In this document: piece by piece, positions 1 through 64,000 of the stretch
How positions within the stretch are numbered: position 1 is the first letter of the stretch
Layout: every line of letters starts with the position of its first letter
Origin: a virus
Taxonomy: Duplodnaviria > Caudoviricetes
Direction: 5' to 3' (one strand)
Virus record (IMG/VR): IMGVR_UViG_3300029305_011823
DNA: 64,000 nucleotides
Translations under genes and position numbers: made by a program
Notes under the pieces: generated by a model
What the model was told of the DNA's origin: nothing
What the model saw: the letters and a program-made list of their open reading frames with translations, nothing else
Database searches by the model: none

Positions 1-517
1 ATTCACCTAGAACACAACATCCTGGTTCATAGAATTTCATTGTGATTTCTAACACGTCATTATATTTTTCATACCATTTATTAAACATTCCTTCTGGTGG
101 TCCCCAAGGAGTTTCACAGAAACAAGATAATTCTAATTTCATTTTACAATCATCATCTGGTATACTATTTACGAATGATTCATTAAATATTTCATTATCT
201 TCGTTTTCATGTTCACCGTAAACTATTTTAACACCTTCTTCATCTTCATGTTCTATTGATAATTGAATACATTGTTCATAAGAAGGGGACCATTTACATC
301 CCCAATTAGCTAATCTCCAATTGTACCATTCACTAAATACTTCACCTTTTTCATCTAATGGTGTTGGACAGAACTGTTCAAAATCTAATATATAAGCATA
401 CTCATTACTATCTTCTTTATAAGGATATTTATTAGTTCTGAAATTCTCTTGTATGAATTGTTTTACATCTTTTCCTTTACCATTTACTATTATATTATTA
501 GCACACCAGTTTGGCAT
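1..517 (-). CDS. YubB/DUF1281-like ferredoxin-fold domain protein (3' end outside window; not in ORF track)
   Basis: My translation: MPNWCANNIIVNGKGKDVKQF...LDFEQFCPTP...WYNWRLANWGCKW...CETPWGPP...KFYEPG, the MPNWCxN / WYxWRxxxWGxKW / TxWxPP / YEPG motifs of this family; GGAGG RBS at 526-530. Confidence 0.8.
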   Translation of the reverse strand, partial: MPNWCANNIIVNGKGKDVKQFIQENFRTNKYPYKEDSNEYAYILDFEQFCPTPLDEKGEVFSEWYNWRLANWGCKWSPSYEQCIQLSIEHEDEEGVKIVYGEHENEDNEIFNESFVNSIPDDDCKMKLELSCFCETPWGPPEGMFNKWYEKYNDVLEITMKFYEPGCCVLGE

Positions 518-561
518 ATGCATTACCTCCATTTAATTTAATTTTTTATTTATATTTTTAT

Positions 562-1551
562 TTACTTATTTTCATTCATAAATTTTTCATGCATTTTTGT
601 TAATGCTGCATACATTTTAGCTAATGTGAAATTATCACCATTGTTTGCTAATCCATAAATTGTATTTGATATACTTCCATATGTTACATTATATTTAAAA
701 GGATTATTACTATTAAATGCCACTTCACCTTCAGGCACTTCTTTAAGTTCTAAATCAATCTTAACTGGGAAATTATCTTTCATGTCATATAACATATTGC
801 ATACATCTATAACCATTGCATGACAATCTAACCATTTACGCACACATAACATTTCTGTGTATCTTTGTAAACTCTTTTCAGCAGTTATATGCTGTACATA
901 TTTATCTTCAGATAAATCTTCAGGATCATCTTGATATCTTGCATATATTAAGAATTCATTTTCATCAGCCCAATGTGCTCTTACACTTAAATTATATTTG
1001 CTTCTCCAAGCATTAAGAATTTCTACAGGGAAAGCATATGTGAAAAATTCTATTTCTAACATTGATGAAAGATTCATTCGTCTTATTAATTCATCTTGAT
1101 CTTTGCGTGAATTAACACTTCCTAATGAGAAATAATTAAAGAACTCACTCATAAATTCTTTAGGTCTTTTTACAAACTCATCTTTAAAACATACTTCTTT
1201 TTCATATACTTTAGTTACATCAAAGAAGCAACCGTGATTTTGAATTTCGAATTCATATATATTTTTAGGTCTTTCATCATAATCATAATATTCGTCATCA
1301 TAATATTCTTTATATTCAACATTGGATACAAATACTTTTGTATTAATACATATATCTTTAAGATTAACACCATATTGATCTTTCATAAATAATTCATCAT
1401 GTTCTTTCATCAATTTACCAAAATCTAAGCCAACTATAAATTTAACTCCAACATCACTTACTTCAGAGAACTCCATATTGTCTACCATAAATTTCATTAT
1501 TTCCTTTACAGGACCATTGAATCTAACATTACATTTATGCATTTTATTCAT
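562..1551 (-). CDS. hypothetical protein, probable diverged paralog of the downstream YubB-like gene
   Basis: 329-aa ORF with AGGAGG RBS; shares CN..NG..K...F...N, LDF and LE..F.T...P....W..KY patterns with 1..517. Confidence 0.6.
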   Translation of the reverse strand: MNKMHKCNVRFNGPVKEIMKFMVDNMEFSEVSDVGVKFIVGLDFGKLMKEHDELFMKDQYGVNLKDICINTKVFVSNVEYKEYYDDEYYDYDERPKNIYEFEIQNHGCFFDVTKVYEKEVCFKDEFVKRPKEFMSEFFNYFSLGSVNSRKDQDELIRRMNLSSMLEIEFFTYAFPVEILNAWRSKYNLSVRAHWADENEFLIYARYQDDPEDLSEDKYVQHITAEKSLQRYTEMLCVRKWLDCHAMVIDVCNMLYDMKDNFPVKIDLELKEVPEGEVAFNSNNPFKYNVTYGSISNTIYGLANNGDNFTLAKMYAALTKMHEKFMNENK

Positions 1552-1622
1552 AATTATTTACCTCCTAAAATTTTATTATAATATTTTGTTATACGAAAAA
1601 TTCAATTTTAAGCAAATAAAAT

Positions 1623-1649
1623 AAGGTATAGACAAATTGTCTATACCTT
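1623..1649. terminator. intrinsic terminator hairpin
   Basis: AAGGTATAGACAA-a-TTGTCTATACCTT inverted repeat just after the 1658..2119 stop. Confidence 0.7.
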
Positions 1650-1657
1650 TATATATC

Positions 1658-2119
1658 TTAAAGCTTACTTTGATTGTAGCTTGCACCTCTTCTTTGATTG
1701 TTATTATTGTTATTATTGTTCTTGTTAACATTTCCTTGTTTTAAGATTATTCTTTCATATAATGCTAATAAGCTATCAACACCTTCTTCTATCTTAGCTA
1801 AGCTAGGTGTTAAATCTGAACTAGATGCTATCTTAATAGCTTCTATTATGTTTATAACTTCTCTTAATTTTCTATCTACTTCAACTTTGTTTTGCATTTT
1901 AGCATTGATCTTGCAACCACAGATTCTACATACTAAAACACCGTCTTCTTGTCCTTGTTGTACTGCTGGTCTACCGTGACCATCTTTATGGTCACATCTA
2001 AATCTAATTTGTTTATCTCTTCTATCTAAGTTTTGTCTATCTATTTTCATTTGTCTTAATTCATCTGCTATTCTATTTCCATTTCCTTGATTTTGGTTAT
2101 TGTTATTTAATTGGCTCAT
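1658..2119 (-). CDS. hypothetical protein with CxH...CxxC zinc-ribbon-like motif and Asn-rich termini
   Basis: RCDH...CRICG; poly-N at both ends; AGGAGG RBS. Confidence 0.7.
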   Translation of the reverse strand: MSQLNNNNQNQGNGNRIADELRQMKIDRQNLDRRDKQIRFRCDHKDGHGRPAVQQGQEDGVLVCRICGCKINAKMQNKVEVDRKLREVINIIEAIKIASSSDLTPSLAKIEEGVDSLLALYERIILKQGNVNKNNNNNNNNQRRGASYNQSKL

Positions 2120-2174
2120 ACTTGTTACCTCCTAATAATTTTAATATATTTTTTTATTCTGGATCATAGAAATT

Positions 2175-2303
2175 AATATATTATTATTTCTATTCACTAT
2201 TATAATATAGCATTGAAATTCTACGTTTTACACTTTTAATAATATATTAATATTTCTATTCACCTATATAATATAGCATTGAAAATCTCATCAATTACAC
2301 TTT
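2175..2303 (-). promoter_or_regulatory. two tandem early-type promoters (TATATTAT-N6-G) within a 66-bp-period direct repeat
   Basis: Near-identical copies at 2175-2236 and 2241-2303; minus-strand TATATTAT at 2202-2209 and 2268-2275, each followed by N6 and G (2195, 2261). Confidence 0.65.
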
Positions 2304-2331
2304 AGAAATTTGTTTATCAATATATAAATTT

Positions 2332-2610
2332 TTAGTCTAAAATATCTCTTAGTACTATAGGTTTTCCTATATCTTTTACTGTATACACTTGAACTATTTC
2401 AGATACATCTAAATACGAAACGGCTTCTCCTCCCATTGTATCTTTATGATATAATTTAAGAATCTCCATTCCTCCAATTGTTACAAAATCTTCTGCTTTT
2501 AAAGCATAACGGCTCCAATAAAATTTAGTTCCATTCGCCATTCTCATACCGACTATATGATCAAAACCTCCTGCATCATTAGCTATAGCTTCAACTACTG
2601 ATTTTGTCAT
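2332..2610 (-). CDS. hypothetical protein
   Basis: 92-aa ORF with AAAGGTGG RBS; ATGA overlap with upstream small ORF. Confidence 0.7.
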   Translation of the reverse strand: MTKSVVEAIANDAGGFDHIVGMRMANGTKFYWSRYALKAEDFVTIGGMEILKLYHKDTMGGEAVSYLDVSEIVQVYTVKDIGKPIVLRDILD

Positions 2611-2777
2611 TTTCTTTTACCACCTTTCTTCTTTTTTCTTTTACCTTTACCATGTTTCTCAATACCTAATTGTTTCATAATTCTTTCAATTCTTTCCTCT
2701 TTGGTCTCAGGAGGAGACCAATTAGTTTTACTCCTTCCTGTACCTCTAAAGGTTTTTTCTAAGTTTTTAGGTATCAT
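2607..2777 (-). CDS. small basic protein (56 aa; not in ORF track)
   Basis: MIPKNLEKTFRGTGRSKTNWSPPETKEERIERIMKQLGIEKHGKGKRKKKKGGKRK; AAGGAG RBS; stop overlaps next start (ATGA). Confidence 0.7.
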   Translation of the reverse strand: MIPKNLEKTFRGTGRSKTNWSPPETKEERIERIMKQLGIEKHGKGKRKKKKGGKRK

Positions 2778-2789
2778 AATATCAACTCC

Positions 2790-3980
2790 TTAATACGCAT
2801 ATATTAAACCTTCTCTTGCCCTAGTTATTCCTGTATAGTTCAATTTGTTTTGAATATCTCTATCACCTCTTCCAAATGGTTCTGACATAAATAACACATT
2901 TTCTGCTTGAGAACCTTGGGATAAATGTACTGTAATACAATCTCCAAATTCAAACATATCATACACAGAATAACCTTTTTTATAAACTCCATTATCTGTT
3001 TGTATACTTTGGATTAAAGTTTTATAATCTATTCTTACATTATTAAATATTAATTGATCGTTGAAATCTGGTGAAAAGGATATATCAACTGTTCTTGTAT
3101 TATATGTTGACTTATTTACGTCAACAACATAACCCAACATACCATTTACTAGATATACACCGTCACCGATAATTCTATTTCTATTATTTTTACGACAAAT
3201 TAATTTTTCTCCTACAACTGGTAAATCTGAATCAATACCTCTTAATTCTTCTCTTATATATTTATTAATTCTAGCTCTACTAGCATTAGTTGGTGTTAAT
3301 ATCATATCTGCTTTTAATAACATATTATCATTAACCTTATCCTTTGGTATAACATAACATTTATCCCCATATTTACCATAAGGAATAGGTTCACCTCTAG
3401 ATGCTAATTGACTTAAATATATTATAGGATTACCTTCTGCCTGTCGCATTATTTTTGTCAGTACATAATCAGGTCTAATAAGGTATTTAGTTCCTCCTAT
3501 AACTGGGGGAAGTTGTTGTAAATCTCCTAGACAAATGATAGGGATGTTAAAAGACTCTATGTCAACTCCAAATGATTCATTTACCATAGGAGCTTCATCT
3601 ATTACTATCAATTTGATATTTCTAGGAATTTTTTCCTTCTTTATAAATTCAGGTCTTGTAACAACTTTCCCATTCTTTATAACTGGTTTTCCGTCATCAT
3701 CTTTTACAGGTACAAAATCTATATCGTAGAAAGCACTATGTATAGTTCTACCATTTACACCACTTCTGGTTAATTGTAGAGCCGCTTTCCCGACATAAGC
3801 GACAAATAAAACATCTTCCATATTCAATCCTAGGTTCTGAATTATAGTTCTAACTATAGTCGTCTTACCCGAACCTGCAGGACCGCTTATCTCAAATGTC
3901 TGTTTAGACGAATAATTGTTAAACCATTTAACTGCCATTTTAACACATTCGTCTTGTTGGTCATTTAAGACTATTCCCAT
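2790..3980 (-). CDS. Dda/RecD-like SF1B DNA helicase
   Basis: Walker A GPAGSGKTT, IVIDEA, GDLQQLPP, RQAEGNPI, ITVHLSQGS, YTGITRA. Confidence 0.9.
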   Translation of the reverse strand: MGIVLNDQQDECVKMAVKWFNNYSSKQTFEISGPAGSGKTTIVRTIIQNLGLNMEDVLFVAYVGKAALQLTRSGVNGRTIHSAFYDIDFVPVKDDDGKPVIKNGKVVTRPEFIKKEKIPRNIKLIVIDEAPMVNESFGVDIESFNIPIICLGDLQQLPPVIGGTKYLIRPDYVLTKIMRQAEGNPIIYLSQLASRGEPIPYGKYGDKCYVIPKDKVNDNMLLKADMILTPTNASRARINKYIREELRGIDSDLPVVGEKLICRKNNRNRIIGDGVYLVNGMLGYVVDVNKSTYNTRTVDISFSPDFNDQLIFNNVRIDYKTLIQSIQTDNGVYKKGYSVYDMFEFGDCITVHLSQGSQAENVLFMSEPFGRGDRDIQNKLNYTGITRAREGLIYAY

Positions 3981-4068
3981 ATACTTACCTCCTTTAAAAC
4001 GGAATCAATACATATTTGTCTATTAAATTATACAATATTATAATTATTAAATTTTAAGGAGGAATAAA

Positions 4069-4515
4069 ATGGATTTATCAAATTTAGAGGAATTGCAGGT
4101 TAATTTATTGGAATATTGTACTGTAGCAGAGAAAACTTATTTACCTGCTGAAACTGTTAAAGTATATATACCTAAGTTAACTGTTGATACGAGTAAAACC
4201 ACTGTCAGAGCACAGGAGTCTATATTGGTTAATGATCCTGAATGTAAACCAAAAGTTGTTAATCCTATCAAATTATCGGATACTATAACAGTTAAAACAT
4301 TCTCAGGATTAGAACTGTCTAAATCTGCAGTTTTAAAGAAAAAAGAATGTGGATGTAAAGTAGTAAACCACGTTTTAATAAAAGACTGTCTAGGTGACGA
4401 AATGACATTTATAGATGGTCATATAGTTGAAGCATATCTACCGAAAGGTGCTAAGATGATTGTATGTTTTATGAACGGAAATATAAATGATGCATATTTG
4501 ACAAACTTCCTATAA
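4069..4515 (+). CDS. putative baseplate protein (gp5 N-terminal OB-fold-like)
   Basis: VKVYIP...LPKGAKMIVCFMNGNIN resembles the P..G..V.V.F.nG pattern of gp5 OB folds; adjacent to a gp53-like gene; assignment is inference. Confidence 0.45.
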   Translation: MDLSNLEELQVNLLEYCTVAEKTYLPAETVKVYIPKLTVDTSKTTVRAQESILVNDPECKPKVVNPIKLSDTITVKTFSGLELSKSAVLKKKECGCKVVNHVLIKDCLGDEMTFIDGHIVEAYLPKGAKMIVCFMNGNINDAYLTNFL

Positions 4516-4526
4516 GAGGTGATTAA

Positions 4527-4973
4527 ATGGCTAGAAGTAATTTTAGAAATAGATCTACAATGAAAGAAGTAATTGAAGAGGGATTAGAACTAAAAATGAC
4601 AATAAAGGATTTATGCTTTAAAGAAGTAATTACAAACAGTTCGGGTGATATGTTTGTAATTAATATGTATAACCTTTATGAAAAATATTATGAACTATTA
4701 CTAGAAGATGTTACGACTGTAGTATTAACTGAACAAGAATATCTTAAATATAGATATCAACCAAGATTATTAGCTAAAGACCTTTATGGTAATCCTGATA
4801 TATATTATTTATTATTACGTCTTAACTATGTTTATTCTGTAATAAACTTTGATTTTAAAGAAGTTAGAGTATTCAAACCTTCAATTGTTTCATTGTTAAA
4901 TGAAATTTTAGTAATGGAATCTGAAGATTATATAGACAACGAAATGTCGGTACTTAAGAAGATAAATGAGTAG
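4527..4973 (+). CDS. putative baseplate wedge protein (T4 gp53/LysM-like)
   Basis: YRYQPRLLAKDLYGNPDIYYLLLRLN matches the P..LA..LYG....W.IL..N motif. Confidence 0.6.
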   Translation: MARSNFRNRSTMKEVIEEGLELKMTIKDLCFKEVITNSSGDMFVINMYNLYEKYYELLLEDVTTVVLTEQEYLKYRYQPRLLAKDLYGNPDIYYLLLRLNYVYSVINFDFKEVRVFKPSIVSLLNEILVMESEDYIDNEMSVLKKINE

Positions 4974-4992
4974 TGTATACTCATTTATCTTC
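4958..4992. terminator. bidirectional terminator hairpin between convergent genes
   Basis: GAAGATAAATGAGTA/TACTCATTTATCTTC inverted repeat. Confidence 0.7.
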
Positions 4993-5001
4993 GTTTTGTT
5001 G

Positions 5002-5087
5002 TATTGAGACCGACTGATATAAAAATACCAATCGAAAGAATAACTTTCGCTATTCCCTACCCATAAACTGCATGGATAATCTCAATA
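5002..5087 (-). ncRNA. candidate structured RNA, four-way junction
   Basis: 8-bp closing stem plus three hairpins (8, 8 and 11 bp; one GAAA tetraloop); all 7 non-WC pairs are G-U on the minus strand. Confidence 0.6.
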
Positions 5088-5146
5088 TAAAAATATAAAA
5101 TAATAAAAAATTAATTCTAAATATTCATCATTTGTTTATTGTGTTA

Positions 5147-7087
5147 CTAAGCTGCTATCATACCTGCTAATGCAGGATTTCCAAAACCACTATCTGGTAA
5201 TGTATCTAAAACGTTTCCTTCTCTATTTAAATTACATTCAGGTGTTACTGTTACTTGCTTTTTCTTACTAGGTTTATCAAATAATCCAGTTGTATTACTT
5301 TGTTTAGTTTTAGGTAATTGAGACTTATCACCTTTAAATTCTAATTCTTTTACTGTTAACCAAATAGGTTTACCATGTTCATCAAATAAATCGTAATCTT
5401 TTTGGAATGCTATCTGACTTCCTTCAACATAAGGTATAAAACATCTTGCCGCATTATGTCTACCTGCTCTTGATTTTATAACTAATGCCTCTAAATGTGT
5501 AAATTTGATAGCATCTGATAATTCATCTCTCTCATAATTTTCTGATGTTTGTGCAAATACTAATGCGAAATCGGCACATTCAACAACACCTTTTGATTCT
5601 GAGAATACTGTCTCAGGACAATCTTTAGGTATTACACTTGTCTCCATTTTTCCTCTTGCTTTGAAAACTTCGTTACTCATTTCAACTTTAACTTGTGATG
5701 CTGTTATAACTGCAACGTCACATTCTATTGCTAAAGCACGTAAATCTGAAGTTATATTATCTATTCTTATTCTGTTTTCAACATGGTTTTCAACTGGTTT
5801 AAATCCTTTAAGATAATCGGCAATTACTGCTACTACTTGTAATTTTTCTGACTCTCTTAATATTTCTATATCTCTTATTATTTCATTTTTAGAATATGAA
5901 TTATTTGGAACTTGTATAAATCTTATTCTAGTTGGTGTATGTCTTGATAATATTCTACTTGCTTCAACTAATTCATTTTCTATTTCTTCATTACTTAATC
6001 TCATTTTTTCTCTTGTTAATTCATCTTCCCAAGATATATCTGTACCAGTTAACATTTTTATATATCTACCTTTTATATCTTCTACACCTGTTTCTGCAGA
6101 AATGTATAATATACATGGTGTTAATCCTGGTTCATGTTTAACTTGTGGATTATATAATGCCATATCTATTGCAGAACTTATCATCATTGTAGTTTTACCG
6201 TTTCCTGATGGAGCACCGTAAACCATAAGTTGTTTTGACTCTAATCCTCCACCTGTTATCATATTTAACCAACGATGACCAAATCTAAATTTATTACAAC
6301 CATTTACTTGTAATTGTAAGTTTCTTTGGTTCTCATCTCTACATTCTTCTTCATTTAAGTTTGCTGTAAATCCTGTTTCTAACGCACTTTTTCCTACTTT
6401 ATTATCCATATTTAATCTATAGAATTTTTGTCTATTTCTCTCTATTTTTTTCTTTAAATTTATATAATCTTCTTCAACGTCTTTACCTTCTCTCAATCCA
6501 TCGATTGTAGCTTGTAAAGCTTCATAATCTTCACATTGTTCAAATAAGAATTTATTTTTTGATATTCTATTTACCATATAATTAAATGCTGATTCTGAAA
6601 GATATTTATACATATCTGAATCACTCATATGTCCTAAATATTCATCTATCGGTAATTCTTTTTTAACATGATTTACTAAATCTAAATATCCTATTTCTTT
6701 TTCCACTCCTGTATCGCAATAATCTAGAAACGCATATCCCGAACATATACCTTTATTTCTAGCGTCTATTGCTGTTTTACACCATTGAATCATATCATAT
6801 ATCTTAACATCTTTAATGTGTTTTAATGTTAATTGATTTACAAATGTCTCTAATAATCCTGTTATATAATTACTTTTCTTTGGATATTCGTCAAATAAGA
6901 AATATAAAACCATATCCTTTATTATAAATTCAGGCAGACCCTGTAATAACTGTTCCGTATCAGTTTTCTTCATTTTATTATAATTCTCTAAGAATTTATT
7001 TTTTCCACTTGTTTGTATTAAGCTATTTCCTGAAACTGTTCCATCTCCATGGAATGTTACGGGTGCTTGTAAATTGTTATTATCCAT
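5147..7087 (-). CDS. DnaB-like (SF4) replicative helicase
   Basis: GAPSGNGKTT, VIADYL, ITASQ, FSES, IKSRAG SF4 motifs. Confidence 0.88.
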   Translation of the reverse strand: MDNNNLQAPVTFHGDGTVSGNSLIQTSGKNKFLENYNKMKKTDTEQLLQGLPEFIIKDMVLYFLFDEYPKKSNYITGLLETFVNQLTLKHIKDVKIYDMIQWCKTAIDARNKGICSGYAFLDYCDTGVEKEIGYLDLVNHVKKELPIDEYLGHMSDSDMYKYLSESAFNYMVNRISKNKFLFEQCEDYEALQATIDGLREGKDVEEDYINLKKKIERNRQKFYRLNMDNKVGKSALETGFTANLNEEECRDENQRNLQLQVNGCNKFRFGHRWLNMITGGGLESKQLMVYGAPSGNGKTTMMISSAIDMALYNPQVKHEPGLTPCILYISAETGVEDIKGRYIKMLTGTDISWEDELTREKMRLSNEEIENELVEASRILSRHTPTRIRFIQVPNNSYSKNEIIRDIEILRESEKLQVVAVIADYLKGFKPVENHVENRIRIDNITSDLRALAIECDVAVITASQVKVEMSNEVFKARGKMETSVIPKDCPETVFSESKGVVECADFALVFAQTSENYERDELSDAIKFTHLEALVIKSRAGRHNAARCFIPYVEGSQIAFQKDYDLFDEHGKPIWLTVKELEFKGDKSQLPKTKQSNTTGLFDKPSKKKQVTVTPECNLNREGNVLDTLPDSGFGNPALAGMIAA

Positions 7088-7205
7088 AATTATATTCTCC
7101 CTTCCGTATTTGAAAATTCAAATTTCTTTTTATAATATCAGTTTGTTAATAATAAAATATAATTTTATTCAATCGTTATAATAATGTTATTAAATAAAAA
7201 ATCAC

Positions 7206-7236
7206 TGCTTCAGAGCCGTCTACTAGCTCTGAAGCA
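7206..7236 (-). terminator. intrinsic terminator hairpin
   Basis: TGCTTCAGAGC/GCTCTGAAGCA, with a T-run downstream on the minus strand, after the SbcD-like gene. Confidence 0.7.
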
Positions 7237-7238
7237 TT

Positions 7239-8384
7239 TTATTTAACAGCGTTTCCTGATATCATTGACCTGATCCTGTCTAAACTTATTTCTTTTCCTG
7301 TTTTAAGTTTTATATATTCTTGTATCTTCTCATCGTAGCCTACAGATTTATCGAATATGAAATTATACTTATCCATCAATAAACTAACCTTTTCTTTTAA
7401 CTCTTTATCTAATTTAAGTTTACTATTTTCTATAATCTGTAATTTAACATTTTTCATGTCATTAAATACTACATTCATACTATCAACAAATGTTGCTGAA
7501 TTGATCATATCTTCTGGTGTATATATTTTTATTCTAAGATAATCTCTACAATAATTCTTAACAAGATTTTTGAAATAGTTTATTTGCTCGTTTACCATAT
7601 AACTAAATACGCAGTTATTAGGTTTAATTTCTATTGTATCGTATTTCATAGTTAATTCATTTTCAATAAATGTGAAATCCGTTTCTTTAGTTTCTTCATC
7701 AAAATCTACTATATAAAATCCTTTAGCTTCTTCTTCACCAAATCTACTTCTAACTAAACTTCCTGTATATTGAATTCTATCTCTTATTCTTTGAGCTGTA
7801 TGAATATGACCAAATACTATAGGTCCTTCGCATATTTCTTCCATCTCTTTAGAATTAAATATTGGATATTTCTTCATTCCTGTATGTTGTTTAGTTGAGA
7901 AATTAGTTTCTTCAAACATACCATGACCAAATACTAATTGATATTTTTTATTGAAATATTCTTTATAATATTCTTTAGAATCTTCCATATATTCTTCAGG
8001 TATATATAAAACATTCATACCTGGGAATATTTCCTCTTCGTCAACTGTTAAAATAAGTTTATAATCACATTTACTACTATTCGCTATTTGTGCTAAATTC
8101 TTTAATTGATTCTCAGGGTCATGTGAATTAGTACCTTTAATTTGTCTAACTTTAATACCTTTTTCTTCACATGATTTAATTAAATCTGAAAATGCTTTTA
8201 CTGAATATACTGAATGAGCACTAGCCATAGATAATTTAGTATCGTAATAATCTCCTGCTATAACCACACAGTCGATAGCATTATCTTCAATTGTGTGTAA
8301 TATTAATTGAAACTCTTTGTATAATAATTCAGGAGGGTAATACCCAAAATGGATATCACCCACTACTAAAAATCTTTTCATCAA
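7239..8384 (-). CDS. SbcD/Mre11-like metallophosphoesterase nuclease
   Basis: GDIHFG, AGDYYD, GTNSHD, GHG, GHIH, YTGSL motifs. Confidence 0.88.
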   Translation of the reverse strand: MMKRFLVVGDIHFGYYPPELLYKEFQLILHTIEDNAIDCVVIAGDYYDTKLSMASAHSVYSVKAFSDLIKSCEEKGIKVRQIKGTNSHDPENQLKNLAQIANSSKCDYKLILTVDEEEIFPGMNVLYIPEEYMEDSKEYYKEYFNKKYQLVFGHGMFEETNFSTKQHTGMKKYPIFNSKEMEEICEGPIVFGHIHTAQRIRDRIQYTGSLVRSRFGEEEAKGFYIVDFDEETKETDFTFIENELTMKYDTIEIKPNNCVFSYMVNEQINYFKNLVKNYCRDYLRIKIYTPEDMINSATFVDSMNVVFNDMKNVKLQIIENSKLKLDKELKEKVSLLMDKYNFIFDKSVGYDEKIQEYIKLKTGKEISLDRIRSMISGNAVK

Positions 8385-9028
8385 AGCATATCACCCCATT
8401 CTTCATTTAATTCATAAACCATATAAAACGTATTCATTAATGAGTTAAATAAATCTATATAAGGTTGCATTTCTTCTACTGACATTACCTTAAGTTTGAC
8501 TCCTTCTTCACTAACTCTAGCTATTGCAACTTGTTCTACTTTTATATCGTTATATTCTAATAATTGTATATAAGCTCCTAATTGTATAAAATGAGATGAA
8601 TAAAATCTCTTAGATGTTTTAAAATCTAATATTGTTAATTTTTCTTCTAATTCACATAATAAATCTATAGTTCCACCATATAGTTCACAACTGAATGATT
8701 TTTCTCCCCATATCGGTTTGACTTTATATTCTTCTAGAAATACTTTAAATCCGTCAATATATTCTTTAATAAGCTCAACTGTTCCTGGTTGACTTATATC
8801 AAATTTCTTTCCTTCCTTAAACATAAATTCATGCAATAACTCATGGACAAATGTCCCATGATCTGCTTTTTCTTCCAATACTTGTTTGTAAGATTGTCTT
8901 TTCCAACCTAAACTATTAGCCCACATAGGAATAGCTGGCTTATTTAAGACTTTCATTATAGTTGTAACTGATGGAACTTCTTCCATCTTTTTATTCATAT
9001 AAGTTGAATGATCAGAATATTTCCCCAT
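8381..9028 (-). CDS. PD-(D/E)XK exonuclease
   Basis: PSVTTI, GTFVH, YGGTIDLL, ILDFKTS, QLGAY. Confidence 0.85.
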   Translation of the reverse strand: MGKYSDHSTYMNKKMEEVPSVTTIMKVLNKPAIPMWANSLGWKRQSYKQVLEEKADHGTFVHELLHEFMFKEGKKFDISQPGTVELIKEYIDGFKVFLEEYKVKPIWGEKSFSCELYGGTIDLLCELEEKLTILDFKTSKRFYSSHFIQLGAYIQLLEYNDIKVEQVAIARVSEEGVKLKVMSVEEMQPYIDLFNSLMNTFYMVYELNEEWGDML

Positions 9029-9045
9029 ATATTTTTACCTCCTAA

Positions 9046-9246
9046 TTAATCCCAATGTGTTACATCTTTTATATCATTTTCATCAGCCCAACCACCTGCA
9101 AACTCTACTCTTGTTATACTTACAATATAATCTGGGTCTTTATCAATTTTACCCGTGTTTATTATTTGCCAAATATTATATGCTTTAACAAACTCTGTTG
9201 TATAATCACTATATATTATACACCATATACCTAAACTATTAGCCAT
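9046..9246 (-). CDS. hypothetical protein
   Basis: 66-aa ORF with GGAGG RBS, in operon. Confidence 0.65.
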   Translation of the reverse strand: MANSLGIWCIIYSDYTTEFVKAYNIWQIINTGKIDKDPDYIVSITRVEFAGGWADENDIKDVTHWD

Positions 9247-9260
9247 TTATTTGTACCTCC

Positions 9261-9596
9261 TTATATTTCGTCTTCTTTAAATTGATAATAGCTTCCGTGT
9301 ATTTGACAGAATTTTGCAAACATGTCTCTAAAATATTTTTTACATAAATCATTATTCTCTTTTGTATAAGCCATTTGAGAAGTTAATATTTTATAACCAT
9401 TAACTATATTTACAATATCTTGTCTTAGATCTTGTTTTACTCTCTCAGGTAAATACATTCTTTCTAATATTTCTTCAATATTATCTCCTTCAACTCTTAT
9501 TTTGTAAGTTTGTTTTTCAGGTAATTCCTCTACATACATTAAATCAGTTTTTATTAAATGCTCAAATCTATAAAGCGTAAATGTTGTTCTCTTCAT
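9261..9596 (-). CDS. hypothetical protein (start revised to MKRTTF)
   Basis: AGGAGG RBS precedes ATG at 9596. Confidence 0.65.
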   Translation of the reverse strand: MKRTTFTLYRFEHLIKTDLMYVEELPEKQTYKIRVEGDNIEEILERMYLPERVKQDLRQDIVNIVNGYKILTSQMAYTKENNDLCKKYFRDMFAKFCQIHGSYYQFKEDEI

Positions 9597-9733
9597 ATCA
9601 TTTCCTCCTATATTATTCAAATTACAGTAATGTTCTATAGTTGATATAATTTCATTCAAATGTGTTTATTGTTATAATATATAAAATTTCATAGAAACCA
9701 TATAATTAATTATCAACAGTACAACAACTTATT

Positions 9734-9914
9734 AATGCGATAGCATTAATTAGAAATGAAGCGACTCTCCAAAAGAGGAGCGGATAATAAGTTGTTAAAT
9801 ATTAGAATACGGTTAGGAAGATACGTCCATTTGCATGGACGGTTTTTTCTGAGATTTTGATTAATTGGCTCTTTGTAGATAGTTGGTGACATTAACCAAC
9901 TATCTACATTTTTT
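9734..9914 (+). ncRNA. candidate ~180-nt small RNA
   Basis: Non-coding, GC-richer than flanks; bounded by AACA-N6-TA (9723-9734) and a terminator (9874-9914); internal G-U-rich stem capped by CGTCCAT-ttgc-ATGGACG. Confidence 0.5.
9874..9914 (+). terminator. intrinsic terminator
   Basis: TGTAGATAGTTGG/CCAACTATCTACA followed by TTTTTT. Confidence 0.75.
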
Positions 9915-9975
9915 AATTTTAAACAATTTAGTAAGAGAAATAGTTAACTAAGAAAATAAAGGAGTTGAATAAGAT

Positions 9976-10914
9976 ATGGCAGGATATAAACCAATTACTA
10001 GTACATTCTTATTTAAGAATTTAGGAGGAAGTGTACTAACTGGAAAAATAAATGAAGCAGCTAGTAAAGGAAAAAGATATTCTGAACAAGACTTATTAGA
10101 ACAATTTGTTTATATAAGAAATTATGAAAAATCTTTATTAAAACAAAGGGTAATGACAGAGTTTAAAGAAGGAAGAATAGAAGTAATATATGCTGATAAT
10201 GTTCAAGTATCTAAATTAATGCCATTTGTATTAATACCATCACAAATGGGTCATAAAGCTGTAGTATTCTTAAATCCTTTCTGTAATATGAGATCAGATG
10301 GATTATTAAATATTAGAGGTAACTTATTATACACTTTATTAGAAAGTGCTTACTTAGCTAAGAACTTTGCTGATAATTACAATGCTATTAAAAACGATAC
10401 ATTAGTAAGACAACAAGGTGCTTTAATGTATGCTAATATATTTATAAAACCGATAAATAAAATGTTTAATACTAATTTAGATAGTGTAAGAGAAGGTAAG
10501 ATATTATTTTTAGCATCTAAATTTTATTTAAAAAATGTATTAGGAATAGATAATGATGAATATATATTTAACGTAGGATCTAAGATAGCTAATAGAGTAT
10601 CTCCATATACTTTAAAAGAAACTGATAGTTTAGTAGATGAAGAAGCGTATCAAGATTTAGGAACATTTATTCAAGCTTTAGGTGATGAGAGATTACAATT
10701 AGGATTCGAAGGTAAATTACAGATAAGAAATTACTTATTCAATTATATTTCTATGTACGGAGAATCTGCACCATTTGCCTTAGAGTCAATGATATATTTT
10801 ATATTTATGGTTAACACTGTAAGAAGAGGAGCAGAAAAAGTATTTAATCAAATACAATTAGAACCGATAATAGAAAAAAGTGGAGAAAAAATGCTAAGAA
10901 ATTTATACAGATAA
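9976..10914 (+). CDS. hypothetical phage protein (late-promoter driven)
   Basis: 312-aa ORF, AAGGAG RBS, AACA-N6-TA at 9922-9933. Confidence 0.75.
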   Translation: MAGYKPITSTFLFKNLGGSVLTGKINEAASKGKRYSEQDLLEQFVYIRNYEKSLLKQRVMTEFKEGRIEVIYADNVQVSKLMPFVLIPSQMGHKAVVFLNPFCNMRSDGLLNIRGNLLYTLLESAYLAKNFADNYNAIKNDTLVRQQGALMYANIFIKPINKMFNTNLDSVREGKILFLASKFYLKNVLGIDNDEYIFNVGSKIANRVSPYTLKETDSLVDEEAYQDLGTFIQALGDERLQLGFEGKLQIRNYLFNYISMYGESAPFALESMIYFIFMVNTVRRGAEKVFNQIQLEPIIEKSGEKMLRNLYR

Positions 10915-10930
10915 AGGAGTTGATTAATAT

Positions 10931-11374
10931 ATGAATGCTGTGGTACTTATAGCTAGACATGTCGATGAAAACGGTGTAGGATTAGTAATAGAACAAAGTA
11001 TAGATTGTAGAACTATAGTTATTACACCAGAAGGAGACATTGTTGAGCCTATAGATTATGATGGAATTAATTATATACCTTGTGGAATAAATGATAAAAT
11101 ATTAGTTCATTATCAAAATAATCAAGGTGTTAGAACATTCAAAGTTGTTGCTATAGAAAGAAGTGGACATTTCTTTGAATGTGAAATAATTTATGATGAA
11201 GAAGAACTAATAGAAATGGAATTACTTTCTATAGCTGAAAAAGCTATAGCTGGAGAAATTACTGTAAATAAAGCTCATTTAAAAGCTGATGAGTTAATAA
11301 TTACTTTATTAAGATATAAAAAATTAAACGTTATAGCTGATGCTTATAGTAAAGTTCCTAAGTTTTATGATTAA
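10931..11374 (+). CDS. hypothetical protein
   Basis: 147-aa ORF with AAGGAG RBS. Confidence 0.7.
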   Translation: MNAVVLIARHVDENGVGLVIEQSIDCRTIVITPEGDIVEPIDYDGINYIPCGINDKILVHYQNNQGVRTFKVVAIERSGHFFECEIIYDEEELIEMELLSIAEKAIAGEITVNKAHLKADELIITLLRYKKLNVIADAYSKVPKFYD

Positions 11375-11378
11375 AAAA

Positions 11379-11414
11379 AAATAATAGAATATCCTAATGG
11401 ATATTCTATTATTT
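11379..11414. terminator. bidirectional terminator
   Basis: AAATAATAGAATATCC-taat-GGATATTCTATTATTT between convergent genes. Confidence 0.75.
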
Positions 11415-11415
11415 C

Positions 11416-11607
11416 TTATTTATTTATTATATTAAGTATATTAACTTTCTTATATAATTCCCAATTGTTCTTTAAAGCTTGGGTACATAAGTTTCTTATT
11501 GTATTTGTAAAAGTATTATCATTAGCAACTATTTGTAGCATATTATTAATATTTTCTTCATACATTTTTCTAAACTCAACATTCATTTCCATATAATCTT
11601 TATACAT
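11416..11607 (-). CDS. small hypothetical protein (start revised to MYKDY)
   Basis: GGAGGT RBS before ATG at 11607. Confidence 0.55.
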   Translation of the reverse strand: MYKDYMEMNVEFRKMYEENINNMLQIVANDNTFTNTIRNLCTQALKNNWELYKKVNILNIINK

Positions 11608-11666
11608 AAAACTACCTCCATTATTATTTGTTTTTATTATTAAAGAACACATAAAGTGTGACTTGA

Positions 11667-12184
11667 TTAACAAGTCACACCATTACATATATCAAATAGA
11701 TGTTGTATTCTTATTTCCATTTCTTGTATACCTTCAACGTTTTCTCCATTACTAGTTTTATCTAATACTTCTTGTAATTCTTCCAATGCAAATATAGCAC
11801 TTTGATATCCCATTTGTTTTGCAGCATATTCATCAGCTTCAAATTCATCATTTATATCTCTTTCATATTCATTATTGAATAATTTATCTTCTGTAGCATG
11901 TAGATTAAAATGTCCTATTCATGTGCTATTGTAAATTTTCTACCATTTTCACTCATTTCCATAAATCTATCATCTACAACTATCATAGGAACATAGTTAT
12001 CCATATTATCGAATTGTAAGAATCCAGCCATTGCTATAGCTAATCCGTTGTACATTAGTAATTCATTATTTCTTATTGTAACGTATCCATATTCATTTAT
12101 ATCTTTATCAGTTATAGCATCGTTTTCATCTACAAATACTCTAGTTTCTAATCCATTTATTATATTCATTAAATTATTTAACAT
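11667..12184 (-). pseudogene. HExxH zinc metallopeptidase (M48/ImmA-like), frameshifted at the active site
   Basis: ...KFTIAHE|TAG; the shifted frame continues GHFNLH...DEFEADEYAAKQMG...ALEEL; adding 1 nt restores HExGH. Confidence 0.7.
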
Positions 12185-12233
12185 ATTAATACCCTCCATA
12201 TTTTTTATAATTTTTTATAGGAACATACAAATC

Positions 12234-12647
12234 TTACTTAGCAAATAATTTTATTAATAAACGTCTAGTTTTTAATTCTCTTGATGGTATAAATTTTATT
12301 GTTTCTGTTATTGCTTTTAAGGCATTTTCTTTACCTAATAATTTAACTGCATGGAAATCTGCTTGTATTTCTTGTTTTACTACTAATCCAAATCTATGGA
12401 ATAATTTTCTTTTGAAGTTTGTTATTGAATTATCTACTTTATTATGTCCATAATATATATGTCCGAATTCATGATATAATACGAATTTTTGTGTATTCTC
12501 ATCTTGTTCCATAAATTGTTGATTTACATATATTCTATCTAAATCATTTACTCTACAGAAGCAAGGAGAATATTTCATTATCGTAACTTCTCTACCTTCA
12601 AAGTTAAAATATTCAAAACCAAATTTATTTTTAGATATATTATACAT
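12234..12647 (-). CDS. HExxH zinc metallopeptidase-like protein (M48/ImmA-like)
   Basis: KFVLYHEFGH...EIQADFHAV. Confidence 0.75.
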   Translation of the reverse strand: MYNISKNKFGFEYFNFEGREVTIMKYSPCFCRVNDLDRIYVNQQFMEQDENTQKFVLYHEFGHIYYGHNKVDNSITNFKRKLFHRFGLVVKQEIQADFHAVKLLGKENALKAITETIKFIPSRELKTRRLLIKLFAK

Positions 12648-12684
12648 ACAAGTACCTCCAAATTAAATTATTTTTATTATACTT

Positions 12685-12721
12685 CACTTTTATAATATGG
12701 TATCGAAATCCTGAGAATTAC
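12685..12721 (-). promoter_or_regulatory. early-type promoter
   Basis: Minus strand GTAATTCTCAGGATTTCGATACCATATTAT-AAAAGT-G, similar to the copies at 2175-2303. Confidence 0.6.
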
Positions 12722-12736
12722 GGTTCATACAAATAA

Positions 12737-12768
12737 AAATAGATATATCCATATGGATATATCTATTT
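12737..12768 (-). terminator. intrinsic terminator
   Basis: AAATAGATATATCC-atat-GGATATATCTATTT. Confidence 0.7.
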
Positions 12769-13191
12769 CTTTTCATCTTTACTATCAGAGGATTGTTCTT
12801 TTTTCTTTTCAACACTTTCGGTTAGTGTTGGTTTATCATGTAAATCAACCTTATCACCACGTTTAATCATTTGGTAAGTTTGATAGAATTTAAATAAACC
12901 GTCTATATTGGATAATCTTTCAAATAATTCAAAACTAAGCAGTCCTACAAAAAAAGCGAGGACGACTATCTCTTTAAGTCCTATATGTTTTAAAAGCCAG
13001 CTTTCTAGTCCAACCATTACAAATGCACTAAATAATGATCCTATTAAAATTCTATATAATCTAAAGGATGTGTCTGTACCTCTGATACTATTATACATAT
13101 CCTTTACAAAAGATCCAGCTAATGTAATTAAAAAATACAATGATAAAGGTATAGCTATAGATAAGAATACATCAATATTCATTCCTTGCAT
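12763..13191 (-). CDS. small multi-pass membrane protein (holin-like topology)
   Basis: About three hydrophobic segments plus a charged C-tail. Confidence 0.6.
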   Translation of the reverse strand: MQGMNIDVFLSIAIPLSLYFLITLAGSFVKDMYNSIRGTDTSFRLYRILIGSLFSAFVMVGLESWLLKHIGLKEIVVLAFFVGLLSFELFERLSNIDGLFKFYQTYQMIKRGDKVDLHDKPTLTESVEKKKEQSSDSKDEKK

Positions 13192-13208
13192 GGCATCAAC
13201 CCCTTGAT

Positions 13209-14201
13209 TTAATCAAGGTCATCTGAATTTTCTTTTATTTGTATATTCTCATCATCTATATTTTTAATCACGACCATTAATATAATTATAGTTGCTGTTA
13301 CTAAGAATATATTGATCAATGCATTTGTAAATTCAGTAGTATTTCTGTATTGGATAATTTTAATAGTTACTGATTGATCGCATTGTTCTAATAAAGGTAA
13401 ATAGTTTTCTAAAATTGTCCCTAGAGAAACTGATTTAAATACATATATCTTATTAACGTTTGGATTTTTAGCTAAGAAGTGACTATCAGTCTCTCCAAAT
13501 ATATCACCATTTTCAGTTATAACTCCCATAGTCACAATCATATATTTATCCATATTTTTCATACCATTATTATGGTATTCTGTTATAACGTCCTCTATAG
13601 TATAGTAAGTTCCATTAGGATAATAACCGTCAGTTCTGATTATAGCATAATCAACTCTATTTAATGCTATGTCTTCATATGCTTGTTTCATTACACCTGA
13701 CCCATCCACTTGTTCATAGTATTCATCCCAAGTTAAATATTTACCTTCGGATTCGATATATTTATATTTATCCAAATCTATATTTGATCTACTATAAAAC
13801 ACATAGTCTTTTGTACCGACTGTAATTATTATTTCATCTTTTTTATCAGATAAATCAAATACTTCATCTAATATACCTATAAAGGTTTTATCTAAATTCA
13901 TATTAACTATATTATCATATATTTCATCAATATTCATCGATTCTATCATTATTCTATGCAATGTTAATGAATCATTTTTTGTATTTCGTTCAGTCATATC
14001 ATGTGTTTCCATTAGAATTGCTCGTAATATAGTATGAATATTTTCATCAGTATTTTTTTCTATAGCTGCTATTTCTTGATTATAACTTTTATATGTCTTG
14101 TATAGATTGAATGCTCTAAAACCTCCTGCAAAAAATAAAATCAGACATGCCACCATGAGCAAATATTTTCTAAGCACGTTTTTCTCAAAAATAGATTTCA
14201 T
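13209..14201 (-). CDS. membrane protein with N- and C-terminal TM helices and a large intervening domain
   Basis: LLMVACLILFFAGG and ALINIFLVTATIIILMVVI hydrophobic segments. Confidence 0.7.
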   Translation of the reverse strand: MKSIFEKNVLRKYLLMVACLILFFAGGFRAFNLYKTYKSYNQEIAAIEKNTDENIHTILRAILMETHDMTERNTKNDSLTLHRIMIESMNIDEIYDNIVNMNLDKTFIGILDEVFDLSDKKDEIIITVGTKDYVFYSRSNIDLDKYKYIESEGKYLTWDEYYEQVDGSGVMKQAYEDIALNRVDYAIIRTDGYYPNGTYYTIEDVITEYHNNGMKNMDKYMIVTMGVITENGDIFGETDSHFLAKNPNVNKIYVFKSVSLGTILENYLPLLEQCDQSVTIKIIQYRNTTEFTNALINIFLVTATIIILMVVIKNIDDENIQIKENSDDLD

Positions 14202-14971
14202 TATATAAACACCACCATAAAGTCAGATATTTCTAAAGACGATCCTACAGCACAGTCTCCAAATATCTTAATATCTAAAGCGTATGGCTTTCCTTCTTCT
14301 TTTACAAATTCAGGTATTTCAAAAAAGTCTGCAGATAATATTGCTTCATTAGCATTAAACCAATGAGGGTTAGCATCTAATGCATTGAAAGTAATAGAGC
14401 AACCAAGAGTAGGAGCTCCAAGCATTTCTATAATATGTTTTATTTTATATTTTTTAGGTTGGGTAATTAATTCTATAGGTTCAGTTAATCTAACATCTAT
14501 ACCATATCCTGGTAAAGCTTTAACAGATCCTGGTACATGTAAACCAGTAACTAGATTAAGATGTTCTAAGTCTCTAAAGTTTTCTCTAAATAAAACTTTT
14601 AACACTAATCTATGATCTAACATTCCTGCTAATTCATATACTAAAGTAGCAACATCGTCAGATAATGCTTCTTGAGTAGATTGAAGAACAGTATTATTTT
14701 GTGTTATTATGCTACTATCTTTGTATATATCTGTTATTACAATATCAGTGAAATTATCAGGAACTATTGGTCCAGTAACACCATCTTTAGTTATAGTAAC
14801 AACTTTGAATATACCATCTTGTTGTATTATAACACTATCACCTTTATTATATATTTTATTCTCATCGTATATTTCAGGTATTTTACCACCGAATAAAACA
14901 TTTAATATTAAGTTATAACTATTTATAACTTCTTCATTTACAACTTTTTTAACAAATGTAAGCTTAGCCAA
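14201..14971 (-). CDS. hypothetical protein, probably virion-associated
   Basis: 256-aa ORF in a late operon; YDENKIYNKGDSV motif. Confidence 0.65.
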   Translation of the reverse strand: MAKLTFVKKVVNEEVINSYNLILNVLFGGKIPEIYDENKIYNKGDSVIIQQDGIFKVVTITKDGVTGPIVPDNFTDIVITDIYKDSSIITQNNTVLQSTQEALSDDVATLVYELAGMLDHRLVLKVLFRENFRDLEHLNLVTGLHVPGSVKALPGYGIDVRLTEPIELITQPKKYKIKHIIEMLGAPTLGCSITFNALDANPHWFNANEAILSADFFEIPEFVKEEGKPYALDIKIFGDCAVGSSLEISDFMVVFI

Positions 14972-14983
14972 TTTTCACACCTC

Positions 14984-15616
14984 CTAATGATTTATAGTCA
15001 CAAATAGGTTATGTAATAATATTGTATTATTAGCACCGATATTTGCAGCTTTTCCTATAGTAATATTCATTATTTTTATAGAAGATACTTTTCCTTTAAG
15101 CTCTAAAGGAATTTTATTAAAGTTTATACTAGATAAATCTTTATCTACACGCACATATCTAGTAACCCCGTCTTCTACAATTTCTATTAATATTTTAACG
15201 TTACCATCACTATGGATTAATTGAGGATCCCCGTTTAATATCTTATATTCATCTAGGTCTAAATGAATAAGTAGTTCTTTAGCATCTACAGGTATATTAA
15301 TAGGTTCTTGTTGAAGTATATTGTCATCATAATCTACGAATCCAGGCAATACTATATTTTCAAAATCTACATGATATATGTCACCAGTCATACCAACTAA
15401 TTCTGCAATTCTTACAGCTTCATTAGTTGCAGCTTTAGCACGGTTCATTATATCTGCAGATAGGACTATACCTTCTTTAGTTTTGATATAGAATTCTCCA
15501 GAATATTTACCTACTAATATTTCTTCATTAAGAGCTTCTGCTTTTCTCTCTCTAGACAGAGCAGATATAGCAAATCTTTGTATTAATTCACTCAAAGCTT
15601 GATTACTCATAATCAT
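14984..15616 (-). CDS. hypothetical protein, probably virion-associated
   Basis: 210-aa ORF, AAAGGAG RBS, late promoter at 15646-15657. Confidence 0.7.
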   Translation of the reverse strand: MIMSNQALSELIQRFAISALSRERKAEALNEEILVGKYSGEFYIKTKEGIVLSADIMNRAKAATNEAVRIAELVGMTGDIYHVDFENIVLPGFVDYDDNILQQEPINIPVDAKELLIHLDLDEYKILNGDPQLIHSDGNVKILIEIVEDGVTRYVRVDKDLSSINFNKIPLELKGKVSSIKIMNITIGKAANIGANNTILLHNLFVTINH

Positions 15617-15649
15617 TTACTCTCCTTTCAAATTTATAAATTTATTAAA

Positions 15650-15685
15650 TAATTGTTTTCTGGGGCAATCCCCAGAAAACAATTA
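15650..15685 (-). terminator. terminator hairpin overlapping a late promoter
   Basis: TAATTGTTTTCTGGGG-caat-CCCCAGAAAACAATTA. Confidence 0.7.
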
Positions 15686-15690
15686 TAATT

Positions 15691-18600
15691 CTAAGCATCA
15701 GGGTTTACAGGTAATATAGTTTTTTCATCATCTTTTCTATTTTCACCATATACATCAAATCCTAAAATTAATGGACCGCTTTCATCAGTAAGATCTTTAT
15801 AAGTATTAATTTCATATTGTGATAGTTGTAAATAATCAGGGTTAATCATACCAAATGATCCTACCAAGAAATTATAAAGCTGTCTCACAACATAATCTAA
15901 AGGATTAATTGTAGTACCAGTATTAGGAACTTCATCGTCTGTTAAATTTTCGTTATCTGCTACAGAACCATTTAAATTATCAGCAAAATCTTTATCAGTT
16001 TCAAATAAATCATCTATTATATCTCTAAATACATCAAATCCACCAAAGTATTCTCTATCTCTAGAGTTTTCTATTATTTCTAATCCATGTAATGAATCAG
16101 ATTTTAATATCTTAATTAAATTTGCAGAAACTATCTCAACGTCTTTTTTAACTAGTTTCTTACCATTTAAATAAATATCATACCATTTAAAATCAAATGG
16201 TTTATCTATTTTACCCTTTAAGTTAATTACTTTATCGCTAGGGATGGATTCTAAATAACAAACTTGTTTCATCATATAAGGCATACATTCAACAGATATA
16301 TTATAATGAACTCCTAGCATACGCTTAATCCCTAATCTTAACTCTGCTTCTGAGAATATAGTATAATCAGGGAAACAAACTGAGGCTATATGTCTAGGTA
16401 TTAATCTACCATTATTATATACTCTAAAATATCTATAATCATTCTTAGACATAGTTTTAAATATTATAGGGTAGAAGTCTAATTCTGGATCTCTATCCCA
16501 GTTAAGTGGTGCCGTTGCTAACCTACCATTATATGTCATTAATATAAAGAAATAACCATTTTCATCTTCAATATGTATTTCATTGCATACTTCTACATCT
16601 TTTGTACATAATTCAGTTGATAGTCTATTATGATCGTTAAGGAAAATTCTATAAACCGCATTATCATTAACATCTTCAGTATACATATCTTTGAAAATGA
16701 TTGAGTTGTCTAGGTCAATTTCAGATTCGTCTTCAATAGGAATTAGTTGTAGTCTTCCTTTGAATATATCTGCTTCATATAAGTCACCTTCATCATTTCT
16801 GAAGTATAAACTTGGGCATTCATGAATATTATAAAATCTAGATCTTATTTGATCTTTTAATACAGGAACTTTACGAGGTGTACCATCTACATCATATATT
16901 AACATTTCTTCTACTAATAAATCATCTTCAATAACTTCATAGTTATGATGTTTTTTAATGTATAATGATAAATCTTTTCCTATATATTCATTATCTAATA
17001 TTCTTATTTTTATTTCTTTAGGACAAGGTAAGAATACATCATTTATATCAACTAAACTTAAACCACCTTCAGCTAATGTTTTTCCTTTACCATCATCTTC
17101 AGTGATTTCTATTTTAACAACTCCATTATCCATTTTGAATTGATATACCATTTTCTTATCCATAGATCTAACTTTATTTGTAAGATAACCGTTTATAGAG
17201 TCAACTTTATTAAATTTAGCTTTATTATTTTCCATATCAAATTGATAGAAATTATTATCATCACTTTGTAATGCTAGGAAGAATGCGTTATCTGCAATTT
17301 CCATTTCATCGTCAGTGTATATCTCTATTAATCCATGGTCTAATATAGCTAATTGGAAATAACCGCTATCTGTTTCAGTTATAACATAGTCTAATATAAT
17401 GTCAGATTCTATATCATCCATATGGAATTTAACTGGTAATATTATTTGATAAGCGTCTGTAGGTAAATATTTGCCTGTAGCTTTATCAACTATAAATAAG
17501 TCATTATAAAGAGTTTTGTTTCTTACAGCAAAATCACCTATATTAATTCTAATTATATCAGTTAAATTTCTAGCTCTAAATGGTATTTCTTTTTTAACAT
17601 CTGTAACTTTTTCTATTTCTAATACAGTATCAGGTTGAACTAGTTCACAAGGTATATAAACGTAGTCTAACATATCAGTTCTAAATACTTGAATTTGTTC
17701 TTGATATCTAGTACCATCGACATGAATTATTATCTCATCATACATACCTCTAAAGTCATTTCTGAATACGAACATGTACATATCTTCTTCAAATTCAGCG
17801 TAAGTTAATTTAGTATCTTTATTATCTTTTCTTTTTCTTAAACTTAGGTCTATTTTAGAAACATCCACGTAGTAATAATTATTTCCTAATCCTAAGTTTC
17901 TTAAATAACGTTTAAAGTTATTTGGGTCAGCTTTAATGAATTCTCTCATCTTAGCTATTTTATATCTGAAGTGATCATCGTATTCTTCAGACTTATGATA
18001 GTTATCGATTGTATAATCTACTACAGTAGGATCAAAATCTCTAACCATTGGATTTATTGTACCATTTTTATATTTTTCAAGATAATCTGGTACGTATTTA
18101 TGATATGCTGCTAACATATCTAAATGCTTAAGTTGATTATATTTATTTTCATAATAGAATACGTATACATATAAATCAGTCACTTCTATTATTTCATCTA
18201 TATTTTCTATAGAATAAACGTTAGGATAATAATGAGTAACTTTAGCATCATGAATAAATTTACCAGTTATATCTGTAACTAAACAGTTCTCTACAGCAAC
18301 TGGATAATCTTGCATTGGTATTTCGAACCATTTATTACCTTTTTGAATAGGTATTCTATCTAAAAGATGTCTTAAAGGAATTAATGTTATATCTGTTGCA
18401 GTATTGTTAGGATTAGTTCTTATCATCTCATTTACATCATCATTATTTATAAATAATCCAGTATCCGTAAGTTCACCAGAAGTAGCTACAGAACTAACTG
18501 AATCAACATGATTCATATAAATTAATGAATTATTGTAATCTATATGTTCTGGTAAATTAAGGTTTCTTAAAGGAATACCTGTAGAATTATTTAATGTTCT

Positions 18601-19170
18601 TATTCTATATGCGTTAGTTGATATATTTTTAATTCCTATATTAGGTATAAAATATATTGTAACTCTTGCATCGTTTTCTAAGAATTTTCTCATAGCATCG
18701 ATAGTTATACCTTCTTTAGAAGGTAGTTCTTGACAATTTATTACAAGATAAGTTTTATCTTCTTTACATAATATTTGGATACCTCTAAGATATAATGTAC
18801 CATCGATAAATAATAAGAAAGTAGAATCGAATAAATCTGGTCTATTTTTTATATCATCGAAAGATAATTCTTTTTCATATAATTCCGATCTCTTATATGC
18901 TAGACGTTTACCTACATTTATAAATTCATGCTCTAAGTAGAAAACCCATTTTCTAGGAACTAATGTGTAAGTATGATTAACTTTATTAGTTCTATAAATT
19001 TCTCGCATTCCGAAATCAAATCGTCTATATCCAGTAGAATCTAATTGGAATTTTCTTAGATATTGGAACGCTGACATTTTTGATTCTTCTATAGATTTTT
19101 CTACTGTATCTAAATCAAAAGTGTTATTTTTATAAGCGTCATATCTAAATTGATATCTCTCTATATCCAT
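15691..19170 (-). CDS. large putative virion structural protein
   Basis: 1159-aa ORF, AAGGAGG RBS, late promoter at 19205-19216; recurring F/V.NG beta motifs typical of jumbo-phage structural proteins (inference). Confidence 0.6.
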   Translation of the reverse strand: MDIERYQFRYDAYKNNTFDLDTVEKSIEESKMSAFQYLRKFQLDSTGYRRFDFGMREIYRTNKVNHTYTLVPRKWVFYLEHEFINVGKRLAYKRSELYEKELSFDDIKNRPDLFDSTFLLFIDGTLYLRGIQILCKEDKTYLVINCQELPSKEGITIDAMRKFLENDARVTIYFIPNIGIKNISTNAYRIRTLNNSTGIPLRNLNLPEHIDYNNSLIYMNHVDSVSSVATSGELTDTGLFINNDDVNEMIRTNPNNTATDITLIPLRHLLDRIPIQKGNKWFEIPMQDYPVAVENCLVTDITGKFIHDAKVTHYYPNVYSIENIDEIIEVTDLYVYVFYYENKYNQLKHLDMLAAYHKYVPDYLEKYKNGTINPMVRDFDPTVVDYTIDNYHKSEEYDDHFRYKIAKMREFIKADPNNFKRYLRNLGLGNNYYYVDVSKIDLSLRKRKDNKDTKLTYAEFEEDMYMFVFRNDFRGMYDEIIIHVDGTRYQEQIQVFRTDMLDYVYIPCELVQPDTVLEIEKVTDVKKEIPFRARNLTDIIRINIGDFAVRNKTLYNDLFIVDKATGKYLPTDAYQIILPVKFHMDDIESDIILDYVITETDSGYFQLAILDHGLIEIYTDDEMEIADNAFFLALQSDDNNFYQFDMENNKAKFNKVDSINGYLTNKVRSMDKKMVYQFKMDNGVVKIEITEDDGKGKTLAEGGLSLVDINDVFLPCPKEIKIRILDNEYIGKDLSLYIKKHHNYEVIEDDLLVEEMLIYDVDGTPRKVPVLKDQIRSRFYNIHECPSLYFRNDEGDLYEADIFKGRLQLIPIEDESEIDLDNSIIFKDMYTEDVNDNAVYRIFLNDHNRLSTELCTKDVEVCNEIHIEDENGYFFILMTYNGRLATAPLNWDRDPELDFYPIIFKTMSKNDYRYFRVYNNGRLIPRHIASVCFPDYTIFSEAELRLGIKRMLGVHYNISVECMPYMMKQVCYLESIPSDKVINLKGKIDKPFDFKWYDIYLNGKKLVKKDVEIVSANLIKILKSDSLHGLEIIENSRDREYFGGFDVFRDIIDDLFETDKDFADNLNGSVADNENLTDDEVPNTGTTINPLDYVVRQLYNFLVGSFGMINPDYLQLSQYEINTYKDLTDESGPLILGFDVYGENRKDDEKTILPVNPDA

Positions 19171-19300
19171 ATTAAAGCCTCCTTTTTAAAATAGTTTTTA
19201 TCCTTAATAGTTTGTTTTTTGAGTAGTTGGAGAAAGGGTTGTTAAAAATTATATAGTATATAACAAAATAATATGAAAGAAAATAATTAAATGGAGGTAA

Positions 19301-20005
19301 TTGAATATGAGTGAAAAAAGAGATATGAAAGAAGTAATAGAAAAAGCATTAAAGGAAGTGTTAAAAAAACATAAAGAAATAAACCATACAGAAGAGGAAG
19401 AGGTTGAAGAAGAGGTTGTTATAGAACCTTTTATTTTAATAGATTCAGAGTTAGTTGAAGAAATAGGAGAAATACAAGAATTTACAAATTTATCAGATAT
19501 AGTTCATCCTGAAGCATGCCCTTCAGTAGAAATACATGAAGAAGACATAGTTCCAGATGAATTCAAGGATTCATTTGTATCAACAGAGGAATTATTAGAT
19601 ATAGCAGATGAAATTAAACCGTTAGATGCTGATAATATAATATTATGTGATGTAAGTGGAAATGAAAGAATTTTAGTTAATGGAGAGAACTGTAATATAA
19701 GAAGAATTCCATTATTAAAATTAGTATTATTAACACCACCAAACTTACAAATATTAGATGACATAATGATTAATGGTAATCTAGAAAGTGTTGGTGAAAT
19801 AGAATTGAAAGTTGTATTTAATATTGACGGACAATATATAGTAATTAATAGTGATATACAATCATTAATAACAGTAGGTTTATTATCAGTTCTTGAAGAT
19901 GATGACGAAGACGTTATACCAACTTATTCTTGTTCTCCAGTTGAATGGAGAGGAATAGTTAGTAAGATAACTCTAGAAGAACTTGAATCTATATTAAATA
20001 ATTAA
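19301..20005 (+). CDS. acidic hypothetical protein
   Basis: 234-aa E/D-rich ORF, GGAGG RBS, late promoter at 19262-19273. Confidence 0.7.
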   Translation: MNMSEKRDMKEVIEKALKEVLKKHKEINHTEEEEVEEEVVIEPFILIDSELVEEIGEIQEFTNLSDIVHPEACPSVEIHEEDIVPDEFKDSFVSTEELLDIADEIKPLDADNIILCDVSGNERILVNGENCNIRRIPLLKLVLLTPPNLQILDDIMINGNLESVGEIELKVVFNIDGQYIVINSDIQSLITVGLLSVLEDDDEDVIPTYSCSPVEWRGIVSKITLEELESILNN

Positions 20006-20019
20006 AGGAGTGAACTAAT

Positions 20020-20232
20020 ATGTTAGAATTTTTATTATCATTAGCATTAATGGTTTTATGTGCATTTGTTGCACATGAGGGTGTGAAAGTAGGGAATGAT
20101 AATTTTCCAGATTTAAACATGAGTCCTAATTGGTCTGCTGTTATAGGCTTTATATTTGGTGCTTCAGGTTTAATAGCATTATTATTATATGCAGTATTAA
20201 AAATAATGATTAAACGTATGATTAAACATTAA
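20020..20232 (+). CDS. small two-TM membrane protein
   Basis: Two hydrophobic helices, basic C-tail, AAGGAG RBS. Confidence 0.65.
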   Translation: MLEFLLSLALMVLCAFVAHEGVKVGNDNFPDLNMSPNWSAVIGFIFGASGLIALLLYAVLKIMIKRMIKH

Positions 20233-20237
20233 AACAA

Positions 20238-20277
20238 ATAATCTATCATATAAGCATATGCTTATATGATAGATTAT
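20238..20277. terminator. bidirectional terminator
   Basis: ATAATCTATCATATAAGC-atat-GCTTATATGATAGATTAT between convergent genes. Confidence 0.75.
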
Positions 20278-20280
20278 CTT

Positions 20281-20649
20281 TTATTCATTTTCATAATACT
20301 CATCTAATCCTTCTTTTATTTCTTTTCTTATATCATTTTCATTTTCTCTCATCATTTTTGATTTCTTTGTTTCTACAACTCTATTATTTATTATATCATC
20401 TCTTAACTTTTTCAACTCACATAAATATTTTTTATTGTTGGATAACCTAATTAAACTTTCTATAAAATATAAATCATTATTTCTTGGTAATTTATGTTTT
20501 GCTGCCAATTTACATAAAGCTTTTCCAGCCTGAACTGAACTTACATGTGAATGACATTCATAACCTGATTTTGTATTTACTACAACAAAACCTCCATCAG
20601 TTGTTTTTCTAACAACGAACTGATCGTATCTATAAACATAGTTATTCAT
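20281..20649 (-). CDS. hypothetical phage protein
   Basis: 122-aa ORF, AAGGAG RBS, HSH and ESLIRLS motifs. Confidence 0.7.
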   Translation of the reverse strand: MNNYVYRYDQFVVRKTTDGGFVVVNTKSGYECHSHVSSVQAGKALCKLAAKHKLPRNNDLYFIESLIRLSNNKKYLCELKKLRDDIINNRVVETKKSKMMRENENDIRKEIKEGLDEYYENE

Positions 20650-20715
20650 ATCAACCTACTCCTTAAAAATATTTATGCAGGATGGGAGCATAGCCCATCC
20701 TTCTATTTAAATTTT

Positions 20716-21124
20716 TTATACTAATACTACATAATCTCCTGATAGGAATCCTTGTTTTCCATTAAAGATAACTCCAAACCATCCATCTAAGCAATATCCA
20801 ACTGTTATAACATCACCTTTTTTGAATTGACCTAAAATTGTATTATAGTTTCCACTTCCAGGTCTTCCTGCTCTAACATTTAAGCTAGAAGCTGTAACTT
20901 TAACCTTAGCATTATAAGTTCCATTTTTCCATGGTTTACCTGTAGAAGGTAATTTAGTTGGTTGAGTTGTTTCTTTAACAGGTTCTTTAGCAACACTTGG
21001 AGCTTTATAAGTTATACCAAAATGTTCGCATATTCCTTTTAATGTTGCTTCACATAATAAATCTCTTTTGTTTTTTAATAAAGCCACTCCTGCTTGATTA
21101 GTATAGAATTCATATTCGATTAAC
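20716..21124 (-). CDS. endolysin exon 2 (end of Amidase_3 domain with catalytic Glu, plus SH3b cell-wall-binding domain)
   Basis: LIEYEFYTN...ATLKGICEHFG then ASSLNVRAG...GDVITV...DGWFGV...GFLSGDYV; joins exon 1 in frame. Confidence 0.88.
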
Positions 21125-22130
21125 CATTTATAATTTATTTTCAATCGGATTCGCTACTATCCGACCCGTCTTTACAAGACTGCTCATACTTTCATATGAG
21201 ATAAGACTATATCACTTACCAATAGGTAAATCTTCCACTTCCATTCGCTTGAATGTACTCTCTTACGAGATAGTCGTTGAACCTTTATAATTATTCATAG
21301 TATATTTTAAATCCATATGTTGTAGGTCTTATTCCTGCTAAAACTTTATCTATTGACGTTTTAGCTGTTTTAAACGTCCCCTTACAAAGTCCAGTTTCTA
21401 TAAACCAATGAGCACAATCTGTTATACTATCAAATCTTCTAACAAATTCATCTGTATGCTTATCATATAAAACGATTGGTTTTTTAAGATATTCTGAACC
21501 ATTCATTTTATCTTTAACTTTTTCCCAATGATTGTTTATATCCATTATACCATTATTTATGGCATGATTTGTATTTTCTTTAGCTGTACACCATTCGAGA
21601 TTTTCTACCGTATTATTAGTTTTATCACCATCAATATGATTTACAAAAGGTTTATTTTCTGGATTAGGTATAAATGTTTCAGCAACTAATCTATGAACTC
21701 TAAATCCTTTAGAAACACCATTGACTTGAATATGAACATAATAGTATCCATTATTAGGTTGTAAAATTAATGATAATATTCTTTCTCTACTTTTTCCACT
21801 ACGTCCTTTGTTAACAACGCTTTGTTGATAAGCGTATGGTTTAATATTTTTAACTCTACCTAAATTAGATACCATCGTATTTTCTAAATACGGATGATTT
21901 TTCCATATCTCTTCCATGTTATACAACACTCCCTTTTAAATGAAATTAAAGATATGTTATATTTTTATTGAATAATTATACTTGGCTGCGGATTGCCCAA
22001 TCTTAAACCTTTTTACTATACCTAGGGTAATTACTCCTAGCCACTATAATATCACTATTATAGTTTAGTAGTTTAAGCTCTAAGGGTGTTCCCGCAATTC
22101 GAAAGATTTTTACAGCCGCATTAATCGTTT
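21125..22130 (-). mobile_element. group I intron (1006 nt) in the endolysin gene
   Basis: P1 CAGCCGU|...GCGGCUG with U-G at the 5' splice site; P10 CGAUUAAU/GUUAAUCG; core elements AAUUGCGGGAA, AAUCCGCAGC, GUUCAACGACUA, AAGUGAUAGUCU; terminal G at 21125; splicing restores MPAV-LIE in a 295-aa protein. Confidence 0.9.
21291..21917 (-). CDS. intron-encoded HNH homing endonuclease (NUMOD4-HNH-NUMOD1-like)
   Basis: EEIWK...VSNLGRVK, VHRLVAETFIPNPENKPFVNHIDGDKTNNTVENLEW; lies between intron elements Q and R. Confidence 0.9.
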   Translation of the reverse strand: MEEIWKNHPYLENTMVSNLGRVKNIKPYAYQQSVVNKGRSGKSRERILSLILQPNNGYYYVHIQVNGVSKGFRVHRLVAETFIPNPENKPFVNHIDGDKTNNTVENLEWCTAKENTNHAINNGIMDINNHWEKVKDKMNGSEYLKKPIVLYDKHTDEFVRRFDSITDCAHWFIETGLCKGTFKTAKTSIDKVLAGIRPTTYGFKIYYE

Positions 22131-22609
22131 ACGGCTGGCATGTTTGTATTTTTAACAACATAATAGTTATTTGATTTATGTCCTCTGTTTTTAAATCCTT
22201 TATCTATAGCATAAACGTCTTTATAAATTGCATTACAAACCTTTTTAGCAGCATTAGCAGATTTAGATGAACATCCTACAGATGTGAATACTTCAACACC
22301 TCTTGCAGTTGACCATCCTCCACTACCAGCAGCATTTGCATGTAATGAAACATATAATGTATCACCTGGTTTACCTTTTCCTGCCCAATAGCTATTTGCT
22401 TTTGAACATCTACTTGCTAGAGAAACTTCAGCACCTTTTTCAGGATTTGGATTTACTAAATAAACTATAAATCCTAACTGTTCTAATCTAGCTTTTAGTT
22501 TATACTGCATTGCATTATTGAACTCCCATTCTTTTAATGTACTATCAGGAGAACGCTTTCCTGCAGTTACAGACGCATGACCTGCATCTAATATTATATA
22601 TCTAGCCAT
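22131..22609 (-). CDS. endolysin exon 1, N-acetylmuramoyl-L-alanine amidase (Amidase_3)
   Basis: IILDAGH, KEWEFN, YVSLHANA, ARGVEVF, YYVVKNTNMPAV; AAGGGAG RBS. Confidence 0.9.
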
Positions 22610-22659
22610 ATTCAACACTCCCTTTAAAATTTGCTATTATTGAATTTCTTTATCCAATT

Positions 22660-22690
22660 TAATTAGTTGTTTCATGTCAACAAATATTTA
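22660..22690. promoter_or_regulatory. back-to-back late promoters (AACA-N6-TA) for endolysin and holin-like gene
   Basis: Minus 22660-22671 AACAACTAATTA; plus 22679-22690 AACAAATATTTA. Confidence 0.65.
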
Positions 22691-22721
22691 ATAAAAACTA
22701 AATTGAGGGAGTGGAATTCTA

Positions 22722-23054
22722 ATGTTTAAGATACGTCTTATCAAAGACAAAATCAAACGTAAAAGAATGAAATCACATAGTAGAACAAGTAAATGGATAA
22801 TAGCATTTGTTATCGTGTCTTTATTTACTTATACTACTGCAGCAATATGGTTACAATTAAAAATAGGAATAGAAATATCTCCTACATTAACTACATGCTT
22901 TTATGCATTTTGTACTGGAGAACTTTGGTTATTAGCTTCTATTAAAAAATCTAAAATAGCTAACGGACAAAAAGCTAGAGCATATGATAGTGAAATAGAA
23001 AACTATAAAGGTGAAGCAAACTTAAGCGAAAACGATGAAGAACCTAAAGGATAA
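22722..23054 (+). CDS. putative holin (two TM)
   Basis: SKWIIAFVIVSLFTYT...PTLTTCFYAFCTGELWLLASIKK; basic N-terminus; adjacent to the endolysin. Confidence 0.55.
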   Translation: MFKIRLIKDKIKRKRMKSHSRTSKWIIAFVIVSLFTYTTAAIWLQLKIGIEISPTLTTCFYAFCTGELWLLASIKKSKIANGQKARAYDSEIENYKGEANLSENDEEPKG

Positions 23055-23055
23055 A

Positions 23056-23083
23056 ATGAGTATAGACTTTGGTCTATACTCAT
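23056..23083 (+). terminator. intrinsic terminator
   Basis: ATGAGTATAGAC-tttg-GTCTATACTCAT. Confidence 0.7.
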
Positions 23084-23143
23084 ATTCTTTATTAAAAAAA
23101 CAATTAGGTAAGCAATAAAAAATAATAGAAAGGAGATGACAGT

Positions 23144-24208
23144 GTGAGTAAAAAATACAATGAAGAAAATTTATTAGGTCTTCATTCGATACTTATCGGT
23201 GATGGAATACCTAATAATAGACGCCATTATACTAAAGGTTGTATTATTGTAAATGTTGGAGAAAAAAGAGAAACAGAACCTATGTATATATGTGTAGAAG
23301 ATGGTTGTCCTGGTAAGTGGGCTGTTGTAGGTGGTGGATCAGAAGGTGGTGTTGGACCACAAGGACCACAAGGTGAACAAGGACCTAAAGGTGATAAAGG
23401 TGACCAAGGTGAAGTTGGACCACAAGGTGAAAAAGGAGAGAAAGGGGACCAAGGTGAACAAGGACCACAAGGTGAAAGAGGGGAACAAGGAGAAGTTGGA
23501 CCTCAAGGACCACAAGGTGAACAAGGACCTCAAGGTGAAAAAGGAGAGAAAGGGGACCAAGGTGAACAGGGTATACAAGGACCAGAAGGACCTCAAGGAC
23601 CTGCTGGAAAAGATGTTGACCCTGAAGTATTAGCTGGATTAGCTACTAAAGAAGAAGTTGCTGAATTAGTAAAAGAAAAACATGTGATAGGTGGAGTACC
23701 AGAAGGAACTATAGTTGACTATAGAGAAGATGAAATAAGAATAATGTGTCCAAAAGAAGCAGTGTTCAAACAACAAGAAGTTGGAGAAACTGGAAACCCT
23801 AATATGTATTATATGTCAATGACTACAGAAGCTCCAGAAGGTGCGGTTGCTTTCAATGAAGGTGACAAAGGTGTTATTGCTGAAAGAAATGTTAGATTAG
23901 AAGGTAAAAAATCTAAAACTATATGGTTAGCTCTTGCTAGTTTAAGTGGAGGAAATTGGACTTATTTCGGTAAAAACTCTACAGCTGCAAAACCTATAGG
24001 ATGGGATTATATAATAGAATGGTTAGATGATGAAGGCAATATTATAAGAACTGATGCTATAAGAATAAACTTAACTAACGAAGAGTGTCATGGAATAAGT
24101 TTATTCTCTGCTGTTAAAGAATTAGCAAATATGTTTAAATTTAATGAAAACGGAGAACTAGTTGTAACTATAGGTGGAGTTTCTAAAGTATTTGTACCTA
24201 AAGAGTAA
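23144..24208 (+). CDS. collagen-like fibre protein
   Basis: About 29 G-X-Y triplets at ~23354-23614; late promoter at 23099-23110. Confidence 0.85.
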
Positions 24209-24249
24209 GAAAAAACAAGACTATAACCATAAGAAAGGAGTGAAATAAC

Positions 24250-24849
24250 ATGGGTGTAAAGAGAGTAGTTACAATCGCTACAGAAGAATTTGTACGTGAT
24301 GCTATAAAAGGACTTGAAGTTAAAAAATTCGAACAATTACAAACTTCTGATAAAACTGTACTTGGTGCTATTAATGAAGTTAACGACATGCTTGGTATGT
24401 TCGTTGTTCCTGAATATGATATTACTGCACAAATGTATTATGGTATATTAGATCCTAAAGAAGTTGGTAATATACATTCATTCAAAGATATAACATTTGA
24501 AATGGTATCTAGAGATGACTTTATATCTACTAAACCAGGTGAAAGAGCATTATCTATTGGTCATGTCGAACAAGGTCAACTTATAGTAATAGCTATACCT
24601 GTAATATTTGATTTAGTTGCTAATAAAGATGATGGATTTGGTGGAGCTATGAAATTCGACGAATCTGTTCTTGGAGCAAATGGTGTTGATACTGTATTCA
24701 ATGGTCAAGACTATATGTTATATGGAGAATTTGTTATAGTTGATGGTAGTAGAAGAATCAATATAATTAAGAGAGTTCCAATTGAAACTGGATGTGAATG
24801 TCCTCCTGTTACTGATGAAGATATCACAGATATAATAGATGGATTATAA
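24250..24849 (+). CDS. putative tail fibre-associated protein
   Basis: LQTSDKTVLGAINEV phage fibre motif; late promoter at 24214-24225. Confidence 0.6.
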   Translation: MGVKRVVTIATEEFVRDAIKGLEVKKFEQLQTSDKTVLGAINEVNDMLGMFVVPEYDITAQMYYGILDPKEVGNIHSFKDITFEMVSRDDFISTKPGERALSIGHVEQGQLIVIAIPVIFDLVANKDDGFGGAMKFDESVLGANGVDTVFNGQDYMLYGEFVIVDGSRRINIIKRVPIETGCECPPVTDEDITDIIDGL

Positions 24850-24861
24850 GATAAAACAATG

Positions 24862-24894
24862 ATAAAGAGAAGATAATTCCTATCTTCTCTTTAT
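24862..24894 (+). terminator. intrinsic terminator
   Basis: ATAAAGAGAAGATA/TATCTTCTCTTTAT followed by a T-run. Confidence 0.75.
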
Positions 24895-24958
24895 TTTTTC
24901 TATTCAAAAACAAATAGATAATGTATAATTTATTAAAAGAAAGGAGAAAAAATAAATT

Positions 24959-27900
24959 ATGAAGATTATATATAGAGGAAAAAGTATAGAAGGAAGATAT
25001 CAAAATGATATAATTGATCAAATATTATTTGATGAAAAAATTGACAGAATAACAAAAATAACTGTTAAAATTCCTTATGATAATTATTCACTAAAAGTAG
25101 TGTCTTCAACTGATCACATAACTGAGGATGATGCGATTATCAGTTGGGGAGACGGTAGTGGAAACTTTTTACAAATTTCTGAAGATAATATAGCTTCAAC
25201 GATAGATGAATCTGTGATTGGTCAAGAAAACGAAGATCCGACTGTGCATATATATAATAAAGCTGGTATTTATGACATAAGTGGACACTTCACATTCGGT
25301 AAAAGCTCTGCACCTACAGATAGTATGAAAGAGTGTCTTGTTGAAGTAAAAAACTTAACTGCCAAATCAGATAATTTAGGTGGTGCATTTAATGGTTGTG
25401 AAAACTTGAGAAAATTTAGCATACAAACACAATTATCACCAATTAATACTCGTTATATGTTTAATAATTGTGCAAATTTAATAAAAGCTGACGTTGCAAT
25501 GATAGACATGACAAATGTTACAGATGCTATGCGTATGTTCTCTAACTGTAATATGTTAACTACATTAGATGTAAGTAATTGGAATACTGGTAATATAAAG
25601 CACATTGGATGGATGTTTTGGCGATGCTATGAATTAACTACATTAGATGTAAGTAATTGGAATACTAGTAATGTAACTTCTATGGAAGCAGCATTCCACC
25701 ATTGTTATAAATTAGAAGCATTAGATGTGTCCAATTGGGATGTTGGTAAAGTTGAACATTTAGGTCACACATTCGCAAGATGTGAAAGTATATCAACATT
25801 AGACGTATCTAAATGGGATGCTAAAGTAGTTACTAATATGAATAGAACATTTTATAAATGTATTAATTTAACTTCATTAAATGTAAGTAAATTTGATACT
25901 AGTAATGTAACTACTTTCCAAGGAACGTTTGAAGAATGTACTAACCTGACAGTAATAGAAGGGATGATTAACTGGAATACTGCTAAAGTACAAAAAATGG
26001 GAAGTATGTTCAACGGTTGTGAATTATTACAAGATATAAGTACAGTTATAAATTTTGATACACAAAATGTAACTAATATGTCTTGCTTATTTAAAAATTG
26101 TAAAGCAATAACTTCTCTAGATTTATCTAATTTTAATACTGTTAATGTAACTGATTTATCTGGATTATTGGAAGGATGTTCAGGATTAACTAATGTCAAT
26201 ATTTCTGGATTAAATATGACTAAAAATAAAACAATTGCTAATATGTTCAAAGATTGTATCAATCTAGAAAGTATACAAGGTATAAGAGATTTAAATGTTT
26301 CTAATATAACAAACATGGACTATATGTTCTACGGATGTGAAAAATTAGCAACGTTAGACTTAAGTAACTGGGTTACTAGTGTTAAATTAACTAGTATGAA
26401 AGCTATGTTCTATGGATGTAAAGCTTTAACTAGTTTAAATGTTAGTGGATTTAATGTTAGTAATGTAACTGATATAGTTGGTATTGTGGATGACGTTGAC
26501 CATGGATTATTTGATAGTTGTAATGCTATTACTGAAATAATTGGGATAGATAGATGGCATACTGGTAATATAACTAATATGAGAAGTATGTTTGCTGGTT
26601 GTAATAATTTAACATCATTAGATGTAAGTAATTTTAATACTAGTAATGTAACTAATATGAGTCGTATGTTCACAAGTTGTAAATCATTAACTTCATTAGA
26701 TGTAAATGGATTTGACACTAGTAATGTAACTACTACAAGAGACATGTTCTATAACTGTCAATTATTAACTTCATTAGATGTAAGTAAATGGGATACTCGT
26801 AATTTTACTACATTATGGGGTATGTTTAATCAATGTTATGAATTAACTACATTAGATGTAAGTAAATGGGATACTAGTAATGTAACTAGTATGTGGTATA
26901 CATTTAATCAATGTTATAAATTAACTTCATTAGATGTAAGTAATTGGAATACTAGTAAAGTAACTAGTTTAGCTTTCACATTCCGTGATTGTAGAGTTAT
27001 AAAAGAATTAAAAGTAAGTGATTGGGATACTAGTCAAGTAACTGATATGAGATGTACATTTGCAACTTGTAGAGAGATAACTGAACTTGACCTACATAAA
27101 TGGAATACTAGTAAAGTAACTAATATGGATAGTTTTATTCCATATTGTACTAATTTAGTTAAATTAGATGTATCTGGTTGGGTTACTAGTAACGTAACTA
27201 ATATGTATGGTATGTTTATTAGTTGTATCAATCTACAAAAACTAGACCTAGGAACTTGGTCTGCTAGAAACGTTACTAATATGAAGCAAATGTTCTATAA
27301 CTGTCCAAGTCTTACTACATTAGGAGATACTACTTATTTTAATCCTGAAAAAGTAACTGATATGAACCAAATGTTCTATAACTGTGAAAAACTTGAAGAA
27401 ATTAGAGGTATTGGTAACTGGGTTACTGGTGAATTAACTGATATAGCTGCAATGTTTGCTAACTGTAAAGCTCTTAAATATTTAGACTTAGGTGGATTTA
27501 ATGTAAGCAAAGTTGTATATCCTTGTGCTAATATAAGTGGAATTGAGTATGGATTATTTAGAGATTGTAATAATATAGAATACATAAACGGCTTAGAAAA
27601 CTGGGAAACTAAAAATATGACTCAGATGCACTATATGTTCATGAGATGTCATAATTTAAAAAGACTTGATATAAGTAATTGGAACACTGCTAATGTAACT
27701 TATATGTATCATATGTTTGATGATTGTGAAAAAATGGAAGAGTTGATAATTGGAGAAAATTTTGATACTAGTAAAGTAACTAGTATGCAATATATGTTCT
27801 ATGATTGTAATCAGTTAACTTCATTAGATGTAAGTAATTGGAATACTAGTAATGTAATGTATATTGAAAATATGTTCTATAATTGTAATAGATTAACTTC

Positions 27901-30900
27901 ATTAGATGTAAGTAATTGGGATACTAGTAAAGTAACTAGTATGAGATATTTATTCGGTAACTGCCGCTCATTAACTACATTAGATGTAAGTAATTTTGAT
28001 ACTAGTAATGTAACTGATATGCAAAATATGTTCCATGAATGTCCTAAATTAACTTCATTAGATGTAAGTAATTGGGATACTAGTAAAGTAACTAGAATGG
28101 ACCGTATGTTTGATAATTGTCAATCATTAACTTCATTAAATGTAAGTAATTGGGATACTGGTAATGTAACTAATATGAGTCATATGTTCTATCAATGTAC
28201 TAATTTAACATCATTAGATGTAAGTGATTGGGATACTAGTAAAGTAAATCATATGGATAATATGTTCCGTAGTTGTCAATCATTAACTTCAATAGATGTA
28301 AGTAATTTTGATACTAGCAATGTAACTACTATGTATGCTATGTTCTATAACTGTAATCATTTAACTTCATTAGATGTAAGTAAATGGGATACTGGTAATG
28401 TAATTAATATGAGTTCAATGTTCAATATTTGTAATAAATTAACTTCATTAAATTTAAGTAATTTTGATACTAGTAATGTAACTAATATGAGTCATATGTT
28501 CTACGGGTGTAATGAATTAACTTCAATAGGAGATGTAAGTAACTGGGATGTTAGTAATGTAACCGATATGAGTGTGTTGTTCTGTGCTTGTAATAAATTA
28601 ACTTCATTAGATGTAAGTAAATGGGTTACTAGTAAAGTAACTAATATGTATGCTACGTTCTATAGATGTGAATTACTTCCTGTAATAAATGTAAGTAACT
28701 GGGATGTTAGTAAAGTAACTGATATGAGAAGTATGTTCGATAATTGTAGATCGTTAACTTCATTAGATGTAAGTAAATGGGATACTAGAAATGTAACTGA
28801 TATGGATACTATGTTTGCAGCTTGTAAAGCTTTAACAGCACTAGATGTAAGTAATTTTAATACTGGTAATGTAACTACTATGGCAGGTATGTTCAGAGAG
28901 TCTAATCTTCTTACTGAAATCGTAGGATTAAACAATTTCAATGTCTCTAAAGTTGAAAATATGGCTATGATATTCCATGGATGTTCTAATTTATTATCAC
29001 TTAATTTAAGTAACTGGAATACAGATAGTCTAATATATATTACTAACGATAATGAATCAGGTGGTATGTTTAGTGGTTGTCATAAATTACAATCAATAAC
29101 TTTTGGAGAAGGATTTAATACAAGTAAGGTTATTAATATGAAATATATGTTTGCTAGCTGTTTTGAGTTAGTAAATCTTGATGTAAGTAATTTTAATACT
29201 AGTAATGTAACTGATATGCAATATATGTTCTATTATTGTAATAAATTAACTTCATTAGATGTAAGTGGTTTTAATACTAGTAAAGTAACTAATATGCAAG
29301 CTATGTTCTACCAATGTACTGATTTAACTTCATTAGATGTAAGTAATTTTAATACTAGTAATGTAACTACTATGAATCATATGTTCTATAAATGTAGTAA
29401 TTTAACTTCATTAGATGTAAGTAAATGGGATGTTAGTAAAGTAAATAATATGTATTATATATTCCGTGCTTGTATGAGGTTAACTTCATTAGATGTAAGT
29501 AAATGGGATACTAGTAATGTAACTACTTTATATGGATCTTTCCAAGATTGTGCATCATTAACTTCATTAGATGTAAGTAATTGGAATACTAGTAATGTAA
29601 ATACTATGCATTATTCATTCGCCAACTGTGCTCAATTAACAACACTAGATCTTACTAGATGGGATACTAGTAAAGTAACTAATATGGCAGGCATGTTCCA
29701 TACATGCGTAAGATTAACTTCAATAAATGTAAGTAATTTTGATACTGGTAATGTAGGTACTATTGGACAAATGTTCTTCAATTGTCGTTTACTAACTGAA
29801 ATAATAGGTTTGGAAAACTGGGATGTTAGTAATGTAACCGATATGTCTGGTTTATTTTCTAAGTGTGAACAATTATCAATATTAAATATTTCTAATTGGA
29901 ATACTGAAAAACTAATTTATACAGTTTATACTGATGCTAATGGTGTTAAACAAGGTATATTCACTAATTGTAAAAACTTAACTTCATTAGATTTAAGTAA
30001 TTGGAATACCAGTAATGTAACTGATATGAGTTATATGTTCTCTGATTGTCAGTCATTAACTTCATTAGATGTAAGTGGTTTTAATACTAGTAATGTAATT
30101 GCTATGCGTTGGATGTTCCAAAATTGTCAATCATTAACTTCATTAGATGTAAGTGGTTTTAATACTGGTAATGTAACTGATATGACTTACATGTTCTTTG
30201 GTTGTCATAAGTTAACATCATTAGATGTAAGTAATTTTGATACTAGTAATGTAAATGCTATGCAAGGAGTGTTCCAATATTGTAAATCATTAACTTCATT
30301 AGATGTAAGTAATTGGGATACTAGCAAAGCACTTATTGTACATGGAATGTTTAATAATACTAAACTAATCACTGTCAATATTAGTAAATTTGATCTATCG
30401 AGTTTACAAGATGCTGGTAATCCTGCTACTCATATATTCTCTTGCGATGGTGCTAATACAGAACAAGGAATGTCATTAAAAACTGTTTATTTTACAGATG
30501 TAACATTACCTTATAAAGATTATAGTTCAATGTTCGCTAATAGAATAGGACTTAAATACGTTCAATGTAATAATGTTAATAACATTAATATGATAATAGG
30601 ACAAATTCCAGCTAGAACAGTAGAAGACCCAGGATTCTTTGTAACTAACGCTGATTATACATTAGATATGGAAGTTAATCTAGCTGCTAAAAACTGGAAT
30701 ATTGTTAACTTAAAAGAAGTTGGTAACGTTGTAGTTCAATATAAATATGATATGAATATCTATAGAGATTTGCTTCCAGTATTCAATCCTGAATTTACTG
30801 GATACTTCTGGATAGATGAAATTGAAGATGAAACTAAACCTAATATAGTAACTAGAACTATAAAATGTTTAGATGAGAATTTACCTACAATGGTTAGATT

Positions 30901-33900
30901 TGGTACATCCATTTCAGTAGATGTTGATTATGTACCTGGAGATGAAAAAGCATTAATAAGTGTCGATTACTTGAATACTGAAAATTTAACTTCATGTAAA
31001 TTAATGTTTAAAAAATGTGCAAATCTTACAAACGTAAATACTAGTGGATGGAATACTAGTAATGTAACTGATATGTATAGTATGTTCTCATATTGTGATA
31101 AATTAACTTCATTAGATGTAAGTAATTTTGATACTAGCAATGTAACTAATATGCAATATATGTTCTATAATTGTAATAAATTAACTACGATAGATGTAAG
31201 TAATTTTGATACTAGTAACGTTGCATACTTAACTAGTATGTTCTCTAGTTGTCAATTATTAACTTCATTAGATGTAAGTGGATTTAATACTAGTAAAGTA
31301 ACTAATATGCATGGAATGTTTAACTTATGTAGATCGTTAACTACGATAGATGTAAGTAATTTTGATACTAGTAAAGTAACTGATATGGCTGGTATGTTTT
31401 ATAATTGTCAATCATTAACTTCATTAGATGTAAGTAATTGGGACACTAGTAAAGTAACTCAGATGCATAATATGTTCTATAATTGTAATAAATTAACTTC
31501 ATTAGATGTAAGTAATTGGGATGTTAGTAATGTAATTACTATACAAGGTATATTCCATCAATGTAAATCATTAACTTCATTAGATGTAAGTAATTGGGAT
31601 ACTAGTAAAGTAACTAGAATGGATTATATGTTTTTCTATTGTAATAAATTGAATGCTTTAGATGTAAGTAAATGGAATACTAGTAAAGTAGTTAATATGT
31701 GTGGTATGTTCCAAGATTGTTATGGCTTAACTTCATTAGATGTAAGTAATTGGGATACTAGTAAAGTAACTACTATGCATTGTATGTTTTTATCATGTAT
31801 AGGATTAACACAAATTGATTTAAGTAATTGGGATACTAGTAAAGTAACTAGTATGAGTGAAATGTTCCGTAATGTTTCAAATGTTAATAAATTAGATTGT
31901 GGTAATTTTGATATGTCGCAAGTCGATATTATCAATTCCATGTTTAAAGCAATGGCACGATTAAAAGTACTTGATTTAACACATGTTGAATTTACTGCAG
32001 ATGATTATCAAGAAATACTTCTTGGCACTAATAATCTAGAAGTATTAAAATGTGATAAGCCTTCTACTATACATAAATTGGTAGAGTTACTTCCAGATAG
32101 AAACGGACAAGAAAACCCAGGTAAATTAATAACTACTGTTCAAGATAGATTAAATCCTTATTGCTTTGAAGTGTTATTAGAAAAGAACTGGGAAATAACA
32201 TCTGAAGTTGGTCTATTAGTAGCTGATTATATATTCGACCCTGCTATACATAATAGTATGATACCTGTTATGAATGATGGTTATCTTGATGATTGTGTTA
32301 TAGAAGATGAGGTGATATTAAACTACGTAGAACCAACAGATGAAGTAGAAGTAGTAAATGAAAACGAAGGAATAATGACTTTAGAAGAAACTGAAGGAAG
32401 AATGGTTATAAGAAGAAAAATTTATAATCTTAAAGGAGAATCTCCAAGTAGTATTAGATTCGGTGCTGCTTATATGGAACAGAATTTATACACTGATGAA
32501 GTCTACCACTATCGTTTATCACTAATAGAAGTATTGTATATTGATATCAGTAACTGTACAGATATAACACGCCTATTTAATGTATGTAAAAATTTACGAA
32601 AAGTTGAAGGTATGTTAGTAACTAACAAAATAACTGCAATGTCATCAGTATTCTTTGCTTGTAAAAAATTAACTTCAATAGATTTAAGTAACTGGGATAC
32701 TAGAAATGTGACTACTATACAAGCTATGTTCTATCATTGTGATTCACTAACTTCATTAGATTTAAGTAATTGGGATGTTAGTAATGTAAGCGGTATGACT
32801 TGTGTATTTACATGGTGTTCAGGTTTACAATCATTAAATTTAAATAATTGGAATACTAGTAATGTCATTCATATGAATGGATTTTTACAGGGTTGTGCTT
32901 TATTAAGTAAATTAGATTTAAGTGGTTTTGATACTAGTAAAGTAACGACTATGAATAACATGCTTAATGGATGTAAATCTACATATATGGATTTATCCAA
33001 TTTTATAATCAATGATGATTGTGATATAACTTATATGATAGATTTTCAAAAATCAATCAAATATTTAAAACTAGACGACGCTGCTTCATTGGAAAAATTA
33101 CTTCCACAACTTCCAACTAGAGATGTTAATGACAAAGGACATATAGTAACTTATAATCCAGATGCTCTATCATCTACAGCTAAAACTACACTTACTAATA
33201 AAAACTGGGTAGTTCATTCAGTTGATGAATGTACAATTGCAGCTTATGGATTTGATAATACTGTATGCGAAGATGTAATGCCAATATTCAATGAAGATTA
33301 TGATGCTTCTGCGTTATCTATATCTGACCATGTTCACGGTGGATATTTTGTTCATAGAGATATCATGAACTTTGAAGGTAAACTACCATCAACAATTAAA
33401 TTCGGTGGAGATGAACCTGATGCTAGAACTAATGCATTAATGCAAATAGGTGATATTAACTTAACTGGAATAACTGATTATTCTGAAATGTTTAAAAACT
33501 GTACTAACTTAAATTATCTAAATATCTGTGTTGGAGAAAAAACTCCTACAAATGTCTCTCATATGTTTGAAGGATGTTCTAACTTAGAATTATTTGATAT
33601 TTATAGAATGGAATTTGACGAAATTACTTCATATGAAGGAATGTTCGCTGGATGTAATAAATTATGTAAAATAAGGGTAAGAGATATTCAAAATGAAGTA
33701 TTTATGAATATACTTAGAGATGAAAATAATAATTTTGCTGAAGTAAAAGAAATAGTAAGTAGTCGTGTACATGACTTAACTGAAGAAGAAAGAGGAGTAA
33801 TCGAAGGATTAGGATGGGGATTAAAAGGAATGATTGCTCATTATGCTTATGATGCTATGATAGCTAACGATTATATACCTGTATTTAATGATGAATTTAC

Positions 33901-36900
33901 TGATTTTGAAGTATTTGATTACTTAAATGAAAGACAAGGAATTATGCATAGAACTATAGAAAGTAATCAGTTGCCTACATTAATGAGATTTGGTCAGAGT
34001 GCGGCTGGAAATGATGGGGTAGAAAATATACCTAAAAATTTATTGAGTTTATTAGAAGTATATGACTGTGATACTAATAATTTAAATACTATGGAAAATA
34101 TGTTTGATTGGTGTATAAATGTTATTAAAATCAATGCTAATTGGGTTACTAGTAAAGTAACTAATATGCGAGCTATGTTCAATAATTGTCAAAAGTTAAC
34201 TTCATTAGATGTAAGTGGTTTTGATACTAGTAATGTAACTGATATGAGATATATGTTCAGTTATTGTAATAAACTAACTTCATTAGATGTAAGTAATTTT
34301 AATACTGGTAATGTAACTACTATGAGAAGTATGTTCGCTAATTGTTATAATTTAACTTCATTAGATGTAAGTAATTTTAATACTAGTAAAGTAGATAATA
34401 TGGCTGATATGTTCTGGAATTGTAGTAAATTAACATCATTAGATGTAAGTAAATGGGATACTAGTAAAGTAACTGATATGAGATATATGTTCAGTTATTG
34501 TAATAAACTAACTTCATTAGATGTAAGTAATTTTAATACTGGTAATGTAACTACTATGAGAAGTATGTTCGCTAATTGTTATAATTTAACTTCATTAGAT
34601 GTAAGTAATTTTAATACTAGTAAAGTAAATAATATAAGCAATATGTTCTCTTATTGTAATAAATTAACTTCATTAGATGTAAATAATTGGGATACTAGTA
34701 ATGTAGTTGCAGCACATTATATGTTTGATGCTTGTAGTTCATTAAAAGTCTTACATCTGAGTAATTGGGATACAACTAAAATATCACTTATGCAATTTAT
34801 GTTTGCTTCTTGTCATACTTTGTCAGTGTTAGATCTATGTAATTTTACAATAAACGAAAATACTAATATTGAAGTTTTATTTAGTTCAGCACTTCGTGTA
34901 ATTAGATGTAATAATGCTGAAAGTGTAAGAATGATTGTTCCTAAACTTATTACAAAAGAACAAGAATTAGAACCTGGCATAATAATATCAGATGCTGAAA
35001 TATCTGAAGAAACACTAGCAGCTCTAGCAGCTAAGAACTGGACTGTCGTTACTTCTGATTCATTTATTAAAGTTGCTGAATATGTATACGACCCTGATGT
35101 TTGGGCTTCATTAATACCTGAGTTCAACGCTGAGTTTGTAAGATACTTTATAAATGACGAAGAGATTGAAGGAGAAGGTGTTGACGGTACTGTTAAGACA
35201 TTGGTTAAGAGAACTATTTGGAGTTTAGGTGATTTACCTATAATGATGAAATTTGGATACCCTTATGGCGACAATTTAATTGGAAATAAACATAAGTCGT
35301 TATTGGAAGTTAATTATATAGATATGAATGCAATAAATACTATGCGTCATATGTTTAGACTTTGTACGAATATAAGAAAAATTGAGTTAAACACAATAGG
35401 CGATAATGTAACTGACATGTATACAGCTTTTGCTAATTGTTATAAATTAACTTCATTAGATGTAAGTAATTTTAATACTAGTAATGTAACTAATATGGAT
35501 TACATGTTCTATAGATGTGAATCATTAACTTTATTAGATGTAAGTAATTTTGATACTGGTAAAGTAACTACTATGGAATATATGTTTGGTCTTTGTAAAT
35601 CATTAACTTCGTTAGATGTAAGTAATTTTGATACTAGTAAAGTAACTATTATGAGAAGAATGTTTGCTTATTGTGAGTCATTAACTTCATTAGATGTAAG
35701 TAATTGGGATACTAGTAATGTAACTGATATGTATGAAATGTTCGTTAATTGTAAATCGTTAACTACATTAGATGTAAGTAACTGGAATACTGGTAAAGTA
35801 TACAGAATACACAGTATGTTTTATGGTTGTGGATTGCTTGAATCAATCGATCTAAGTAATTTTGAGTTAGATAAAATGACTAATGCTAACGGTTTTGGTT
35901 GGATGTTTAGTTTTTGCTCTAATCTAAAGGAAGTTAAATTACCTAAATTTAATATGTCGACATCATATGCTTGTATGTTTAGATACGCAACATCTATTAA
36001 ATTTATAGATTTATCTAACACTATTACAATAACTGAAAATATTTCTGAGTTGTTTGAAGAATGTCATAATCTAGAAACTATTGACATAAGCAATATTAAA
36101 CTGAATGTTTCTAGTAATGTTAATGAATTATTCTATAATGTTGGAAATACTTTAACAGACATAGGTATGGTTCACTGTGATGTTGAAACTATTAACATAG
36201 TAGCAGCACAAACACCAGTACAACCAATCACTATATGGATAGGAACTCACTTAACAGCAGAAGAAATAGCATCACTAGACCAATACGACCACATAACTTA
36301 CAGTATACAACTAGAAAACGCAGAGAGATTATTACTTAGCTCACCACTTCTTGAAGGTGATGAAATAAAAGTAGTAGATGGACAGTTATGTCATGTTCAT
36401 AATACTGGTATGGATGTATTTGATGGTAGTACTGACGAAGGTTGGGTTTTAGGTTCTGTAGGTACTAGTAACTATAGAATTGAATTATATTCTCAAGAAG
36501 TTCTTACATATGGTCATAGTTATTCGAATTATTTATCTAGAGGATTTGCGATATGTGATAGAATACCTAGATTATATACTGATACTACAGCTGATGCTAC
36601 TATTTATCCACTTGATAAATCATTTATAAGTTTATTAGATAGTGGTACATCAATTTATAATAGAGCAGCATCTATTAAATTATCAAGAGAAATTGCTAAT
36701 ACAGTTGCAGAAGGAAAAGCATGGTTAGCTAAAAATCCTCTTACTTTAATTTATTCATTAGCAGAACCTTGGACTGAAGTAATTGATTTACCAAGAGCTA
36801 ATATAGACGTAGAACTTTATGAAAACGGAGTACTTTATATGTCAGACCCAACTGCTTCTATAAATAGAGTTGATTCTGATGGTAATATGATTATAGATAC

Positions 36901-37504
36901 AATACAAGGGGATTCAGTTATGAACGTTTCTAATCAACAATTCTCTGTTGAATTATCAGAAGAATCTGATGCTCCTATACAAACAGGAGAAATATTAGAA
37001 GATAATTCTATTAGACCTAAATTCTACGGAAGAACTATGGTTAACTTAATGGATATAATTGGATGGGGAAAATTTATACATCCTACTGATAACTATGGTG
37101 CATATATTTATAATTCACATGATATAACAAATAAATCCATAACTATAACTAACTTTAATGATAAACCTATAAAAATAGGAATATATAATAGTGAAGTACA
37201 AAATGCTGATGGTAGAGGTGTAGATATAGCTGCTAATTCATCTGTTATTATAAATCTATCTGAAGTTGAAAGTTTATTCTCGGTACTTGGTAGATTTACA
37301 GAGGGATGGAGTGAAGAAAATATGCACGAACTTAAAAATATAAACATATTTGAAGGTGAATTATCTGAGGATGAATTACCTGAAAATAGAATGAACGGAA
37401 TGAGAAATGCGTTTGATAAGTATCAAACAACTGAAGGTAAATACAGAGTTGAAATGGTTGTAAGTAATTCACCAATTCAATTTGGTAAAGCTGGAAGAAA
37501 ATAA
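24959..37504 (+). CDS. giant BspA/DUF285-type LRR protein 1 (putative receptor-binding fibre/adhesin), 4181 aa
   Basis: PKD-like N-terminus (SWGDGS...HIYNKAGIYDI); many LTSLDVSNWDTSNVTxMxxMFxxC repeats; five linker domains; tail-type C-terminus (AWLAKNPLTLIYSLAEP); late promoter at 24909-24920. Confidence 0.85.
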   Translation: MKIIYRGKSIEGRYQNDIIDQILFDEKIDRITKITVKIPYDNYSLKVVSSTDHITEDDAIISWGDGSGNFLQISEDNIASTIDESVIGQENEDPTVHIYNKAGIYDISGHFTFGKSSAPTDSMKECLVEVKNLTAKSDNLGGAFNGCENLRKFSIQTQLSPINTRYMFNNCANLIKADVAMIDMTNVTDAMRMFSNCNMLTTLDVSNWNTGNIKHIGWMFWRCYELTTLDVSNWNTSNVTSMEAAFHHCYKLEALDVSNWDVGKVEHLGHTFARCESISTLDVSKWDAKVVTNMNRTFYKCINLTSLNVSKFDTSNVTTFQGTFEECTNLTVIEGMINWNTAKVQKMGSMFNGCELLQDISTVINFDTQNVTNMSCLFKNCKAITSLDLSNFNTVNVTDLSGLLEGCSGLTNVNISGLNMTKNKTIANMFKDCINLESIQGIRDLNVSNITNMDYMFYGCEKLATLDLSNWVTSVKLTSMKAMFYGCKALTSLNVSGFNVSNVTDIVGIVDDVDHGLFDSCNAITEIIGIDRWHTGNITNMRSMFAGCNNLTSLDVSNFNTSNVTNMSRMFTSCKSLTSLDVNGFDTSNVTTTRDMFYNCQLLTSLDVSKWDTRNFTTLWGMFNQCYELTTLDVSKWDTSNVTSMWYTFNQCYKLTSLDVSNWNTSKVTSLAFTFRDCRVIKELKVSDWDTSQVTDMRCTFATCREITELDLHKWNTSKVTNMDSFIPYCTNLVKLDVSGWVTSNVTNMYGMFISCINLQKLDLGTWSARNVTNMKQMFYNCPSLTTLGDTTYFNPEKVTDMNQMFYNCEKLEEIRGIGNWVTGELTDIAAMFANCKALKYLDLGGFNVSKVVYPCANISGIEYGLFRDCNNIEYINGLENWETKNMTQMHYMFMRCHNLKRLDISNWNTANVTYMYHMFDDCEKMEELIIGENFDTSKVTSMQYMFYDCNQLTSLDVSNWNTSNVMYIENMFYNCNRLTSLDVSNWDTSKVTSMRYLFGNCRSLTTLDVSNFDTSNVTDMQNMFHECPKLTSLDVSNWDTSKVTRMDRMFDNCQSLTSLNVSNWDTGNVTNMSHMFYQCTNLTSLDVSDWDTSKVNHMDNMFRSCQSLTSIDVSNFDTSNVTTMYAMFYNCNHLTSLDVSKWDTGNVINMSSMFNICNKLTSLNLSNFDTSNVTNMSHMFYGCNELTSIGDVSNWDVSNVTDMSVLFCACNKLTSLDVSKWVTSKVTNMYATFYRCELLPVINVSNWDVSKVTDMRSMFDNCRSLTSLDVSKWDTRNVTDMDTMFAACKALTALDVSNFNTGNVTTMAGMFRESNLLTEIVGLNNFNVSKVENMAMIFHGCSNLLSLNLSNWNTDSLIYITNDNESGGMFSGCHKLQSITFGEGFNTSKVINMKYMFASCFELVNLDVSNFNTSNVTDMQYMFYYCNKLTSLDVSGFNTSKVTNMQAMFYQCTDLTSLDVSNFNTSNVTTMNHMFYKCSNLTSLDVSKWDVSKVNNMYYIFRACMRLTSLDVSKWDTSNVTTLYGSFQDCASLTSLDVSNWNTSNVNTMHYSFANCAQLTTLDLTRWDTSKVTNMAGMFHTCVRLTSINVSNFDTGNVGTIGQMFFNCRLLTEIIGLENWDVSNVTDMSGLFSKCEQLSILNISNWNTEKLIYTVYTDANGVKQGIFTNCKNLTSLDLSNWNTSNVTDMSYMFSDCQSLTSLDVSGFNTSNVIAMRWMFQNCQSLTSLDVSGFNTGNVTDMTYMFFGCHKLTSLDVSNFDTSNVNAMQGVFQYCKSLTSLDVSNWDTSKALIVHGMFNNTKLITVNISKFDLSSLQDAGNPATHIFSCDGANTEQGMSLKTVYFTDVTLPYKDYSSMFANRIGLKYVQCNNVNNINMIIGQIPARTVEDPGFFVTNADYTLDMEVNLAAKNWNIVNLKEVGNVVVQYKYDMNIYRDLLPVFNPEFTGYFWIDEIEDETKPNIVTRTIKCLDENLPTMVRFGTSISVDVDYVPGDEKALISVDYLNTENLTSCKLMFKKCANLTNVNTSGWNTSNVTDMYSMFSYCDKLTSLDVSNFDTSNVTNMQYMFYNCNKLTTIDVSNFDTSNVAYLTSMFSSCQLLTSLDVSGFNTSKVTNMHGMFNLCRSLTTIDVSNFDTSKVTDMAGMFYNCQSLTSLDVSNWDTSKVTQMHNMFYNCNKLTSLDVSNWDVSNVITIQGIFHQCKSLTSLDVSNWDTSKVTRMDYMFFYCNKLNALDVSKWNTSKVVNMCGMFQDCYGLTSLDVSNWDTSKVTTMHCMFLSCIGLTQIDLSNWDTSKVTSMSEMFRNVSNVNKLDCGNFDMSQVDIINSMFKAMARLKVLDLTHVEFTADDYQEILLGTNNLEVLKCDKPSTIHKLVELLPDRNGQENPGKLITTVQDRLNPYCFEVLLEKNWEITSEVGLLVADYIFDPAIHNSMIPVMNDGYLDDCVIEDEVILNYVEPTDEVEVVNENEGIMTLEETEGRMVIRRKIYNLKGESPSSIRFGAAYMEQNLYTDEVYHYRLSLIEVLYIDISNCTDITRLFNVCKNLRKVEGMLVTNKITAMSSVFFACKKLTSIDLSNWDTRNVTTIQAMFYHCDSLTSLDLSNWDVSNVSGMTCVFTWCSGLQSLNLNNWNTSNVIHMNGFLQGCALLSKLDLSGFDTSKVTTMNNMLNGCKSTYMDLSNFIINDDCDITYMIDFQKSIKYLKLDDAASLEKLLPQLPTRDVNDKGHIVTYNPDALSSTAKTTLTNKNWVVHSVDECTIAAYGFDNTVCEDVMPIFNEDYDASALSISDHVHGGYFVHRDIMNFEGKLPSTIKFGGDEPDARTNALMQIGDINLTGITDYSEMFKNCTNLNYLNICVGEKTPTNVSHMFEGCSNLELFDIYRMEFDEITSYEGMFAGCNKLCKIRVRDIQNEVFMNILRDENNNFAEVKEIVSSRVHDLTEEERGVIEGLGWGLKGMIAHYAYDAMIANDYIPVFNDEFTDFEVFDYLNERQGIMHRTIESNQLPTLMRFGQSAAGNDGVENIPKNLLSLLEVYDCDTNNLNTMENMFDWCINVIKINANWVTSKVTNMRAMFNNCQKLTSLDVSGFDTSNVTDMRYMFSYCNKLTSLDVSNFNTGNVTTMRSMFANCYNLTSLDVSNFNTSKVDNMADMFWNCSKLTSLDVSKWDTSKVTDMRYMFSYCNKLTSLDVSNFNTGNVTTMRSMFANCYNLTSLDVSNFNTSKVNNISNMFSYCNKLTSLDVNNWDTSNVVAAHYMFDACSSLKVLHLSNWDTTKISLMQFMFASCHTLSVLDLCNFTINENTNIEVLFSSALRVIRCNNAESVRMIVPKLITKEQELEPGIIISDAEISEETLAALAAKNWTVVTSDSFIKVAEYVYDPDVWASLIPEFNAEFVRYFINDEEIEGEGVDGTVKTLVKRTIWSLGDLPIMMKFGYPYGDNLIGNKHKSLLEVNYIDMNAINTMRHMFRLCTNIRKIELNTIGDNVTDMYTAFANCYKLTSLDVSNFNTSNVTNMDYMFYRCESLTLLDVSNFDTGKVTTMEYMFGLCKSLTSLDVSNFDTSKVTIMRRMFAYCESLTSLDVSNWDTSNVTDMYEMFVNCKSLTTLDVSNWNTGKVYRIHSMFYGCGLLESIDLSNFELDKMTNANGFGWMFSFCSNLKEVKLPKFNMSTSYACMFRYATSIKFIDLSNTITITENISELFEECHNLETIDISNIKLNVSSNVNELFYNVGNTLTDIGMVHCDVETINIVAAQTPVQPITIWIGTHLTAEEIASLDQYDHITYSIQLENAERLLLSSPLLEGDEIKVVDGQLCHVHNTGMDVFDGSTDEGWVLGSVGTSNYRIELYSQEVLTYGHSYSNYLSRGFAICDRIPRLYTDTTADATIYPLDKSFISLLDSGTSIYNRAASIKLSREIANTVAEGKAWLAKNPLTLIYSLAEPWTEVIDLPRANIDVELYENGVLYMSDPTASINRVDSDGNMIIDTIQGDSVMNVSNQQFSVELSEESDAPIQTGEILEDNSIRPKFYGRTMVNLMDIIGWGKFIHPTDNYGAYIYNSHDITNKSITITNFNDKPIKIGIYNSEVQNADGRGVDIAANSSVIINLSEVESLFSVLGRFTEGWSEENMHELKNINIFEGELSEDELPENRMNGMRNAFDKYQTTEGKYRVEMVVSNSPIQFGKAGRK

Positions 37505-37596
37505 TATTAATCTTTTATCTAAAAACAAATAGATAAGAGAAAAGGGCGTATAGAGATTTCTCTATACGCCTATTTAATATAGAAAGGAGAAAAAAT

Positions 37597-40500
37597 ATGA
37601 GTATAATTGCTAAATATAAATTTGATAAAAGTATATATGAAAATTTAATACCTGAGTTTAATGAAGGGTATACTGGATATACTATAAGTGATGAGATAGA
37701 TAGCGAGAATAGCAATCATGTTATAAGAACTATAAGTCATGATAATATGAAGCCTACGCTAATGCGATTCGGTCAAGTATGGCAAGAGGGTGCAGTATTA
37801 GGTGGTGCTCGATATGAATCTTTATTGGAAATTATTTCATTAGATACAAGTGCGTTAACTAACATGCACAGTATGTTTAGAAGCTGTTTTAATGTATACA
37901 GAATAAATACTGATGGATGGGATACTAGAAATGTAACTGAAATGAGACAGACATTTACACGTTGTTATTCATTAACTTCAATAGATGTAAGTAATATACA
38001 CGTAACTGGAGTTTTATATGCATATTTTTCGCAATGTATCAATTTAACTGAAATAATAGGACTTGACACATGGGATACTAGTAACGTAACTAATATGGAG
38101 CACATGTTCCATAATTGTTATAATTTAACTTCATTAGATTTAAGTAATTGGGATGTTAGTAATGTAGCTAATATGTTTTATATGTTTTCTTATTGTAATA
38201 ATTTAACTACAATAGGAGATGTAAGTAATTGGAATACTAGTAAAGTAACTGATATGAGTCAAATGTTTTTTAATTGTCAATCATTAACTTCATTAGATAT
38301 GAGTAATTGGAATACTGGTAAAGTAACCAATGTGCATCAAATGTTCCATAATTGTCATGCTATAAAATCAGTAGGAAATATTAGAAATTTTATTACTAAT
38401 AAGAGTACAACTATGAAAGGATTGTTTGAAAACTGTTATGCTTTAAAGGATATAGATACTAGCAATTGGGACGTTAGTAATGTAGATACAATGGAATATG
38501 CATTTGAAGAATGTCAATCATTAACTACATTAGACTTAAGTGATTGGAATATCAAAAGCACATGTGTTACAGTTGCAATGTTAACTAGTTGCGGTGTAAA
38601 AACTATATACATGTATAATTCTGATTATGCTTCGGTAAATAGAATTATAGAACAATTACCTCAAGTTGATAATGCTGAATTATATATAGGAGGTATAGAT
38701 AGTTTAGGCTCTGTAAATTTATCTGGTGCACGTGCTAAAAATTGGAGTGTAATCAATAAGTATAAAGTAGCTAAATATAAATTTGATAAAAGTATATATG
38801 AAAATTTAATACCTGAGTTTAATGAAGGGTATACTGGATATACTATAAGTGATGAGATAGATAGCGAGAATAGCAATCATGTTATAAGAACTATACTAGG
38901 AAATAGTTTACCTACATCGATGATATTTGGTGTAATGAATCCAAATCCAGTTGAAGATAAACATAAATGTTTATTGGACGTTGCATATGTAAATATCGAT
39001 AATATTGTTAATATGCATAGTATGTTTAGATACTGTATAAATTTATTATCAATAAATACAAGTAATTGGAATACTGCTCATGTAACTAATATGCATGATT
39101 TATTTCATAGTTGTCGTTCATTAACTTCATTGGATGTAAGTAATTTTGATACTAGTAATGTGAAAAATATGGGTTATATGTTTGTAAGTTGTTATAGATT
39201 AACTTCATTAGATGTAAGTAATTGGGATGTTAGTAAAGTAACTGATATGAATAATCTGTTCTATGATTGTAATAAATTAACTTCATTAGATGTAAGTAAT
39301 TGGGATACTAGTAGTGCAACTGTTATGGGTGGTATGTTCCGTGATTGTAATGCATTAACTTCATTGGATGTAAGTAATTTTGATACTAGTAAAGTAACTG
39401 ATATGAGTTATATGTTCTATGACTGTTATTCATTAACTTCATTAGATGTAAGTAAATGGGATACTAGTAATCTAACTGATATAGAATATATGTTCAATAA
39501 TTGTAATAGATTAACTTCATTAGATGTAAGTAATTGGGATACACGAAATCTACAAAAAGCATCATTAGCATTCTATAATTGTAAAAGGTTAGCAGTAATA
39601 GATGTTAGTAGATGGAAAATGAATGCAATACTATCATGTTATAGAATGTTTGATGCTTGTTCAGGCATATCTAAAGTAGATATATCCAACTGGGAATTAA
39701 CATACTCATCGGCTCATTTATATAGTTTGTGTTCAAATACTAATATAACACAATTTGAATTTCCTGATAGGACACAAAAGGTACGATATATACATCACAT
39801 ATTTAATAATTGTGTAAACTTAGAAGTTATCAATTTTAAAGACTGGGATATTTATGCATCTGAATCAACTACATCTGATATTGAAAAATACGATATATTT
39901 GGGATAAATATTGATAATAATAAAACTGTACCACCTATTAAAAAAATTATATCTAATAATTTAAGTACTATAAAAATATTAGCTAATAATCAAGCATTGC
40001 CAGATAAAACTGGTGAAGTTGAACCAGGTTATATCGTTACTACTCTAAGAGACCAAATAGATGAAGAAACTCTTGCAGCTTTAACTGCTAAAAACTGGGT
40101 AGTTAAGGACTTAGTTGCTCAATATAAATATGATGCTAATACATATGAAAACTTATTACCAGAATTCAATACTGAGTTTACTTCAGATAAATATGAAATT
40201 CATGATAGTATTAGTGAGGGCGTTATAACATATAACGATGTTACTGCATGGCATGAGGATGAAATTAATTTAAATTCGAATCTTATTACATGTCTAAGCA
40301 ATACAACTTATCATTTTATTAAAGGATTTGGAACTATACGTTGGTATGACTCTAATAAAAATTATATAGACGTTTCGTTATTCACTGATGGAGCGTACAT
40401 GACGTCTCCAATAAATGCTAGATACATGATGATTGTATATAATAAAGAGAATGGAAAAAATAGTTTTGAATTAGTATCTAAACTAGTAACTAGAAGTATA

Positions 40501-43500
40501 GAAAGTAAAAACGGTGATTTACCTACATTAATGAGATTCGGTCATAATGGAGATTCTACAGACGACCAAGCTACATACACTGGTCCAGCAACAGCATTAT
40601 TAAAAGTATTTGCTGCCAATACTAGTGAGTTAACAACTGGAGAAAGAATGTTTAGATATTGTAAAAGAGTTGAGGAAATACGCTGTTCAAATTGGAATAC
40701 TTCTAATATGACAGATATGGGTTCTATGTTCGCTACGGCTAGTGATTATTTAACAGAATTAGATGTAAGTAATTTAGATGTTAGTAATGTACATAATATA
40801 TCAACTATGTTCTGGGGTTGTTTTAAATTAACTTCATTAGATGTAAGTAACTGGGATACTAGTAATGTAATTAATATGTACGGTGTGTTTACTGCCGCAT
40901 ATAATTTAAATAATATAATTGGTATTGAAGACTGGGATACTAGTAGCGTAAAGGTTATGAATTATATGTTTTCTTATTGCTATATTCTACAATCATTGGA
41001 CTTATCTAAATGGAATGTTAATAATGTGACTAATATGGAAATGATGTTCTATGATTGTACTTCATTAGAATTGTTAAACTTAAGTAATTGGGATATGAGT
41101 CAAGTGATTTATATGAATAATATGATAAATAATTGCAATGAATTGAACTCAATAATAATGTATAATTCAAATGCTGTTTCAATCAATATTATTATAAATC
41201 AATTACCTACTAGAACAGAAGCTAGTAAAGGTGCTTTAGTTATAGCAGGTGTAGATGATAGAACTTTAGTAAATATAAATGTTGCTGAATCTAAGTTCTG
41301 GATTGTTAAATCTAGATTAGTAGCTAAATATAAATTTAATAAAAGTATATATGATAATTTAATACCTAATATGGGAACTGACTTCACTTCTTATACTGTT
41401 ATCGACAAAGTAAATCCATATAATGTAAATCATATAACAAGAATGCTTGTTAGTGATTTCGCTCCTCAGATAATGAAATTTGGTACTGATGGCGATGATT
41501 ATACTAAAGCTAAAGCTAAAGCTTTAATGGAAGTAATACATGTTCATATGGATAACTTAAGATGGTGCTATAACATGTTTAGAGGATGCCAATATGCTAC
41601 AGCTATAAATATGAAAAATGTTAATACTGATTTAATGACTAATATGTCATGTATGTTCTCTATGTGTTATAACATAACAACGCTAGATGTAAGTAGTTTT
41701 AATACAAGTCAAATAACTGATATGCAATATGTATTTGACGATTGTAATAAATTAACTGAAATAAAAGGGCTTGAAAATTGGGATGTTAGTAATGTAACTA
41801 ATTTCCGTGCTATGTTTGAAAATTGTCGAGTGTTAACTTCACTTTCTGACATATATGATTGGAATGTAGGTAAGGCTGAAAGTATGACTTTAATGTTCCA
41901 AAATTGTTATAAATTAACTTCGTTAGATTTAAATAATTGGGATACTGGTAACGTAACTACTATGGATAATATGTTCTGTGACTGTAATAAATTAACTTCA
42001 TTAGATGTAAGTAATTTTGATACTAGTAAAGTAACTAGAATGGACCATATGTTTGAAAAATGTCAATCACTAACTTCATTAGATGTAAGTAATTTTAATA
42101 CTATTAATGTAACTAAAATGAATAGTATGTTCGTTAACTGTAATAAATTAACTTCATTAGATGTAAGTGGTTTTAATACTAGTAAAGTAACTGATATGGA
42201 ATACATGTTCCAATATTGTGAATCATTAACTTCATTAGATGTAAGTAATTTTGATACTAGTAATGTAATTACTATGGCTTGTATGTTCATGTTTTGTTAC
42301 TCATTAACTTCATTAGATGTACGTAATTGGGATACTAGTAATGTAACAAATATGGGAAGAGTATTTGAAGCATGTGGTCAATTAGTAAATTTAGATATAA
42401 GTAGATGGAATACTGGTAATGTGACTAATATGGTAAGTTTATTTGCTAATTGTTATAAATTAACTTCATTAGATGTAAGTAATTTTAATACTAGTAAAGT
42501 AACTAATATGAGTAGTATGTTCGAAGATGCTGGAAGTACTAATAACAATAATGGATTATCTGTATTAAATTTATCTAATTTTAATTTTAGTAAAGTTACT
42601 AATGCAATGTGGATGTTAAATGGAACTGATGGACAATTAAAAATAAAAGAACTTAATTTAAATAATTTAGATTTAGCTACCATTTCGGATATACGTGACT
42701 TTATAGATAGTGACTATTCTAATAGTATACAAAATCCAAGAATAATATCTAATAACTTAAACACTATTAATTTATTGGCTGATATGTTACCAAATAGAAG
42801 TACAATAACTACATCAGGACAAATAGTAACTACAATAAGAGACCAAATAGATGAAGAAACTATGGCTGCTTTAACTGCTAAAAACTGGATTGTTAAGGGT
42901 TCAGTTGCTCAATATGTATACGATGCGAACACTTACGAAGACTTAATACCTGAGTTCAACCCTGAGTTTACTGAGGATATGTATGAGGTTCATGATAGTG
43001 TTAGTGAGATTGTTATTGATGATATACAATGGGAACCAGGTGGTATATCAGAAACTGCTGGTACTGATCATAATGGTATAAATGAAGAGTATCCTGATAG
43101 AGTTAGAAGTGGATATTTAACAGTTATACCAAATATAGAATATAAATTCAACGTTCCTTATGTACATGTATATTGGTATAATGAAAATAAACAGTTTATT
43201 TCTTATGATGGTATGTATGGTACAAATGGCGGTACTACTATGAAAGGGAATTCGTGTGTGGCTCCAATAAAGGCTAAATACTTAAGAATAGGTAGAGGTG
43301 CAGGTCCTTATACTATGTCTATTACAGCTAAGCTAGTAACTAGAAGTATAGAAAGTAAAAATGGCGATTTACCAACATTAATGAGATTTGGCACAGATTC
43401 TTGGGATATTGTCACAGATAAAAGTAAATCATTGTTAAAAATTGTGGATTTAAGTTCTAATAGTTTAATTATAATGACATATATGTTTAATAAATGTATA

Positions 43501-46500
43501 CGATTAACAAATGTTAATACTACTAACTGGGATGTTAGTAATGTAACTTATATGTATAGTATGTTCTTTGGTTGTACTAATTTAACTTCATTAGATGTAA
43601 GTAATTGGGATACTAGTAATGTAACTAATATGGGTGATTTGTTTACCGCTTGTCAATCATTAAAATCATTAGATGTAAGTGGATGGGATACTAGTAAAGT
43701 AACTAATATGTATCAAATGTTCGGTGATTGTATTAATTTAACTTCATTAGATGTAAGTAATTTTGATACTAGTGAAGTAACTAGTATGAATCATATGTTC
43801 AATAATTGTAAATCATTAACTTCATTAGATGTAAGTAATTTTGATACTAGTAAAATAACTAATATGGCTTATATGTTCTATAATTGCACTAGTTTAACTT
43901 CATTAGATTTAAGTAATTTTAATACTAGTAATGTAACTGTTATGAATCATATGTTCGCTGAGTGTAAAAAATTAACTTCATTAGATGTAAGTAATTTTAA
44001 TACTAGTAATGTAACTGATATGGGTTGTATGTTTAAAGAATGTAATGCATTAACAACAGTAGGAAATTTAAGTAATTGGAATACTGCTAGTGTTTCATAT
44101 ATGAACTATATGTTCTATGATTGTAGAAAATTAGCATCATTGGAAGGAATAGGTGGCTGGAATACTGCTAAAGTACTTGGAACGTTCGGTATGTTCTATC
44201 AATGTGCTGTAATAACTTCATTAGATGTGGCTGGATGGAATACTAGTAATATAAACACTATGGGAGCCATGTTCCAAGGTTGTAGTAGTTTATCATCATT
44301 AGACGTAAGTCATTGGAATGTTGCCAAAGTAGAGAATATGAATGGATTATTCCATGCTTGTAAAGCATTAACAACATTAGACGTAAGTAAATGGAATACT
44401 GCGAGATTAAATAAAATTAGTAGAGAACCTGGTGAGTTTAATGAACATATTTCTATATTCAGTGATTGTATTAATTTAACTTCATTGGATTTAAGTAATT
44501 GGAATATGAGTAATGTAACTAATACGAGATATATGTTCTATAATTGTAATAATTTAACTTCATTAGATGTAAGTAAATGGGATGTTAGTAAAGTAACTGA
44601 TATGGCTCAAATGTTCAGTGAATGTAAATTATTAACTTCATTAGATGTAAGTAAATGGGATGTTAGTAAAGTAACTGATATGAATAATATGTTCTATAAT
44701 TGTCAATCATTAACTTCATTAGATGTTCTTGAATGGGATACTAGTAGTTTAAGAGATATAACTAGTTTATTCTATGCATGTTCTAATTTAAAATCATTAG
44801 ATGTAAGTCATTGGAATGTTGATAATTGTGGTTCAGTTTTAGGGGATATAACTTATAGTATGCGTAATACATTTAATGATACTGGATTAAGAGTATTAAA
44901 TCTTAGTAAATGGTCTAAAATAGAATGGTTATATGATACATTAGAAGATGGAAGAATATGTAATAACTTTATAAATAGTACAGTGTTAAAAACTATAGAT
45001 TTCGGTAACTGTGTAATTCCATATTATCCAGTTAATTGGCTAAAAGCACCTAATTTAAGATATATTAAATGTGATAACGGAAATTCTGTTTCTAACTTAA
45101 TTGAACAAGTTCCTACTAGAACAGAGGCTGAGCCAGGATATATAATTACAACTGCTGAGATAAGCGATGACCATAAAGGTCTATTTAATGCTAAATATTG
45201 GAATATAGTTAAATTAGACGAAGTAGGAACAGATATTGCTATTTATAAATTCAATAAGAGTGTTTATAAATCATTAGTTCCTGTGTTTGATAATAACTTC
45301 GCAGATTGGTTTATGGACGACGTGGTAGAAGATGAAGTGAATGCTCCTAATATAGTTACTAGAACTATAAGAAGTATGGGAGGATTACCTACTAAAATGA
45401 TATTTGGTGTTAGTTCATCTTTAGGAGCATATGAAGATAGAAGTCTTTCATTACTAGAAGTACATAAACTTAATACGTCTAATATTACAACTATGGGTCA
45501 AATGTTTAAAAGATGTACTGGTGTAACTATGATAAATACTGCTGATTGGGATGTGTCTAATGTTACTAATATGAATGAATTGTTCTTTGAATGTGCTAAA
45601 ATAACTTCATTAGATGTAAGTAACTGGGATACACGTAAAGTAAATAATATGAGTAGTATATTTATACATTGCTTCAAATTACAAAATATAATAGGTTTAA
45701 ATAATTGGAATACTAGCAATGCACAAACTATGCAATGGATGTTCCAAGATTGTCAATCGTTAAAATCAATAGATGTAAGTAATTGGGATACTCGTAAAGT
45801 AAATAATATGGGTAGTATGTTTAGATATGCTATATCATTAGAATCATTAGATTTAAGTAGTTTTGATACTAGAGCTGTAACTAGTATGAATTGTATGTTT
45901 GCGGGTATTGATTATGGTAATTATAACCCAATGTCGTTAACAAGTATAACATTTGGTGAAAATTGGAATACTAGTAATGTACAAAATTTTGCTAATATGT
46001 TCTATGGTTGTCAATCATTAACTTCATTAGATGTAAGTAAATGGGATACTAGTAAAGCAACTAATATAGCTGGTATGTTCTGGGATTGTCGATCATTAAC
46101 TTCATTAGATGTAAGTAATTTTAATACTAGTAAAGTAACTAGAACGCAAGGTACGTTTAGAAATTGTAGAGCACTAGAATATATAGATGTAAGTAAATGG
46201 AATACTAGTAAAGTAACTGATATGCAGAATATGTTCTACGGTTGTCATTCATTAATTTCATTAGATGTAAGTAATTTTGATACTAGTATTATAACAGAAT
46301 TTGATGGTATGTTTGCTTATTGTAATAAATTAAGATATTTAATTTTAGGTAATTGGGACACTAGTAATGTAAAAGATATGGGGACAATGTTTGCCAATAA
46401 TTCAGGTGTTAGAGAATTAGATTTAAGTAGTTGGACTTGTAGTGCTGTTACAAAAGGAATGGGTTATATGTTCAGAAGTTGTATAAACTTAGAATATCTT

Positions 46501-48546
46501 GATATAAGTAATATGATTATTCCTGATACTGCTGTATTAACCGACCTTTTCTTAAATATAACAAAACTTGCAAACATAGGTATGATTTACTGTGATTTCA
46601 AATCAGTAGAAAAAATAGCTTCATTAGTACCAACAACTAACCCTACAACAATATGGGTAGGAAACCACATAGACATCAACGGACTACCACAGTACGACCA
46701 CATCACGTACAAAGTGTATGAAGTCGAAGATAAGTTGGAAGTTGAGCTGTCAAGCCCACTGTTAGAAGGCGACAGACTTGAAATTATTGATGGTGACTTA
46801 TATCATTATCATAAGATGGGAATAATTACTTACGATGGTAGTGACGATGAAGCACATTGGTCATATGGTTTGATTGAAAATGGATGGGAACAAGATGAAA
46901 ATTATCATGCATTTTATAATTATTATACATATAATAAGTATTCATTGTGGGAAAAACTAATTACAAAAAATAGTATTATTTATTGTGAAAATCTTTCAAC
47001 ATACGGATATAATTATTTAAATAGTACACAAGTATCTGTAGATGGTATACGTACAGAAGGTGTTAGTATAGGCTGGCATAATGTTAATGGTTATGATTAT
47101 CATTATATGACTATAAGAATACACAAAGATAAATTAACAACAATTGATTCAGCTGGATTCAAAACATGGCTTAAAGCTAACCCAATCACAATCGTATACG
47201 AAAGAGCAAACCCTTACTATGAATTAGTAAAACCTAACGTAGGTCTTTTAAATGCAGAACAAGGACTTTATTTAAATATTTTAGATTCTGTCGTTCCTGT
47301 TGTTAATCACCAAGACCTTTGTACTTTAAAACTTAACTATTTGCTTCCTAATGTAGAATATAAAGTTAAATTTAAAGCTAATATTCCAGGTTCAATTGCT
47401 ATTAATCTAGGAGGTACTTTAGTTCCTTTAGATGTAGTAGAAGGATGGAATGAAGTAATGGTTACTACACCAGAAACTTTAGTAGATGAATACTTAAAAG
47501 TAAATGGTTCTGAAGGTATAAAAATACAAAATGTTATGGTAATAGATAGTAATAAAGACTTTGATTATTTTAAAGGTATGAATAATACGTTTGATGAAAT
47601 TCCTGTTAAGAATATATGTACTAATAGAACTTTAACATATACTCATGGAGTAGATGAAGAAGGAGTAAGTCCACAAGGGGAAATGGCTGTAAATGTCAAT
47701 AAAGGTAAAGTAGTAACAGTGGTAGGAAAAGTAAGTAATAATCCAGATAATTTACCAATAAGTATTAATTTATATAATGATACAGGTAGAGCTACTGGTA
47801 AGAACTTATTTGATGGTAAATTTATTGAAGATAAAATAATAAACACTACAGATGGTGCAGCATTACAATTAAATCATGTACGAGGGGGCTATTGTACAGA
47901 TTTTATCGAAATTGATAATACTAAACATTTAACAATAACAGGATTCTGTTGTGATGGTATTGTTTATAGTTGTATATTCATGTATGATAAAGATAAAAAA
48001 TACATCGGTCGTACGTCTGGTAATGCTGTTGGTGAAGGTTTGAGACGTATTTTACCTACAGACGGTATTGATTCCGTACCTGGAGTTGATCATACTAATA
48101 TAACTAGAAATAAATTCCCAAATAATTGTAAATATATAAGATTCTCAAATTATTTTACATCTAGTATGAATGACCAATCAACACAATATTTATTAGACAA
48201 CTCTACACAATTACAAATAGAGAGTCATAATGGAAAAACTGAATATGAGCCTTTCAGAAATTATTGTAATGATGAACCTATATTTATAAACCCTGATGAA
48301 AATGGTAACTTTGCTATACAAATAAAAGCAGATCGTGATTATGCTAATAGAATAGGATTTAATGTTGGAGATGCTTTTGCTTGTGAAGCTAATGACCAAG
48401 TAACTATAACAGACCTTATGGTATTCGAAGGAGATATTATTGACTGTCATCCTACAACTTATGTAGATCCAGCAGATACTAGATATCTTGTTGAATATAA
48501 ATCATTCGGAAATCCATTTGGTTTTGGTAAAAATAAATTAATATAA
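37597..48546 (+). CDS. giant BspA/DUF285-type LRR protein 2, 3649 aa
   Basis: Six linker+LRR modules; C-terminus paralogous to protein 1 (LSSPLLEGD, KTWLKANPITIVYE, TGKNLFD); late promoter at 37524-37535. Confidence 0.85.
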   Translation: MSIIAKYKFDKSIYENLIPEFNEGYTGYTISDEIDSENSNHVIRTISHDNMKPTLMRFGQVWQEGAVLGGARYESLLEIISLDTSALTNMHSMFRSCFNVYRINTDGWDTRNVTEMRQTFTRCYSLTSIDVSNIHVTGVLYAYFSQCINLTEIIGLDTWDTSNVTNMEHMFHNCYNLTSLDLSNWDVSNVANMFYMFSYCNNLTTIGDVSNWNTSKVTDMSQMFFNCQSLTSLDMSNWNTGKVTNVHQMFHNCHAIKSVGNIRNFITNKSTTMKGLFENCYALKDIDTSNWDVSNVDTMEYAFEECQSLTTLDLSDWNIKSTCVTVAMLTSCGVKTIYMYNSDYASVNRIIEQLPQVDNAELYIGGIDSLGSVNLSGARAKNWSVINKYKVAKYKFDKSIYENLIPEFNEGYTGYTISDEIDSENSNHVIRTILGNSLPTSMIFGVMNPNPVEDKHKCLLDVAYVNIDNIVNMHSMFRYCINLLSINTSNWNTAHVTNMHDLFHSCRSLTSLDVSNFDTSNVKNMGYMFVSCYRLTSLDVSNWDVSKVTDMNNLFYDCNKLTSLDVSNWDTSSATVMGGMFRDCNALTSLDVSNFDTSKVTDMSYMFYDCYSLTSLDVSKWDTSNLTDIEYMFNNCNRLTSLDVSNWDTRNLQKASLAFYNCKRLAVIDVSRWKMNAILSCYRMFDACSGISKVDISNWELTYSSAHLYSLCSNTNITQFEFPDRTQKVRYIHHIFNNCVNLEVINFKDWDIYASESTTSDIEKYDIFGINIDNNKTVPPIKKIISNNLSTIKILANNQALPDKTGEVEPGYIVTTLRDQIDEETLAALTAKNWVVKDLVAQYKYDANTYENLLPEFNTEFTSDKYEIHDSISEGVITYNDVTAWHEDEINLNSNLITCLSNTTYHFIKGFGTIRWYDSNKNYIDVSLFTDGAYMTSPINARYMMIVYNKENGKNSFELVSKLVTRSIESKNGDLPTLMRFGHNGDSTDDQATYTGPATALLKVFAANTSELTTGERMFRYCKRVEEIRCSNWNTSNMTDMGSMFATASDYLTELDVSNLDVSNVHNISTMFWGCFKLTSLDVSNWDTSNVINMYGVFTAAYNLNNIIGIEDWDTSSVKVMNYMFSYCYILQSLDLSKWNVNNVTNMEMMFYDCTSLELLNLSNWDMSQVIYMNNMINNCNELNSIIMYNSNAVSINIIINQLPTRTEASKGALVIAGVDDRTLVNINVAESKFWIVKSRLVAKYKFNKSIYDNLIPNMGTDFTSYTVIDKVNPYNVNHITRMLVSDFAPQIMKFGTDGDDYTKAKAKALMEVIHVHMDNLRWCYNMFRGCQYATAINMKNVNTDLMTNMSCMFSMCYNITTLDVSSFNTSQITDMQYVFDDCNKLTEIKGLENWDVSNVTNFRAMFENCRVLTSLSDIYDWNVGKAESMTLMFQNCYKLTSLDLNNWDTGNVTTMDNMFCDCNKLTSLDVSNFDTSKVTRMDHMFEKCQSLTSLDVSNFNTINVTKMNSMFVNCNKLTSLDVSGFNTSKVTDMEYMFQYCESLTSLDVSNFDTSNVITMACMFMFCYSLTSLDVRNWDTSNVTNMGRVFEACGQLVNLDISRWNTGNVTNMVSLFANCYKLTSLDVSNFNTSKVTNMSSMFEDAGSTNNNNGLSVLNLSNFNFSKVTNAMWMLNGTDGQLKIKELNLNNLDLATISDIRDFIDSDYSNSIQNPRIISNNLNTINLLADMLPNRSTITTSGQIVTTIRDQIDEETMAALTAKNWIVKGSVAQYVYDANTYEDLIPEFNPEFTEDMYEVHDSVSEIVIDDIQWEPGGISETAGTDHNGINEEYPDRVRSGYLTVIPNIEYKFNVPYVHVYWYNENKQFISYDGMYGTNGGTTMKGNSCVAPIKAKYLRIGRGAGPYTMSITAKLVTRSIESKNGDLPTLMRFGTDSWDIVTDKSKSLLKIVDLSSNSLIIMTYMFNKCIRLTNVNTTNWDVSNVTYMYSMFFGCTNLTSLDVSNWDTSNVTNMGDLFTACQSLKSLDVSGWDTSKVTNMYQMFGDCINLTSLDVSNFDTSEVTSMNHMFNNCKSLTSLDVSNFDTSKITNMAYMFYNCTSLTSLDLSNFNTSNVTVMNHMFAECKKLTSLDVSNFNTSNVTDMGCMFKECNALTTVGNLSNWNTASVSYMNYMFYDCRKLASLEGIGGWNTAKVLGTFGMFYQCAVITSLDVAGWNTSNINTMGAMFQGCSSLSSLDVSHWNVAKVENMNGLFHACKALTTLDVSKWNTARLNKISREPGEFNEHISIFSDCINLTSLDLSNWNMSNVTNTRYMFYNCNNLTSLDVSKWDVSKVTDMAQMFSECKLLTSLDVSKWDVSKVTDMNNMFYNCQSLTSLDVLEWDTSSLRDITSLFYACSNLKSLDVSHWNVDNCGSVLGDITYSMRNTFNDTGLRVLNLSKWSKIEWLYDTLEDGRICNNFINSTVLKTIDFGNCVIPYYPVNWLKAPNLRYIKCDNGNSVSNLIEQVPTRTEAEPGYIITTAEISDDHKGLFNAKYWNIVKLDEVGTDIAIYKFNKSVYKSLVPVFDNNFADWFMDDVVEDEVNAPNIVTRTIRSMGGLPTKMIFGVSSSLGAYEDRSLSLLEVHKLNTSNITTMGQMFKRCTGVTMINTADWDVSNVTNMNELFFECAKITSLDVSNWDTRKVNNMSSIFIHCFKLQNIIGLNNWNTSNAQTMQWMFQDCQSLKSIDVSNWDTRKVNNMGSMFRYAISLESLDLSSFDTRAVTSMNCMFAGIDYGNYNPMSLTSITFGENWNTSNVQNFANMFYGCQSLTSLDVSKWDTSKATNIAGMFWDCRSLTSLDVSNFNTSKVTRTQGTFRNCRALEYIDVSKWNTSKVTDMQNMFYGCHSLISLDVSNFDTSIITEFDGMFAYCNKLRYLILGNWDTSNVKDMGTMFANNSGVRELDLSSWTCSAVTKGMGYMFRSCINLEYLDISNMIIPDTAVLTDLFLNITKLANIGMIYCDFKSVEKIASLVPTTNPTTIWVGNHIDINGLPQYDHITYKVYEVEDKLEVELSSPLLEGDRLEIIDGDLYHYHKMGIITYDGSDDEAHWSYGLIENGWEQDENYHAFYNYYTYNKYSLWEKLITKNSIIYCENLSTYGYNYLNSTQVSVDGIRTEGVSIGWHNVNGYDYHYMTIRIHKDKLTTIDSAGFKTWLKANPITIVYERANPYYELVKPNVGLLNAEQGLYLNILDSVVPVVNHQDLCTLKLNYLLPNVEYKVKFKANIPGSIAINLGGTLVPLDVVEGWNEVMVTTPETLVDEYLKVNGSEGIKIQNVMVIDSNKDFDYFKGMNNTFDEIPVKNICTNRTLTYTHGVDEEGVSPQGEMAVNVNKGKVVTVVGKVSNNPDNLPISINLYNDTGRATGKNLFDGKFIEDKIINTTDGAALQLNHVRGGYCTDFIEIDNTKHLTITGFCCDGIVYSCIFMYDKDKKYIGRTSGNAVGEGLRRILPTDGIDSVPGVDHTNITRNKFPNNCKYIRFSNYFTSSMNDQSTQYLLDNSTQLQIESHNGKTEYEPFRNYCNDEPIFINPDENGNFAIQIKADRDYANRIGFNVGDAFACEANDQVTITDLMVFEGDIIDCHPTTYVDPADTRYLVEYKSFGNPFGFGKNKLI

Positions 48547-48552
48547 AACACT

Positions 48553-48581
48553 GAAGAGAAGTCAATTACAGGCTTCTCTTC
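48553..48581 (+). terminator. intrinsic terminator
   Basis: GAAGAGAAGTC/GGCTTCTCTTC followed by a T-run. Confidence 0.7.
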
Positions 48582-48651
48582 TCTTTTTATTTTCTAAAAA
48601 CAATCTTATAATGATAAAATAATCCAAATTTAAAAAGGAGTTGATTGTAAC

Positions 48652-49887
48652 ATGTCAATGGTAGATAAGGAGAAACTTGCTAGATTGGCTCATGCATTAG
48701 ATGATAGAGCTGATGAAAAAGTTGCTAATGAGGCACAAAGGGCTGCTCAAGCAGAAGCAGATATACAAGCACATAGTGATGCTACTAGAGAAATGCTTGG
48801 TGGAAAATCACTTAAATATTTAACACAAGCAGAGTATGATGTTTTATCAGAAGAAGAAAAGAAGAATGAAAATGTTATTTATTATATAACTGACCTTGAA
48901 GATAGAACTCATGATCATTATAACAAAGAAGTTTTAGATTTAATAGATGATGAGTTTATAAAAAATATAGGTAAAGGTCAATTATTAGAAATAGTTATAC
49001 CAGCAGAAGCTGGTTGGTATAGAGTAGCTTCTATGGAAGGTACTGGAGCTGGTCTTATAGACGTTCAATGTGGTCATGGTGAATATATCGTTATGATAGG
49101 ACATGGAGAAAACCATGAACCTAATATGATGCAATTAGGAATGTGTTCGTTAGGAGGACGTAGAAATAGCAAAATAAGAATGGTTCACCATAAAGAAACA
49201 GAAGAAGCTCATTTAGAACTTCATTATGAAGAAGGAGCTGAAGACATTAATGTAAAACTACAAATATTAGGTGAATCTGATTGGAGATTATCAGAACCAG
49301 TTAAAACTGAAGCTGTCGATGAAGCTTTATATCTTATAAGAGAAATGGTATTAGTTCCTGGAAAAATTGTTGGGGACTTCAGTGGTGTAATAGAACAAGC
49401 TAACAAACTAGCAGCACCTGTTCAAGTTATAATCGGTGATGTTCGTAGAGAATTTGATGGAACTGCAGATATATCTTTCTCATTAAATGAAATAGGAGCT
49501 GCTCCAAGGGAAAGTGAAGTTTTAACTACAGAAAACAAAGTGGTTATAGATGCAATAAATGAATTAGATGCTGATTTAGGAGTTGTTGAAGAAGCATTAG
49601 GTGGATATAAAATATGGGTTGGAAATACAGAACAATTAAATGCTATAGTAGAAAGAGACCCAATGACTTTATATTTTGAAATAAGTGATAGTGTAGCTTA
49701 TACTGAAATAAATCCTGAAGTAGAAGCAGCTGGTATAGCTACTACTGAAATATATGATGAAATGATACCTGCTTACGACCCAGTAGCAGAAGTAGAACAA
49801 GATGTTATATTAACATCACCTATGGGATTCAAATTTAAATTAAGAGTAGATGATTTCGGTAATCTATTCACAGAACCTGTAGAATAA
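48652..49887 (+). CDS. tail fibre-like protein
   Basis: LTQAEYDVL...YYIT, GWYRVA, ANKLAAP...FDGTADI...IGAAP, LTTENKVVIDAINEL and LTSPMGFKFKLRVDDFGNL phage fibre motifs; late promoter at 48599-48610. Confidence 0.75.
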   Translation: MSMVDKEKLARLAHALDDRADEKVANEAQRAAQAEADIQAHSDATREMLGGKSLKYLTQAEYDVLSEEEKKNENVIYYITDLEDRTHDHYNKEVLDLIDDEFIKNIGKGQLLEIVIPAEAGWYRVASMEGTGAGLIDVQCGHGEYIVMIGHGENHEPNMMQLGMCSLGGRRNSKIRMVHHKETEEAHLELHYEEGAEDINVKLQILGESDWRLSEPVKTEAVDEALYLIREMVLVPGKIVGDFSGVIEQANKLAAPVQVIIGDVRREFDGTADISFSLNEIGAAPRESEVLTTENKVVIDAINELDADLGVVEEALGGYKIWVGNTEQLNAIVERDPMTLYFEISDSVAYTEINPEVEAAGIATTEIYDEMIPAYDPVAEVEQDVILTSPMGFKFKLRVDDFGNLFTEPVE

Positions 49888-49980
49888 TAACAACAAAACA
49901 ATGAAATAATAAATTTAACATATGGAGTAAATAAATTCATTTACTCCATATTAATTATATAAAGGAGTGTGAATATTAAA

Positions 49981-52900
49981 ATGGCTGATATAGCAAAATA
50001 TAAATTTAATAGTGATACTGATGTTTTACCTATATTCGGTGATATTAATTTCGAATACACTTATACAGATGAAATAGGTAGCGATGGTACTATTACAAGA
50101 ACAATAGTTGCTAACAGTTCTCCTAATAGTATAAAATTCACTGAAAAAACGGGATTAATTTCAGTTGAATTTATAGATATGACTGAAATAACAAGTTGTG
50201 CTGAAATGTTTAAAGATTGTATCAACCTAACATATGTTGATTTTAATAGTGTTAATACTAGCAAAGTAACTGACATGAGAAGTATGTTTGAAGGTTGTAG
50301 TGGATTTTTATCAATAGATTTATCAGGATTAAATACTGGGAATGTATTAGATATGACAAATATGTTTAGAGGATGTAGTAATGTGTTCTCTATAGATACA
50401 AGCATGATAAATGTGAGTAAAGCAACAAGTTTAAATAGTATGTTCCAAGGATGTGCTAATATTACAGGTATAAGTTTACAAGGTTGGAATTTATCTAATG
50501 TTGTAAATATGGGTTGGATGTTTGACGGTTGTACTAACTTATTATCTGTAATTTTAAAAGGTGTTAATATACCTAATTCAGCTACAATAACAGATATGTT
50601 TAAAGATTGTATAATTTTAAATAACGTAAACATGGATAATTGTAGTGTAGAAGATATTAATAAAATGATGAGAGTTCTACCTGAAAGAACTGATGGAAGA
50701 GATTATAAATTAAAAACAAATTTAGCTGATGTGAGTGGAATAAATACTGAAGACTTAGAAGCTAAAGGTTGGAGATTAGCAACTTATGAAATAGTTCTTA
50801 GATATAAATTTGATAAAAGTATATATGCTAATTTAATACCAGAATTTAATAGTAATTTTATAGATTATGTGGTAATAGATGAAGTAGTTGAAGGGAATAT
50901 AGTAACTAGAGCTATAGGTCATGAGAATTTAAAACCTACAAAAATTTATTTTGGTAGCCCTTATACAGAATTAAATTCACAATTCCCAAAATCTAATTCA
51001 TTGTTATCAATTGAACATTTAGATCCTAGTAATCTTTATGATGTAAGAGGTATGTTTAGATATTGTAGAAATTTAACTTCAATAGATGTAACTAATTGGG
51101 TTACTACAAAAATTACAAGTTTATGGGATATGTTCTCTTTATGTACAAATTTACAAGAAATAATAGGGCTTGAAACATGGGATACTAGTAATGTTGATAG
51201 TTTAAACGCAACATTCCATGGTTGTAATAATCTATCATACATAGGAGATATATCTGGTTGGCAAACTGGAAAAGTACATGACATGGCTTACTTATTTAGT
51301 GCATGTTATAATTTAACTTCAATAGATATAAGTAACTGGGACACTAGTATTGTAACTACAATGTATTATATGTTTAACTCGTGTCGTTCTTTAGTATCAT
51401 TAAACGTACAAGGAATAGATGTTGGTAACGTAAATAATATGGCTAATATGTTTAGTCAATGTAATAAATTAACTACAATAGATGTAAGTGGTTGGGATAC
51501 TAAAAATGTAACTAATATGAGTTTTATGTTCTCAAAATCTATTGCTTTAATACAAATTATCGGAATAGAAAATTTCATTACTAGTAAAGTAACTAATATG
51601 CAAGATGTATTCGGAGGTTGTCTTGCTTTAAGATCATTAAATTTAAGTAATTGGGATGTTAGTAAAGTAACTCACTTTAATGGGACATTCAATGATTGTA
51701 ATAGTCTTACAGAATTAAATGTTAGTAGCTGGGTAACAACTAGTGCACAATATATGCAAGCAATGTTCTTTGGTTGTCATAATTTACTTTCATTAGATTT
51801 AAGTAACTTTGTTACTACTAATGTATTAGATATGACTCAAATGTTTGATAGATGTTGGGTTATTACAGAAATAAAAGGACTTGAAAATTGGAACGTTGGT
51901 AAAGTAACTAGTATGAGATATTTATTCTCAGCTTGTCATAAAGTAACCGAATTGAATGTTAGTAATTGGAATGTTGAAAAAGTAACAAATATGGAATATA
52001 TGTTCTACTGCTGTGAACGATTGACGTTATTAGATTTAAATAATTGGAATCCTACTAGGGTCCAAAATATGTCTAATATGTTTAAATTTTCTTCTGGATT
52101 ACAATCAATAAGTTCATCTAACTGGAATACTGATAGTTTAACAACTATAAATAGCATTTGTTATGGTTGCAATAATTTAACTACATTAGATGTAAGTAAT
52201 TGGAATACTAGTAAAGTGAATGATATGAATAGTGCTTTCCACCAATGTTATAATTTAACTACATTAGATGTAAGTAATTGGGATACTAGTAATGTAACTA
52301 ATATGAATAGTCTTTTCTCAGAATGTAATAAAGTAAATGGATTAGATGTAAGTAATTGGGACGTTAGTAAAGTTGAGCATTTATCAGGTATATTTAAAGA
52401 TTGCTATAAATTATCTTCATTAGATGTAAGTAGATGGAATACTAGCAGTGCTATAAGAACACACATGCTATTCTATGGATGTAACTCTTTACAATCATTA
52501 GATGTAAGTAATTTTAATACTAGTAAGGCTAGTTTAATGAGAGGAATGTTTGGAAGTCTTCAATCAATAACAATGTTAGATTTATCTAGTATAGATACTT
52601 CATCAGTTACTAATGATACATTTGCTGATTATATGTATAGTATGTATAATCTTAAAACACTTATTTTAGGAGAAAAATCTTTAGCTAAGCATATAGATAC
52701 TTGGGATGAAACGTTTGATTATGAACATCAAATTACACCATTCCCAGTGTTAGAAAGATTAGTATGTCCTGATGAAGAAACTATAGAAAGAATATCTAAA
52801 TACTTACCAGATCGTTCTACAGCTGTAAACCCTGGTGTTATAGTAACAAATGCTACAATATCAGATGAAGCAATGAATACTATCTCTGGTAAAAACTGGT

Positions 52901-55900
52901 CTTTAAGAAAAATGGTTGCTCAATATAAATTTGACGCTGTTACTTATGAGAACTTAATACCTGAGTTCAATGCTGAGTTTACTGAATCTGATTATGTGAT
53001 TACTGACAGTGTAAGTGAATCTGTTATAGATAATATACAATGGATTGATGGTTATGCATTAACTGCAGATACTGGTGCACTTACTAATGATGATGAATCG
53101 CATGTATCTGATTTTATCGTAATTCAACCAAATGTTGCTTATAGAGTAAATCAACCAACATATGTTTATTGGTATGATGAAAATAAAGCATTCATAAATA
53201 ATGATTATGTGAGTGAAGAAGATTATAATGCAGGAAATGATAATATGGTATCTCCTGTAAATGCTAGATATGTAAGATTTACTCAATACAGTTATAGAGA
53301 AGGATTAGAAGTTGAAAGTAAAGTAGTAACTAGAACTATTGAAAGTGTAGCTGGTAAATTACCTACATTTATGAGATTTGGTGGTGTTACTGATCTTGTA
53401 GACGTATTCGATAGACCGTATAGTTTACTAGAAATATGCAATTTAAATACTGAAAATATAAATTCTATGCACTCTATGTTCCATTATTGTAAAAGATTGA
53501 CTAAAGTAAATAGTATAAATTGGAATACCAATAAAGTAACTAATATGTTTGATATGTTTAGTGAATGTCATTCATTATCTTCATTAGATGCAAGTAAATG
53601 GAATACTGGTAATGTAACTACTATGAGTCACATGTTCCATAAATGTCATTCAATATCTTCGATAGGAGACGTAAGTAATTGGAATACTGGTAAAGTAACT
53701 ACTATGTATTCTATGTTCAATAGTTGTTATTTATTAACTTCATTAGATGTAAGTAAATGGAATACTAGTAATGTAACTGATATGAGTAATATGTTTAGAT
53801 CTATGGTATCAATTACAACTTTAGATATAAGTAACTGGGACACTAGTAAAGTAACTAATATGGCTTATATGTTTGCTAATTGTAAATCATTAACTTCATT
53901 AGATGTAAGCAATTTTGATACTAGTAATGTAACTAATATGAATTTTATGTTCTATAATTGTAATAAATTAACTTCATTAGATGTGAGTAGATGGGTTACT
54001 AGTAATGTAAATGATATGCAAGGTGTGTTCCATAGTTGTAAATTATTAACTTCATTAGATGTAAGTAACTGGGATACTGGTAATGTAACTAGTATGTTTG
54101 AATTGTTCCAAAATTGTAATAATTTAACTTCATTAGATGTAAGTAATTGGGATACTAGTAATGTAACTGATATGAAGTATATGTTCAGATGTTGTTATAA
54201 TTTAACTTCATTAGATGTAAATAATTGGGATACTAGTAAAGTAACTGATATGGGTTATATGTTTGACGGATGTCATTCATTAACTTCATTAGATGTAAGT
54301 AATTGGGATACTGGTAATGTAGAATATATGGGTTATATGTTCAATGCTACAGATGGATATTCAATGAGTTTAACTTCATTAGATCTAAGTAAATGGGATA
54401 CTAGTAAAGTAACTAGTATGCCTAATATGTTTGAACAATGTGACAGTATAGAAAGACTTAATCTAAGTAATTGGGATACTAGTAAAGTATATATTATGCA
54501 ATATTTATTTAGTTATTGTAGATCATTAACTTCATTAGATATAAGTAATTGGAGTTTAGCTAATGTAAATTCAATGCCAGGTATGTTTTTAAATACTGAT
54601 AATTTAAGACTTATAAAATGTGATAATCCAGCTACAGTGAATATTATAGCTCAATACCTTATGGATAGAACTTCACAAGAAAAAGCTGGTATGATAGTAA
54701 TAGACGACACTGAAGGATTAGATACTACTGCACTTACTGCTAAAAACTGGACTGTTGTTCCTACATCAGCTCAACATATAGTTGCTGAGTATAAATTCAA
54801 TAAAGACTTAGCAGATTTAATGCCTGAATTAAATCCTGAGTTTGATGCTTATTTCGTTTATGATGAATATAACGATACTGAAGCAATTGAGACAACTGGA
54901 TATGAAACTATGATGTTATTTAATGCTGATAGTGAACCTGATGAGGACGGAGTAATAACTGCAGAAACTGAAGTAGAAGTTGTGAATACTGTGGAAGCTG
55001 GTAATATAGTTACTAGAAAAATAGTAAGTTATGGTGATGATTTACCTACATTGATGAGATTTGGTGGTTTAGGTGATAGTGCTGTTGAATATAATAGAGC
55101 AAAATCTCTAATAAGAATAGAACAACTAGACACTACAGGATTAACTACTATGCATCATATGTTTAGAATGTGTGAAAATGTAGTATATATTAATAATAAC
55201 AATTGGAATATTACTAATGTAACTACTATGCAAGGTGCTTTTTTAGGTTGCTATAATTTAACTTCATTAGATGTAAGTAATTGGGATACTAGTAGTGCAA
55301 CTGTTATGGGTGGTATGTTCCGTGATTGTAATGCATTAACTTCATTGGATGTAAGTAATTTTGATACTAGTAAAGTAACTGATATGAGTTATATGTTCTA
55401 TGACTGTTATTCATTAACTTCATTAGATGTAAGTAATTTTAATACTAGTAATGTAACTACTATGAATCGTATGTTCTATAAATGTAGTAATTTAACTTCA
55501 TTAGATTTAAGTAATTTTGATACTAGTAAAATAACTAATATGGCTTATATGTTCAATGCTTGTTATAATTTAACTTCATTAGATGTAAGTAAATGGCAAA
55601 CAGGAAGTCTAATATATATGAATAGTATGTTCAATGCTTGTCATAATTTAACTTCATTAGACTTAAGCAACTGGAATGTTAGTAATGTAACTGATATGCA
55701 AGGTGCATTTGGTGGTTGTAAATTATTAACTACATTAGGTGATATCAGTAATTGGAATGTTGGTAAAGTAACTAATGTATATGATATGTTTGGATATTGT
55801 AAGAGCCTAGTATCATTAGACTTAAGTAATTGGAATACTGACAGTTTAACTAATATGAGTCATTTTATATATGGTGCAGACAAACTAGAAGAAATATATT

Positions 55901-58900
55901 TAAGTGACTGGAATGTTAGTAAAGTATGGACTATGTTTAACGCATTTATGGACTGTTATAAATTAGCTACAATAGACGTAAGTAGTTGGGTTACTACTAA
56001 ATTAGAAAATACACAAGCTATGTTTGCAAAATGTAGTTCTTTAACATCATTAAATTTAAGCAACTGGGATGTTAGTAAAGTAACTAATATGTCAAATATG
56101 TTCAACAATTGTACTGCATTAACAACAGTGGGTGATTTAAGTGGATGGACTACTACTAACTTAGCAAACTTAGACAGAACATTTACAAATTGTAAAGCAT
56201 TAACTTCATTAGATATAAACAACTGGAATACTAGTAAAGTAACTCAGATGCAATATTTATTCAGTAATTGTGAAAGTTTAACTTCATTGAATTTAAATAA
56301 ATGGGATACTAGTAAAGTAACTGATATGACAGCAATGTTCCGTAATTGTTATTTATTGTCATCACTTGATATTAGTAACTTTAATACAATTAATGTTATG
56401 AGCTTGAGCTATATGTTCCATCAATGTAAATCACTAACATCGCTAAATGTAAGTAGTTTTGATACTTCTAATGTCAATAGAATGTATGCTACGTTCTGGG
56501 ACTGTCGATCATTAACTTCATTAGATGTAAGTAATTTTGATAATAGCAAAGTAACTGATATGGGAAGCTTTGTAGGTTCTTGTATAGCATTGAAATCACT
56601 TAACTTAGGTAATGTGGTTATCAATTCTTCTAATATAAACGATAATAGATTATTGCTAAATAACACAGATCTAGAAGAGTTATATGTTAATGATAAAGGA
56701 ACGTTAGATTACATATTACCGTTCTTACCTAATAGAACTGAAAAAGCTGTTGGTAAAATAGTTACTTCAATAAGAAGTCAAATACCACAAGAAACTCTTG
56801 CAGTTTTAACATCTAAAAACTGGGTAATTTATGATGTAGTTGCTCAATACTTATACGATTCTTCTCGTTATGCAAACTTATTACCTGAGTTCAATGCAGA
56901 GTATACTTCAGATAAATACGTTGTTACTGATGTTGACCGTAGTCAATCATTAAAAGTTACTAGATGGGAAGCTGGTATATTAGATGCGAATGGAGCAAAT
57001 ACTACAAGTACTGATTATCCAAATGCTATGAGAAGTGATTTTATAAAAATAAGAGCTGCTAAGTACACATTCAATATAGACTATTGTCAAGTATATTGGT
57101 ATGATGAAAATAAAAACTTAGTTGCTAATAGTGGTGTATATGGAACTAATAGTGGAATACAAAACGGAAAGGTATGTGAAGCACCTATAGGAGCTAGATA
57201 TTTAAGAATATATAGAGCTGTAGGTAAAACTGATTGTAGTATAGATTGTAGTTTAATAGAAAGAACTATTGAAAGTGTAAATGGTGAGTTACCAACTAAG
57301 ATGTCATTTGGTATAGCTGATGGTGATGATCGTTCACGAGCATTAATAGAATTAATACAAGCGAATGTTTCCGAACTTACTACAATGATTGCAATGTTTG
57401 ACACATGTGATCGTATGAGTTTTTGTAATACTGCAAATTGGGATACTAGTAAAGTAACTGACATGGCATGTATATTCTCAGCTTGTAATAATTTAACTTC
57501 ATTAGATGTAAGTAATTGGGATGTTAGTAACGTAACTGATATGAGACTTATGTTCTGTAGATGTTATATTTTATCTTCATTAGATGTAAGTAAATGGGAT
57601 ACTAGAAATGTAACTGATATGTATGCTATGTTCTATAATTGTAATAATTTAACTTCATTAGATGTAAGTAATTTTGATACTAGTAAAGTAACTAATATGA
57701 ATAGTATGTTCTATAATTGTAATAATTTAACTTCATTAGATGTAAGTAATTGGAATACTGAAAGCTTGTCAGGTACTGGAGCACAATATTTATTCTATGG
57801 ATGTAGTAATTTAACTTCATTGGATTTAAGTAATTGGAAAGTTGATAATCTAACATCATTCCATTGTATGTTCCACGGTTGCTCAAAATTATCAACTATA
57901 GGTAACGCGGGTAATTGGAAAACTGGTAAGTCACAATCTTTTGAGCAAATGTTCAATGGATGTGGTATATCATCATTAGATGTGTCTAATTGGACTACTG
58001 ATTACGTATTTAATATGTACGCAATGTTCCATGGATGCTCTAATTTGGCTACAATAAAAGGAATAGGTAAATGGAACGTGTCAAGAACTCATTCGCTACA
58101 TAATATGTTTACAAACTGTAGTTCATTATTATCATTAGATTTAAGTAATTGGAATCCAGCAGCAACTAATTTATTTGGATTTTTATATGGTTGTAATAAA
58201 TTAGTATCGCTTGATATAACTAATTGGGATATGTCAAATGTGAATAATTTTAATAGTTTTACATATAATTGCAGTGCTTTAAAATATGTTAAATGTAATA
58301 CTGTTAATAGTATAAATAAATTAATGGGAAAAGGTTTACCAACAAGACCAGCAAATGACTCAGGTTTAATAATCTGTAATGCAGATACTACAAACCTAGA
58401 TGTCGCAGCGTTAAATGCTAAAAACTGGAGAATTGCTACTGCAACTGATATAGTAACTGTTGCTCAATACAAATTCGATAAGTCTATATGTGAAGACTTT
58501 ATGCCTTATTTTAACGATGGTGCTAATTATCCTGTATTTGTAAGAGATGAAGTGGATGGAAATATTGTTACTAGAACGTTAGAAATAGTAAATGGTATGG
58601 AATTACCTAATGAGGTTACTTTTGGAATTAAAAGTACTAATGCTGATGACCGCACTAATAGGGAACAATCTTTATATGAAGTATTGTATGTAAATACAAA
58701 AAATATAAATAATATGCAATATATGTTCAATTATTGTCAATATTTGACTACAGTTAATACTGATGGATGGGATACTAGTAAAGTAATTAATATGAAATAT
58801 ATGTTTAGAGCTTGTAATCTATTAACTTCATTAGATGTAAGTAATTTTGATACTAAAAATGTAGGTAATATGCAAGGTATGTTTACTGCATGTAAAGTAA

Positions 58901-61900
58901 TAAATACATTAGATGTAAGTAAATGGGATACTAGTAATGTAACTAGAATGGATTCTATGTTCCGTGATTGTACTGATTTAACTACAATAAATCTAAGTAA
59001 TTTTAATACTGGTAAAGTAACTACTATGGATAGTATGTTCTATGGTTGTAGTAATTTATCATTATTAAACGTAAGTAATTTTAATACTGGTAAAGTAACT
59101 AATATGATTAATATGTTCTATAGTTGTAGTAATTTATCATCATTAGATTTAAGTAATTGGGATACTAGTAAAGTAGATAATATGGCTTATATGTTCAAAA
59201 ATTGTAATAAATTAACTTCATTAGATGTAAGTAAATTTAATACTAGTAATGTAATTAATATGTATTGTATGTTCGATTATTGTGAATCATTAACATCATT
59301 AGATGTAAGTAATTGGGATACTAGTAAAGTAATTAATATGAAATATATGTTTAGAGCTTGTAATCTATTAACTTCATTAGATGTAAGTAATTGGAATACT
59401 AGTAATGTAACTAGTATGGCTAATATGTTCTGTAATTGTAATAATTTAACTTCATTAGATGTAAGTGGTTTTGATACTAGTAAAGTGACTAGTTTGCATA
59501 GTATGTTCTGGGGTTGTCATAAATTAACAACAATAGATGTAAGTAATTGGGATACTAGTAATGTAACTAGTTTCTATGCTTTATTCCACCAATGTTATGT
59601 AATGACAACGCTAGATGTAAGTAACTTTGATACTAGTAAAGCAACAGAATTACATTTCTTTGCTTCATATAATGGTGCAACAATAATGAATCTTAATAAT
59701 ATAAAATTCAGAGAAGCTGATTATAGTATATTAGTATCAACAAAAGTTGAAAAAATGTATTTAAATAGTTTAGAAACATTAAATAAAGTATTGGAATATC
59801 TACCAGACAGAACAGGAAAAGAATCAGGTAAACTTGTTACTTCATTAAGAAACAAAATACCAGAAGAAACACTTGCAGCTTTAACTGCTAAAAACTGGGA
59901 AATAGTTGACATAGTTGCTCAGTACAGATTCGACGCTAACAAATATGAAAACTTATTACCTGAGTTCAATGCTGAGTTTACTGCTGATAAGTATAGAGTA
60001 ATAGATGATGTTCATGAGTATGTTGTTGATGATATACAATGGAAAATCGGTTATATAAATATGCAGGGTGAATTACATTCATCTACAGATACTATGATAA
60101 GTAGTTATATACCATGTGAAAATGCAGCAGTATATGTATTCGATACACCTATTAATGTTCATTGGTTTGATGGTGATAAAAAATATATTGGTATAAGTCA
60201 AAATTCAAATAACACATATCCTAGAGCAATACCAAAACCAATTAGTGCTAAATATTTCATAGTAAGTAGATTTATAACAACAGGAGAGGCTTTAAATATT
60301 TCATATAAACTAGTAAATAGAACTATAGAAAGTGTAAATGGAGATTTACCTACATTAATGAGATTTGGATTACACGCAAATTATGCATATACTCAATACA
60401 CAGATAGAGAAACGTCTTTATTGGAAGTTTATGCGTTAAATACAAATGAAATAACAAATATGTCTCAAATGTTTAGACAATGTAGAAATTTAGCACATAT
60501 TAGAACATCTGAAATAGATACTAGTAAAGTAACTGATATGCAATTTATGTTCCAAACATGTATGAAATTAAAATATGTTGATGTAAGTAATTGGGATACT
60601 AGTAAAGTAACTACTATGGATAATTTATTCCAAGATTGTCAATCGATAACTTCATTAGATGTAAGTAATTGGAATACTAGTAATGTAACTATAATGCAAA
60701 GTACGTTTGGTAGTTGTAAAAAATTAACTTCAATAGATGTAAGTGGATGGGATACTAGTAAAGTAACTAATATGCACAATATGTTTGGAATATGTCAATC
60801 ATTAACTTCATTAGATTTAAGTAATTTCGATACTAGTAAAGTAAATGATATGAATAATATGTTCTATAATTGTCAATCATTAACTTCATTAGATGTAAGT
60901 GGATGGGATACTAGTAGTTTAAGAGATATGGGTAATATGTTTAAAGATTGTAAAAAATTAACTTCAATAGATATAACTGGTTTTGATACTAGTAAAGTAA
61001 CTAATATGCATGCTATGTTTGCTTTCTGTGATTCATTAATAAACCTTAATATAAGTAATTTTAAATATGATAGTATAGATACAAGTGATTATATGAATTC
61101 AAGTAGTATGATCTCAAGTAATGGTGATACAAAATTAGTTTCATTAAATTTACCAAAAGCAGATTTACCTGATAGTATAGTTGGAATTATACTTAACAGA
61201 AATGGGCTTAAATATGTTAAATGTGAAAACAAAAATAACATTACTAAGATAATTTCACATCTTCCAGCAAGAACATCAGCAGACCCAGGTAAGATAATAA
61301 CTAAAGTTCCTATGTCACAATTTACTGAACTTGAAATACAAGCATTAGCTGATAAAAACTGGACTATAAGTAATGAAGCTTTACAAGTAGTTGCTAAGTA
61401 TAGATTTGCTAAAGATCTTTACAGAAGTTTAATACCTGCATTTAACTCAGGTTTCACAACTAATTACTTTGTAGATGATGAATATTTGAATACTGAAGAT
61501 TTAACTGATATGTATGGAAAAGATTATAACCAAGGATACACTATAACTGCAGAAAACATAGTTACTAGAACTATAAGTGTTCTTGAAGAGGAAGTATTAC
61601 CAACTAGAATTACATTCGGTACGAGTTGGTTTACTAATAGTACCTTAGTTGATGAAAGACCTAAAGCTATATCTTTACTAGAATCAATAGAAATTAATAC
61701 AAATAATTTATCAAGTATGGCTTATATGTATAGATTATGCTACAATGTTAAAAATATAAGTACTGAAGGCTGGGATACTAGTAAAGTAGTTGATATGAAA
61801 TGTGCATTTGCTAATTGTTATAATTTATTATCGATAGATGTAAGTAATTTCGATACTAGTAATGTATTGAATATGTATAGTATGTTCTATATTAATAGAA

Positions 61901-64000
61901 ACTTAGGTGGTAATCTTGACGTATCTAATTGGGATACTAGAAATGTAACTAATATGGAATTTATGTTCCAAAGTTGTGAGAAATTAACTTCATTAGATGT
62001 AAGTAATTTTGATACTAGTAATGTAACTAGAATGGATTACATGTTCTATAAATGTAATAATTTAACTTCATTAGATGTAAGTAATTTTGATACTAGTAAA
62101 GTGTTTGATATGCAATATATGTTTAATGGTTGTAATAATTTAACTTCATTAGATGTAAGTGGTTTTGATACTAGCAATGTAACTAATATGAATAATATGT
62201 TCTGTAATTGTAAATCATTAACTTCATTAGATGTAAGTAATTTCGATACTAGTAAAGTAACTACTATGAGTGGTATGTTCTTTGGTTGTAAATTATTAAC
62301 TTCATTAGATGTAAGTAATTTCGATACTGGCAATGTAACTAATATGAGTGGTATGTTCTATGATTGTAATCAGTTAACTTCATTGGATGTAAGCAATTGG
62401 AATACTAGTAATGTAACTAATATGTATGCATTATTCCAATTCTGCACACATTTAACTTCATTAGATTTAAGTAATTTTGATACTAGTAAAGTAACTAATA
62501 TTGGTATTATGTTTAACTCTTTACGTTTTATAGAAAATATAGATTTAAGTAATTGGGATACTAGTAATGTAACTAGTATGTGGAAATCATTATGTGGTTG
62601 TGCTGTTAAAAATCTAAATCTTAATAATATTATTATTTCACCATTAACTGATATTGATGGAATATTAGAAAGTGTTGACAGATTAGAAAAAATCTACATC
62701 AATATTCCTGAAACAGTGGATAGAATAGTTTCTCATCTTCCAGATAGAAGCTTAACAACTACTGGACGTATAATAATGCCTAATAAAGACCAAGTATCTG
62801 CAGAAACAGTTGCTTTATTGGCTGGTAAAAACTGGCACCTTGGAAACTTAATTGCTTCTTATAAATACGACAGTAATATTTGTGAGGACTTAATACCAGT
62901 GTTCAATGATGGATTTGGTACAGATAAATACGTTGTTGTGGATACAAATGATAGTCATAAGATAATAACAAGAAATATAGAAGATGTTGATGGTACAATG
63001 CCTACAATGGTTAGATTCGGTACTAATGTAAGTGGTGGTGCTGTAACTGATGCAACTAGTTCTCTACTTGAATTATTAGATATGAATACTCAAGAAATAA
63101 CATTCATGGAGGATATGTTTAGATCTTGTGTAAACTTAAAAGCTGTAAATACTAAACATTGGAACACAAGTAAAGTAACTGTAATCGGAAGTTTATTCTG
63201 TAAATGTGAAGTGTTAACTACAATAGATGTTAGTATGTTCGATACTAGTAATGTAGTTGATATGGAAAGAGTATTCGGATACTGTTACGACTTAGAGACA
63301 ATCATCGGTCTTGAAAAATGGGATACAAGTAAAGTAACTAATATGTATTATTTATTCTATCAATGTAATAAATTACGAAGTGTAGATTTAAGTAATATTG
63401 ATACTAGAAATATAGATAATTTAGCACAAACATTTGCTGCTTGCCATGCATTAACAAAATTAGATTTAAGTAATTTTGATACTAGTAAGGTAATCATTTT
63501 TAATAAAACATTCAATGCTTGTCGTGGATTAATAGAATTAGATTTAAGTAACTGGAATGCTGATAATGTAAATAATAGTGAATACTTCATTAACAATTGT
63601 CCAGAATTAACAACTGTAACAGTAAACACACTTTCAATGATGAACGTAGTTACAAATAGGTTGCCAGATAGAACTGGAAAAGAAGCAGGTACTGTTGTTT
63701 ATTATGGAATAGATGAAGCGGATATAGATACAGAAACATTACAAGCTAAAAACTGGAATTTAAGCTATGAACCAATATTAGCTAAATACATCTTCGATAG
63801 CAATGTATATGAAAACTTCTTACCAAAATTCAATGGTGAGTACTTAAGTGTAAACTATAAAGTTATAGATGATGTAAAAGCTGATGGTAGAGTAGTAAGA
63901 ACATTAAAATATGATAATGATAAGAGACCTACTTGGATACGTCTTGGTGATTATGATTCTACAAATGACGAATTACGTAAACAAGCATTATTGGATGTAT
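49981..64000 (+). CDS. giant BspA/DUF285-type LRR protein 3, >4673 aa, runs off the window (absent from ORF track)
   Basis: ATG at 49981 (MADIAKYKFNSD) after an AAAGGAG RBS; reading in frame shows ten linker domains with LRR blocks; the ORF track lists no + strand ORF here, consistent with no stop before the window end; late promoter at 49897-49908. Confidence 0.85.
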   Translation, partial: MADIAKYKFNSDTDVLPIFGDINFEYTYTDEIGSDGTITRTIVANSSPNSIKFTEKTGLISVEFIDMTEITSCAEMFKDCINLTYVDFNSVNTSKVTDMRSMFEGCSGFLSIDLSGLNTGNVLDMTNMFRGCSNVFSIDTSMINVSKATSLNSMFQGCANITGISLQGWNLSNVVNMGWMFDGCTNLLSVILKGVNIPNSATITDMFKDCIILNNVNMDNCSVEDINKMMRVLPERTDGRDYKLKTNLADVSGINTEDLEAKGWRLATYEIVLRYKFDKSIYANLIPEFNSNFIDYVVIDEVVEGNIVTRAIGHENLKPTKIYFGSPYTELNSQFPKSNSLLSIEHLDPSNLYDVRGMFRYCRNLTSIDVTNWVTTKITSLWDMFSLCTNLQEIIGLETWDTSNVDSLNATFHGCNNLSYIGDISGWQTGKVHDMAYLFSACYNLTSIDISNWDTSIVTTMYYMFNSCRSLVSLNVQGIDVGNVNNMANMFSQCNKLTTIDVSGWDTKNVTNMSFMFSKSIALIQIIGIENFITSKVTNMQDVFGGCLALRSLNLSNWDVSKVTHFNGTFNDCNSLTELNVSSWVTTSAQYMQAMFFGCHNLLSLDLSNFVTTNVLDMTQMFDRCWVITEIKGLENWNVGKVTSMRYLFSACHKVTELNVSNWNVEKVTNMEYMFYCCERLTLLDLNNWNPTRVQNMSNMFKFSSGLQSISSSNWNTDSLTTINSICYGCNNLTTLDVSNWNTSKVNDMNSAFHQCYNLTTLDVSNWDTSNVTNMNSLFSECNKVNGLDVSNWDVSKVEHLSGIFKDCYKLSSLDVSRWNTSSAIRTHMLFYGCNSLQSLDVSNFNTSKASLMRGMFGSLQSITMLDLSSIDTSSVTNDTFADYMYSMYNLKTLILGEKSLAKHIDTWDETFDYEHQITPFPVLERLVCPDEETIERISKYLPDRSTAVNPGVIVTNATISDEAMNTISGKNWSLRKMVAQYKFDAVTYENLIPEFNAEFTESDYVITDSVSESVIDNIQWIDGYALTADTGALTNDDESHVSDFIVIQPNVAYRVNQPTYVYWYDENKAFINNDYVSEEDYNAGNDNMVSPVNARYVRFTQYSYREGLEVESKVVTRTIESVAGKLPTFMRFGGVTDLVDVFDRPYSLLEICNLNTENINSMHSMFHYCKRLTKVNSINWNTNKVTNMFDMFSECHSLSSLDASKWNTGNVTTMSHMFHKCHSISSIGDVSNWNTGKVTTMYSMFNSCYLLTSLDVSKWNTSNVTDMSNMFRSMVSITTLDISNWDTSKVTNMAYMFANCKSLTSLDVSNFDTSNVTNMNFMFYNCNKLTSLDVSRWVTSNVNDMQGVFHSCKLLTSLDVSNWDTGNVTSMFELFQNCNNLTSLDVSNWDTSNVTDMKYMFRCCYNLTSLDVNNWDTSKVTDMGYMFDGCHSLTSLDVSNWDTGNVEYMGYMFNATDGYSMSLTSLDLSKWDTSKVTSMPNMFEQCDSIERLNLSNWDTSKVYIMQYLFSYCRSLTSLDISNWSLANVNSMPGMFLNTDNLRLIKCDNPATVNIIAQYLMDRTSQEKAGMIVIDDTEGLDTTALTAKNWTVVPTSAQHIVAEYKFNKDLADLMPELNPEFDAYFVYDEYNDTEAIETTGYETMMLFNADSEPDEDGVITAETEVEVVNTVEAGNIVTRKIVSYGDDLPTLMRFGGLGDSAVEYNRAKSLIRIEQLDTTGLTTMHHMFRMCENVVYINNNNWNITNVTTMQGAFLGCYNLTSLDVSNWDTSSATVMGGMFRDCNALTSLDVSNFDTSKVTDMSYMFYDCYSLTSLDVSNFNTSNVTTMNRMFYKCSNLTSLDLSNFDTSKITNMAYMFNACYNLTSLDVSKWQTGSLIYMNSMFNACHNLTSLDLSNWNVSNVTDMQGAFGGCKLLTTLGDISNWNVGKVTNVYDMFGYCKSLVSLDLSNWNTDSLTNMSHFIYGADKLEEIYLSDWNVSKVWTMFNAFMDCYKLATIDVSSWVTTKLENTQAMFAKCSSLTSLNLSNWDVSKVTNMSNMFNNCTALTTVGDLSGWTTTNLANLDRTFTNCKALTSLDINNWNTSKVTQMQYLFSNCESLTSLNLNKWDTSKVTDMTAMFRNCYLLSSLDISNFNTINVMSLSYMFHQCKSLTSLNVSSFDTSNVNRMYATFWDCRSLTSLDVSNFDNSKVTDMGSFVGSCIALKSLNLGNVVINSSNINDNRLLLNNTDLEELYVNDKGTLDYILPFLPNRTEKAVGKIVTSIRSQIPQETLAVLTSKNWVIYDVVAQYLYDSSRYANLLPEFNAEYTSDKYVVTDVDRSQSLKVTRWEAGILDANGANTTSTDYPNAMRSDFIKIRAAKYTFNIDYCQVYWYDENKNLVANSGVYGTNSGIQNGKVCEAPIGARYLRIYRAVGKTDCSIDCSLIERTIESVNGELPTKMSFGIADGDDRSRALIELIQANVSELTTMIAMFDTCDRMSFCNTANWDTSKVTDMACIFSACNNLTSLDVSNWDVSNVTDMRLMFCRCYILSSLDVSKWDTRNVTDMYAMFYNCNNLTSLDVSNFDTSKVTNMNSMFYNCNNLTSLDVSNWNTESLSGTGAQYLFYGCSNLTSLDLSNWKVDNLTSFHCMFHGCSKLSTIGNAGNWKTGKSQSFEQMFNGCGISSLDVSNWTTDYVFNMYAMFHGCSNLATIKGIGKWNVSRTHSLHNMFTNCSSLLSLDLSNWNPAATNLFGFLYGCNKLVSLDITNWDMSNVNNFNSFTYNCSALKYVKCNTVNSINKLMGKGLPTRPANDSGLIICNADTTNLDVAALNAKNWRIATATDIVTVAQYKFDKSICEDFMPYFNDGANYPVFVRDEVDGNIVTRTLEIVNGMELPNEVTFGIKSTNADDRTNREQSLYEVLYVNTKNINNMQYMFNYCQYLTTVNTDGWDTSKVINMKYMFRACNLLTSLDVSNFDTKNVGNMQGMFTACKVINTLDVSKWDTSNVTRMDSMFRDCTDLTTINLSNFNTGKVTTMDSMFYGCSNLSLLNVSNFNTGKVTNMINMFYSCSNLSSLDLSNWDTSKVDNMAYMFKNCNKLTSLDVSKFNTSNVINMYCMFDYCESLTSLDVSNWDTSKVINMKYMFRACNLLTSLDVSNWNTSNVTSMANMFCNCNNLTSLDVSGFDTSKVTSLHSMFWGCHKLTTIDVSNWDTSNVTSFYALFHQCYVMTTLDVSNFDTSKATELHFFASYNGATIMNLNNIKFREADYSILVSTKVEKMYLNSLETLNKVLEYLPDRTGKESGKLVTSLRNKIPEETLAALTAKNWEIVDIVAQYRFDANKYENLLPEFNAEFTADKYRVIDDVHEYVVDDIQWKIGYINMQGELHSSTDTMISSYIPCENAAVYVFDTPINVHWFDGDKKYIGISQNSNNTYPRAIPKPISAKYFIVSRFITTGEALNISYKLVNRTIESVNGDLPTLMRFGLHANYAYTQYTDRETSLLEVYALNTNEITNMSQMFRQCRNLAHIRTSEIDTSKVTDMQFMFQTCMKLKYVDVSNWDTSKVTTMDNLFQDCQSITSLDVSNWNTSNVTIMQSTFGSCKKLTSIDVSGWDTSKVTNMHNMFGICQSLTSLDLSNFDTSKVNDMNNMFYNCQSLTSLDVSGWDTSSLRDMGNMFKDCKKLTSIDITGFDTSKVTNMHAMFAFCDSLINLNISNFKYDSIDTSDYMNSSSMISSNGDTKLVSLNLPKADLPDSIVGIILNRNGLKYVKCENKNNITKIISHLPARTSADPGKIITKVPMSQFTELEIQALADKNWTISNEALQVVAKYRFAKDLYRSLIPAFNSGFTTNYFVDDEYLNTEDLTDMYGKDYNQGYTITAENIVTRTISVLEEEVLPTRITFGTSWFTNSTLVDERPKAISLLESIEINTNNLSSMAYMYRLCYNVKNISTEGWDTSKVVDMKCAFANCYNLLSIDVSNFDTSNVLNMYSMFYINRNLGGNLDVSNWDTRNVTNMEFMFQSCEKLTSLDVSNFDTSNVTRMDYMFYKCNNLTSLDVSNFDTSKVFDMQYMFNGCNNLTSLDVSGFDTSNVTNMNNMFCNCKSLTSLDVSNFDTSKVTTMSGMFFGCKLLTSLDVSNFDTGNVTNMSGMFYDCNQLTSLDVSNWNTSNVTNMYALFQFCTHLTSLDLSNFDTSKVTNIGIMFNSLRFIENIDLSNWDTSNVTSMWKSLCGCAVKNLNLNNIIISPLTDIDGILESVDRLEKIYINIPETVDRIVSHLPDRSLTTTGRIIMPNKDQVSAETVALLAGKNWHLGNLIASYKYDSNICEDLIPVFNDGFGTDKYVVVDTNDSHKIITRNIEDVDGTMPTMVRFGTNVSGGAVTDATSSLLELLDMNTQEITFMEDMFRSCVNLKAVNTKHWNTSKVTVIGSLFCKCEVLTTIDVSMFDTSNVVDMERVFGYCYDLETIIGLEKWDTSKVTNMYYLFYQCNKLRSVDLSNIDTRNIDNLAQTFAACHALTKLDLSNFDTSKVIIFNKTFNACRGLIELDLSNWNADNVNNSEYFINNCPELTTVTVNTLSMMNVVTNRLPDRTGKEAGTVVYYGIDEADIDTETLQAKNWNLSYEPILAKYIFDSNVYENFLPKFNGEYLSVNYKVIDDVKADGRVVRTLKYDNDKRPTWIRLGDYDSTNDELRKQALLDV

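Follow-up and report, generated by a model that had tools for sequence, protein, structure and literature searches.

A predicted four-way-junction RNA conserved beside the DnaB-like helicase gene of uncultured AR9/PBS1-like jumbo phages

Several retroregulatory or stabilizing structures are known at the 3' ends of mRNAs, including lambda sib, which serves the retroregulation of int by RNase III, REP elements, and the cry terminator of Bacillus thuringiensis. Here, we describe an 86-nt element, a predicted four-way-junction RNA at positions 5002-5087 (minus strand) of the 64,000-nt stretch of viral DNA that we analyzed (hereafter, the window), that resembles these structures in lying past a coding region and beside a terminator and in having little constraint on its sequence. 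A further likeness, which for the element is proposed, is that shape acts on the fate of the upstream message. Unlike sib, REP elements, and the cry terminator, which are single and often interrupted hairpins, the element joins four helices without gaps and has kept wobble pairs at its branch point. Phage T4 encodes RNA C and RNA D (species 1 and 2), which are small, stable, structured RNAs that are not tRNAs, lie in a tRNA gene cluster, and are processed with the tRNAs. The element is likewise a phage-encoded, highly structured non-tRNA RNA; however, it most likely lies in the 3' untranslated region (UTR) of a helicase gene, the window is without tRNA genes, and no sequence or model similarity to the T4 RNAs was found.

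Other described systems share parts of the architecture. A four-way junction with a terminal stem is found in tRNAs, mascRNA, and plant-virus tRNA-like structures, the latter two at the 3' end of a longer transcript, but the element has no D or T loops, elbow, CCA, or discriminator, and its arms are long and its loops variable. A three-way junction, a ring-forming pseudoknot, and conserved nucleotides characterize the exonuclease-resistant xrRNAs of flavivirus 3' UTRs. Like them, the element is a compact, junction-based viral 3'-UTR fold that could leave a stable 3'-terminal fragment; unlike them, it has no conserved pseudoknot or loop complementarity. Loop-loop kissing between GAAA and UUUU loops, considered for the window, is not conserved in relatives. 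The complementary-strand origin of phage G4, with its three hairpins, also places adjacent hairpins on one strand near replication genes, but signals of this type are folded single-stranded DNA in single-stranded-DNA phages and plasmids, whereas the element has RNA-type signatures and a weak DNA fold. Finally, Skipping-rope RNA (RF02924) and other phage motifs in Rfam are, like the element, orphan structured RNAs from phage or metagenome sequence, but the element matches none of the 4227 models of Rfam 15: at the gathering threshold there were 0 matches in the window and 0 in eight relatives. A literature search found no description of an equivalent element. Published transcriptome maps of jumbo phages report a few sRNAs, without known functions (PMC11512511). 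The structured non-coding RNAs of these phages are almost unexplored, and the element is an unusually clean case, combining a fully paired four-helix junction, strong covariation, one syntenic locus, and a clear gain on a single branch within the AR9-like phages.

The element consists of a closing stem and three hairpins, and is supported by its minimum free energy (MFE), by covariance model (CM) matches in relatives, and by compensated pairs. The 5' strand of the closing stem, UAUUGAGA (5080-5087, minus strand, as are all parts of the element), pairs with its 3' strand, UCUCAAUA (5002-5009), for which fold and alignment agree. Fold and alignment likewise define arm 1 (5057-5079), with 8 bp and the 7-nt loop GCAGUUU, and, together with RNAalifold, arm 2 (5037-5056), with 8 bp and a GAAA tetraloop, which begins with one or more conserved G.U wobble pairs. 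Arm 3 (5010-5035), defined by the alignment, has 11 bp and a UUUU loop. All four helices are continuous, with no internal loops, and the closing stem and arm 3, if stacked coaxially, would give 18-19 bp, to be compared with the roughly two turns of dsRNA of an RNase III processing site. The minus-strand sequence from 5087 to 5002 given in an earlier note on this DNA matches the window exactly, and RNAfold reproduces the four-way junction drawn there, with its seven G-U pairs, the GAAA tetraloop on the middle arm, and a single unpaired junction base, a U (U52 in the register of that note).

Folding energies set this segment apart from the rest of the window. The minus strand of 5002-5087 has an MFE of -33.7 kcal/mol in RNAfold, and its centroid structure is the same four-way junction. 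The z-score is -7.67, and 0 of 200 dinucleotide-preserving shuffles fold equally well. The MFE of the plus strand is only -12.8 kcal/mol. A de novo scan for multibranched folds on both strands of the 64-kb window ranked 5002-5087 first by a wide margin; the runner-up, at -21.2 kcal/mol over 85 nt, lies within coding sequence.

The element lies in a replication and recombination module that includes genes for a Cas4-like exonuclease, an SbcD-like phosphoesterase, a DnaB-like helicase, and a Dda/Pif1-like helicase. The gene upstream of it, at 5147-7087 (minus strand), encodes the DnaB-like replicative helicase of 646 aa, assigned by the Pfam models DnaB_C and divDNAB. No Pfam domain covers the N-terminal ~250 residues (1-250) of this protein, and the C-terminal ~60 residues are its least conserved part in relatives. 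An AT-rich spacer of 59 nt (5088-5146, minus strand) separates the helicase stop codon from the element, and an A-rich 9-nt spacer, CAACAAAAC (4993-5001, minus strand), separates the element from a 15-bp hairpin at 4958-4992 that is common to two convergent transcription units. The earlier note had placed the element just before a terminator at 4958-4992. The hairpin is indeed there, but the terminator scan calls it a T-tailed terminator for the plus strand only (tail GTTTTGTTGT); in the window, the tail that follows it in the direction of helicase transcription is weaker. The convergent plus-strand gene, at 4527-4973, encodes a gp53-like baseplate wedge protein of 148 aa (Pfam Phage_gp53; PHROG baseplate wedge). 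The sequence of the hairpin is highly conserved in relatives (AAATGAGT...ACTCATTT), and its 5' half encodes the KINE* C-terminus of the baseplate-wedge gene, an overlap of coding sequence and terminator.

Transcription signals were assigned with the promoter motif definitions given for AR9 (PMC5312081). The motif scan placed the promoter region of the helicase unit at 7125-7188 (minus strand): the AR9-type late motif AACA-N6-TA occurs twice in it, at 7177-7188 and at 7136-7147, and the early-type motif ATATTAT-N6-R lies at 7125-7138. Since the terminator scan found a terminator of the preceding unit at 7206-7236 (minus strand), the helicase appears to form a transcription unit of its own. Between the helicase stop codon and the element, the window contains no strict late (AACA-N6-TR) or early-type (ATATTAT-N6-R) motif. 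With the upstream terminator and promoters, this supports a 3'-UTR placement, and in the simplest reading the helicase unit is monocistronic and most likely has the element as its 3' untranslated tail. A conserved AACACCTGAATG motif 159 nt upstream is not evidence of a promoter, since it falls within the conserved TPEC codons of the helicase. In three related loci (L006, L016, and L020), a strict late-promoter motif lies no more than 45 nt upstream of the element, and others have near-matches; given these motifs, independent transcription of the element may also occur.

We assembled 14 non-redundant related loci from IMG/VR, JGI, ENA, and Logan through their helicase homologues; the helicases are 48-94% identical, and the related contigs are 98-278 kb long. 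Each of the 15 related contigs that we examined has the closing stem and three hairpins in the same position, with fold z-scores of -2.3 to -9.0 across the 15 homologues. The dimensions are elastic: the element spans 72-118 nt in relatives, the closing stem has 6-14 bp, each arm has 5-15 bp, and zero to two bases at the junction are unpaired. Every related locus also has the common terminator hairpin, always 6-25 nt from the element. In two loci, L010 and L018, an extra ORF of 87-90 aa lies between the helicase and the element, and the element is still beside the terminator, indicating that it tracks the terminator and not the stop codon. This ORF (L010, 4963-5226; L018, 4973-5245) belongs to no known family, and in AR9 the same slot is occupied by the small ORFs g008 and g009. 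Elsewhere, L009 has a PemK-type toxin gene (1117-1482) inserted in the module, and L015 has a gene for a FolD-like methylene-THF dehydrogenase/cyclohydrolase (814-1659).

A covariance model built from three sequences retrieved four more at E ≤ 5e-9, yielding a seven-sequence alignment in which 96.3% of cells are standard pairs, compared to 32-52% when the partners are slid by 1-3 columns. Both sides have changed in 27 of the 35 pairs, and the observed score was attained by 0 of 500 shuffles. RNAalifold independently recovered this junction; in its prediction, 25 of 34 pairs are compensated and the covariation term is -8.28. These changes are distributed over the helices: double changes occur in 6/8 pairs of the closing stem, where the last pair (A-U) does not vary; arm 1 (helix 2) is paired in 100% of cells, with 5/8 pairs compensated and an invariant first pair, U.G, in the close subgroup; and arm 3 (helix 5) has 9/11 pairs compensated, its opening pairs, U.G and C-G, being invariant in the same subgroup. 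The flanks of the element diverge while its pairs compensate. The most distant members receive weak CM scores, yet they have the same topology with wholly different sequences (for example, L015, L016, and L019). The earlier note had named covariation in homologues as a check on its fold, and the outcome is a conserved fold with abundant compensatory change. By this criterion, applied to sequence comparisons, we consider the element to be a conserved structured RNA.

The junction itself fits two registers that are equally conserved in fold, alignment, and RNAalifold. In register one, U9.G31 and U53.G78 are paired and U52 is free; in register two, which is preferred by both RNAfold and RNAalifold, U9.G78 and G31.U52 are paired and U53 is free. 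The two registers are a one-step "branch migration" ambiguity. The branch-point bases, namely A-U, U.G, tandem G.U, U, and C-G, are kept in 10/15 members, and these positions are invariant among the seven close sequences. The junction sequences differ in the five most distant members (L009, L012, L015, L016, and L019). The loops differ freely in length and sequence between lineages, and GNRA loops wander among the three arms. The conservation of wobble pairs at the junction suggests specific recognition rather than a generic roadblock.

Several lines of evidence bear on whether the fold is selected in RNA or DNA, and on which strand. The MFE of the sense strand, that is, the strand in the direction of the helicase, is below that of the antisense strand in 15/15 loci. 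G.U pairs account for 73 of 538 pairs (14%) on the sense strand across the family, and 5/15 tetraloops are of the GNRA type on the sense strand, compared to none on the antisense strand (binomial P of about 3e-5 given composition). When folded with DNA parameters, the element reaches -10.6 kcal/mol, with a z-score of -4.4 and an ensemble frequency of 0.008. Because the folding bias, G.U pairs, and GNRA enrichment are all on the sense strand and the DNA fold is weak, these patterns make selection on the helicase-sense transcript more likely than a signal at the DNA level, whether a cruciform or a folded single strand. The suggestion in the earlier note of a novel non-coding RNA or 3'-UTR element is thus supported by the fold conserved in every member, by sense-strand selection, and by the lack of an Rfam match.

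The known classes that we considered do not account for the element. No family was assigned even at E ≤ 10, in agreement with the earlier note: a permissive Rfam scan of 4700-5400 at this threshold returned only chance matches elsewhere, and RF00005 was not among them. Self-cleaving ribozymes (hairpin, twister-sister, and hammerhead) were rejected on the basis of the continuous helices, the lack of conserved unpaired nucleotides, and the lack of an Rfam match. A riboswitch was rejected since the element is downstream of the gene, has at most two unpaired junction bases, and has no conserved loops. A base-pairing sRNA would be expected to have a conserved single-stranded seed, and the loops of the element differ in every lineage. 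In general, the absence of conserved loops and internal loops argues against seed pairing, ligand binding, and catalysis. The element is not itself an intrinsic terminator, as it is followed by the A-rich spacer and the terminator is the separate hairpin at 4958-4992. Just one ORF, of 20 aa on the plus strand, overlaps it, which argues against a coding function, and its single-copy, syntenic occurrence argues against a repeat or mobile element.

The element is present once per genome of ~200 kb, with one strong CM match in the window and one in each of four IMG/VR contigs of 98-228 kb. Searches for additional copies, with the CM on the window, the 14 loci, and the four whole IMG/VR contigs and with the fold scan of the window, found only the syntenic copy. 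The CM also gave a weak, unconvincing match at 37505-37579 of the window (E 4.6) and weak plus-strand matches within two loci, at 2768-2859 in L010 (21.4 bits, E 0.015) and at 2787-2869 in L018 (15.2 bits). The latter two fall where the phosphoesterase gene ends, a short way upstream of the promoter region of the helicase, and could be chance matches or a second structured element. A degenerate pattern comprising arm 3 and the closing stem matched more than 80 IMG/VR loci, none of which fits the model, and these were attributed to chance. A blastn search of the region against 50,697 phage records gave no match. The contigs of ~200 kb behind two of the loci, L002 and L003, are labeled "provirus" in IMG/VR though they carry the genes of a virulent AR9-like jumbo phage; this label is probably a classification artefact.

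Among isolated phages, the closest relatives of the helicase come from Staphylococcus jumbo phages and Bacillus phage AR9/PBS1 (24-26% identity). An exhaustive HMMER search indicated that the helicase clade is isolated, with two full-length clusters at 50% identity and the next relatives at no more than 35%. AR9 has the same layout, with g010 (baseplate wedge) convergent on the helicase operon. We examined four outgroups, namely AR9, Staphylococcus phage Machias, and the metagenomic relatives L151 and L150, and none has the element. In AR9, g009 is followed by a gap of 45 nt, in Machias the terminator directly follows the helicase, L151 has identical synteny and a 37-nt gap with a hairpin only, and L150 has no junction. 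Because these four outgroups lack it, we conclude that the element was gained on the branch leading to the clade, in a slot that elsewhere (AR9, L010, and L018) holds accessory ORFs. It is a real, clade-specific structured RNA of uncultured AR9/PBS1-like jumbo phages from gut and rumen metagenomes and a strongly supported new structured-RNA family, which would make a new family of the Rfam type.

We tentatively favor, among several possible functions, a cis-acting role in which the element is a nuclease-resistant, shape-recognized module at the 3' terminus of the helicase transcript. Selection that keeps shape and stability but not sequence, together with the location at the extreme 3' end of a replication transcript that is needed continuously, favors this reading. 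Under this proposal, transcription of the helicase unit would include the element as an untranslated 3' tail, and the element would act by virtue of its shape and stability instead of base pairing. The junction and terminator hairpin together would form a compact, nuclease-resistant, structure-recognized 3' domain of about 140 nt. This domain would set the fate of the 3' end of the helicase mRNA, as a stabilizing or processing site, and would probably persist as a stable 3'-derived RNA. Against the cis-acting module, the outgroups have a homologous helicase without the element, and hence the element is not needed for helicase expression as such. In addition, a terminator hairpin alone normally protects a 3' end, which counts against the need for a second structure. 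The late-promoter motifs close to the element in some relatives and the conserved wobbles of the junction are further points against this reading.

The absence from outgroups and the accessory slot fit an accessory, trans-acting RNA equally well, and we regard this alternative as possible and as nearly as likely as the cis-acting module. The element would then be an accessory non-coding RNA that serves as a structure-specific decoy or scaffold for a protein of the host or phage that recognizes branched or coaxially stacked helices. It would titrate or recruit this protein, candidates for which include a defence nuclease, an HU/HBsu-type protein, and a dsRNA-binding protein or RNase III. The suggestion of a protein-binding scaffold made in the earlier note is possible. 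The clade-specific gain, with four outgroups of the same synteny lacking the element, points in this direction, as do the small ORFs that occupy the same slot in AR9 (g008 and g009), L010, and L018. The junction-proximal U.G and tandem G.U pairs are kept while the remainder drifts, and the strict late motifs in L006, L016, and L020 lie directly upstream. HU-type proteins bind both junctions and structured RNA. On the other side, no promoter is consistently present, the junction sequences are not conserved in L009, L012, L015, L016, and L019, and no partner protein is identifiable: scans of the neighboring small ORFs with Pfam and PHROG found no RNA-binding partner, and outgroup L151, which lacks the element, has the same neighbor genes. 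A more specific form of this idea is that the element is a stand-alone decoy, an acquired RNA mimic of branched nucleic acid that sequesters a junction- or dsRNA-binding host factor or a defence protein (HU/HBsu- or RNase III-type, or a resolvase-like nuclease), with the two-register core of U.G and tandem G.U pairs as the recognition site. This form we consider rather doubtful.

The constant proximity to the terminator raises another explanation, that the element assists termination in the helicase direction. In this scenario, the junction would fold first and either shield the terminator hairpin from upstream RNA, as an insulator, or pause the phage RNA polymerase. The element always precedes the common hairpin by 6-25 nt, and the hairpin in the window qualifies as a terminator for the plus strand only, both of which are consistent with such a helper. 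However, most relatives have a U-rich tail in the helicase direction (for example, CTCTTTTATTA) and carry the element anyway, and the outgroups terminate with a hairpin alone. A three-armed junction is also far more elaborate than insulation needs, and we judge this explanation to be unlikely.

We find it quite improbable that the element is a single-stranded DNA signal, that is, a DNA cloverleaf that functions in replication as a site of primosome or helicase loading or of single-strand initiation. Its location among replication and recombination genes is compatible with such a role, and strand asymmetry, taken alone, would also be compatible with a DNA fold on one strand. The stability and ensemble frequency of the DNA fold given above speak against it, as does the G.U content, since these pairs, conserved junction wobbles included, would be G.T mismatches in DNA. 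GNRA enrichment is a further point against a DNA signal, and the structured strand is always the transcribed sense strand. GC skew along the window merely follows gene orientation, with no turn at the element and no signal of an origin, and the site is a convergent, not a divergent, gene boundary.

A tRNA-like processing signal is, in our assessment, very improbable. Cleavage by RNase P and/or RNase Z at the closing stem would liberate a small cloverleaf RNA and fix the 3' end of the mRNA, as with mascRNA, or the RNA would act as a decoy for an anticodon nuclease. A four-way cloverleaf whose closing stem has 6-14 bp is suggestive of such a signal, and RNase P tolerates substrates other than tRNA. 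Yet ARAGORN found no tRNA or tmRNA gene in the window, and the tRNA model gave no match at E ≤ 10. The earlier note had raised the possibility of a tRNA-mimic decoy, which these results do not support: the arms of the family are 5-15 bp, not 4-5 bp, no D-, T-, or anticodon-type loops are present, and the loops vary. In the window, where the arms are 8-11 bp, the central arm ends in GAAA and not in a 7-nt loop of the anticodon type, which argues against membership in the tRNA family (RF00005), and no NCCA-like 3' sequence is conserved. The remaining explanation, that the element has no function and is a chance or selfish palindromic (MITE-like) insertion that happens to fold, has a superficial basis in its 8-bp terminal inverted repeat, which recalls MITE ends, but it can hardly be entertained given the single, syntenic copy, the extensive compensation while the flanks diverge, which already disfavors it, and the strand-specific G.U and GNRA signatures.

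The element is a tractable model for a shape-only RNA in the terminal part of a phage replication transcript. Should it turn out to be nuclease-resistant or protein-titrating, it could serve as a compact, stabilizing 3'-UTR part for Bacillota.

Additional observations concern gene expression elsewhere in the window. A block of ~65 nt (TTTCAATGCTATATTATA[A/T]...GTGAATAGAAATA) is duplicated at 2190-2280 (minus strand), upstream of the gene at 1658-2119. Each copy holds an AR9-like early core, ATATTAT-N6-G, and similar cores occur at 12685-12698 and 7125-7138 (minus strand); cores of this type are probably early promoters of the phage, used by the virion RNA polymerase. The late motif AACA-N6-T[AG] is strongly depleted window-wide: it occurs 97 times, whereas shuffles predict 170 +/- 14, a deficit that fits selection against spurious promoters. 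The product of an 85-aa ORF at 11416-11673 (minus strand) weakly matches the anti-sigma-F factor Fin, below the threshold (E 0.0015), which may hint at a spore-forming host among the Bacillota.

What the first reader, a model, noticed from the sequence alone, without database searches (positions are those of the whole stretch)
24959..64000. Three giant paralogous LRR fibre genes (>12,500 aa in total) in a jumbo phage: a candidate combinatorial receptor-binding system
Seen: three ORFs of 4181, 3649 and >4673 aa made of 26-aa repeats with a fixed scaffold (LTSLDVSNWDTSNVT.M..MF..C) and hypervariable positions rich in Y/W/H/R/N. None has an evident signal peptide, and the two complete ones have no LPXTG or TM anchor. 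Each has a late promoter, they flank collagen and tail-fibre genes, and the complete ones end in tail-type domains. Known: BspA/DUF285 repeats are normally bacterial surface proteins. Inference: the phage uses them as very long virion fibres whose variable faces form a VLR-like library for host or mucosal binding.
Basis: partly seen in the sequence, partly recalled or inferred. Interest (0 to 1): 0.85.

Follow-up and report, generated by a model that had tools for sequence, protein, structure and literature searches.

The report
Giant LRR fibre proteins, jumbo phage
An uncultured giant bacteriophage carries three enormous late genes, each encoding a chain of leucine-rich-repeat rods with one fast-evolving face, which are probably long sticky fibres on the virus particle; this extends a phage adhesin type that has already been seen but whose function is untested.

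Summary
Three open frames of 4181, 3649 and >4677 aa contain 293 DUF285/PARCEL (BspA-type) 26-residue LRR units. The scaffold is fixed and six positions (16, 18, 19, 22, 23, 25) are hypervariable. There is no signal peptide, TM segment or LPXTG.

New here: each giant is a chain of 6 to at least 9 LRR solenoids. They are joined by a lineage-specific ~150-aa cap+head joint, which AF2 models at pLDDT 91. A and B end in a conserved domain like tail-fibre/BppU proteins, followed by CBM-like beta-sandwiches.

Every gene of the fibre cluster, including all three giants, is preceded by an AR9-type late-promoter motif (8 hits against 1.3 expected). Two IMG/VR relatives of 203-228 kb encode split multisubunit RNAP and keep the same three giants. 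Module number differs between relatives, and variable positions give omega ~1.6 against ~0.46 for the scaffold.

A virion-fibre role is likely but unproven. The "VLR-like combinatorial library" reading is only an analogy:
- The variable face is not the canonical concave sheet.
- No RT was found in the relative, and there is no sign of programmed assembly.
- Only four exact cassettes of 60 nt or more exist.

Giant DUF285 genes in jumbo phages (Vibrio pir03 ORF200) and LRR heads on Goslar fibre proteins are already on record. This scan noted DUF285 phage adhesins in at least 17 other genomes. I class it as a new variant of a known kind.

The parts
23097..23111 (+). late-promoter-like motif AAAACAA-N5-TAA before the collagen-like fibre gene
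   Evidence: fits the AR9 late consensus quoted in PMC7598289
23144..24208 (+). collagen-like tail-fibre gene (354 aa; the orthologue in the relative has 1431 aa)
   Evidence: Pfam Collagen E 1.4e-15; phrog_5073 tail fiber E 9e-34
24250..24849 (+). 199-aa gene of the fibre cluster with its own promoter motif at 24212-24226; function unknown
   Evidence: 64% identical to the G001 orthologue
24861..24895 (+). terminator-like hairpin between the 199-aa gene and giant A
24907..24921 (+). late-promoter-like motif before giant A
24959..37504 (+). giant A, 4181 aa. N-terminal 135-aa non-LRR domain, then six LRR runs of 66, 13, 6, 3, 10 and 8 units joined by cap+head joints, then a 526-aa C-terminal non-LRR region
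33209..34078 (+). island in giant A (aa 2751-3040, including the 3-unit module 4) that is 91-100% identical to the relative, while the flanks are ~50%
35924..37501 (+). C-terminal region of A. About 240 aa are shared with B (31% identity). The last 260 aa are 87-100% conserved in the relative
37522..37536 (+). late-promoter-like motif before giant B
37597..48546 (+). giant B, 3649 aa. It starts directly with a head domain, has six LRR runs of 10, 11, 7, 14, 19 and 13 units, then a 685-aa C-terminal region. The orthologue in the relative has only 2 runs (1551 aa)
40174..40476 (+). example of the ~100-aa domain inserted in the head of the long joints (2 of 5 joints in B, 4 of 8 in C); no family match
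46489..48543 (+). C-terminal region of B: last LRR cap, a tail-fibre/BppU-like domain, and CBM-like beta-sandwiches
   Evidence: phrog_6782 E 1e-13; C. perfringens phage PhiS63 tail fibre and CPS2 virion protein; AF2; BFVD top hit 'BppU domain protein' E 4.7e-18; CBM folds, Z 6-8
48597..48611 (+). late-promoter-like motif before the adaptor gene
48652..49887 (+). 411-aa fibre-type protein between B and C (coiled-coil N-terminus, Phage_tail_C motif)
   Evidence: Pfam PF24243 E 5e-8; 70% identical to the G001 orthologue
49895..49909 (+). late-promoter-like motif before giant C
49969..64000 (+). giant C, >4677 aa and open at the window end. It starts with a head domain and has at least nine LRR runs of 5, 21, 15, 19, 12, 13, 9, 12 and 7 units. 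The orthologue is 5058 aa with one more short run and no tail-type end
62605..63084 (+). example of the cap+head joint between two LRR solenoids (C aa 4213-4372)
   Evidence: alignment of 20 joints; AF2 model of C aa 4161-4502, pLDDT 90.8, pTM 0.79

Best explanation
The three genes are predicted late genes (from a shared promoter motif) and very probably structural genes of an uncultured jumbo phage of the multisubunit-RNAP, AR9/PBS1-like kind. Its host is most likely a low-GC Gram-positive bacterium.

SHOWN:
- Each protein is a chain of LRR solenoid segments (DUF285/PARCEL, BspA-type fold; 293 units of 26 aa in all). The segments are linked by a conserved ~150-aa joint.
- About half the joints of B and C carry an extra ~100-aa inserted domain.
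- A and B end in a ~240-aa domain shared with tail-fibre/BppU-type proteins of phages of Gram-positive bacteria, followed by CBM-like beta-sandwiches.
- In each LRR turn, positions 1-15, 17, 20, 21 and 24 form the conserved core and the conserved polar concave strand. Positions 16, 18, 19, 22, 23 and 25 differ in nearly every unit. These six positions are almost randomised between orthologues, with omega ~1.6.

INFERRED:
- The proteins sit on the virion as long fibres, tens of nm each if extended.
- The conserved C-terminal domains (80-100% identical between relatives) are the constant end that oligomerises or docks into the baseplate/fibre network.
- The N-terminal LRR chains project outward as multivalent adhesins. 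Their stacked variable stripe, rich in N, Y, H, Q and R, contacts surface polymers of the host or of material around it.
- Diversity arises in the germline: point substitution under diversifying selection, gain or loss of units and whole modules, and occasional copy-paste of cassettes. It does not arise by programmed rearrangement.
For: Phage and late context:
- Neighbours are PIF1- and DnaB-type helicases, a Cas4-like nuclease, an HNH endonuclease, an Amidase_3 endolysin, a virion structural protein, a collagen-like tail fibre and a Phage_tail_C protein.
- The helicase is closest to Staphylococcus jumbo phages and AR9/PBS1.
- The relatives G001/G002 (228/203 kb) have split RNAP beta subunits, topoisomerase II, and further fibre and tail genes just downstream of the giants.
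- The AR9-type late motif precedes all three giants and structural genes in both phages (PMC7598289).

Architecture:
- Unit HMM, runs and joints.
- AF2 joint model at pLDDT 90.8, with top Foldseek hits the BspA-type LRRs 4h09, 4gt6 and 4fs7.

Tail-type ends:
- phrog_6782 at E 1e-13.
- PhiS63 tail fibre and CPS2 virion protein.
- BFVD hits to a BppU domain protein (E 4.7e-18), a Herelleviridae minor structural/tail-fibre protein and an Enterococcus phage BppU.
- CBM-like folds, plus matches to chains in the Pa193 and phi812 baseplate structures at Z 6.7-7.7.
- The C-terminal family has 551 representatives. All seven checked lack names, and five of them carry N-terminal DUF285.

Selection:
- Replication genes are 83-90% identical between the two phages, but the giants only 48-60%.
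- Variable positions give omega 1.58 (bootstrap 1.36-1.87) against 0.46 for the scaffold. The result holds in modules with equal unit counts.
- The C-terminal islands are 80-100% conserved.

No export signals were found.

Precedents: DUF285 proteins were detected in purified virions of the algal giant virus AaV (PMC7507832). Goslar DUF7941 proteins with LRR/CBM domains have been proposed as a host-recognition fibre cloud (bioRxiv 10.64898/2026.04.21.720040).
Against: - There are no proteomic or imaging data, because the phage is uncultured.
- LRR solenoids are usually monomers, whereas fibres are usually trimers.
- The domain order is unusual. The repeat arrays are N-terminal and the tail-type domains C-terminal. 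B and C begin directly with a joint 'head', with no recognisable baseplate-attachment domain.
- The orthologue of C lacks any tail-type end.
- CBM-like C-terminal domains could themselves be the receptor-binding tip, which would reverse my orientation.
- The omega estimate rests on a single pairwise comparison, near saturation at variable sites (pN 0.57), with possible mis-pairing of repeats.
- I could not read model coordinates. The 'one stripe' statement follows from solenoid geometry and the DSSP string, not from measured solvent exposure.
- Assembly errors in 78-nt repeat arrays cannot be excluded; the longest exact repeat is 179 nt.
Confidence: 0.6

Rival explanations
1. The proteins are virion fibres but with the opposite logic. 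The CBM-like C-terminal domains are the receptor-binding tips. The LRR chains are mainly a long, stiff, segmented shaft or spacer. Their surface residues vary because they are weakly constrained or under pressure to avoid recognition, not because each unit binds something.
For: The C-terminal domains fold like carbohydrate-binding modules, and in most fibres the C-terminus is distal. The concave LRR face, which is the usual binding face, is invariant.
Against: The C-terminal domains are the most conserved parts between relatives (80-100%), whereas receptor-binding tips are normally the most variable. Omega at variable positions exceeds 1 (1.36-1.87), which simple relaxation does not give. Variable positions are enriched in Y, N, H and R, as in binding sites. 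The orthologue of giant C has no such tip.
Confidence: 0.17
2. The proteins are late but not virion-bound. They are released at lysis, or kept in the cell, as soluble multivalent binders. They might aggregate cells or debris, act as decoys, or organise assembly.
For: No attachment domain is recognisable at the N-termini of B and C. The orthologue of C has no tail-type domain. LRR proteins are typically monomeric binders.
Against: The genes lie inside a run of fibre genes on one strand and share its promoter motif. A and B have tail-fibre/BppU-like domains. The cost of ~39 kb of coding DNA in a packaged genome argues for a role in infection.
Confidence: 0.12
3. The proteins are packaged inside the virion and injected, like other giant phage proteins. 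Their LRR arrays bind and neutralise host proteins such as defence systems, in the manner of bacterial LRR effectors.
For: LRR domains of secreted bacterial effectors bind host proteins (general knowledge). Fast-evolving, diverse binding surfaces would suit an arms race. Jumbo phages do inject large proteins.
Against: The CBM-like and tail-fibre-like C-terminal domains point to the outside of the particle. The genes sit among fibre genes, not head or inner-body genes. Rigid solenoid chains of 4000 aa or more are poor candidates for passage through a tail.
Confidence: 0.06
4. The arrays are largely selfish or neutral expansions of PARCEL repeat DNA, carried by the phage without a specific function.
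For: PARCEL repeats spread by horizontal transfer and intragenomic shuffling (PMC2996958). Unit and module numbers vary between relatives.
Against: The frames stay open for 11-15 kb in AT-rich DNA in two diverged phages. Module order is conserved. Scaffold and non-LRR parts are under purifying selection, with omega 0.4-0.55. The genes have dedicated promoters.
Confidence: 0.05

Closest known systems
PARCEL / DUF285 (PF03382) repeat proteins (Roske et al. 2010, PMC2996958), including the BspA-type surface proteins of Bacillota
   Same: The repeat is the same: about 25-26 residues with conserved hydrophobic positions and highly variable hydrophilic ones. Nearly every unit is unique. Arrays vary in length, and there are signs of shuffling.
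   Different: These proteins are phage-encoded and lack any membrane or cell-wall targeting signal. They are 3.6-5 k aa long. The arrays are broken into 21 or more capped modules by a joint not found in the small bacterial proteins searched. Two of the three end in phage tail-type domains. Dyad symmetry of the coding DNA, a PARCEL hallmark, was not evident.
Giant DUF285 gene of Vibrio jumbo phages (vB_VhaM_pir03 ORF200, 19,254 bp, PMC7765460; C-ZP2022 CZP2022_115, 6137 aa)
   Same: It is a single giant ORF full of DUF285 units in a jumbo phage with multisubunit RNAP. Its function is unknown.
   Different: There is one gene rather than three. The units are of the FNQ type. It has no cap+head joints (linker HMM found none) and no tail-fibre-type C-terminus was noted. 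The host lineage is different.
Goslar gp161 and the DUF7941 'fibre cloud' proteins of Chimalliviridae (bioRxiv 10.64898/2026.04.21.720040)
   Same: These are jumbo-phage proteins that combine an anchoring module with LRR and/or carbohydrate-binding domains, and they have been proposed to act in host recognition.
   Different: In Goslar a short N-terminal DUF7941 anchor carries one small LRR head. Here there are chains of up to 66 units per run and 6 to at least 9 runs per protein. The conserved non-LRR domains are C-terminal, and the phage lineage is different (AR9-like rather than nucleus-forming). I did not test for DUF7941.
BppU-type baseplate and tail-fibre proteins of phages of Gram-positive bacteria (for example phrog_6782; C. 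perfringens PhiS63 gp17)
   Same: The C-terminal ~240-aa domain of A and B is homologous by sequence and predicted fold.
   Different: In these giants the domain follows thousands of residues of LRR modules. Which part of the BppU-type proteins it corresponds to, and whether it trimerises, are unknown.
Variable lymphocyte receptors of jawless vertebrates
   Same: Both use an LRR scaffold with hypervariable surface positions rich in Y and N, and both draw on many different cassettes.
   Different: VLR diversity is generated somatically by cassette insertion into an incomplete gene, and it lies on the concave beta-sheet. Here the genes are complete, are identical in two samples, and vary on another face. 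The resemblance is an analogy only.

Membership tests
DUF285 / PARCEL (PF03382) | Significant match to the family profile | tested here: met
   PF03382 at E 4.3e-158, 2.7e-60 and 4.7e-66 on three 1000-aa pieces
DUF285 / PARCEL (PF03382) | Tandem ~25-residue units with conserved hydrophobic positions and variable hydrophilic positions | tested here: met
   293 units; entropy profile; 231 of 237 signatures unique
DUF285 / PARCEL (PF03382) | Dyad symmetry (palindromy) of the repeat-coding DNA | tested here: inconclusive
   The best match of the 78-nt consensus to its own reverse complement is 34 of 78, with no clear palindrome. It is a crude test without a null model
BspA/TpLRR-type leucine-rich-repeat fold | Right-handed solenoid with one short beta-strand per unit, resembling solved BspA-type LRRs | tested here: met
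   AF2 pLDDT 90.8, with one EEE strand per 26 aa. Foldseek top hits are 4h09, 4gt6 and 4fs7 (prob 1.0 for 4h09 and 4fs7, 0.54 for 4gt6). TM is only ~0.3 because the model spans two solenoids and a joint
Phage tail fibre / BppU-like structural protein | Homology of a domain to known tail-fibre or baseplate proteins | tested here: met
   phrog_6782 at E 1e-13; PhiS63 tail fibre at E 5e-5; BFVD BppU domain protein at E 4.7e-18. This holds for A and B only. The orthologue of C lacks the domain
Phage tail fibre / BppU-like structural protein | Physical presence in the virion and attachment to the tail or baseplate | not testable with these tools
   The phage is uncultured.
Phage tail fibre / BppU-like structural protein | Trimeric assembly | not tested
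   No multimer prediction was available
VLR-type somatically assembled LRR receptors | Incomplete germline gene completed by copying from flanking cassette banks, with sequence differing between cells or genomes | tested here: not met
   The ORFs are intact. A 22-kb stretch of the relative's locus (3' part of giant 1, all of giant 2, the adaptor, 5' part of giant 3) is identical in two metagenomes. Only four exact repeats of 60 nt or more exist
Diversity-generating retroelement target | Nearby reverse transcriptase plus a template/variable repeat pair | tested here: not met
   No RVT_1 match in the 97%-complete relative G001. None of the window ORFs sent to Pfam (16 neighbours of 165 aa or more plus three 1000-aa pieces of the giants) matches an RT
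AR9/PBS1-like jumbo phage with multisubunit RNAPs | Split beta/beta' RNAP subunit genes and a genome over 200 kb | tested here: met
   Shown in the relative G001: phrog_2987 at 2e-62 and phrog_2962 at 1e-67, 227.5 kb. The window itself is syntenic with it at 60-90% protein identity
AR9/PBS1-like jumbo phage with multisubunit RNAPs | Late promoters of the form AACA-N6-TA/G | tested here: met
   8 oriented intergenic hits against 1.26 expected, and 13 in the relative. Activity, and uracil in the DNA, are untested
Goslar DUF7941 fibre-cloud family | N-terminal DUF7941 module | not tested
   No DUF7941 model was searched explicitly. No Pfam family other than LRR types matched the N-terminal pieces

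The most novel reading that the evidence does not exclude
The phage displays on its particle about 300 individually different LRR binding surfaces, spread over 21 or more rigid capped modules in three proteins. Each is diversified under positive selection on a non-canonical face of the solenoid. This would be a germline-encoded 'polyclonal' adhesin repertoire that lets one virion engage many variants of a host surface polymer, or several hosts or substrates. Whole modules would be added or lost as evolutionary units, and a new cap+head joint fold would make such chaining possible.
Probability: 0.3. Interest if true: 0.75.

Novelty: new variant of a known kind. Interest (0 to 1): 0.55.

Why it matters
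Host recognition by jumbo phages is poorly understood. Giant DUF285/PARCEL genes in them have been recorded only as curiosities.

This locus ties such genes to the virion fibre apparatus through three features: a shared late-promoter motif, their position in the gene cluster, and tail-fibre-type C-termini.

It also shows that the arrays are built from discrete capped modules. One stripe of six positions per turn evolves under apparent diversifying selection, while the classical LRR binding face stays constant.

If confirmed experimentally, this would give three things:
- A model for how very large phages obtain broad or adaptable adsorption.
- A natural, highly modular binding scaffold with a new joint domain.
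- A functional assignment for a repeat family (DUF285) that is still annotated 'unknown function' in bacteria, phages and giant viruses.

Tried and rejected
- **DGR mutagenesis:** no reverse transcriptase in the near-complete relative.
- **Programmed or VLR-like cassette assembly:** rejected. A 22-kb stretch of the relative's locus is identical in two metagenomes, and there are only four exact repeats of 60 nt or more.
- **Bacterial chromosome or surface protein:** rejected on the phage gene content and synteny with 203-228 kb viral contigs, and on the absence of export or anchor signals. IMG/VR labels the relatives 'provirus'. I saw no integrase or host genes in the 100 kb I read, but I did not examine the contig ends.
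- **Near-identical cultured phage:** megablast of 24.9 kb found none.
- **Tail sheath:** the Pfam Phage_sheath_1 search of the relative found nothing. This is uninformative for divergent jumbo phages.
- **Solved relatives by sequence:** none for the module, the joint profile or the C-terminal profile.
- **Joint in small proteins:** none found. By profile, only 18 long metagenomic DUF285 proteins carry it.
- **Related loci:** IMG/VR scans returned only the same two contigs. The GTDB genome scan found none.
- **ESM Atlas:** only weak leads (CBM_4_9, minor structural protein, BppU-like_C, Bacillota).
- **Unfinished:** the VIA wide search of the joint model had not finished, so the fold class of the cap+head joint is not assigned.
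Full report
**1. What is there.**
The window (28% GC) holds three long frames on the + strand: A at 24959-37504 (4181 aa), B at 37597-48546 (3649 aa), and C at 49969 to the window end (4677 aa, still open). Pfam assigns them to DUF285 (PF03382; E down to 4e-158) and BspA-type LRR_5. A unit HMM built from the sequence finds 106, 74 and 113 units, 293 in all, and the 78-nt DNA period is plain.

In 98 ungapped units, L1, F21 and C24 are invariant. Positions 1-15, 17 and 20 are conserved. Positions 16, 18, 19, 22, 23 and 25 carry 2.9-3.6 bits of entropy. Of 237 units, 231 have a unique six-residue signature. The variable positions are enriched in N, Y, H, Q and R but not in W. There is no LPXTG, no TM segment and no signal-like N-terminus.

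**2.
The units fall into discrete runs: six in A (66, 13, 6, 3, 10, 8 units), six in B, and at least nine in C. A conserved ~140-190-aa joint lies between runs. It has a C-cap (motif ...LP.RT....G.I.T......L.AKNW.I) followed directly by a 'head' (VA.YKFD...Y..LIP.FN....VTR.I....LPT..RFG....SLL.V) that leads into the next run.

Two of the five joints in B and four of the eight in C are ~260-280 aa long. Their extra ~100 aa are a domain inserted in the head, and it matches no Pfam or PDB sequence. B and C begin directly with a head. A begins with a 135-aa non-LRR domain.

AlphaFold2 on an alignment of 20 joints gives a confident model (pLDDT 90.8, pTM 0.79). It shows one short strand per LRR unit, a helix/strand cap and a beta-rich head. 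Its best PDB matches are BspA-type LRR proteins 4h09, 4gt6 and 4fs7.

In the DSSP string the strand covers unit positions 3-5 and a beta-bridge sits at position 16. The conserved T/S/D/S/N positions therefore line the classical concave sheet. The hypervariable positions lie on the following segment, on another side of the solenoid. Because equivalent positions stack in a solenoid, they form one continuous stripe. This last step is inferred from geometry; I had no access to coordinates.

**3. The ends.**
A and B share a ~240-aa domain just after their last LRR (31% identity, E 1e-29), followed by different distal parts.
- B's C-terminal region matches PHROG 6782 'tail fiber protein' (E 1e-13), the tail fibre of C. 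perfringens phage PhiS63, and a CPS2 virion protein.
- Its AF2 model (pLDDT 69.7 overall; good in residues 1-250, 275-440 and 590-650) best matches, among viral models, a 'BppU domain protein' (E 4.7e-18), a Herelleviridae minor structural/tail-fibre protein and an Enterococcus phage BppU protein.
- Among solved structures it matches carbohydrate-binding-module-type beta-sandwiches, and chains in the Pa193 and phi812 baseplate entries, at middling Z of 6-8.
- An exhaustive HMMER search finds 551 cluster representatives with this region. Most are 1000-3500 aa. Of the seven I scanned, five have N-terminal DUF285. The ten top representatives I looked up are all from metagenomes; only one member of their clusters carries a name, 'surface protein'.
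- The orthologue of C in the relative ends 120 aa after its last LRR, without such a domain.

**4. Context: a jumbo phage and predicted late genes.**
Upstream genes encode PIF1- and DnaB-type helicases, a phosphoesterase, a Cas4-like nuclease, a virion structural protein (phrog_21032), an HNH endonuclease, an Amidase_3 endolysin and a collagen-like tail fibre. A Phage_tail_C protein lies between B and C. The DnaB-type helicase is closest to those of Staphylococcus jumbo phages and Bacillus phages AR9/PBS1.

Two IMG/VR contigs (227.5 kb, 97% complete; and 202.6 kb) are syntenic. They carry giants of 4283, 1551 and 5058 aa in the same order. Just beyond them lie another 1401-aa collagen fibre, a tail protein, split RNAP beta subunits, topoisomerase II and a virion structural protein.

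The motif AAAACAA-N5-TAA fits the published AR9 late-promoter consensus A(-11)ACA-N6-T-A/G(+1) (PMC7598289). It occurs 8 times in the window against 1.26 expected. Every hit is intergenic and faces the next gene. Three hits lie 52-75 nt before the starts of A, B and C. In the relative it again precedes all three giants, the adaptor, both collagen fibres and several other genes. Terminator-like hairpins separate the genes. So each giant appears to be its own late transcription unit, co-regulated with structural genes.

**5. Evolution.**
- Between the window and the relative, replication proteins are 83-90% identical but the giants only 48-60%.
- Module order and approximate sizes are conserved in A and C. 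Unit numbers differ by one to three per module. B has six modules here and two in the relative.
- Aligned units are 13-23% identical at variable positions (chance 9%) and about 66% at scaffold positions.
- Nei-Gojobori omega is 1.58 (bootstrap 1.36-1.87; 1191 codons) at variable positions, against 0.46 at scaffold positions and about 0.5 in non-LRR parts. The contrast holds in modules with equal unit counts, where positional orthology is safe.
- Caveats: this is a single pair, variable sites are near saturation, and repeats may be mis-registered.
- Conserved islands (at least 80% identity) are the C-terminal domains of A and B, and one internal stretch of A (aa 2751-3040) that includes an odd three-unit module conserved even at its 'variable' positions.
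- Recent copy-paste is rare. There are four exact repeats of 60 nt or more: 179 nt between B and C, 159 nt within A, 126 nt between two heads of B, and 79 nt within C. This agrees with notes made earlier in this scan.
- The relative has no reverse transcriptase. A 22-kb stretch of the relative's locus (the 3' part of giant 1, all of giant 2, the adaptor, and the 5' part of giant 3) is identical in two metagenomes.

**6. Reading.**
The best-supported reading (confidence 0.6) is that these are virion fibres or adhesins of a jumbo phage. The conserved C-terminal tail-type domains would be the constant, docking or oligomerising end. The LRR chains would be exposed, multivalent, fast-evolving binders.

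The orientation is an inference from the conservation pattern. The reverse orientation, with a CBM tip as the binder and the LRR chain as a shaft, is the main rival. Soluble late binders, injected LRR effectors and selfish repeat expansion are less likely, for the reasons given in the rival entries.

The 'VLR-like combinatorial library' is an analogy, not a mechanism. The diversity is germline-encoded, it lies on a non-canonical face, and there is no sign of programmed assembly.

**7. What is known already.**
- DUF285/PARCEL repeats were described in 2010, with the same conserved/variable logic (PMC2996958).
- tblastn finds them in 123 phage records, including Butyrivibrio, Sphingomonas PAU, Aeromonas, Serratia, Vibrio, Lak and cyanophages.
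- The Vibrio jumbo phage pir03 paper reports a 19,254-bp PARCEL ORF of unknown function (PMC7765460). Its relative C-ZP2022 has a 6137-aa CDS with 104 units but none of the joints seen here.
- DUF285 proteins were found in purified particles of the algal giant virus AaV (PMC7507832).
- A 2026 preprint proposes Goslar DUF7941 proteins with LRR/CBM domains as a host-recognition fibre cloud.
- This scan has noted DUF285-type phage adhesins in at least 17 other genomes, including one other report of three giant LRR genes.

The kind is therefore known, though functionally untested. What is new here:
- The scale: three genes, over 12,500 aa, 293 units.
- The capped-module chain, with an undescribed joint restricted to 18 metagenomic proteins in the profile search.
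- The inserted joint domain.
- The link to tail-fibre C-termini and to AR9-type late promoters.
- Quantitative evidence for diversifying selection on one stripe.

**8. Limits.**
No whole genome is held for the window. The host assignment (a low-GC Gram-positive bacterium) rests only on the GC content, on the phages with the nearest helicase and tail-fibre matches, and on weak Atlas leads to Bacillota. The wide structural search of the joint model did not finish.

Noticed in passing
window 15645-15659(-), 19204-19218(-), 23097, 24212, 24907, 37522, 48597, 49895 (+): A conserved intergenic motif, AAAACAA-N5-TAA, matches the AR9 late-promoter consensus. It lies 37-75 nt upstream of eight genes. 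This suggests that the phage uses an AR9-type non-virion RNAP, and possibly uracil-containing DNA.
   Followed up: partly
window 33209-34078 (giant A aa 2751-3040): This internal stretch, with an atypical three-unit LRR module, is 91-100% identical to the relative, while neighbouring modules are ~50%. Even its 'variable' positions are unchanged. It may be an internal docking site.
   Followed up: partly
window 21291-21929(-) and 22121-22618(-): An HNH/NUMOD4 homing-type endonuclease gene lies directly downstream of a 165-aa Amidase_3 endolysin ORF. The relative's endolysin ORF is 293 aa and has no blastp match to the HNH gene nearby. The endolysin here may therefore be shortened or split by a mobile endonuclease insertion.
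   Followed up: no
window 23144-24208 versus G001 91709-96004: The collagen-like tail-fibre gene is 354 aa here but 1431 aa in the relative. This is a large length change in the Gly-X-Y shaft, and the C-terminal domains are conserved.
   Followed up: no
window 562-1551(-) and 19301-20005(+): Two small genes are only 29% and 25% identical to their syntenic counterparts in the relative, among neighbours that are 60-90% identical. They have no family matches. They are fast-evolving accessory genes.
   Followed up: no
window 40174-40476, 52975-53298 and other long joints: A ~100-aa domain is inserted in the head of six joints (motif W..G...RS.YI.V.P..Y.F....V.WYDENK.FI...AP..A.YLRI). It has no Pfam or PDB sequence match. 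It matches weakly the low-confidence part of B's C-terminal region (E 0.005) and PHROG 19519 'neck protein' (E 4e-4).
   Followed up: partly
L001/L002 (IMG/VR UViG 3300029305_012046 and 3300031555_010858): IMG/VR classes both relatives as 'provirus', although they encode split multisubunit RNAPs typical of lytic jumbo phages. The label may be an artefact of bacterial-looking DUF285 genes. The two records are identical over the 22 kb compared.
   Followed up: no
P0166, P0170 (metagenomic proteins carrying the joint): Two relatives that carry the same cap+head joint and DUF285 arrays also have a SASA (PF03629, sialate O-acetylesterase-like) domain. This hints that some family members act enzymatically on surface glycans.
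   Followed up: no

Follow-up and report, generated by a model that had tools for sequence, protein, structure and literature searches.

A short tract of one giant leucine-rich-repeat (LRR) gene of a gut jumbo phage has recently been replaced by a copy of the corresponding stretch of a paralogue in the same genome, and both the original and the replaced version are found among otherwise identical phage genomes. We consider it likely, at a probability of roughly 80%, that this reflects a recent, non-reciprocal gene conversion of 118-179 nt from the second to the third of three paralogues (g2 to g3), brought about sporadically by general recombination. The DNA analysed here, referred to as the window, is a 64,000-nt part of a phage genome of ~238 kb and includes its fibre locus.

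The fibre locus and its repeat genes

The fibre locus holds three giant paralogous PARCEL/DUF285 leucine-rich-repeat genes (g1, g2 and g3; 4181, 3649 and 4921 aa), whose neighbours are collagen-like fibre genes on one side and a gene with a tail-tip domain on the other. All three are full-length ORFs, each with its own start and an upstream purine-rich (AGGAG) stretch. The third runs past the end of the window, and its stop, at window-equivalent position 64734 (734 nt beyond the window), was taken from the 3’ end given by contig L031, whose sequence agrees with the window at 100% identity over 54843-64000. No signal peptide or lipobox is evident in the 3649-4921-aa products, which are putative virion host-recognition proteins. 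The features on which the analysis rests are as follows.

24959..37504, plus strand: g1, ORF; repeat gene of the PARCEL/DUF285 type, 4181 aa, in which 77 units of 26 aa were detected
29324..29416, plus strand: g1 counterpart of a unit shared with g3, matching 55414-55506 at 92/93 positions
34235..34627, plus strand: three units (234 nt) of g1 duplicated in tandem, including an exact repeat of 159 nt
37597..48546, plus strand: g2, ORF; 3649-aa PARCEL repeat gene, the donor paralogue
39277..39455, plus strand: g2 donor tract, made up of two units and 23 nt of scaffold, identical to 55258-55436 at 179/179 positions
48652..49887, plus strand: gene between g2 and g3 for a 411-aa protein with a phage tail tip domain (Pfam Phage_tail_C)
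49969..63999, plus strand: g3, ORF running past the window end; PARCEL repeat gene, the recipient paralogue
55258..55436 at most, with 55295-55412 as the minimum replaced, plus strand: converted tract in g3; 35 nt differences, 20 aa changes
55414..55506, plus strand: unit that g3 has in common with g1, with one mismatch (55469); invariant across the assemblies
55508..55554, plus strand: exact match of 47 nt to g2 43832-43878, as expected by chance from the scaffold

With tandem repeats of ~25-26 aa that exceed the curated thresholds for PF03382 and TIGR02167, the three genes belong to the PARCEL/DUF285 family. Pfam DUF285 matched g1 at 1724 bits in 33 stretches (LRR_5 was also matched), and TIGR02167 matched g2 at 1554 bits in 50 stretches and g3 at 2377 bits in 76. 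From the LRR genes we extracted 216 repeat units of 78 nt each, and found that a unit combines ~45 nt of near-constant scaffold with seven hypervariable codons. Column statistics across the 216 units give the scaffold as LTSLDVSN[WF][DN]TS[NK]VT.M..MF..C.. and place the hypervariable codons at positions 16, 18, 19, 22, 23, 25 and 26, with the conserved hydrophobic scaffold and variable hydrophilic positions that define PARCEL repeats. Structure prediction for one spacer together with one LRR block returned a confident solenoid for the LRR part only, the spacer being poorly predicted, and a sequence search of the PDB gave generic LRR matches only.

Two properties of the repeat DNA were considered as local causes of recombination or uniformity, and both were set aside. 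Scaffold mismatches occur at ~0.18 per site, equally within a block and between genes, and local homogenisation of the scaffold was rejected on this equality. As for dyad symmetry of the coding DNA, a property associated with PARCEL repeats, just weak and imperfect inverted repeats were detected. A DNA hairpin or cruciform as recombination trigger was likewise rejected as not significant (z-score of 0.2 for the fold of one-unit DNA versus shuffles).

The g2-like tract in g3 and its polymorphism

The initial annotation described a block of g3 as a mosaic of cassettes found in g1 and g2, on the strength of three matches. All three are present: g2 39277-39455 and g3 55258-55436 are identical at 179/179 positions, g3 55414-55506 and g1 29324-29416 at 92/93 (the mismatch being at 55469), and g3 55508-55554 and g2 43832-43878 at 47/47. 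The first is the longest repeat in the 39 kb of LRR genes, and it does contain, as described, two variable segments along with the TTG (Leu4) scaffold variant.

How far such matches exceed what a shared scaffold gives by itself was assessed against a null in which the hypervariable codons were shuffled while the scaffold of each unit was kept (300 shuffles). Exact matches of at least 60 nt numbered 3 (179, 159 and 79 nt) against 0.05 expected, and the longest match produced in the 300 shuffles was 67 nt. Among 23,220 unit pairs, 4 differ by at most 1 nt where none is expected, the next closest pairs differing by 5 nt, and three of these four pairs involve consecutive g3 units, at 55258, 55336 and 55414. 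Exact matches of at least 45 nt, in contrast, are at chance level under the scaffold-preserving null (32 observed versus 26.5 expected), so that the scaffold by itself accounts for the 47-nt match; the full units around it differ at 8 of 78 positions. The all-versus-all comparison of units that had been proposed as a check, read together with this null for scaffold constraint, thus supports the 179-nt and 93-nt matches as exceeding chance, and removes the 47-nt segment as a third cassette.

As evidence for alleles we used assembled metagenome contigs. With the 411-aa protein as an anchor, an exact-protein look-up retrieved loci L007-L014, and protein P0121 served as a further anchor, giving assemblies that extend over the right part of the tract. 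Over 17-31 kb, the assemblies recovered for this phage barely depart from the window: outside the tract itself, and leaving aside the 234-nt indel of g1 and the 5’ end of L008, they show 0-3 differences along g2, the 411-aa gene and g3. Against this uniform background, g3 exists in two states. The native allele, present in 11 samples (the majority) on contigs from JGI and MEGAHIT assemblies, differs from the g2-like allele by 35 clustered substitutions, all within 55295-55412, that change 20 amino acids. The two alleles are equal in length and in frame, with no indels, indicating a replacement and not an insertion.

Besides the window, the contigs with g2-like sequence at this site are L007/L015/L031, L018 and, at its 5’ end, L008. 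L007 and L031 derive from JGI 3300024303, L018 from ERZ27248306 and L008 from JGI 3300018475. The window and one 238-kb contig carry it, and its left junction alone was found in two further assemblies; its right junction is seen in the window and one JGI contig only. JGI contig Ga0257089_10000120, which has the g2-like allele, is 3 SNPs from the window elsewhere. Apart from the tract, the g2-like haplotype shows no difference from native haplotypes, L009 and L014 among them, over ~20 kb. The strain comparison that the initial annotation had called for therefore reveals a tract that is polymorphic among otherwise identical phage genomes, which argues for a real recombination event.

Several observations establish the direction of transfer. 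The donor stretch, g2 39277-39455, is invariant in every assembly that covers it, and elsewhere in the window there is no copy of the native tract above 82% identity, which is the background level. The exchange was thus non-reciprocal, of the same length and with identity beyond chance, as is characteristic of ectopic gene conversion. Its left junction lies within 55258-55294 (37 nt shared) and its right junction within 55413-55436 (24 nt shared), so that for the 179-nt tract the earlier placement of junctions in the constant scaffold is confirmed. Outside this set of assemblies, exact cassette patterns were absent from viral_contigs and metagenome_contigs, collections that evidently do not contain this phage and are thus uninformative on the cassettes, and the IMG/VR relatives reached through the tail-tip protein and the C-terminal domain of g1 are just 62-70% identical and lack these cassettes.

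We propose that in the lineage of the window homologous recombination copied a two-unit tract of 118-179 nt from g2 39277-39455 into g3 55258-55436. The donor g2 is unaltered, and the copying may have occurred by ectopic non-reciprocal gene conversion or by copy-choice template switching during phage replication, and it would have started and ended in scaffold identity of just 37 and 24 nt. It would have replaced 20 residues, mostly at hypervariable positions presumed to contact a ligand. Such a process would be sporadic, with general phage or host recombination functions acting on repeated DNA as a by-product of the repeat architecture; binding-surface cassettes among >200 units could nevertheless be reshuffled by it. 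The sequence identity, its excess over chance, the polymorphism, the direction and the junctions are shown directly, whereas the enzymology, the part these proteins play in host recognition and any selective benefit of the conversion are what we infer. A right-hand homology of 24 nt is short for RecA-type recombination and counts against the proposal. A search for RecA/UvsX homologues in two related phage records came back empty, and a dedicated recombinase was rejected as a candidate, the relatives having no RecA and just sub-threshold AAA_24 matches.

Other parts of the repeat genes bear further traces of exchange. The g1-like unit of g3 adjoining the converted tract is fixed in all assemblies, which suggests an older exchange of the same type, in either direction; the DNA of g1 24959-34336 is identical in L020-L022. 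One copy of the 234-nt duplication in g1 is missing in L019 (L020 has a gap of Ns there), pointing to polymorphic unequal recombination between g1 repeats. Isolated single-unit matches with unrelated neighbours (g1 29324 and g3 55414; g2 44632 and g3 60802; g3 58744 and g3 59290) represent older exchange events. Ongoing exchange between paralogues, as the initial annotation had it, is accordingly upheld in that it is real, recent and runs through the scaffold, but it is rare, amounting to one conversion and one indel, and does not resemble VLR assembly.

Other histories of the locus

The same identity could have arisen in the reverse order, with g2/g3 identity as the older state, left by a segmental duplication, and the native tract imported later from a diverged co-infecting phage or another unseen donor. 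Mosaicism between phages is evident in these genes, where g1 and its orthologue in the relative G001, at 57-70% identity for the most part, are 85-97% identical in patches, and the search for a donor of the native tract covered the 64 kb of the window only. We nonetheless regard this history as improbable, since the native allele is the one in the majority of samples. The near-complete identity of the two haplotypes outside the tract implies that one of the two states is very young, and every other g2-g3 unit pair differs by at least 5 nt, so that it is the 100% identity that appears young. An unseen internal donor is also unlikely, because g3 ends 734 nt past the window and all DUF285 matches of G001 lie in this one locus.

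About equally improbable is a more far-reaching proposal, that the near-invariant scaffold is kept as built-in recombination homology and that the three genes form a self-shuffling library of >200 cassettes, with which the phage population would vary host recognition and need no reverse transcriptase. Scaffold conservation extends to synonymous sites and recurs in a second phage; if true, the proposal would describe a recombination-based diversity system in a virus.

We give slightly less credence to an assembly artefact, in which a short-read assembler would have left the g3 path for that of g2 where the two share scaffold, such that the g2-like g3 tract exists in no real genome. The LRR genes are highly repetitive, contigs start or end at 55172, 55312, 55378, 55389, 55516, 55526, 55535, 55674 and 55768, the start of L008 runs from the g3 left flank through the tract into the g2 right flank in a way that looks like a repeat-induced mis-join, and L020 has a scaffold gap in another repeat. 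However, the flanks shared by native g3 and g2 (37 and 24 nt) are too short for graph merging at final k-mer sizes. Moreover, L018, a MEGAHIT k141 contig from an ENA sample that matches the window without a mismatch up to 55378, spans the left junction and joins g3-specific flank to 121 nt of g2-type sequence, for which junction-spanning reads are needed. The complete g2-like allele was recovered in two assemblies 3 SNPs apart elsewhere, the presence of the native allele in 11 other samples on JGI and MEGAHIT contigs alike argues against a systematic error, and co-occurring alleles would themselves produce contig breaks at the tract. The many breaks in and near the tract fit such co-occurring alleles, but also mark the region as hard to assemble.

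Least probable of all is programmed diversification, in which the >200 LRR cassettes would be a library that dedicated machinery shuffles at high frequency, as in the VLR, pilE/pilS and vlsE systems, so that host recognition varies. The architecture of constant scaffold and hypervariable codons would suit such a system, as would the uniformity of synonymous scaffold sites, which goes far beyond what codon bias explains (Ser3 is TCA in 96% of units versus a background of 26-31%), the spacers between LRR blocks with just 25-45% protein identity, and the two exchange traces lying side by side in one block. Yet one conversion and one tandem indel are all that >14 assemblies and ~45 kb of comparison revealed, that is, two alleles at one site plus the indel, which falls short of high-frequency variation. 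In the 37.5 kb of LRR genes of G001, exact repeats do not exceed 55 nt, and when diverged phages are compared, orthologous units can still be recognised in collinear order. Secondary structure of the repeat DNA is not significant (the z-score of 0.2 above), and the genes are three complete ORFs with their own start regions, accompanied by no silent or truncated cassettes. The analogy to VLR assembly, where an incomplete expression gene is flanked by silent cassettes, consequently fails for these complete genes and their rare exchange.

A diversity-generating retroelement (DGR) finds no footing either. A search of 19 of the 20 non-LRR window ORFs of at least 150 aa returned no reverse transcriptase (RVT), and PF00078 was absent in a six-frame search of the related phage records G001 (97% complete) and G002. 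The differences between the alleles involve all four bases, where a template/variable repeat pair would be adenine-specific, and the variable codons vary at all three codon positions. Within those 19 ORFs and two records, the earlier statement that exchange proceeds without a DGR holds. The nuclease and helicase named as possible machinery belong to a general replication module, and the DnaB-like helicase is also present in a relative with just one small LRR gene. Taken together, the conversion from g2 to g3 looks like ordinary sporadic gene conversion, with no programmed diversity machine and no new mechanism.

Comparison with known systems

The locus offers a clean natural case of conversion between paralogues within a phage genome, caught while polymorphic and with donor, recipient, tract limits and homologies of 24-37 nt defined. 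Between near-identical strains, recombination in these giant PARCEL genes changes more nucleotides than point mutation does (35 nt in one event versus 0-3 SNPs per 20-30 kb), and the scaffold of the repeats allows presumed binding residues to pass from gene to gene in blocks of two units. These results are relevant both to the evolution of jumbo-phage host-recognition proteins and to the trust placed in short-read assemblies of such loci.

Segmental gene conversion underlies antigenic variation in Neisseria pilE/pilS, Borrelia vlsE and Mycoplasma genitalium MgPa, and lamprey VLR assembly is alike. These systems combine one expression site with silent or partial donors, and operate at high, programmed frequency with dedicated or specialised factors. 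As in the present case, short variable segments are copied non-reciprocally from one related sequence to another and the junctions fall in conserved stretches, whereas the layout of expression site and silent donors, the high frequency and the dedicated factors are not seen here.

Among jumbo phages, Goslar gp161 and other DUF7941 proteins are LRR-bearing virion fibre proteins with a proposed role in host recognition (bioRxiv 10.64898/2026.04.21.720040). The proteins described here likewise carry LRR domains and are encoded in a fibre and tail-tip neighbourhood, but they are ~10x larger, and their association with the virion is presumed.

PARCEL/DUF285/TIGR02167 repeat proteins were described by Roske et al. 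2010 (PMC2996958), who speculated that variant PARCEL ORFs may act as recombination reservoirs, and giant PARCEL genes have been noted in jumbo phages, for example the 19-kb ORF200 of Vibrio phage pir03 (PMC7765460). The 26-residue repeat, its conserved hydrophobic scaffold and its variable hydrophilic positions are the same here, while the genes differ in being phage genes of 3649-4921 aa, each built of many super-modules. Conversion between paralogues as a population polymorphism is reported in neither of these papers (PMC2996958, PMC7765460).

A further parallel lies in the gp38 adhesins of T-even phages, in which hypervariable segments sit between conserved glycine-rich motifs and are shuffled as modules (Trojet et al. 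2011, PMC3157838; Tetart et al. 1998, as cited in PMC3157838). In both cases short conserved motifs flank hypervariable segments and act as sites of homologous exchange through which specificity cassettes are swapped, the role in host recognition being presumed for the proteins studied here. The latter differ in having an LRR solenoid fold with hundreds of units and a presumed role in adsorption only, and whereas gp38 exchange has been described between different phages, the exchange described here joins paralogues within one genome.

Giant repeat genes of the locus

Judged by its gene content, the window is phage DNA. It carries replication-type genes (a DnaB-like helicase, a PIF1-like helicase, a Cas4/PD-(D/E)XK nuclease and an Mre11-like phosphoesterase) together with an HNH endonuclease, an amidase endolysin, a collagen-like fibre gene and a virion structural protein; related IMG/VR records span 200-227 kb, and another assembly of the same phage is a 238-kb contig. 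Between the second and third of three giant paralogous leucine-rich-repeat (LRR) genes lies the gene for a 411-aa protein that has a tail tip domain, and a 1394-aa collagen-repeat fibre-like gene lies downstream of the third:

g1, 24959-37504, ORF of 4181 aa
g2, 37597-48546, ORF of 3649 aa
g3, 49969 to past the window end, ORF of 4921 aa with its stop 734 nt beyond the window

The repeat of g1-g3 is 78 nt (26 aa) long and corresponds to DUF285/LRR_5 (Pfam) and to the PARCEL repeat TIGR02167 (NCBIfam), and no signal peptide is evident in any of the three proteins. Across the 216 units that we extracted, a near-constant scaffold, LTSLDVSN[W/F][D/N]TS[N/K]VT.M..MF..C.., accompanies seven hypervariable codons. 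Scaffold codons are position-specific and, over all units in 24959-64000, much more uniform than codon bias predicts.

Dominant scaffold codons, with their share of units and the background frequency
Ser3: TCA, 96% of units (background 26-31%)
Ser7: AGT, 92% of units (background 29-41%)
Val6: GTA, 94% of units (background 41-45%)

The same codons dominate in G001, a relative with orthologous LRR genes (95500-133000), whose units were chosen for their likeness to the consensus of the window, a selection that favours these codons. Scaffold similarity is equal within blocks and between genes and has no distance dependence, in contrast to the spacers separating LRR blocks, which have diverged to a mutual protein identity of 25-45%. 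This uniformity could stem from short conversion patches limited to the scaffold or from selection at the nucleotide level; because of it, we also entertain, with low probability, that the scaffold is kept as built-in recombination homology.

At a larger scale the genes consist of super-modules in chains, and look like BspA-like modules, formerly separate, that have become linked. A leader of ~45 aa (AKYKFD..Y.N.IP.FN..Y....DE........RT) recurs where super-modules begin: twice in g2, in copies identical across 126 nt (37609-37734 and 38770-38895), at the g3 N-terminus and at ~63700-64000. In contigs L012 and L013, from two samples, a 1-nt deletion at 39046 leaves two g2 products, one of 485 aa and one of 3151 aa, so that intact g2 may be dispensable in some strains, or the two assemblies may have an error in common. 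A contig of ENA ERZ27248314 (144,780 nt, gene table only) has the upstream genes of the window, including one for an identical 199-aa protein, but its LRR locus covers only ~4 kb (487, 114 and 695 aa), and genes for GH77, PIF1-like and DnaB-like proteins come immediately after it. Either this is a variant or relative that lacks ~35 kb of the LRR genes, or the contig is misassembled.

Paralogue matches against the scaffold background

The initial annotation had described a g3 block as a mosaic of three cassettes, and all three underlying matches were confirmed: 55258-55436 is identical to 39277-39455 in g2 over 179 nt, 55414-55506 matches 29324-29416 in g1 with one mismatch, and 55508-55554 is identical to 43832-43878 in g2 over 47 nt. 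We compared these with a null in which hypervariable codons were shuffled among units while each unit retained its scaffold (300 shuffles). Three exact matches of at least 60 nt were observed (179, 159 and 79 nt) vs 0.05 expected, and the longest match in any shuffle was 67 nt, far below that of the 179-nt segment. Exact matches of at least 45 nt numbered 32, close to the ~26.5 expected, so the 47-nt match, whose whole units have 8 mismatches in 78 nt, is a scaffold-level product. In an all-vs-all comparison of units, 4 of 23,220 pairs differed by at most 1 nt (0 expected), one being a g1 tandem duplicate and the others involving three successive g3 units (55258, 55336 and 55414); beyond these four, the smallest distance was 5 nt. 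Two segments of the mosaic, the 179-nt tract and the g1-like unit, therefore exceed chance, and the third does not.

Allele comparison across assemblies

To gather contigs from other assemblies, we looked for exact copies of four proteins: the 411-aa protein, the g2 product, the product of the downstream fibre gene and the 199-aa protein encoded upstream of g1. The retrieved contigs come from many metagenome samples and match the window almost perfectly over 17-31 kb, with 0-3 scattered differences across the g2, 411-aa gene and g3 stretch, excepting the 5’ end of one contig (L008) and a 234-nt indel in g1. The sole cluster of differences comprises 35 substitutions, all within 55295-55412, inside the 179-nt tract. 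A native g3 allele was found in eleven samples (nine contigs among loci L008-L014, L016, L017, L030, L032 and L036, and partially in L033 and L034), and the g2-like allele in four places. Besides the window, these are the JGI contig Ga0257089_10000120 (loci L007, L015 and L031), which three SNPs elsewhere mark as distinct from the window sequence; L018, a MEGAHIT k141 contig from an ENA sample with 100% identity to 34487-55378 that terminates within the tract; and positions 1-330 of L008 (JGI 3300018475), where 75 nt of g3-specific left flank lead into the 179-nt tract and then into g2 right flank. L008 also has the native g3 allele further along. Its 5’ end arose either as a repeat-induced mis-join, in a sample with both alleles, or as a genuine crossover product.

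The g2 segment 39277-39455 is unchanged in every assembly, and nothing in the window resembles the native tract at more than 82% identity, the level of the repeat background. The native tract is therefore ancestral, with g2 as donor and g3 as recipient. The replacement is in frame and of equal length, and alters 20 residues, with 24 of the 35 changed nucleotides in hypervariable codons. Native g3 and g2 have in common only 37 nt on the left (55258-55294) and 24 nt on the right (55413-55436), and both intervals are scaffold, where the junctions had indeed been placed. The pattern is that of non-reciprocal homologous recombination between paralogous repeats, through either gene conversion or copy-choice as the DNA replicates. 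Of the few SNPs between strains, two (55625 and 55642) affect codons 19 and 25, both hypervariable, of the unit at 55570, two units past the converted tract; the SNPs are too few for a test.

Many contigs start or stop close to the tract, no more than a few hundred bases away, and in a region so hard to assemble the g2-like sequence in g3 might reflect a mis-thread through the g2 path. We consider this very improbable, as the assembler would have had to pass via no more shared sequence than those 37 nt and 24 nt, L018 requires genuine reads across the left junction, the complete g2-like allele occurs in two assemblies with differences at other positions, and the native allele appears in 11 other samples in both JGI and MEGAHIT assemblies. 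Contig breaks at the tract are moreover expected from an allele mixture, because the g2-like allele makes a 179-nt repeat. Contig ends in other assemblies, at window-equivalent 38773, 58787-58830 and 55172-55768, coincide with exact repeats of the window (126 nt, 79 nt and the 179-nt tract), indicating that such repeats restrict short-read assembly of the LRR locus.

Other exchanges, mechanism and known systems

Further traces of recombination were seen in all three genes. A three-unit (234-nt) tandem duplication in g1 has two copies in the window and one in L019, whose deletion passes through the 159-nt exact repeat 34235-34393 = 34469-34627; L020 has an N run at the site, and the copy number is thus polymorphic or unresolved. 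Older single-unit exchanges, recognised by identical or near-identical variable sites in two units whose neighbours are unrelated, were found in three pairs:

g1 29324 and g3 55414
g2 44632 and g3 60802
g3 58744 and g3 59290

The g1-like unit at 55414 is identical in all assemblies, and is therefore older than the g2-to-g3 event. Between g1 and its G001 orthologue a single series of orthologous units can still be traced in collinear order, and nucleotide identity is 57-70% with patches of 85-97% (28205-28673, 33380-33769, 34927-35206 and 36691-37504), which suggests recombination between phages within LRR genes.

Inter-paralogue exchange, as first proposed, is thus upheld by strain comparison in the form of gene conversion, and the proposed likeness to VLR assembly and dedicated machinery are not: g1-g3 are all complete ORFs and exchange is rare, and the nuclease and helicase genes suggested as machinery are part of the replication module. 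The DnaB-like helicase also occurs in a relative with a single 1369-aa LRR gene, and RecA/UvsX was not found in two related phage records. Nor does the locus look like a system of programmed diversification, with one conversion and one indel in ~45 kb over more than 14 assemblies; the 37.5 kb of LRR genes in G001 hold no exact repeat above 55 nt, and the repeat DNA has no significant structure. A DGR, already discounted in the initial annotation, is rejected, since no reverse transcriptase was found in 19 of the 20 non-LRR window ORFs of at least 150 aa or in a six-frame search of two related records, and the native and g2-like alleles differ by changes involving all four bases.

PARCEL repeats are already known, as is their variability, and a 2010 study speculated that variant ORFs recombine (PMC2996958); a Vibrio jumbo phage has been described with a PARCEL gene of 19 kb (PMC7765460), and LRR-bearing virion fibre proteins of phage Goslar have been proposed as host-recognition elements (bioRxiv 10.64898/2026.04.21.720040). 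For the T-even gp38 adhesins, the accepted model is that hypervariable segments are exchanged via conserved motifs (PMC3157838). What is new here is a single inter-paralogue conversion captured at the population level, with donor, recipient and junctions defined.
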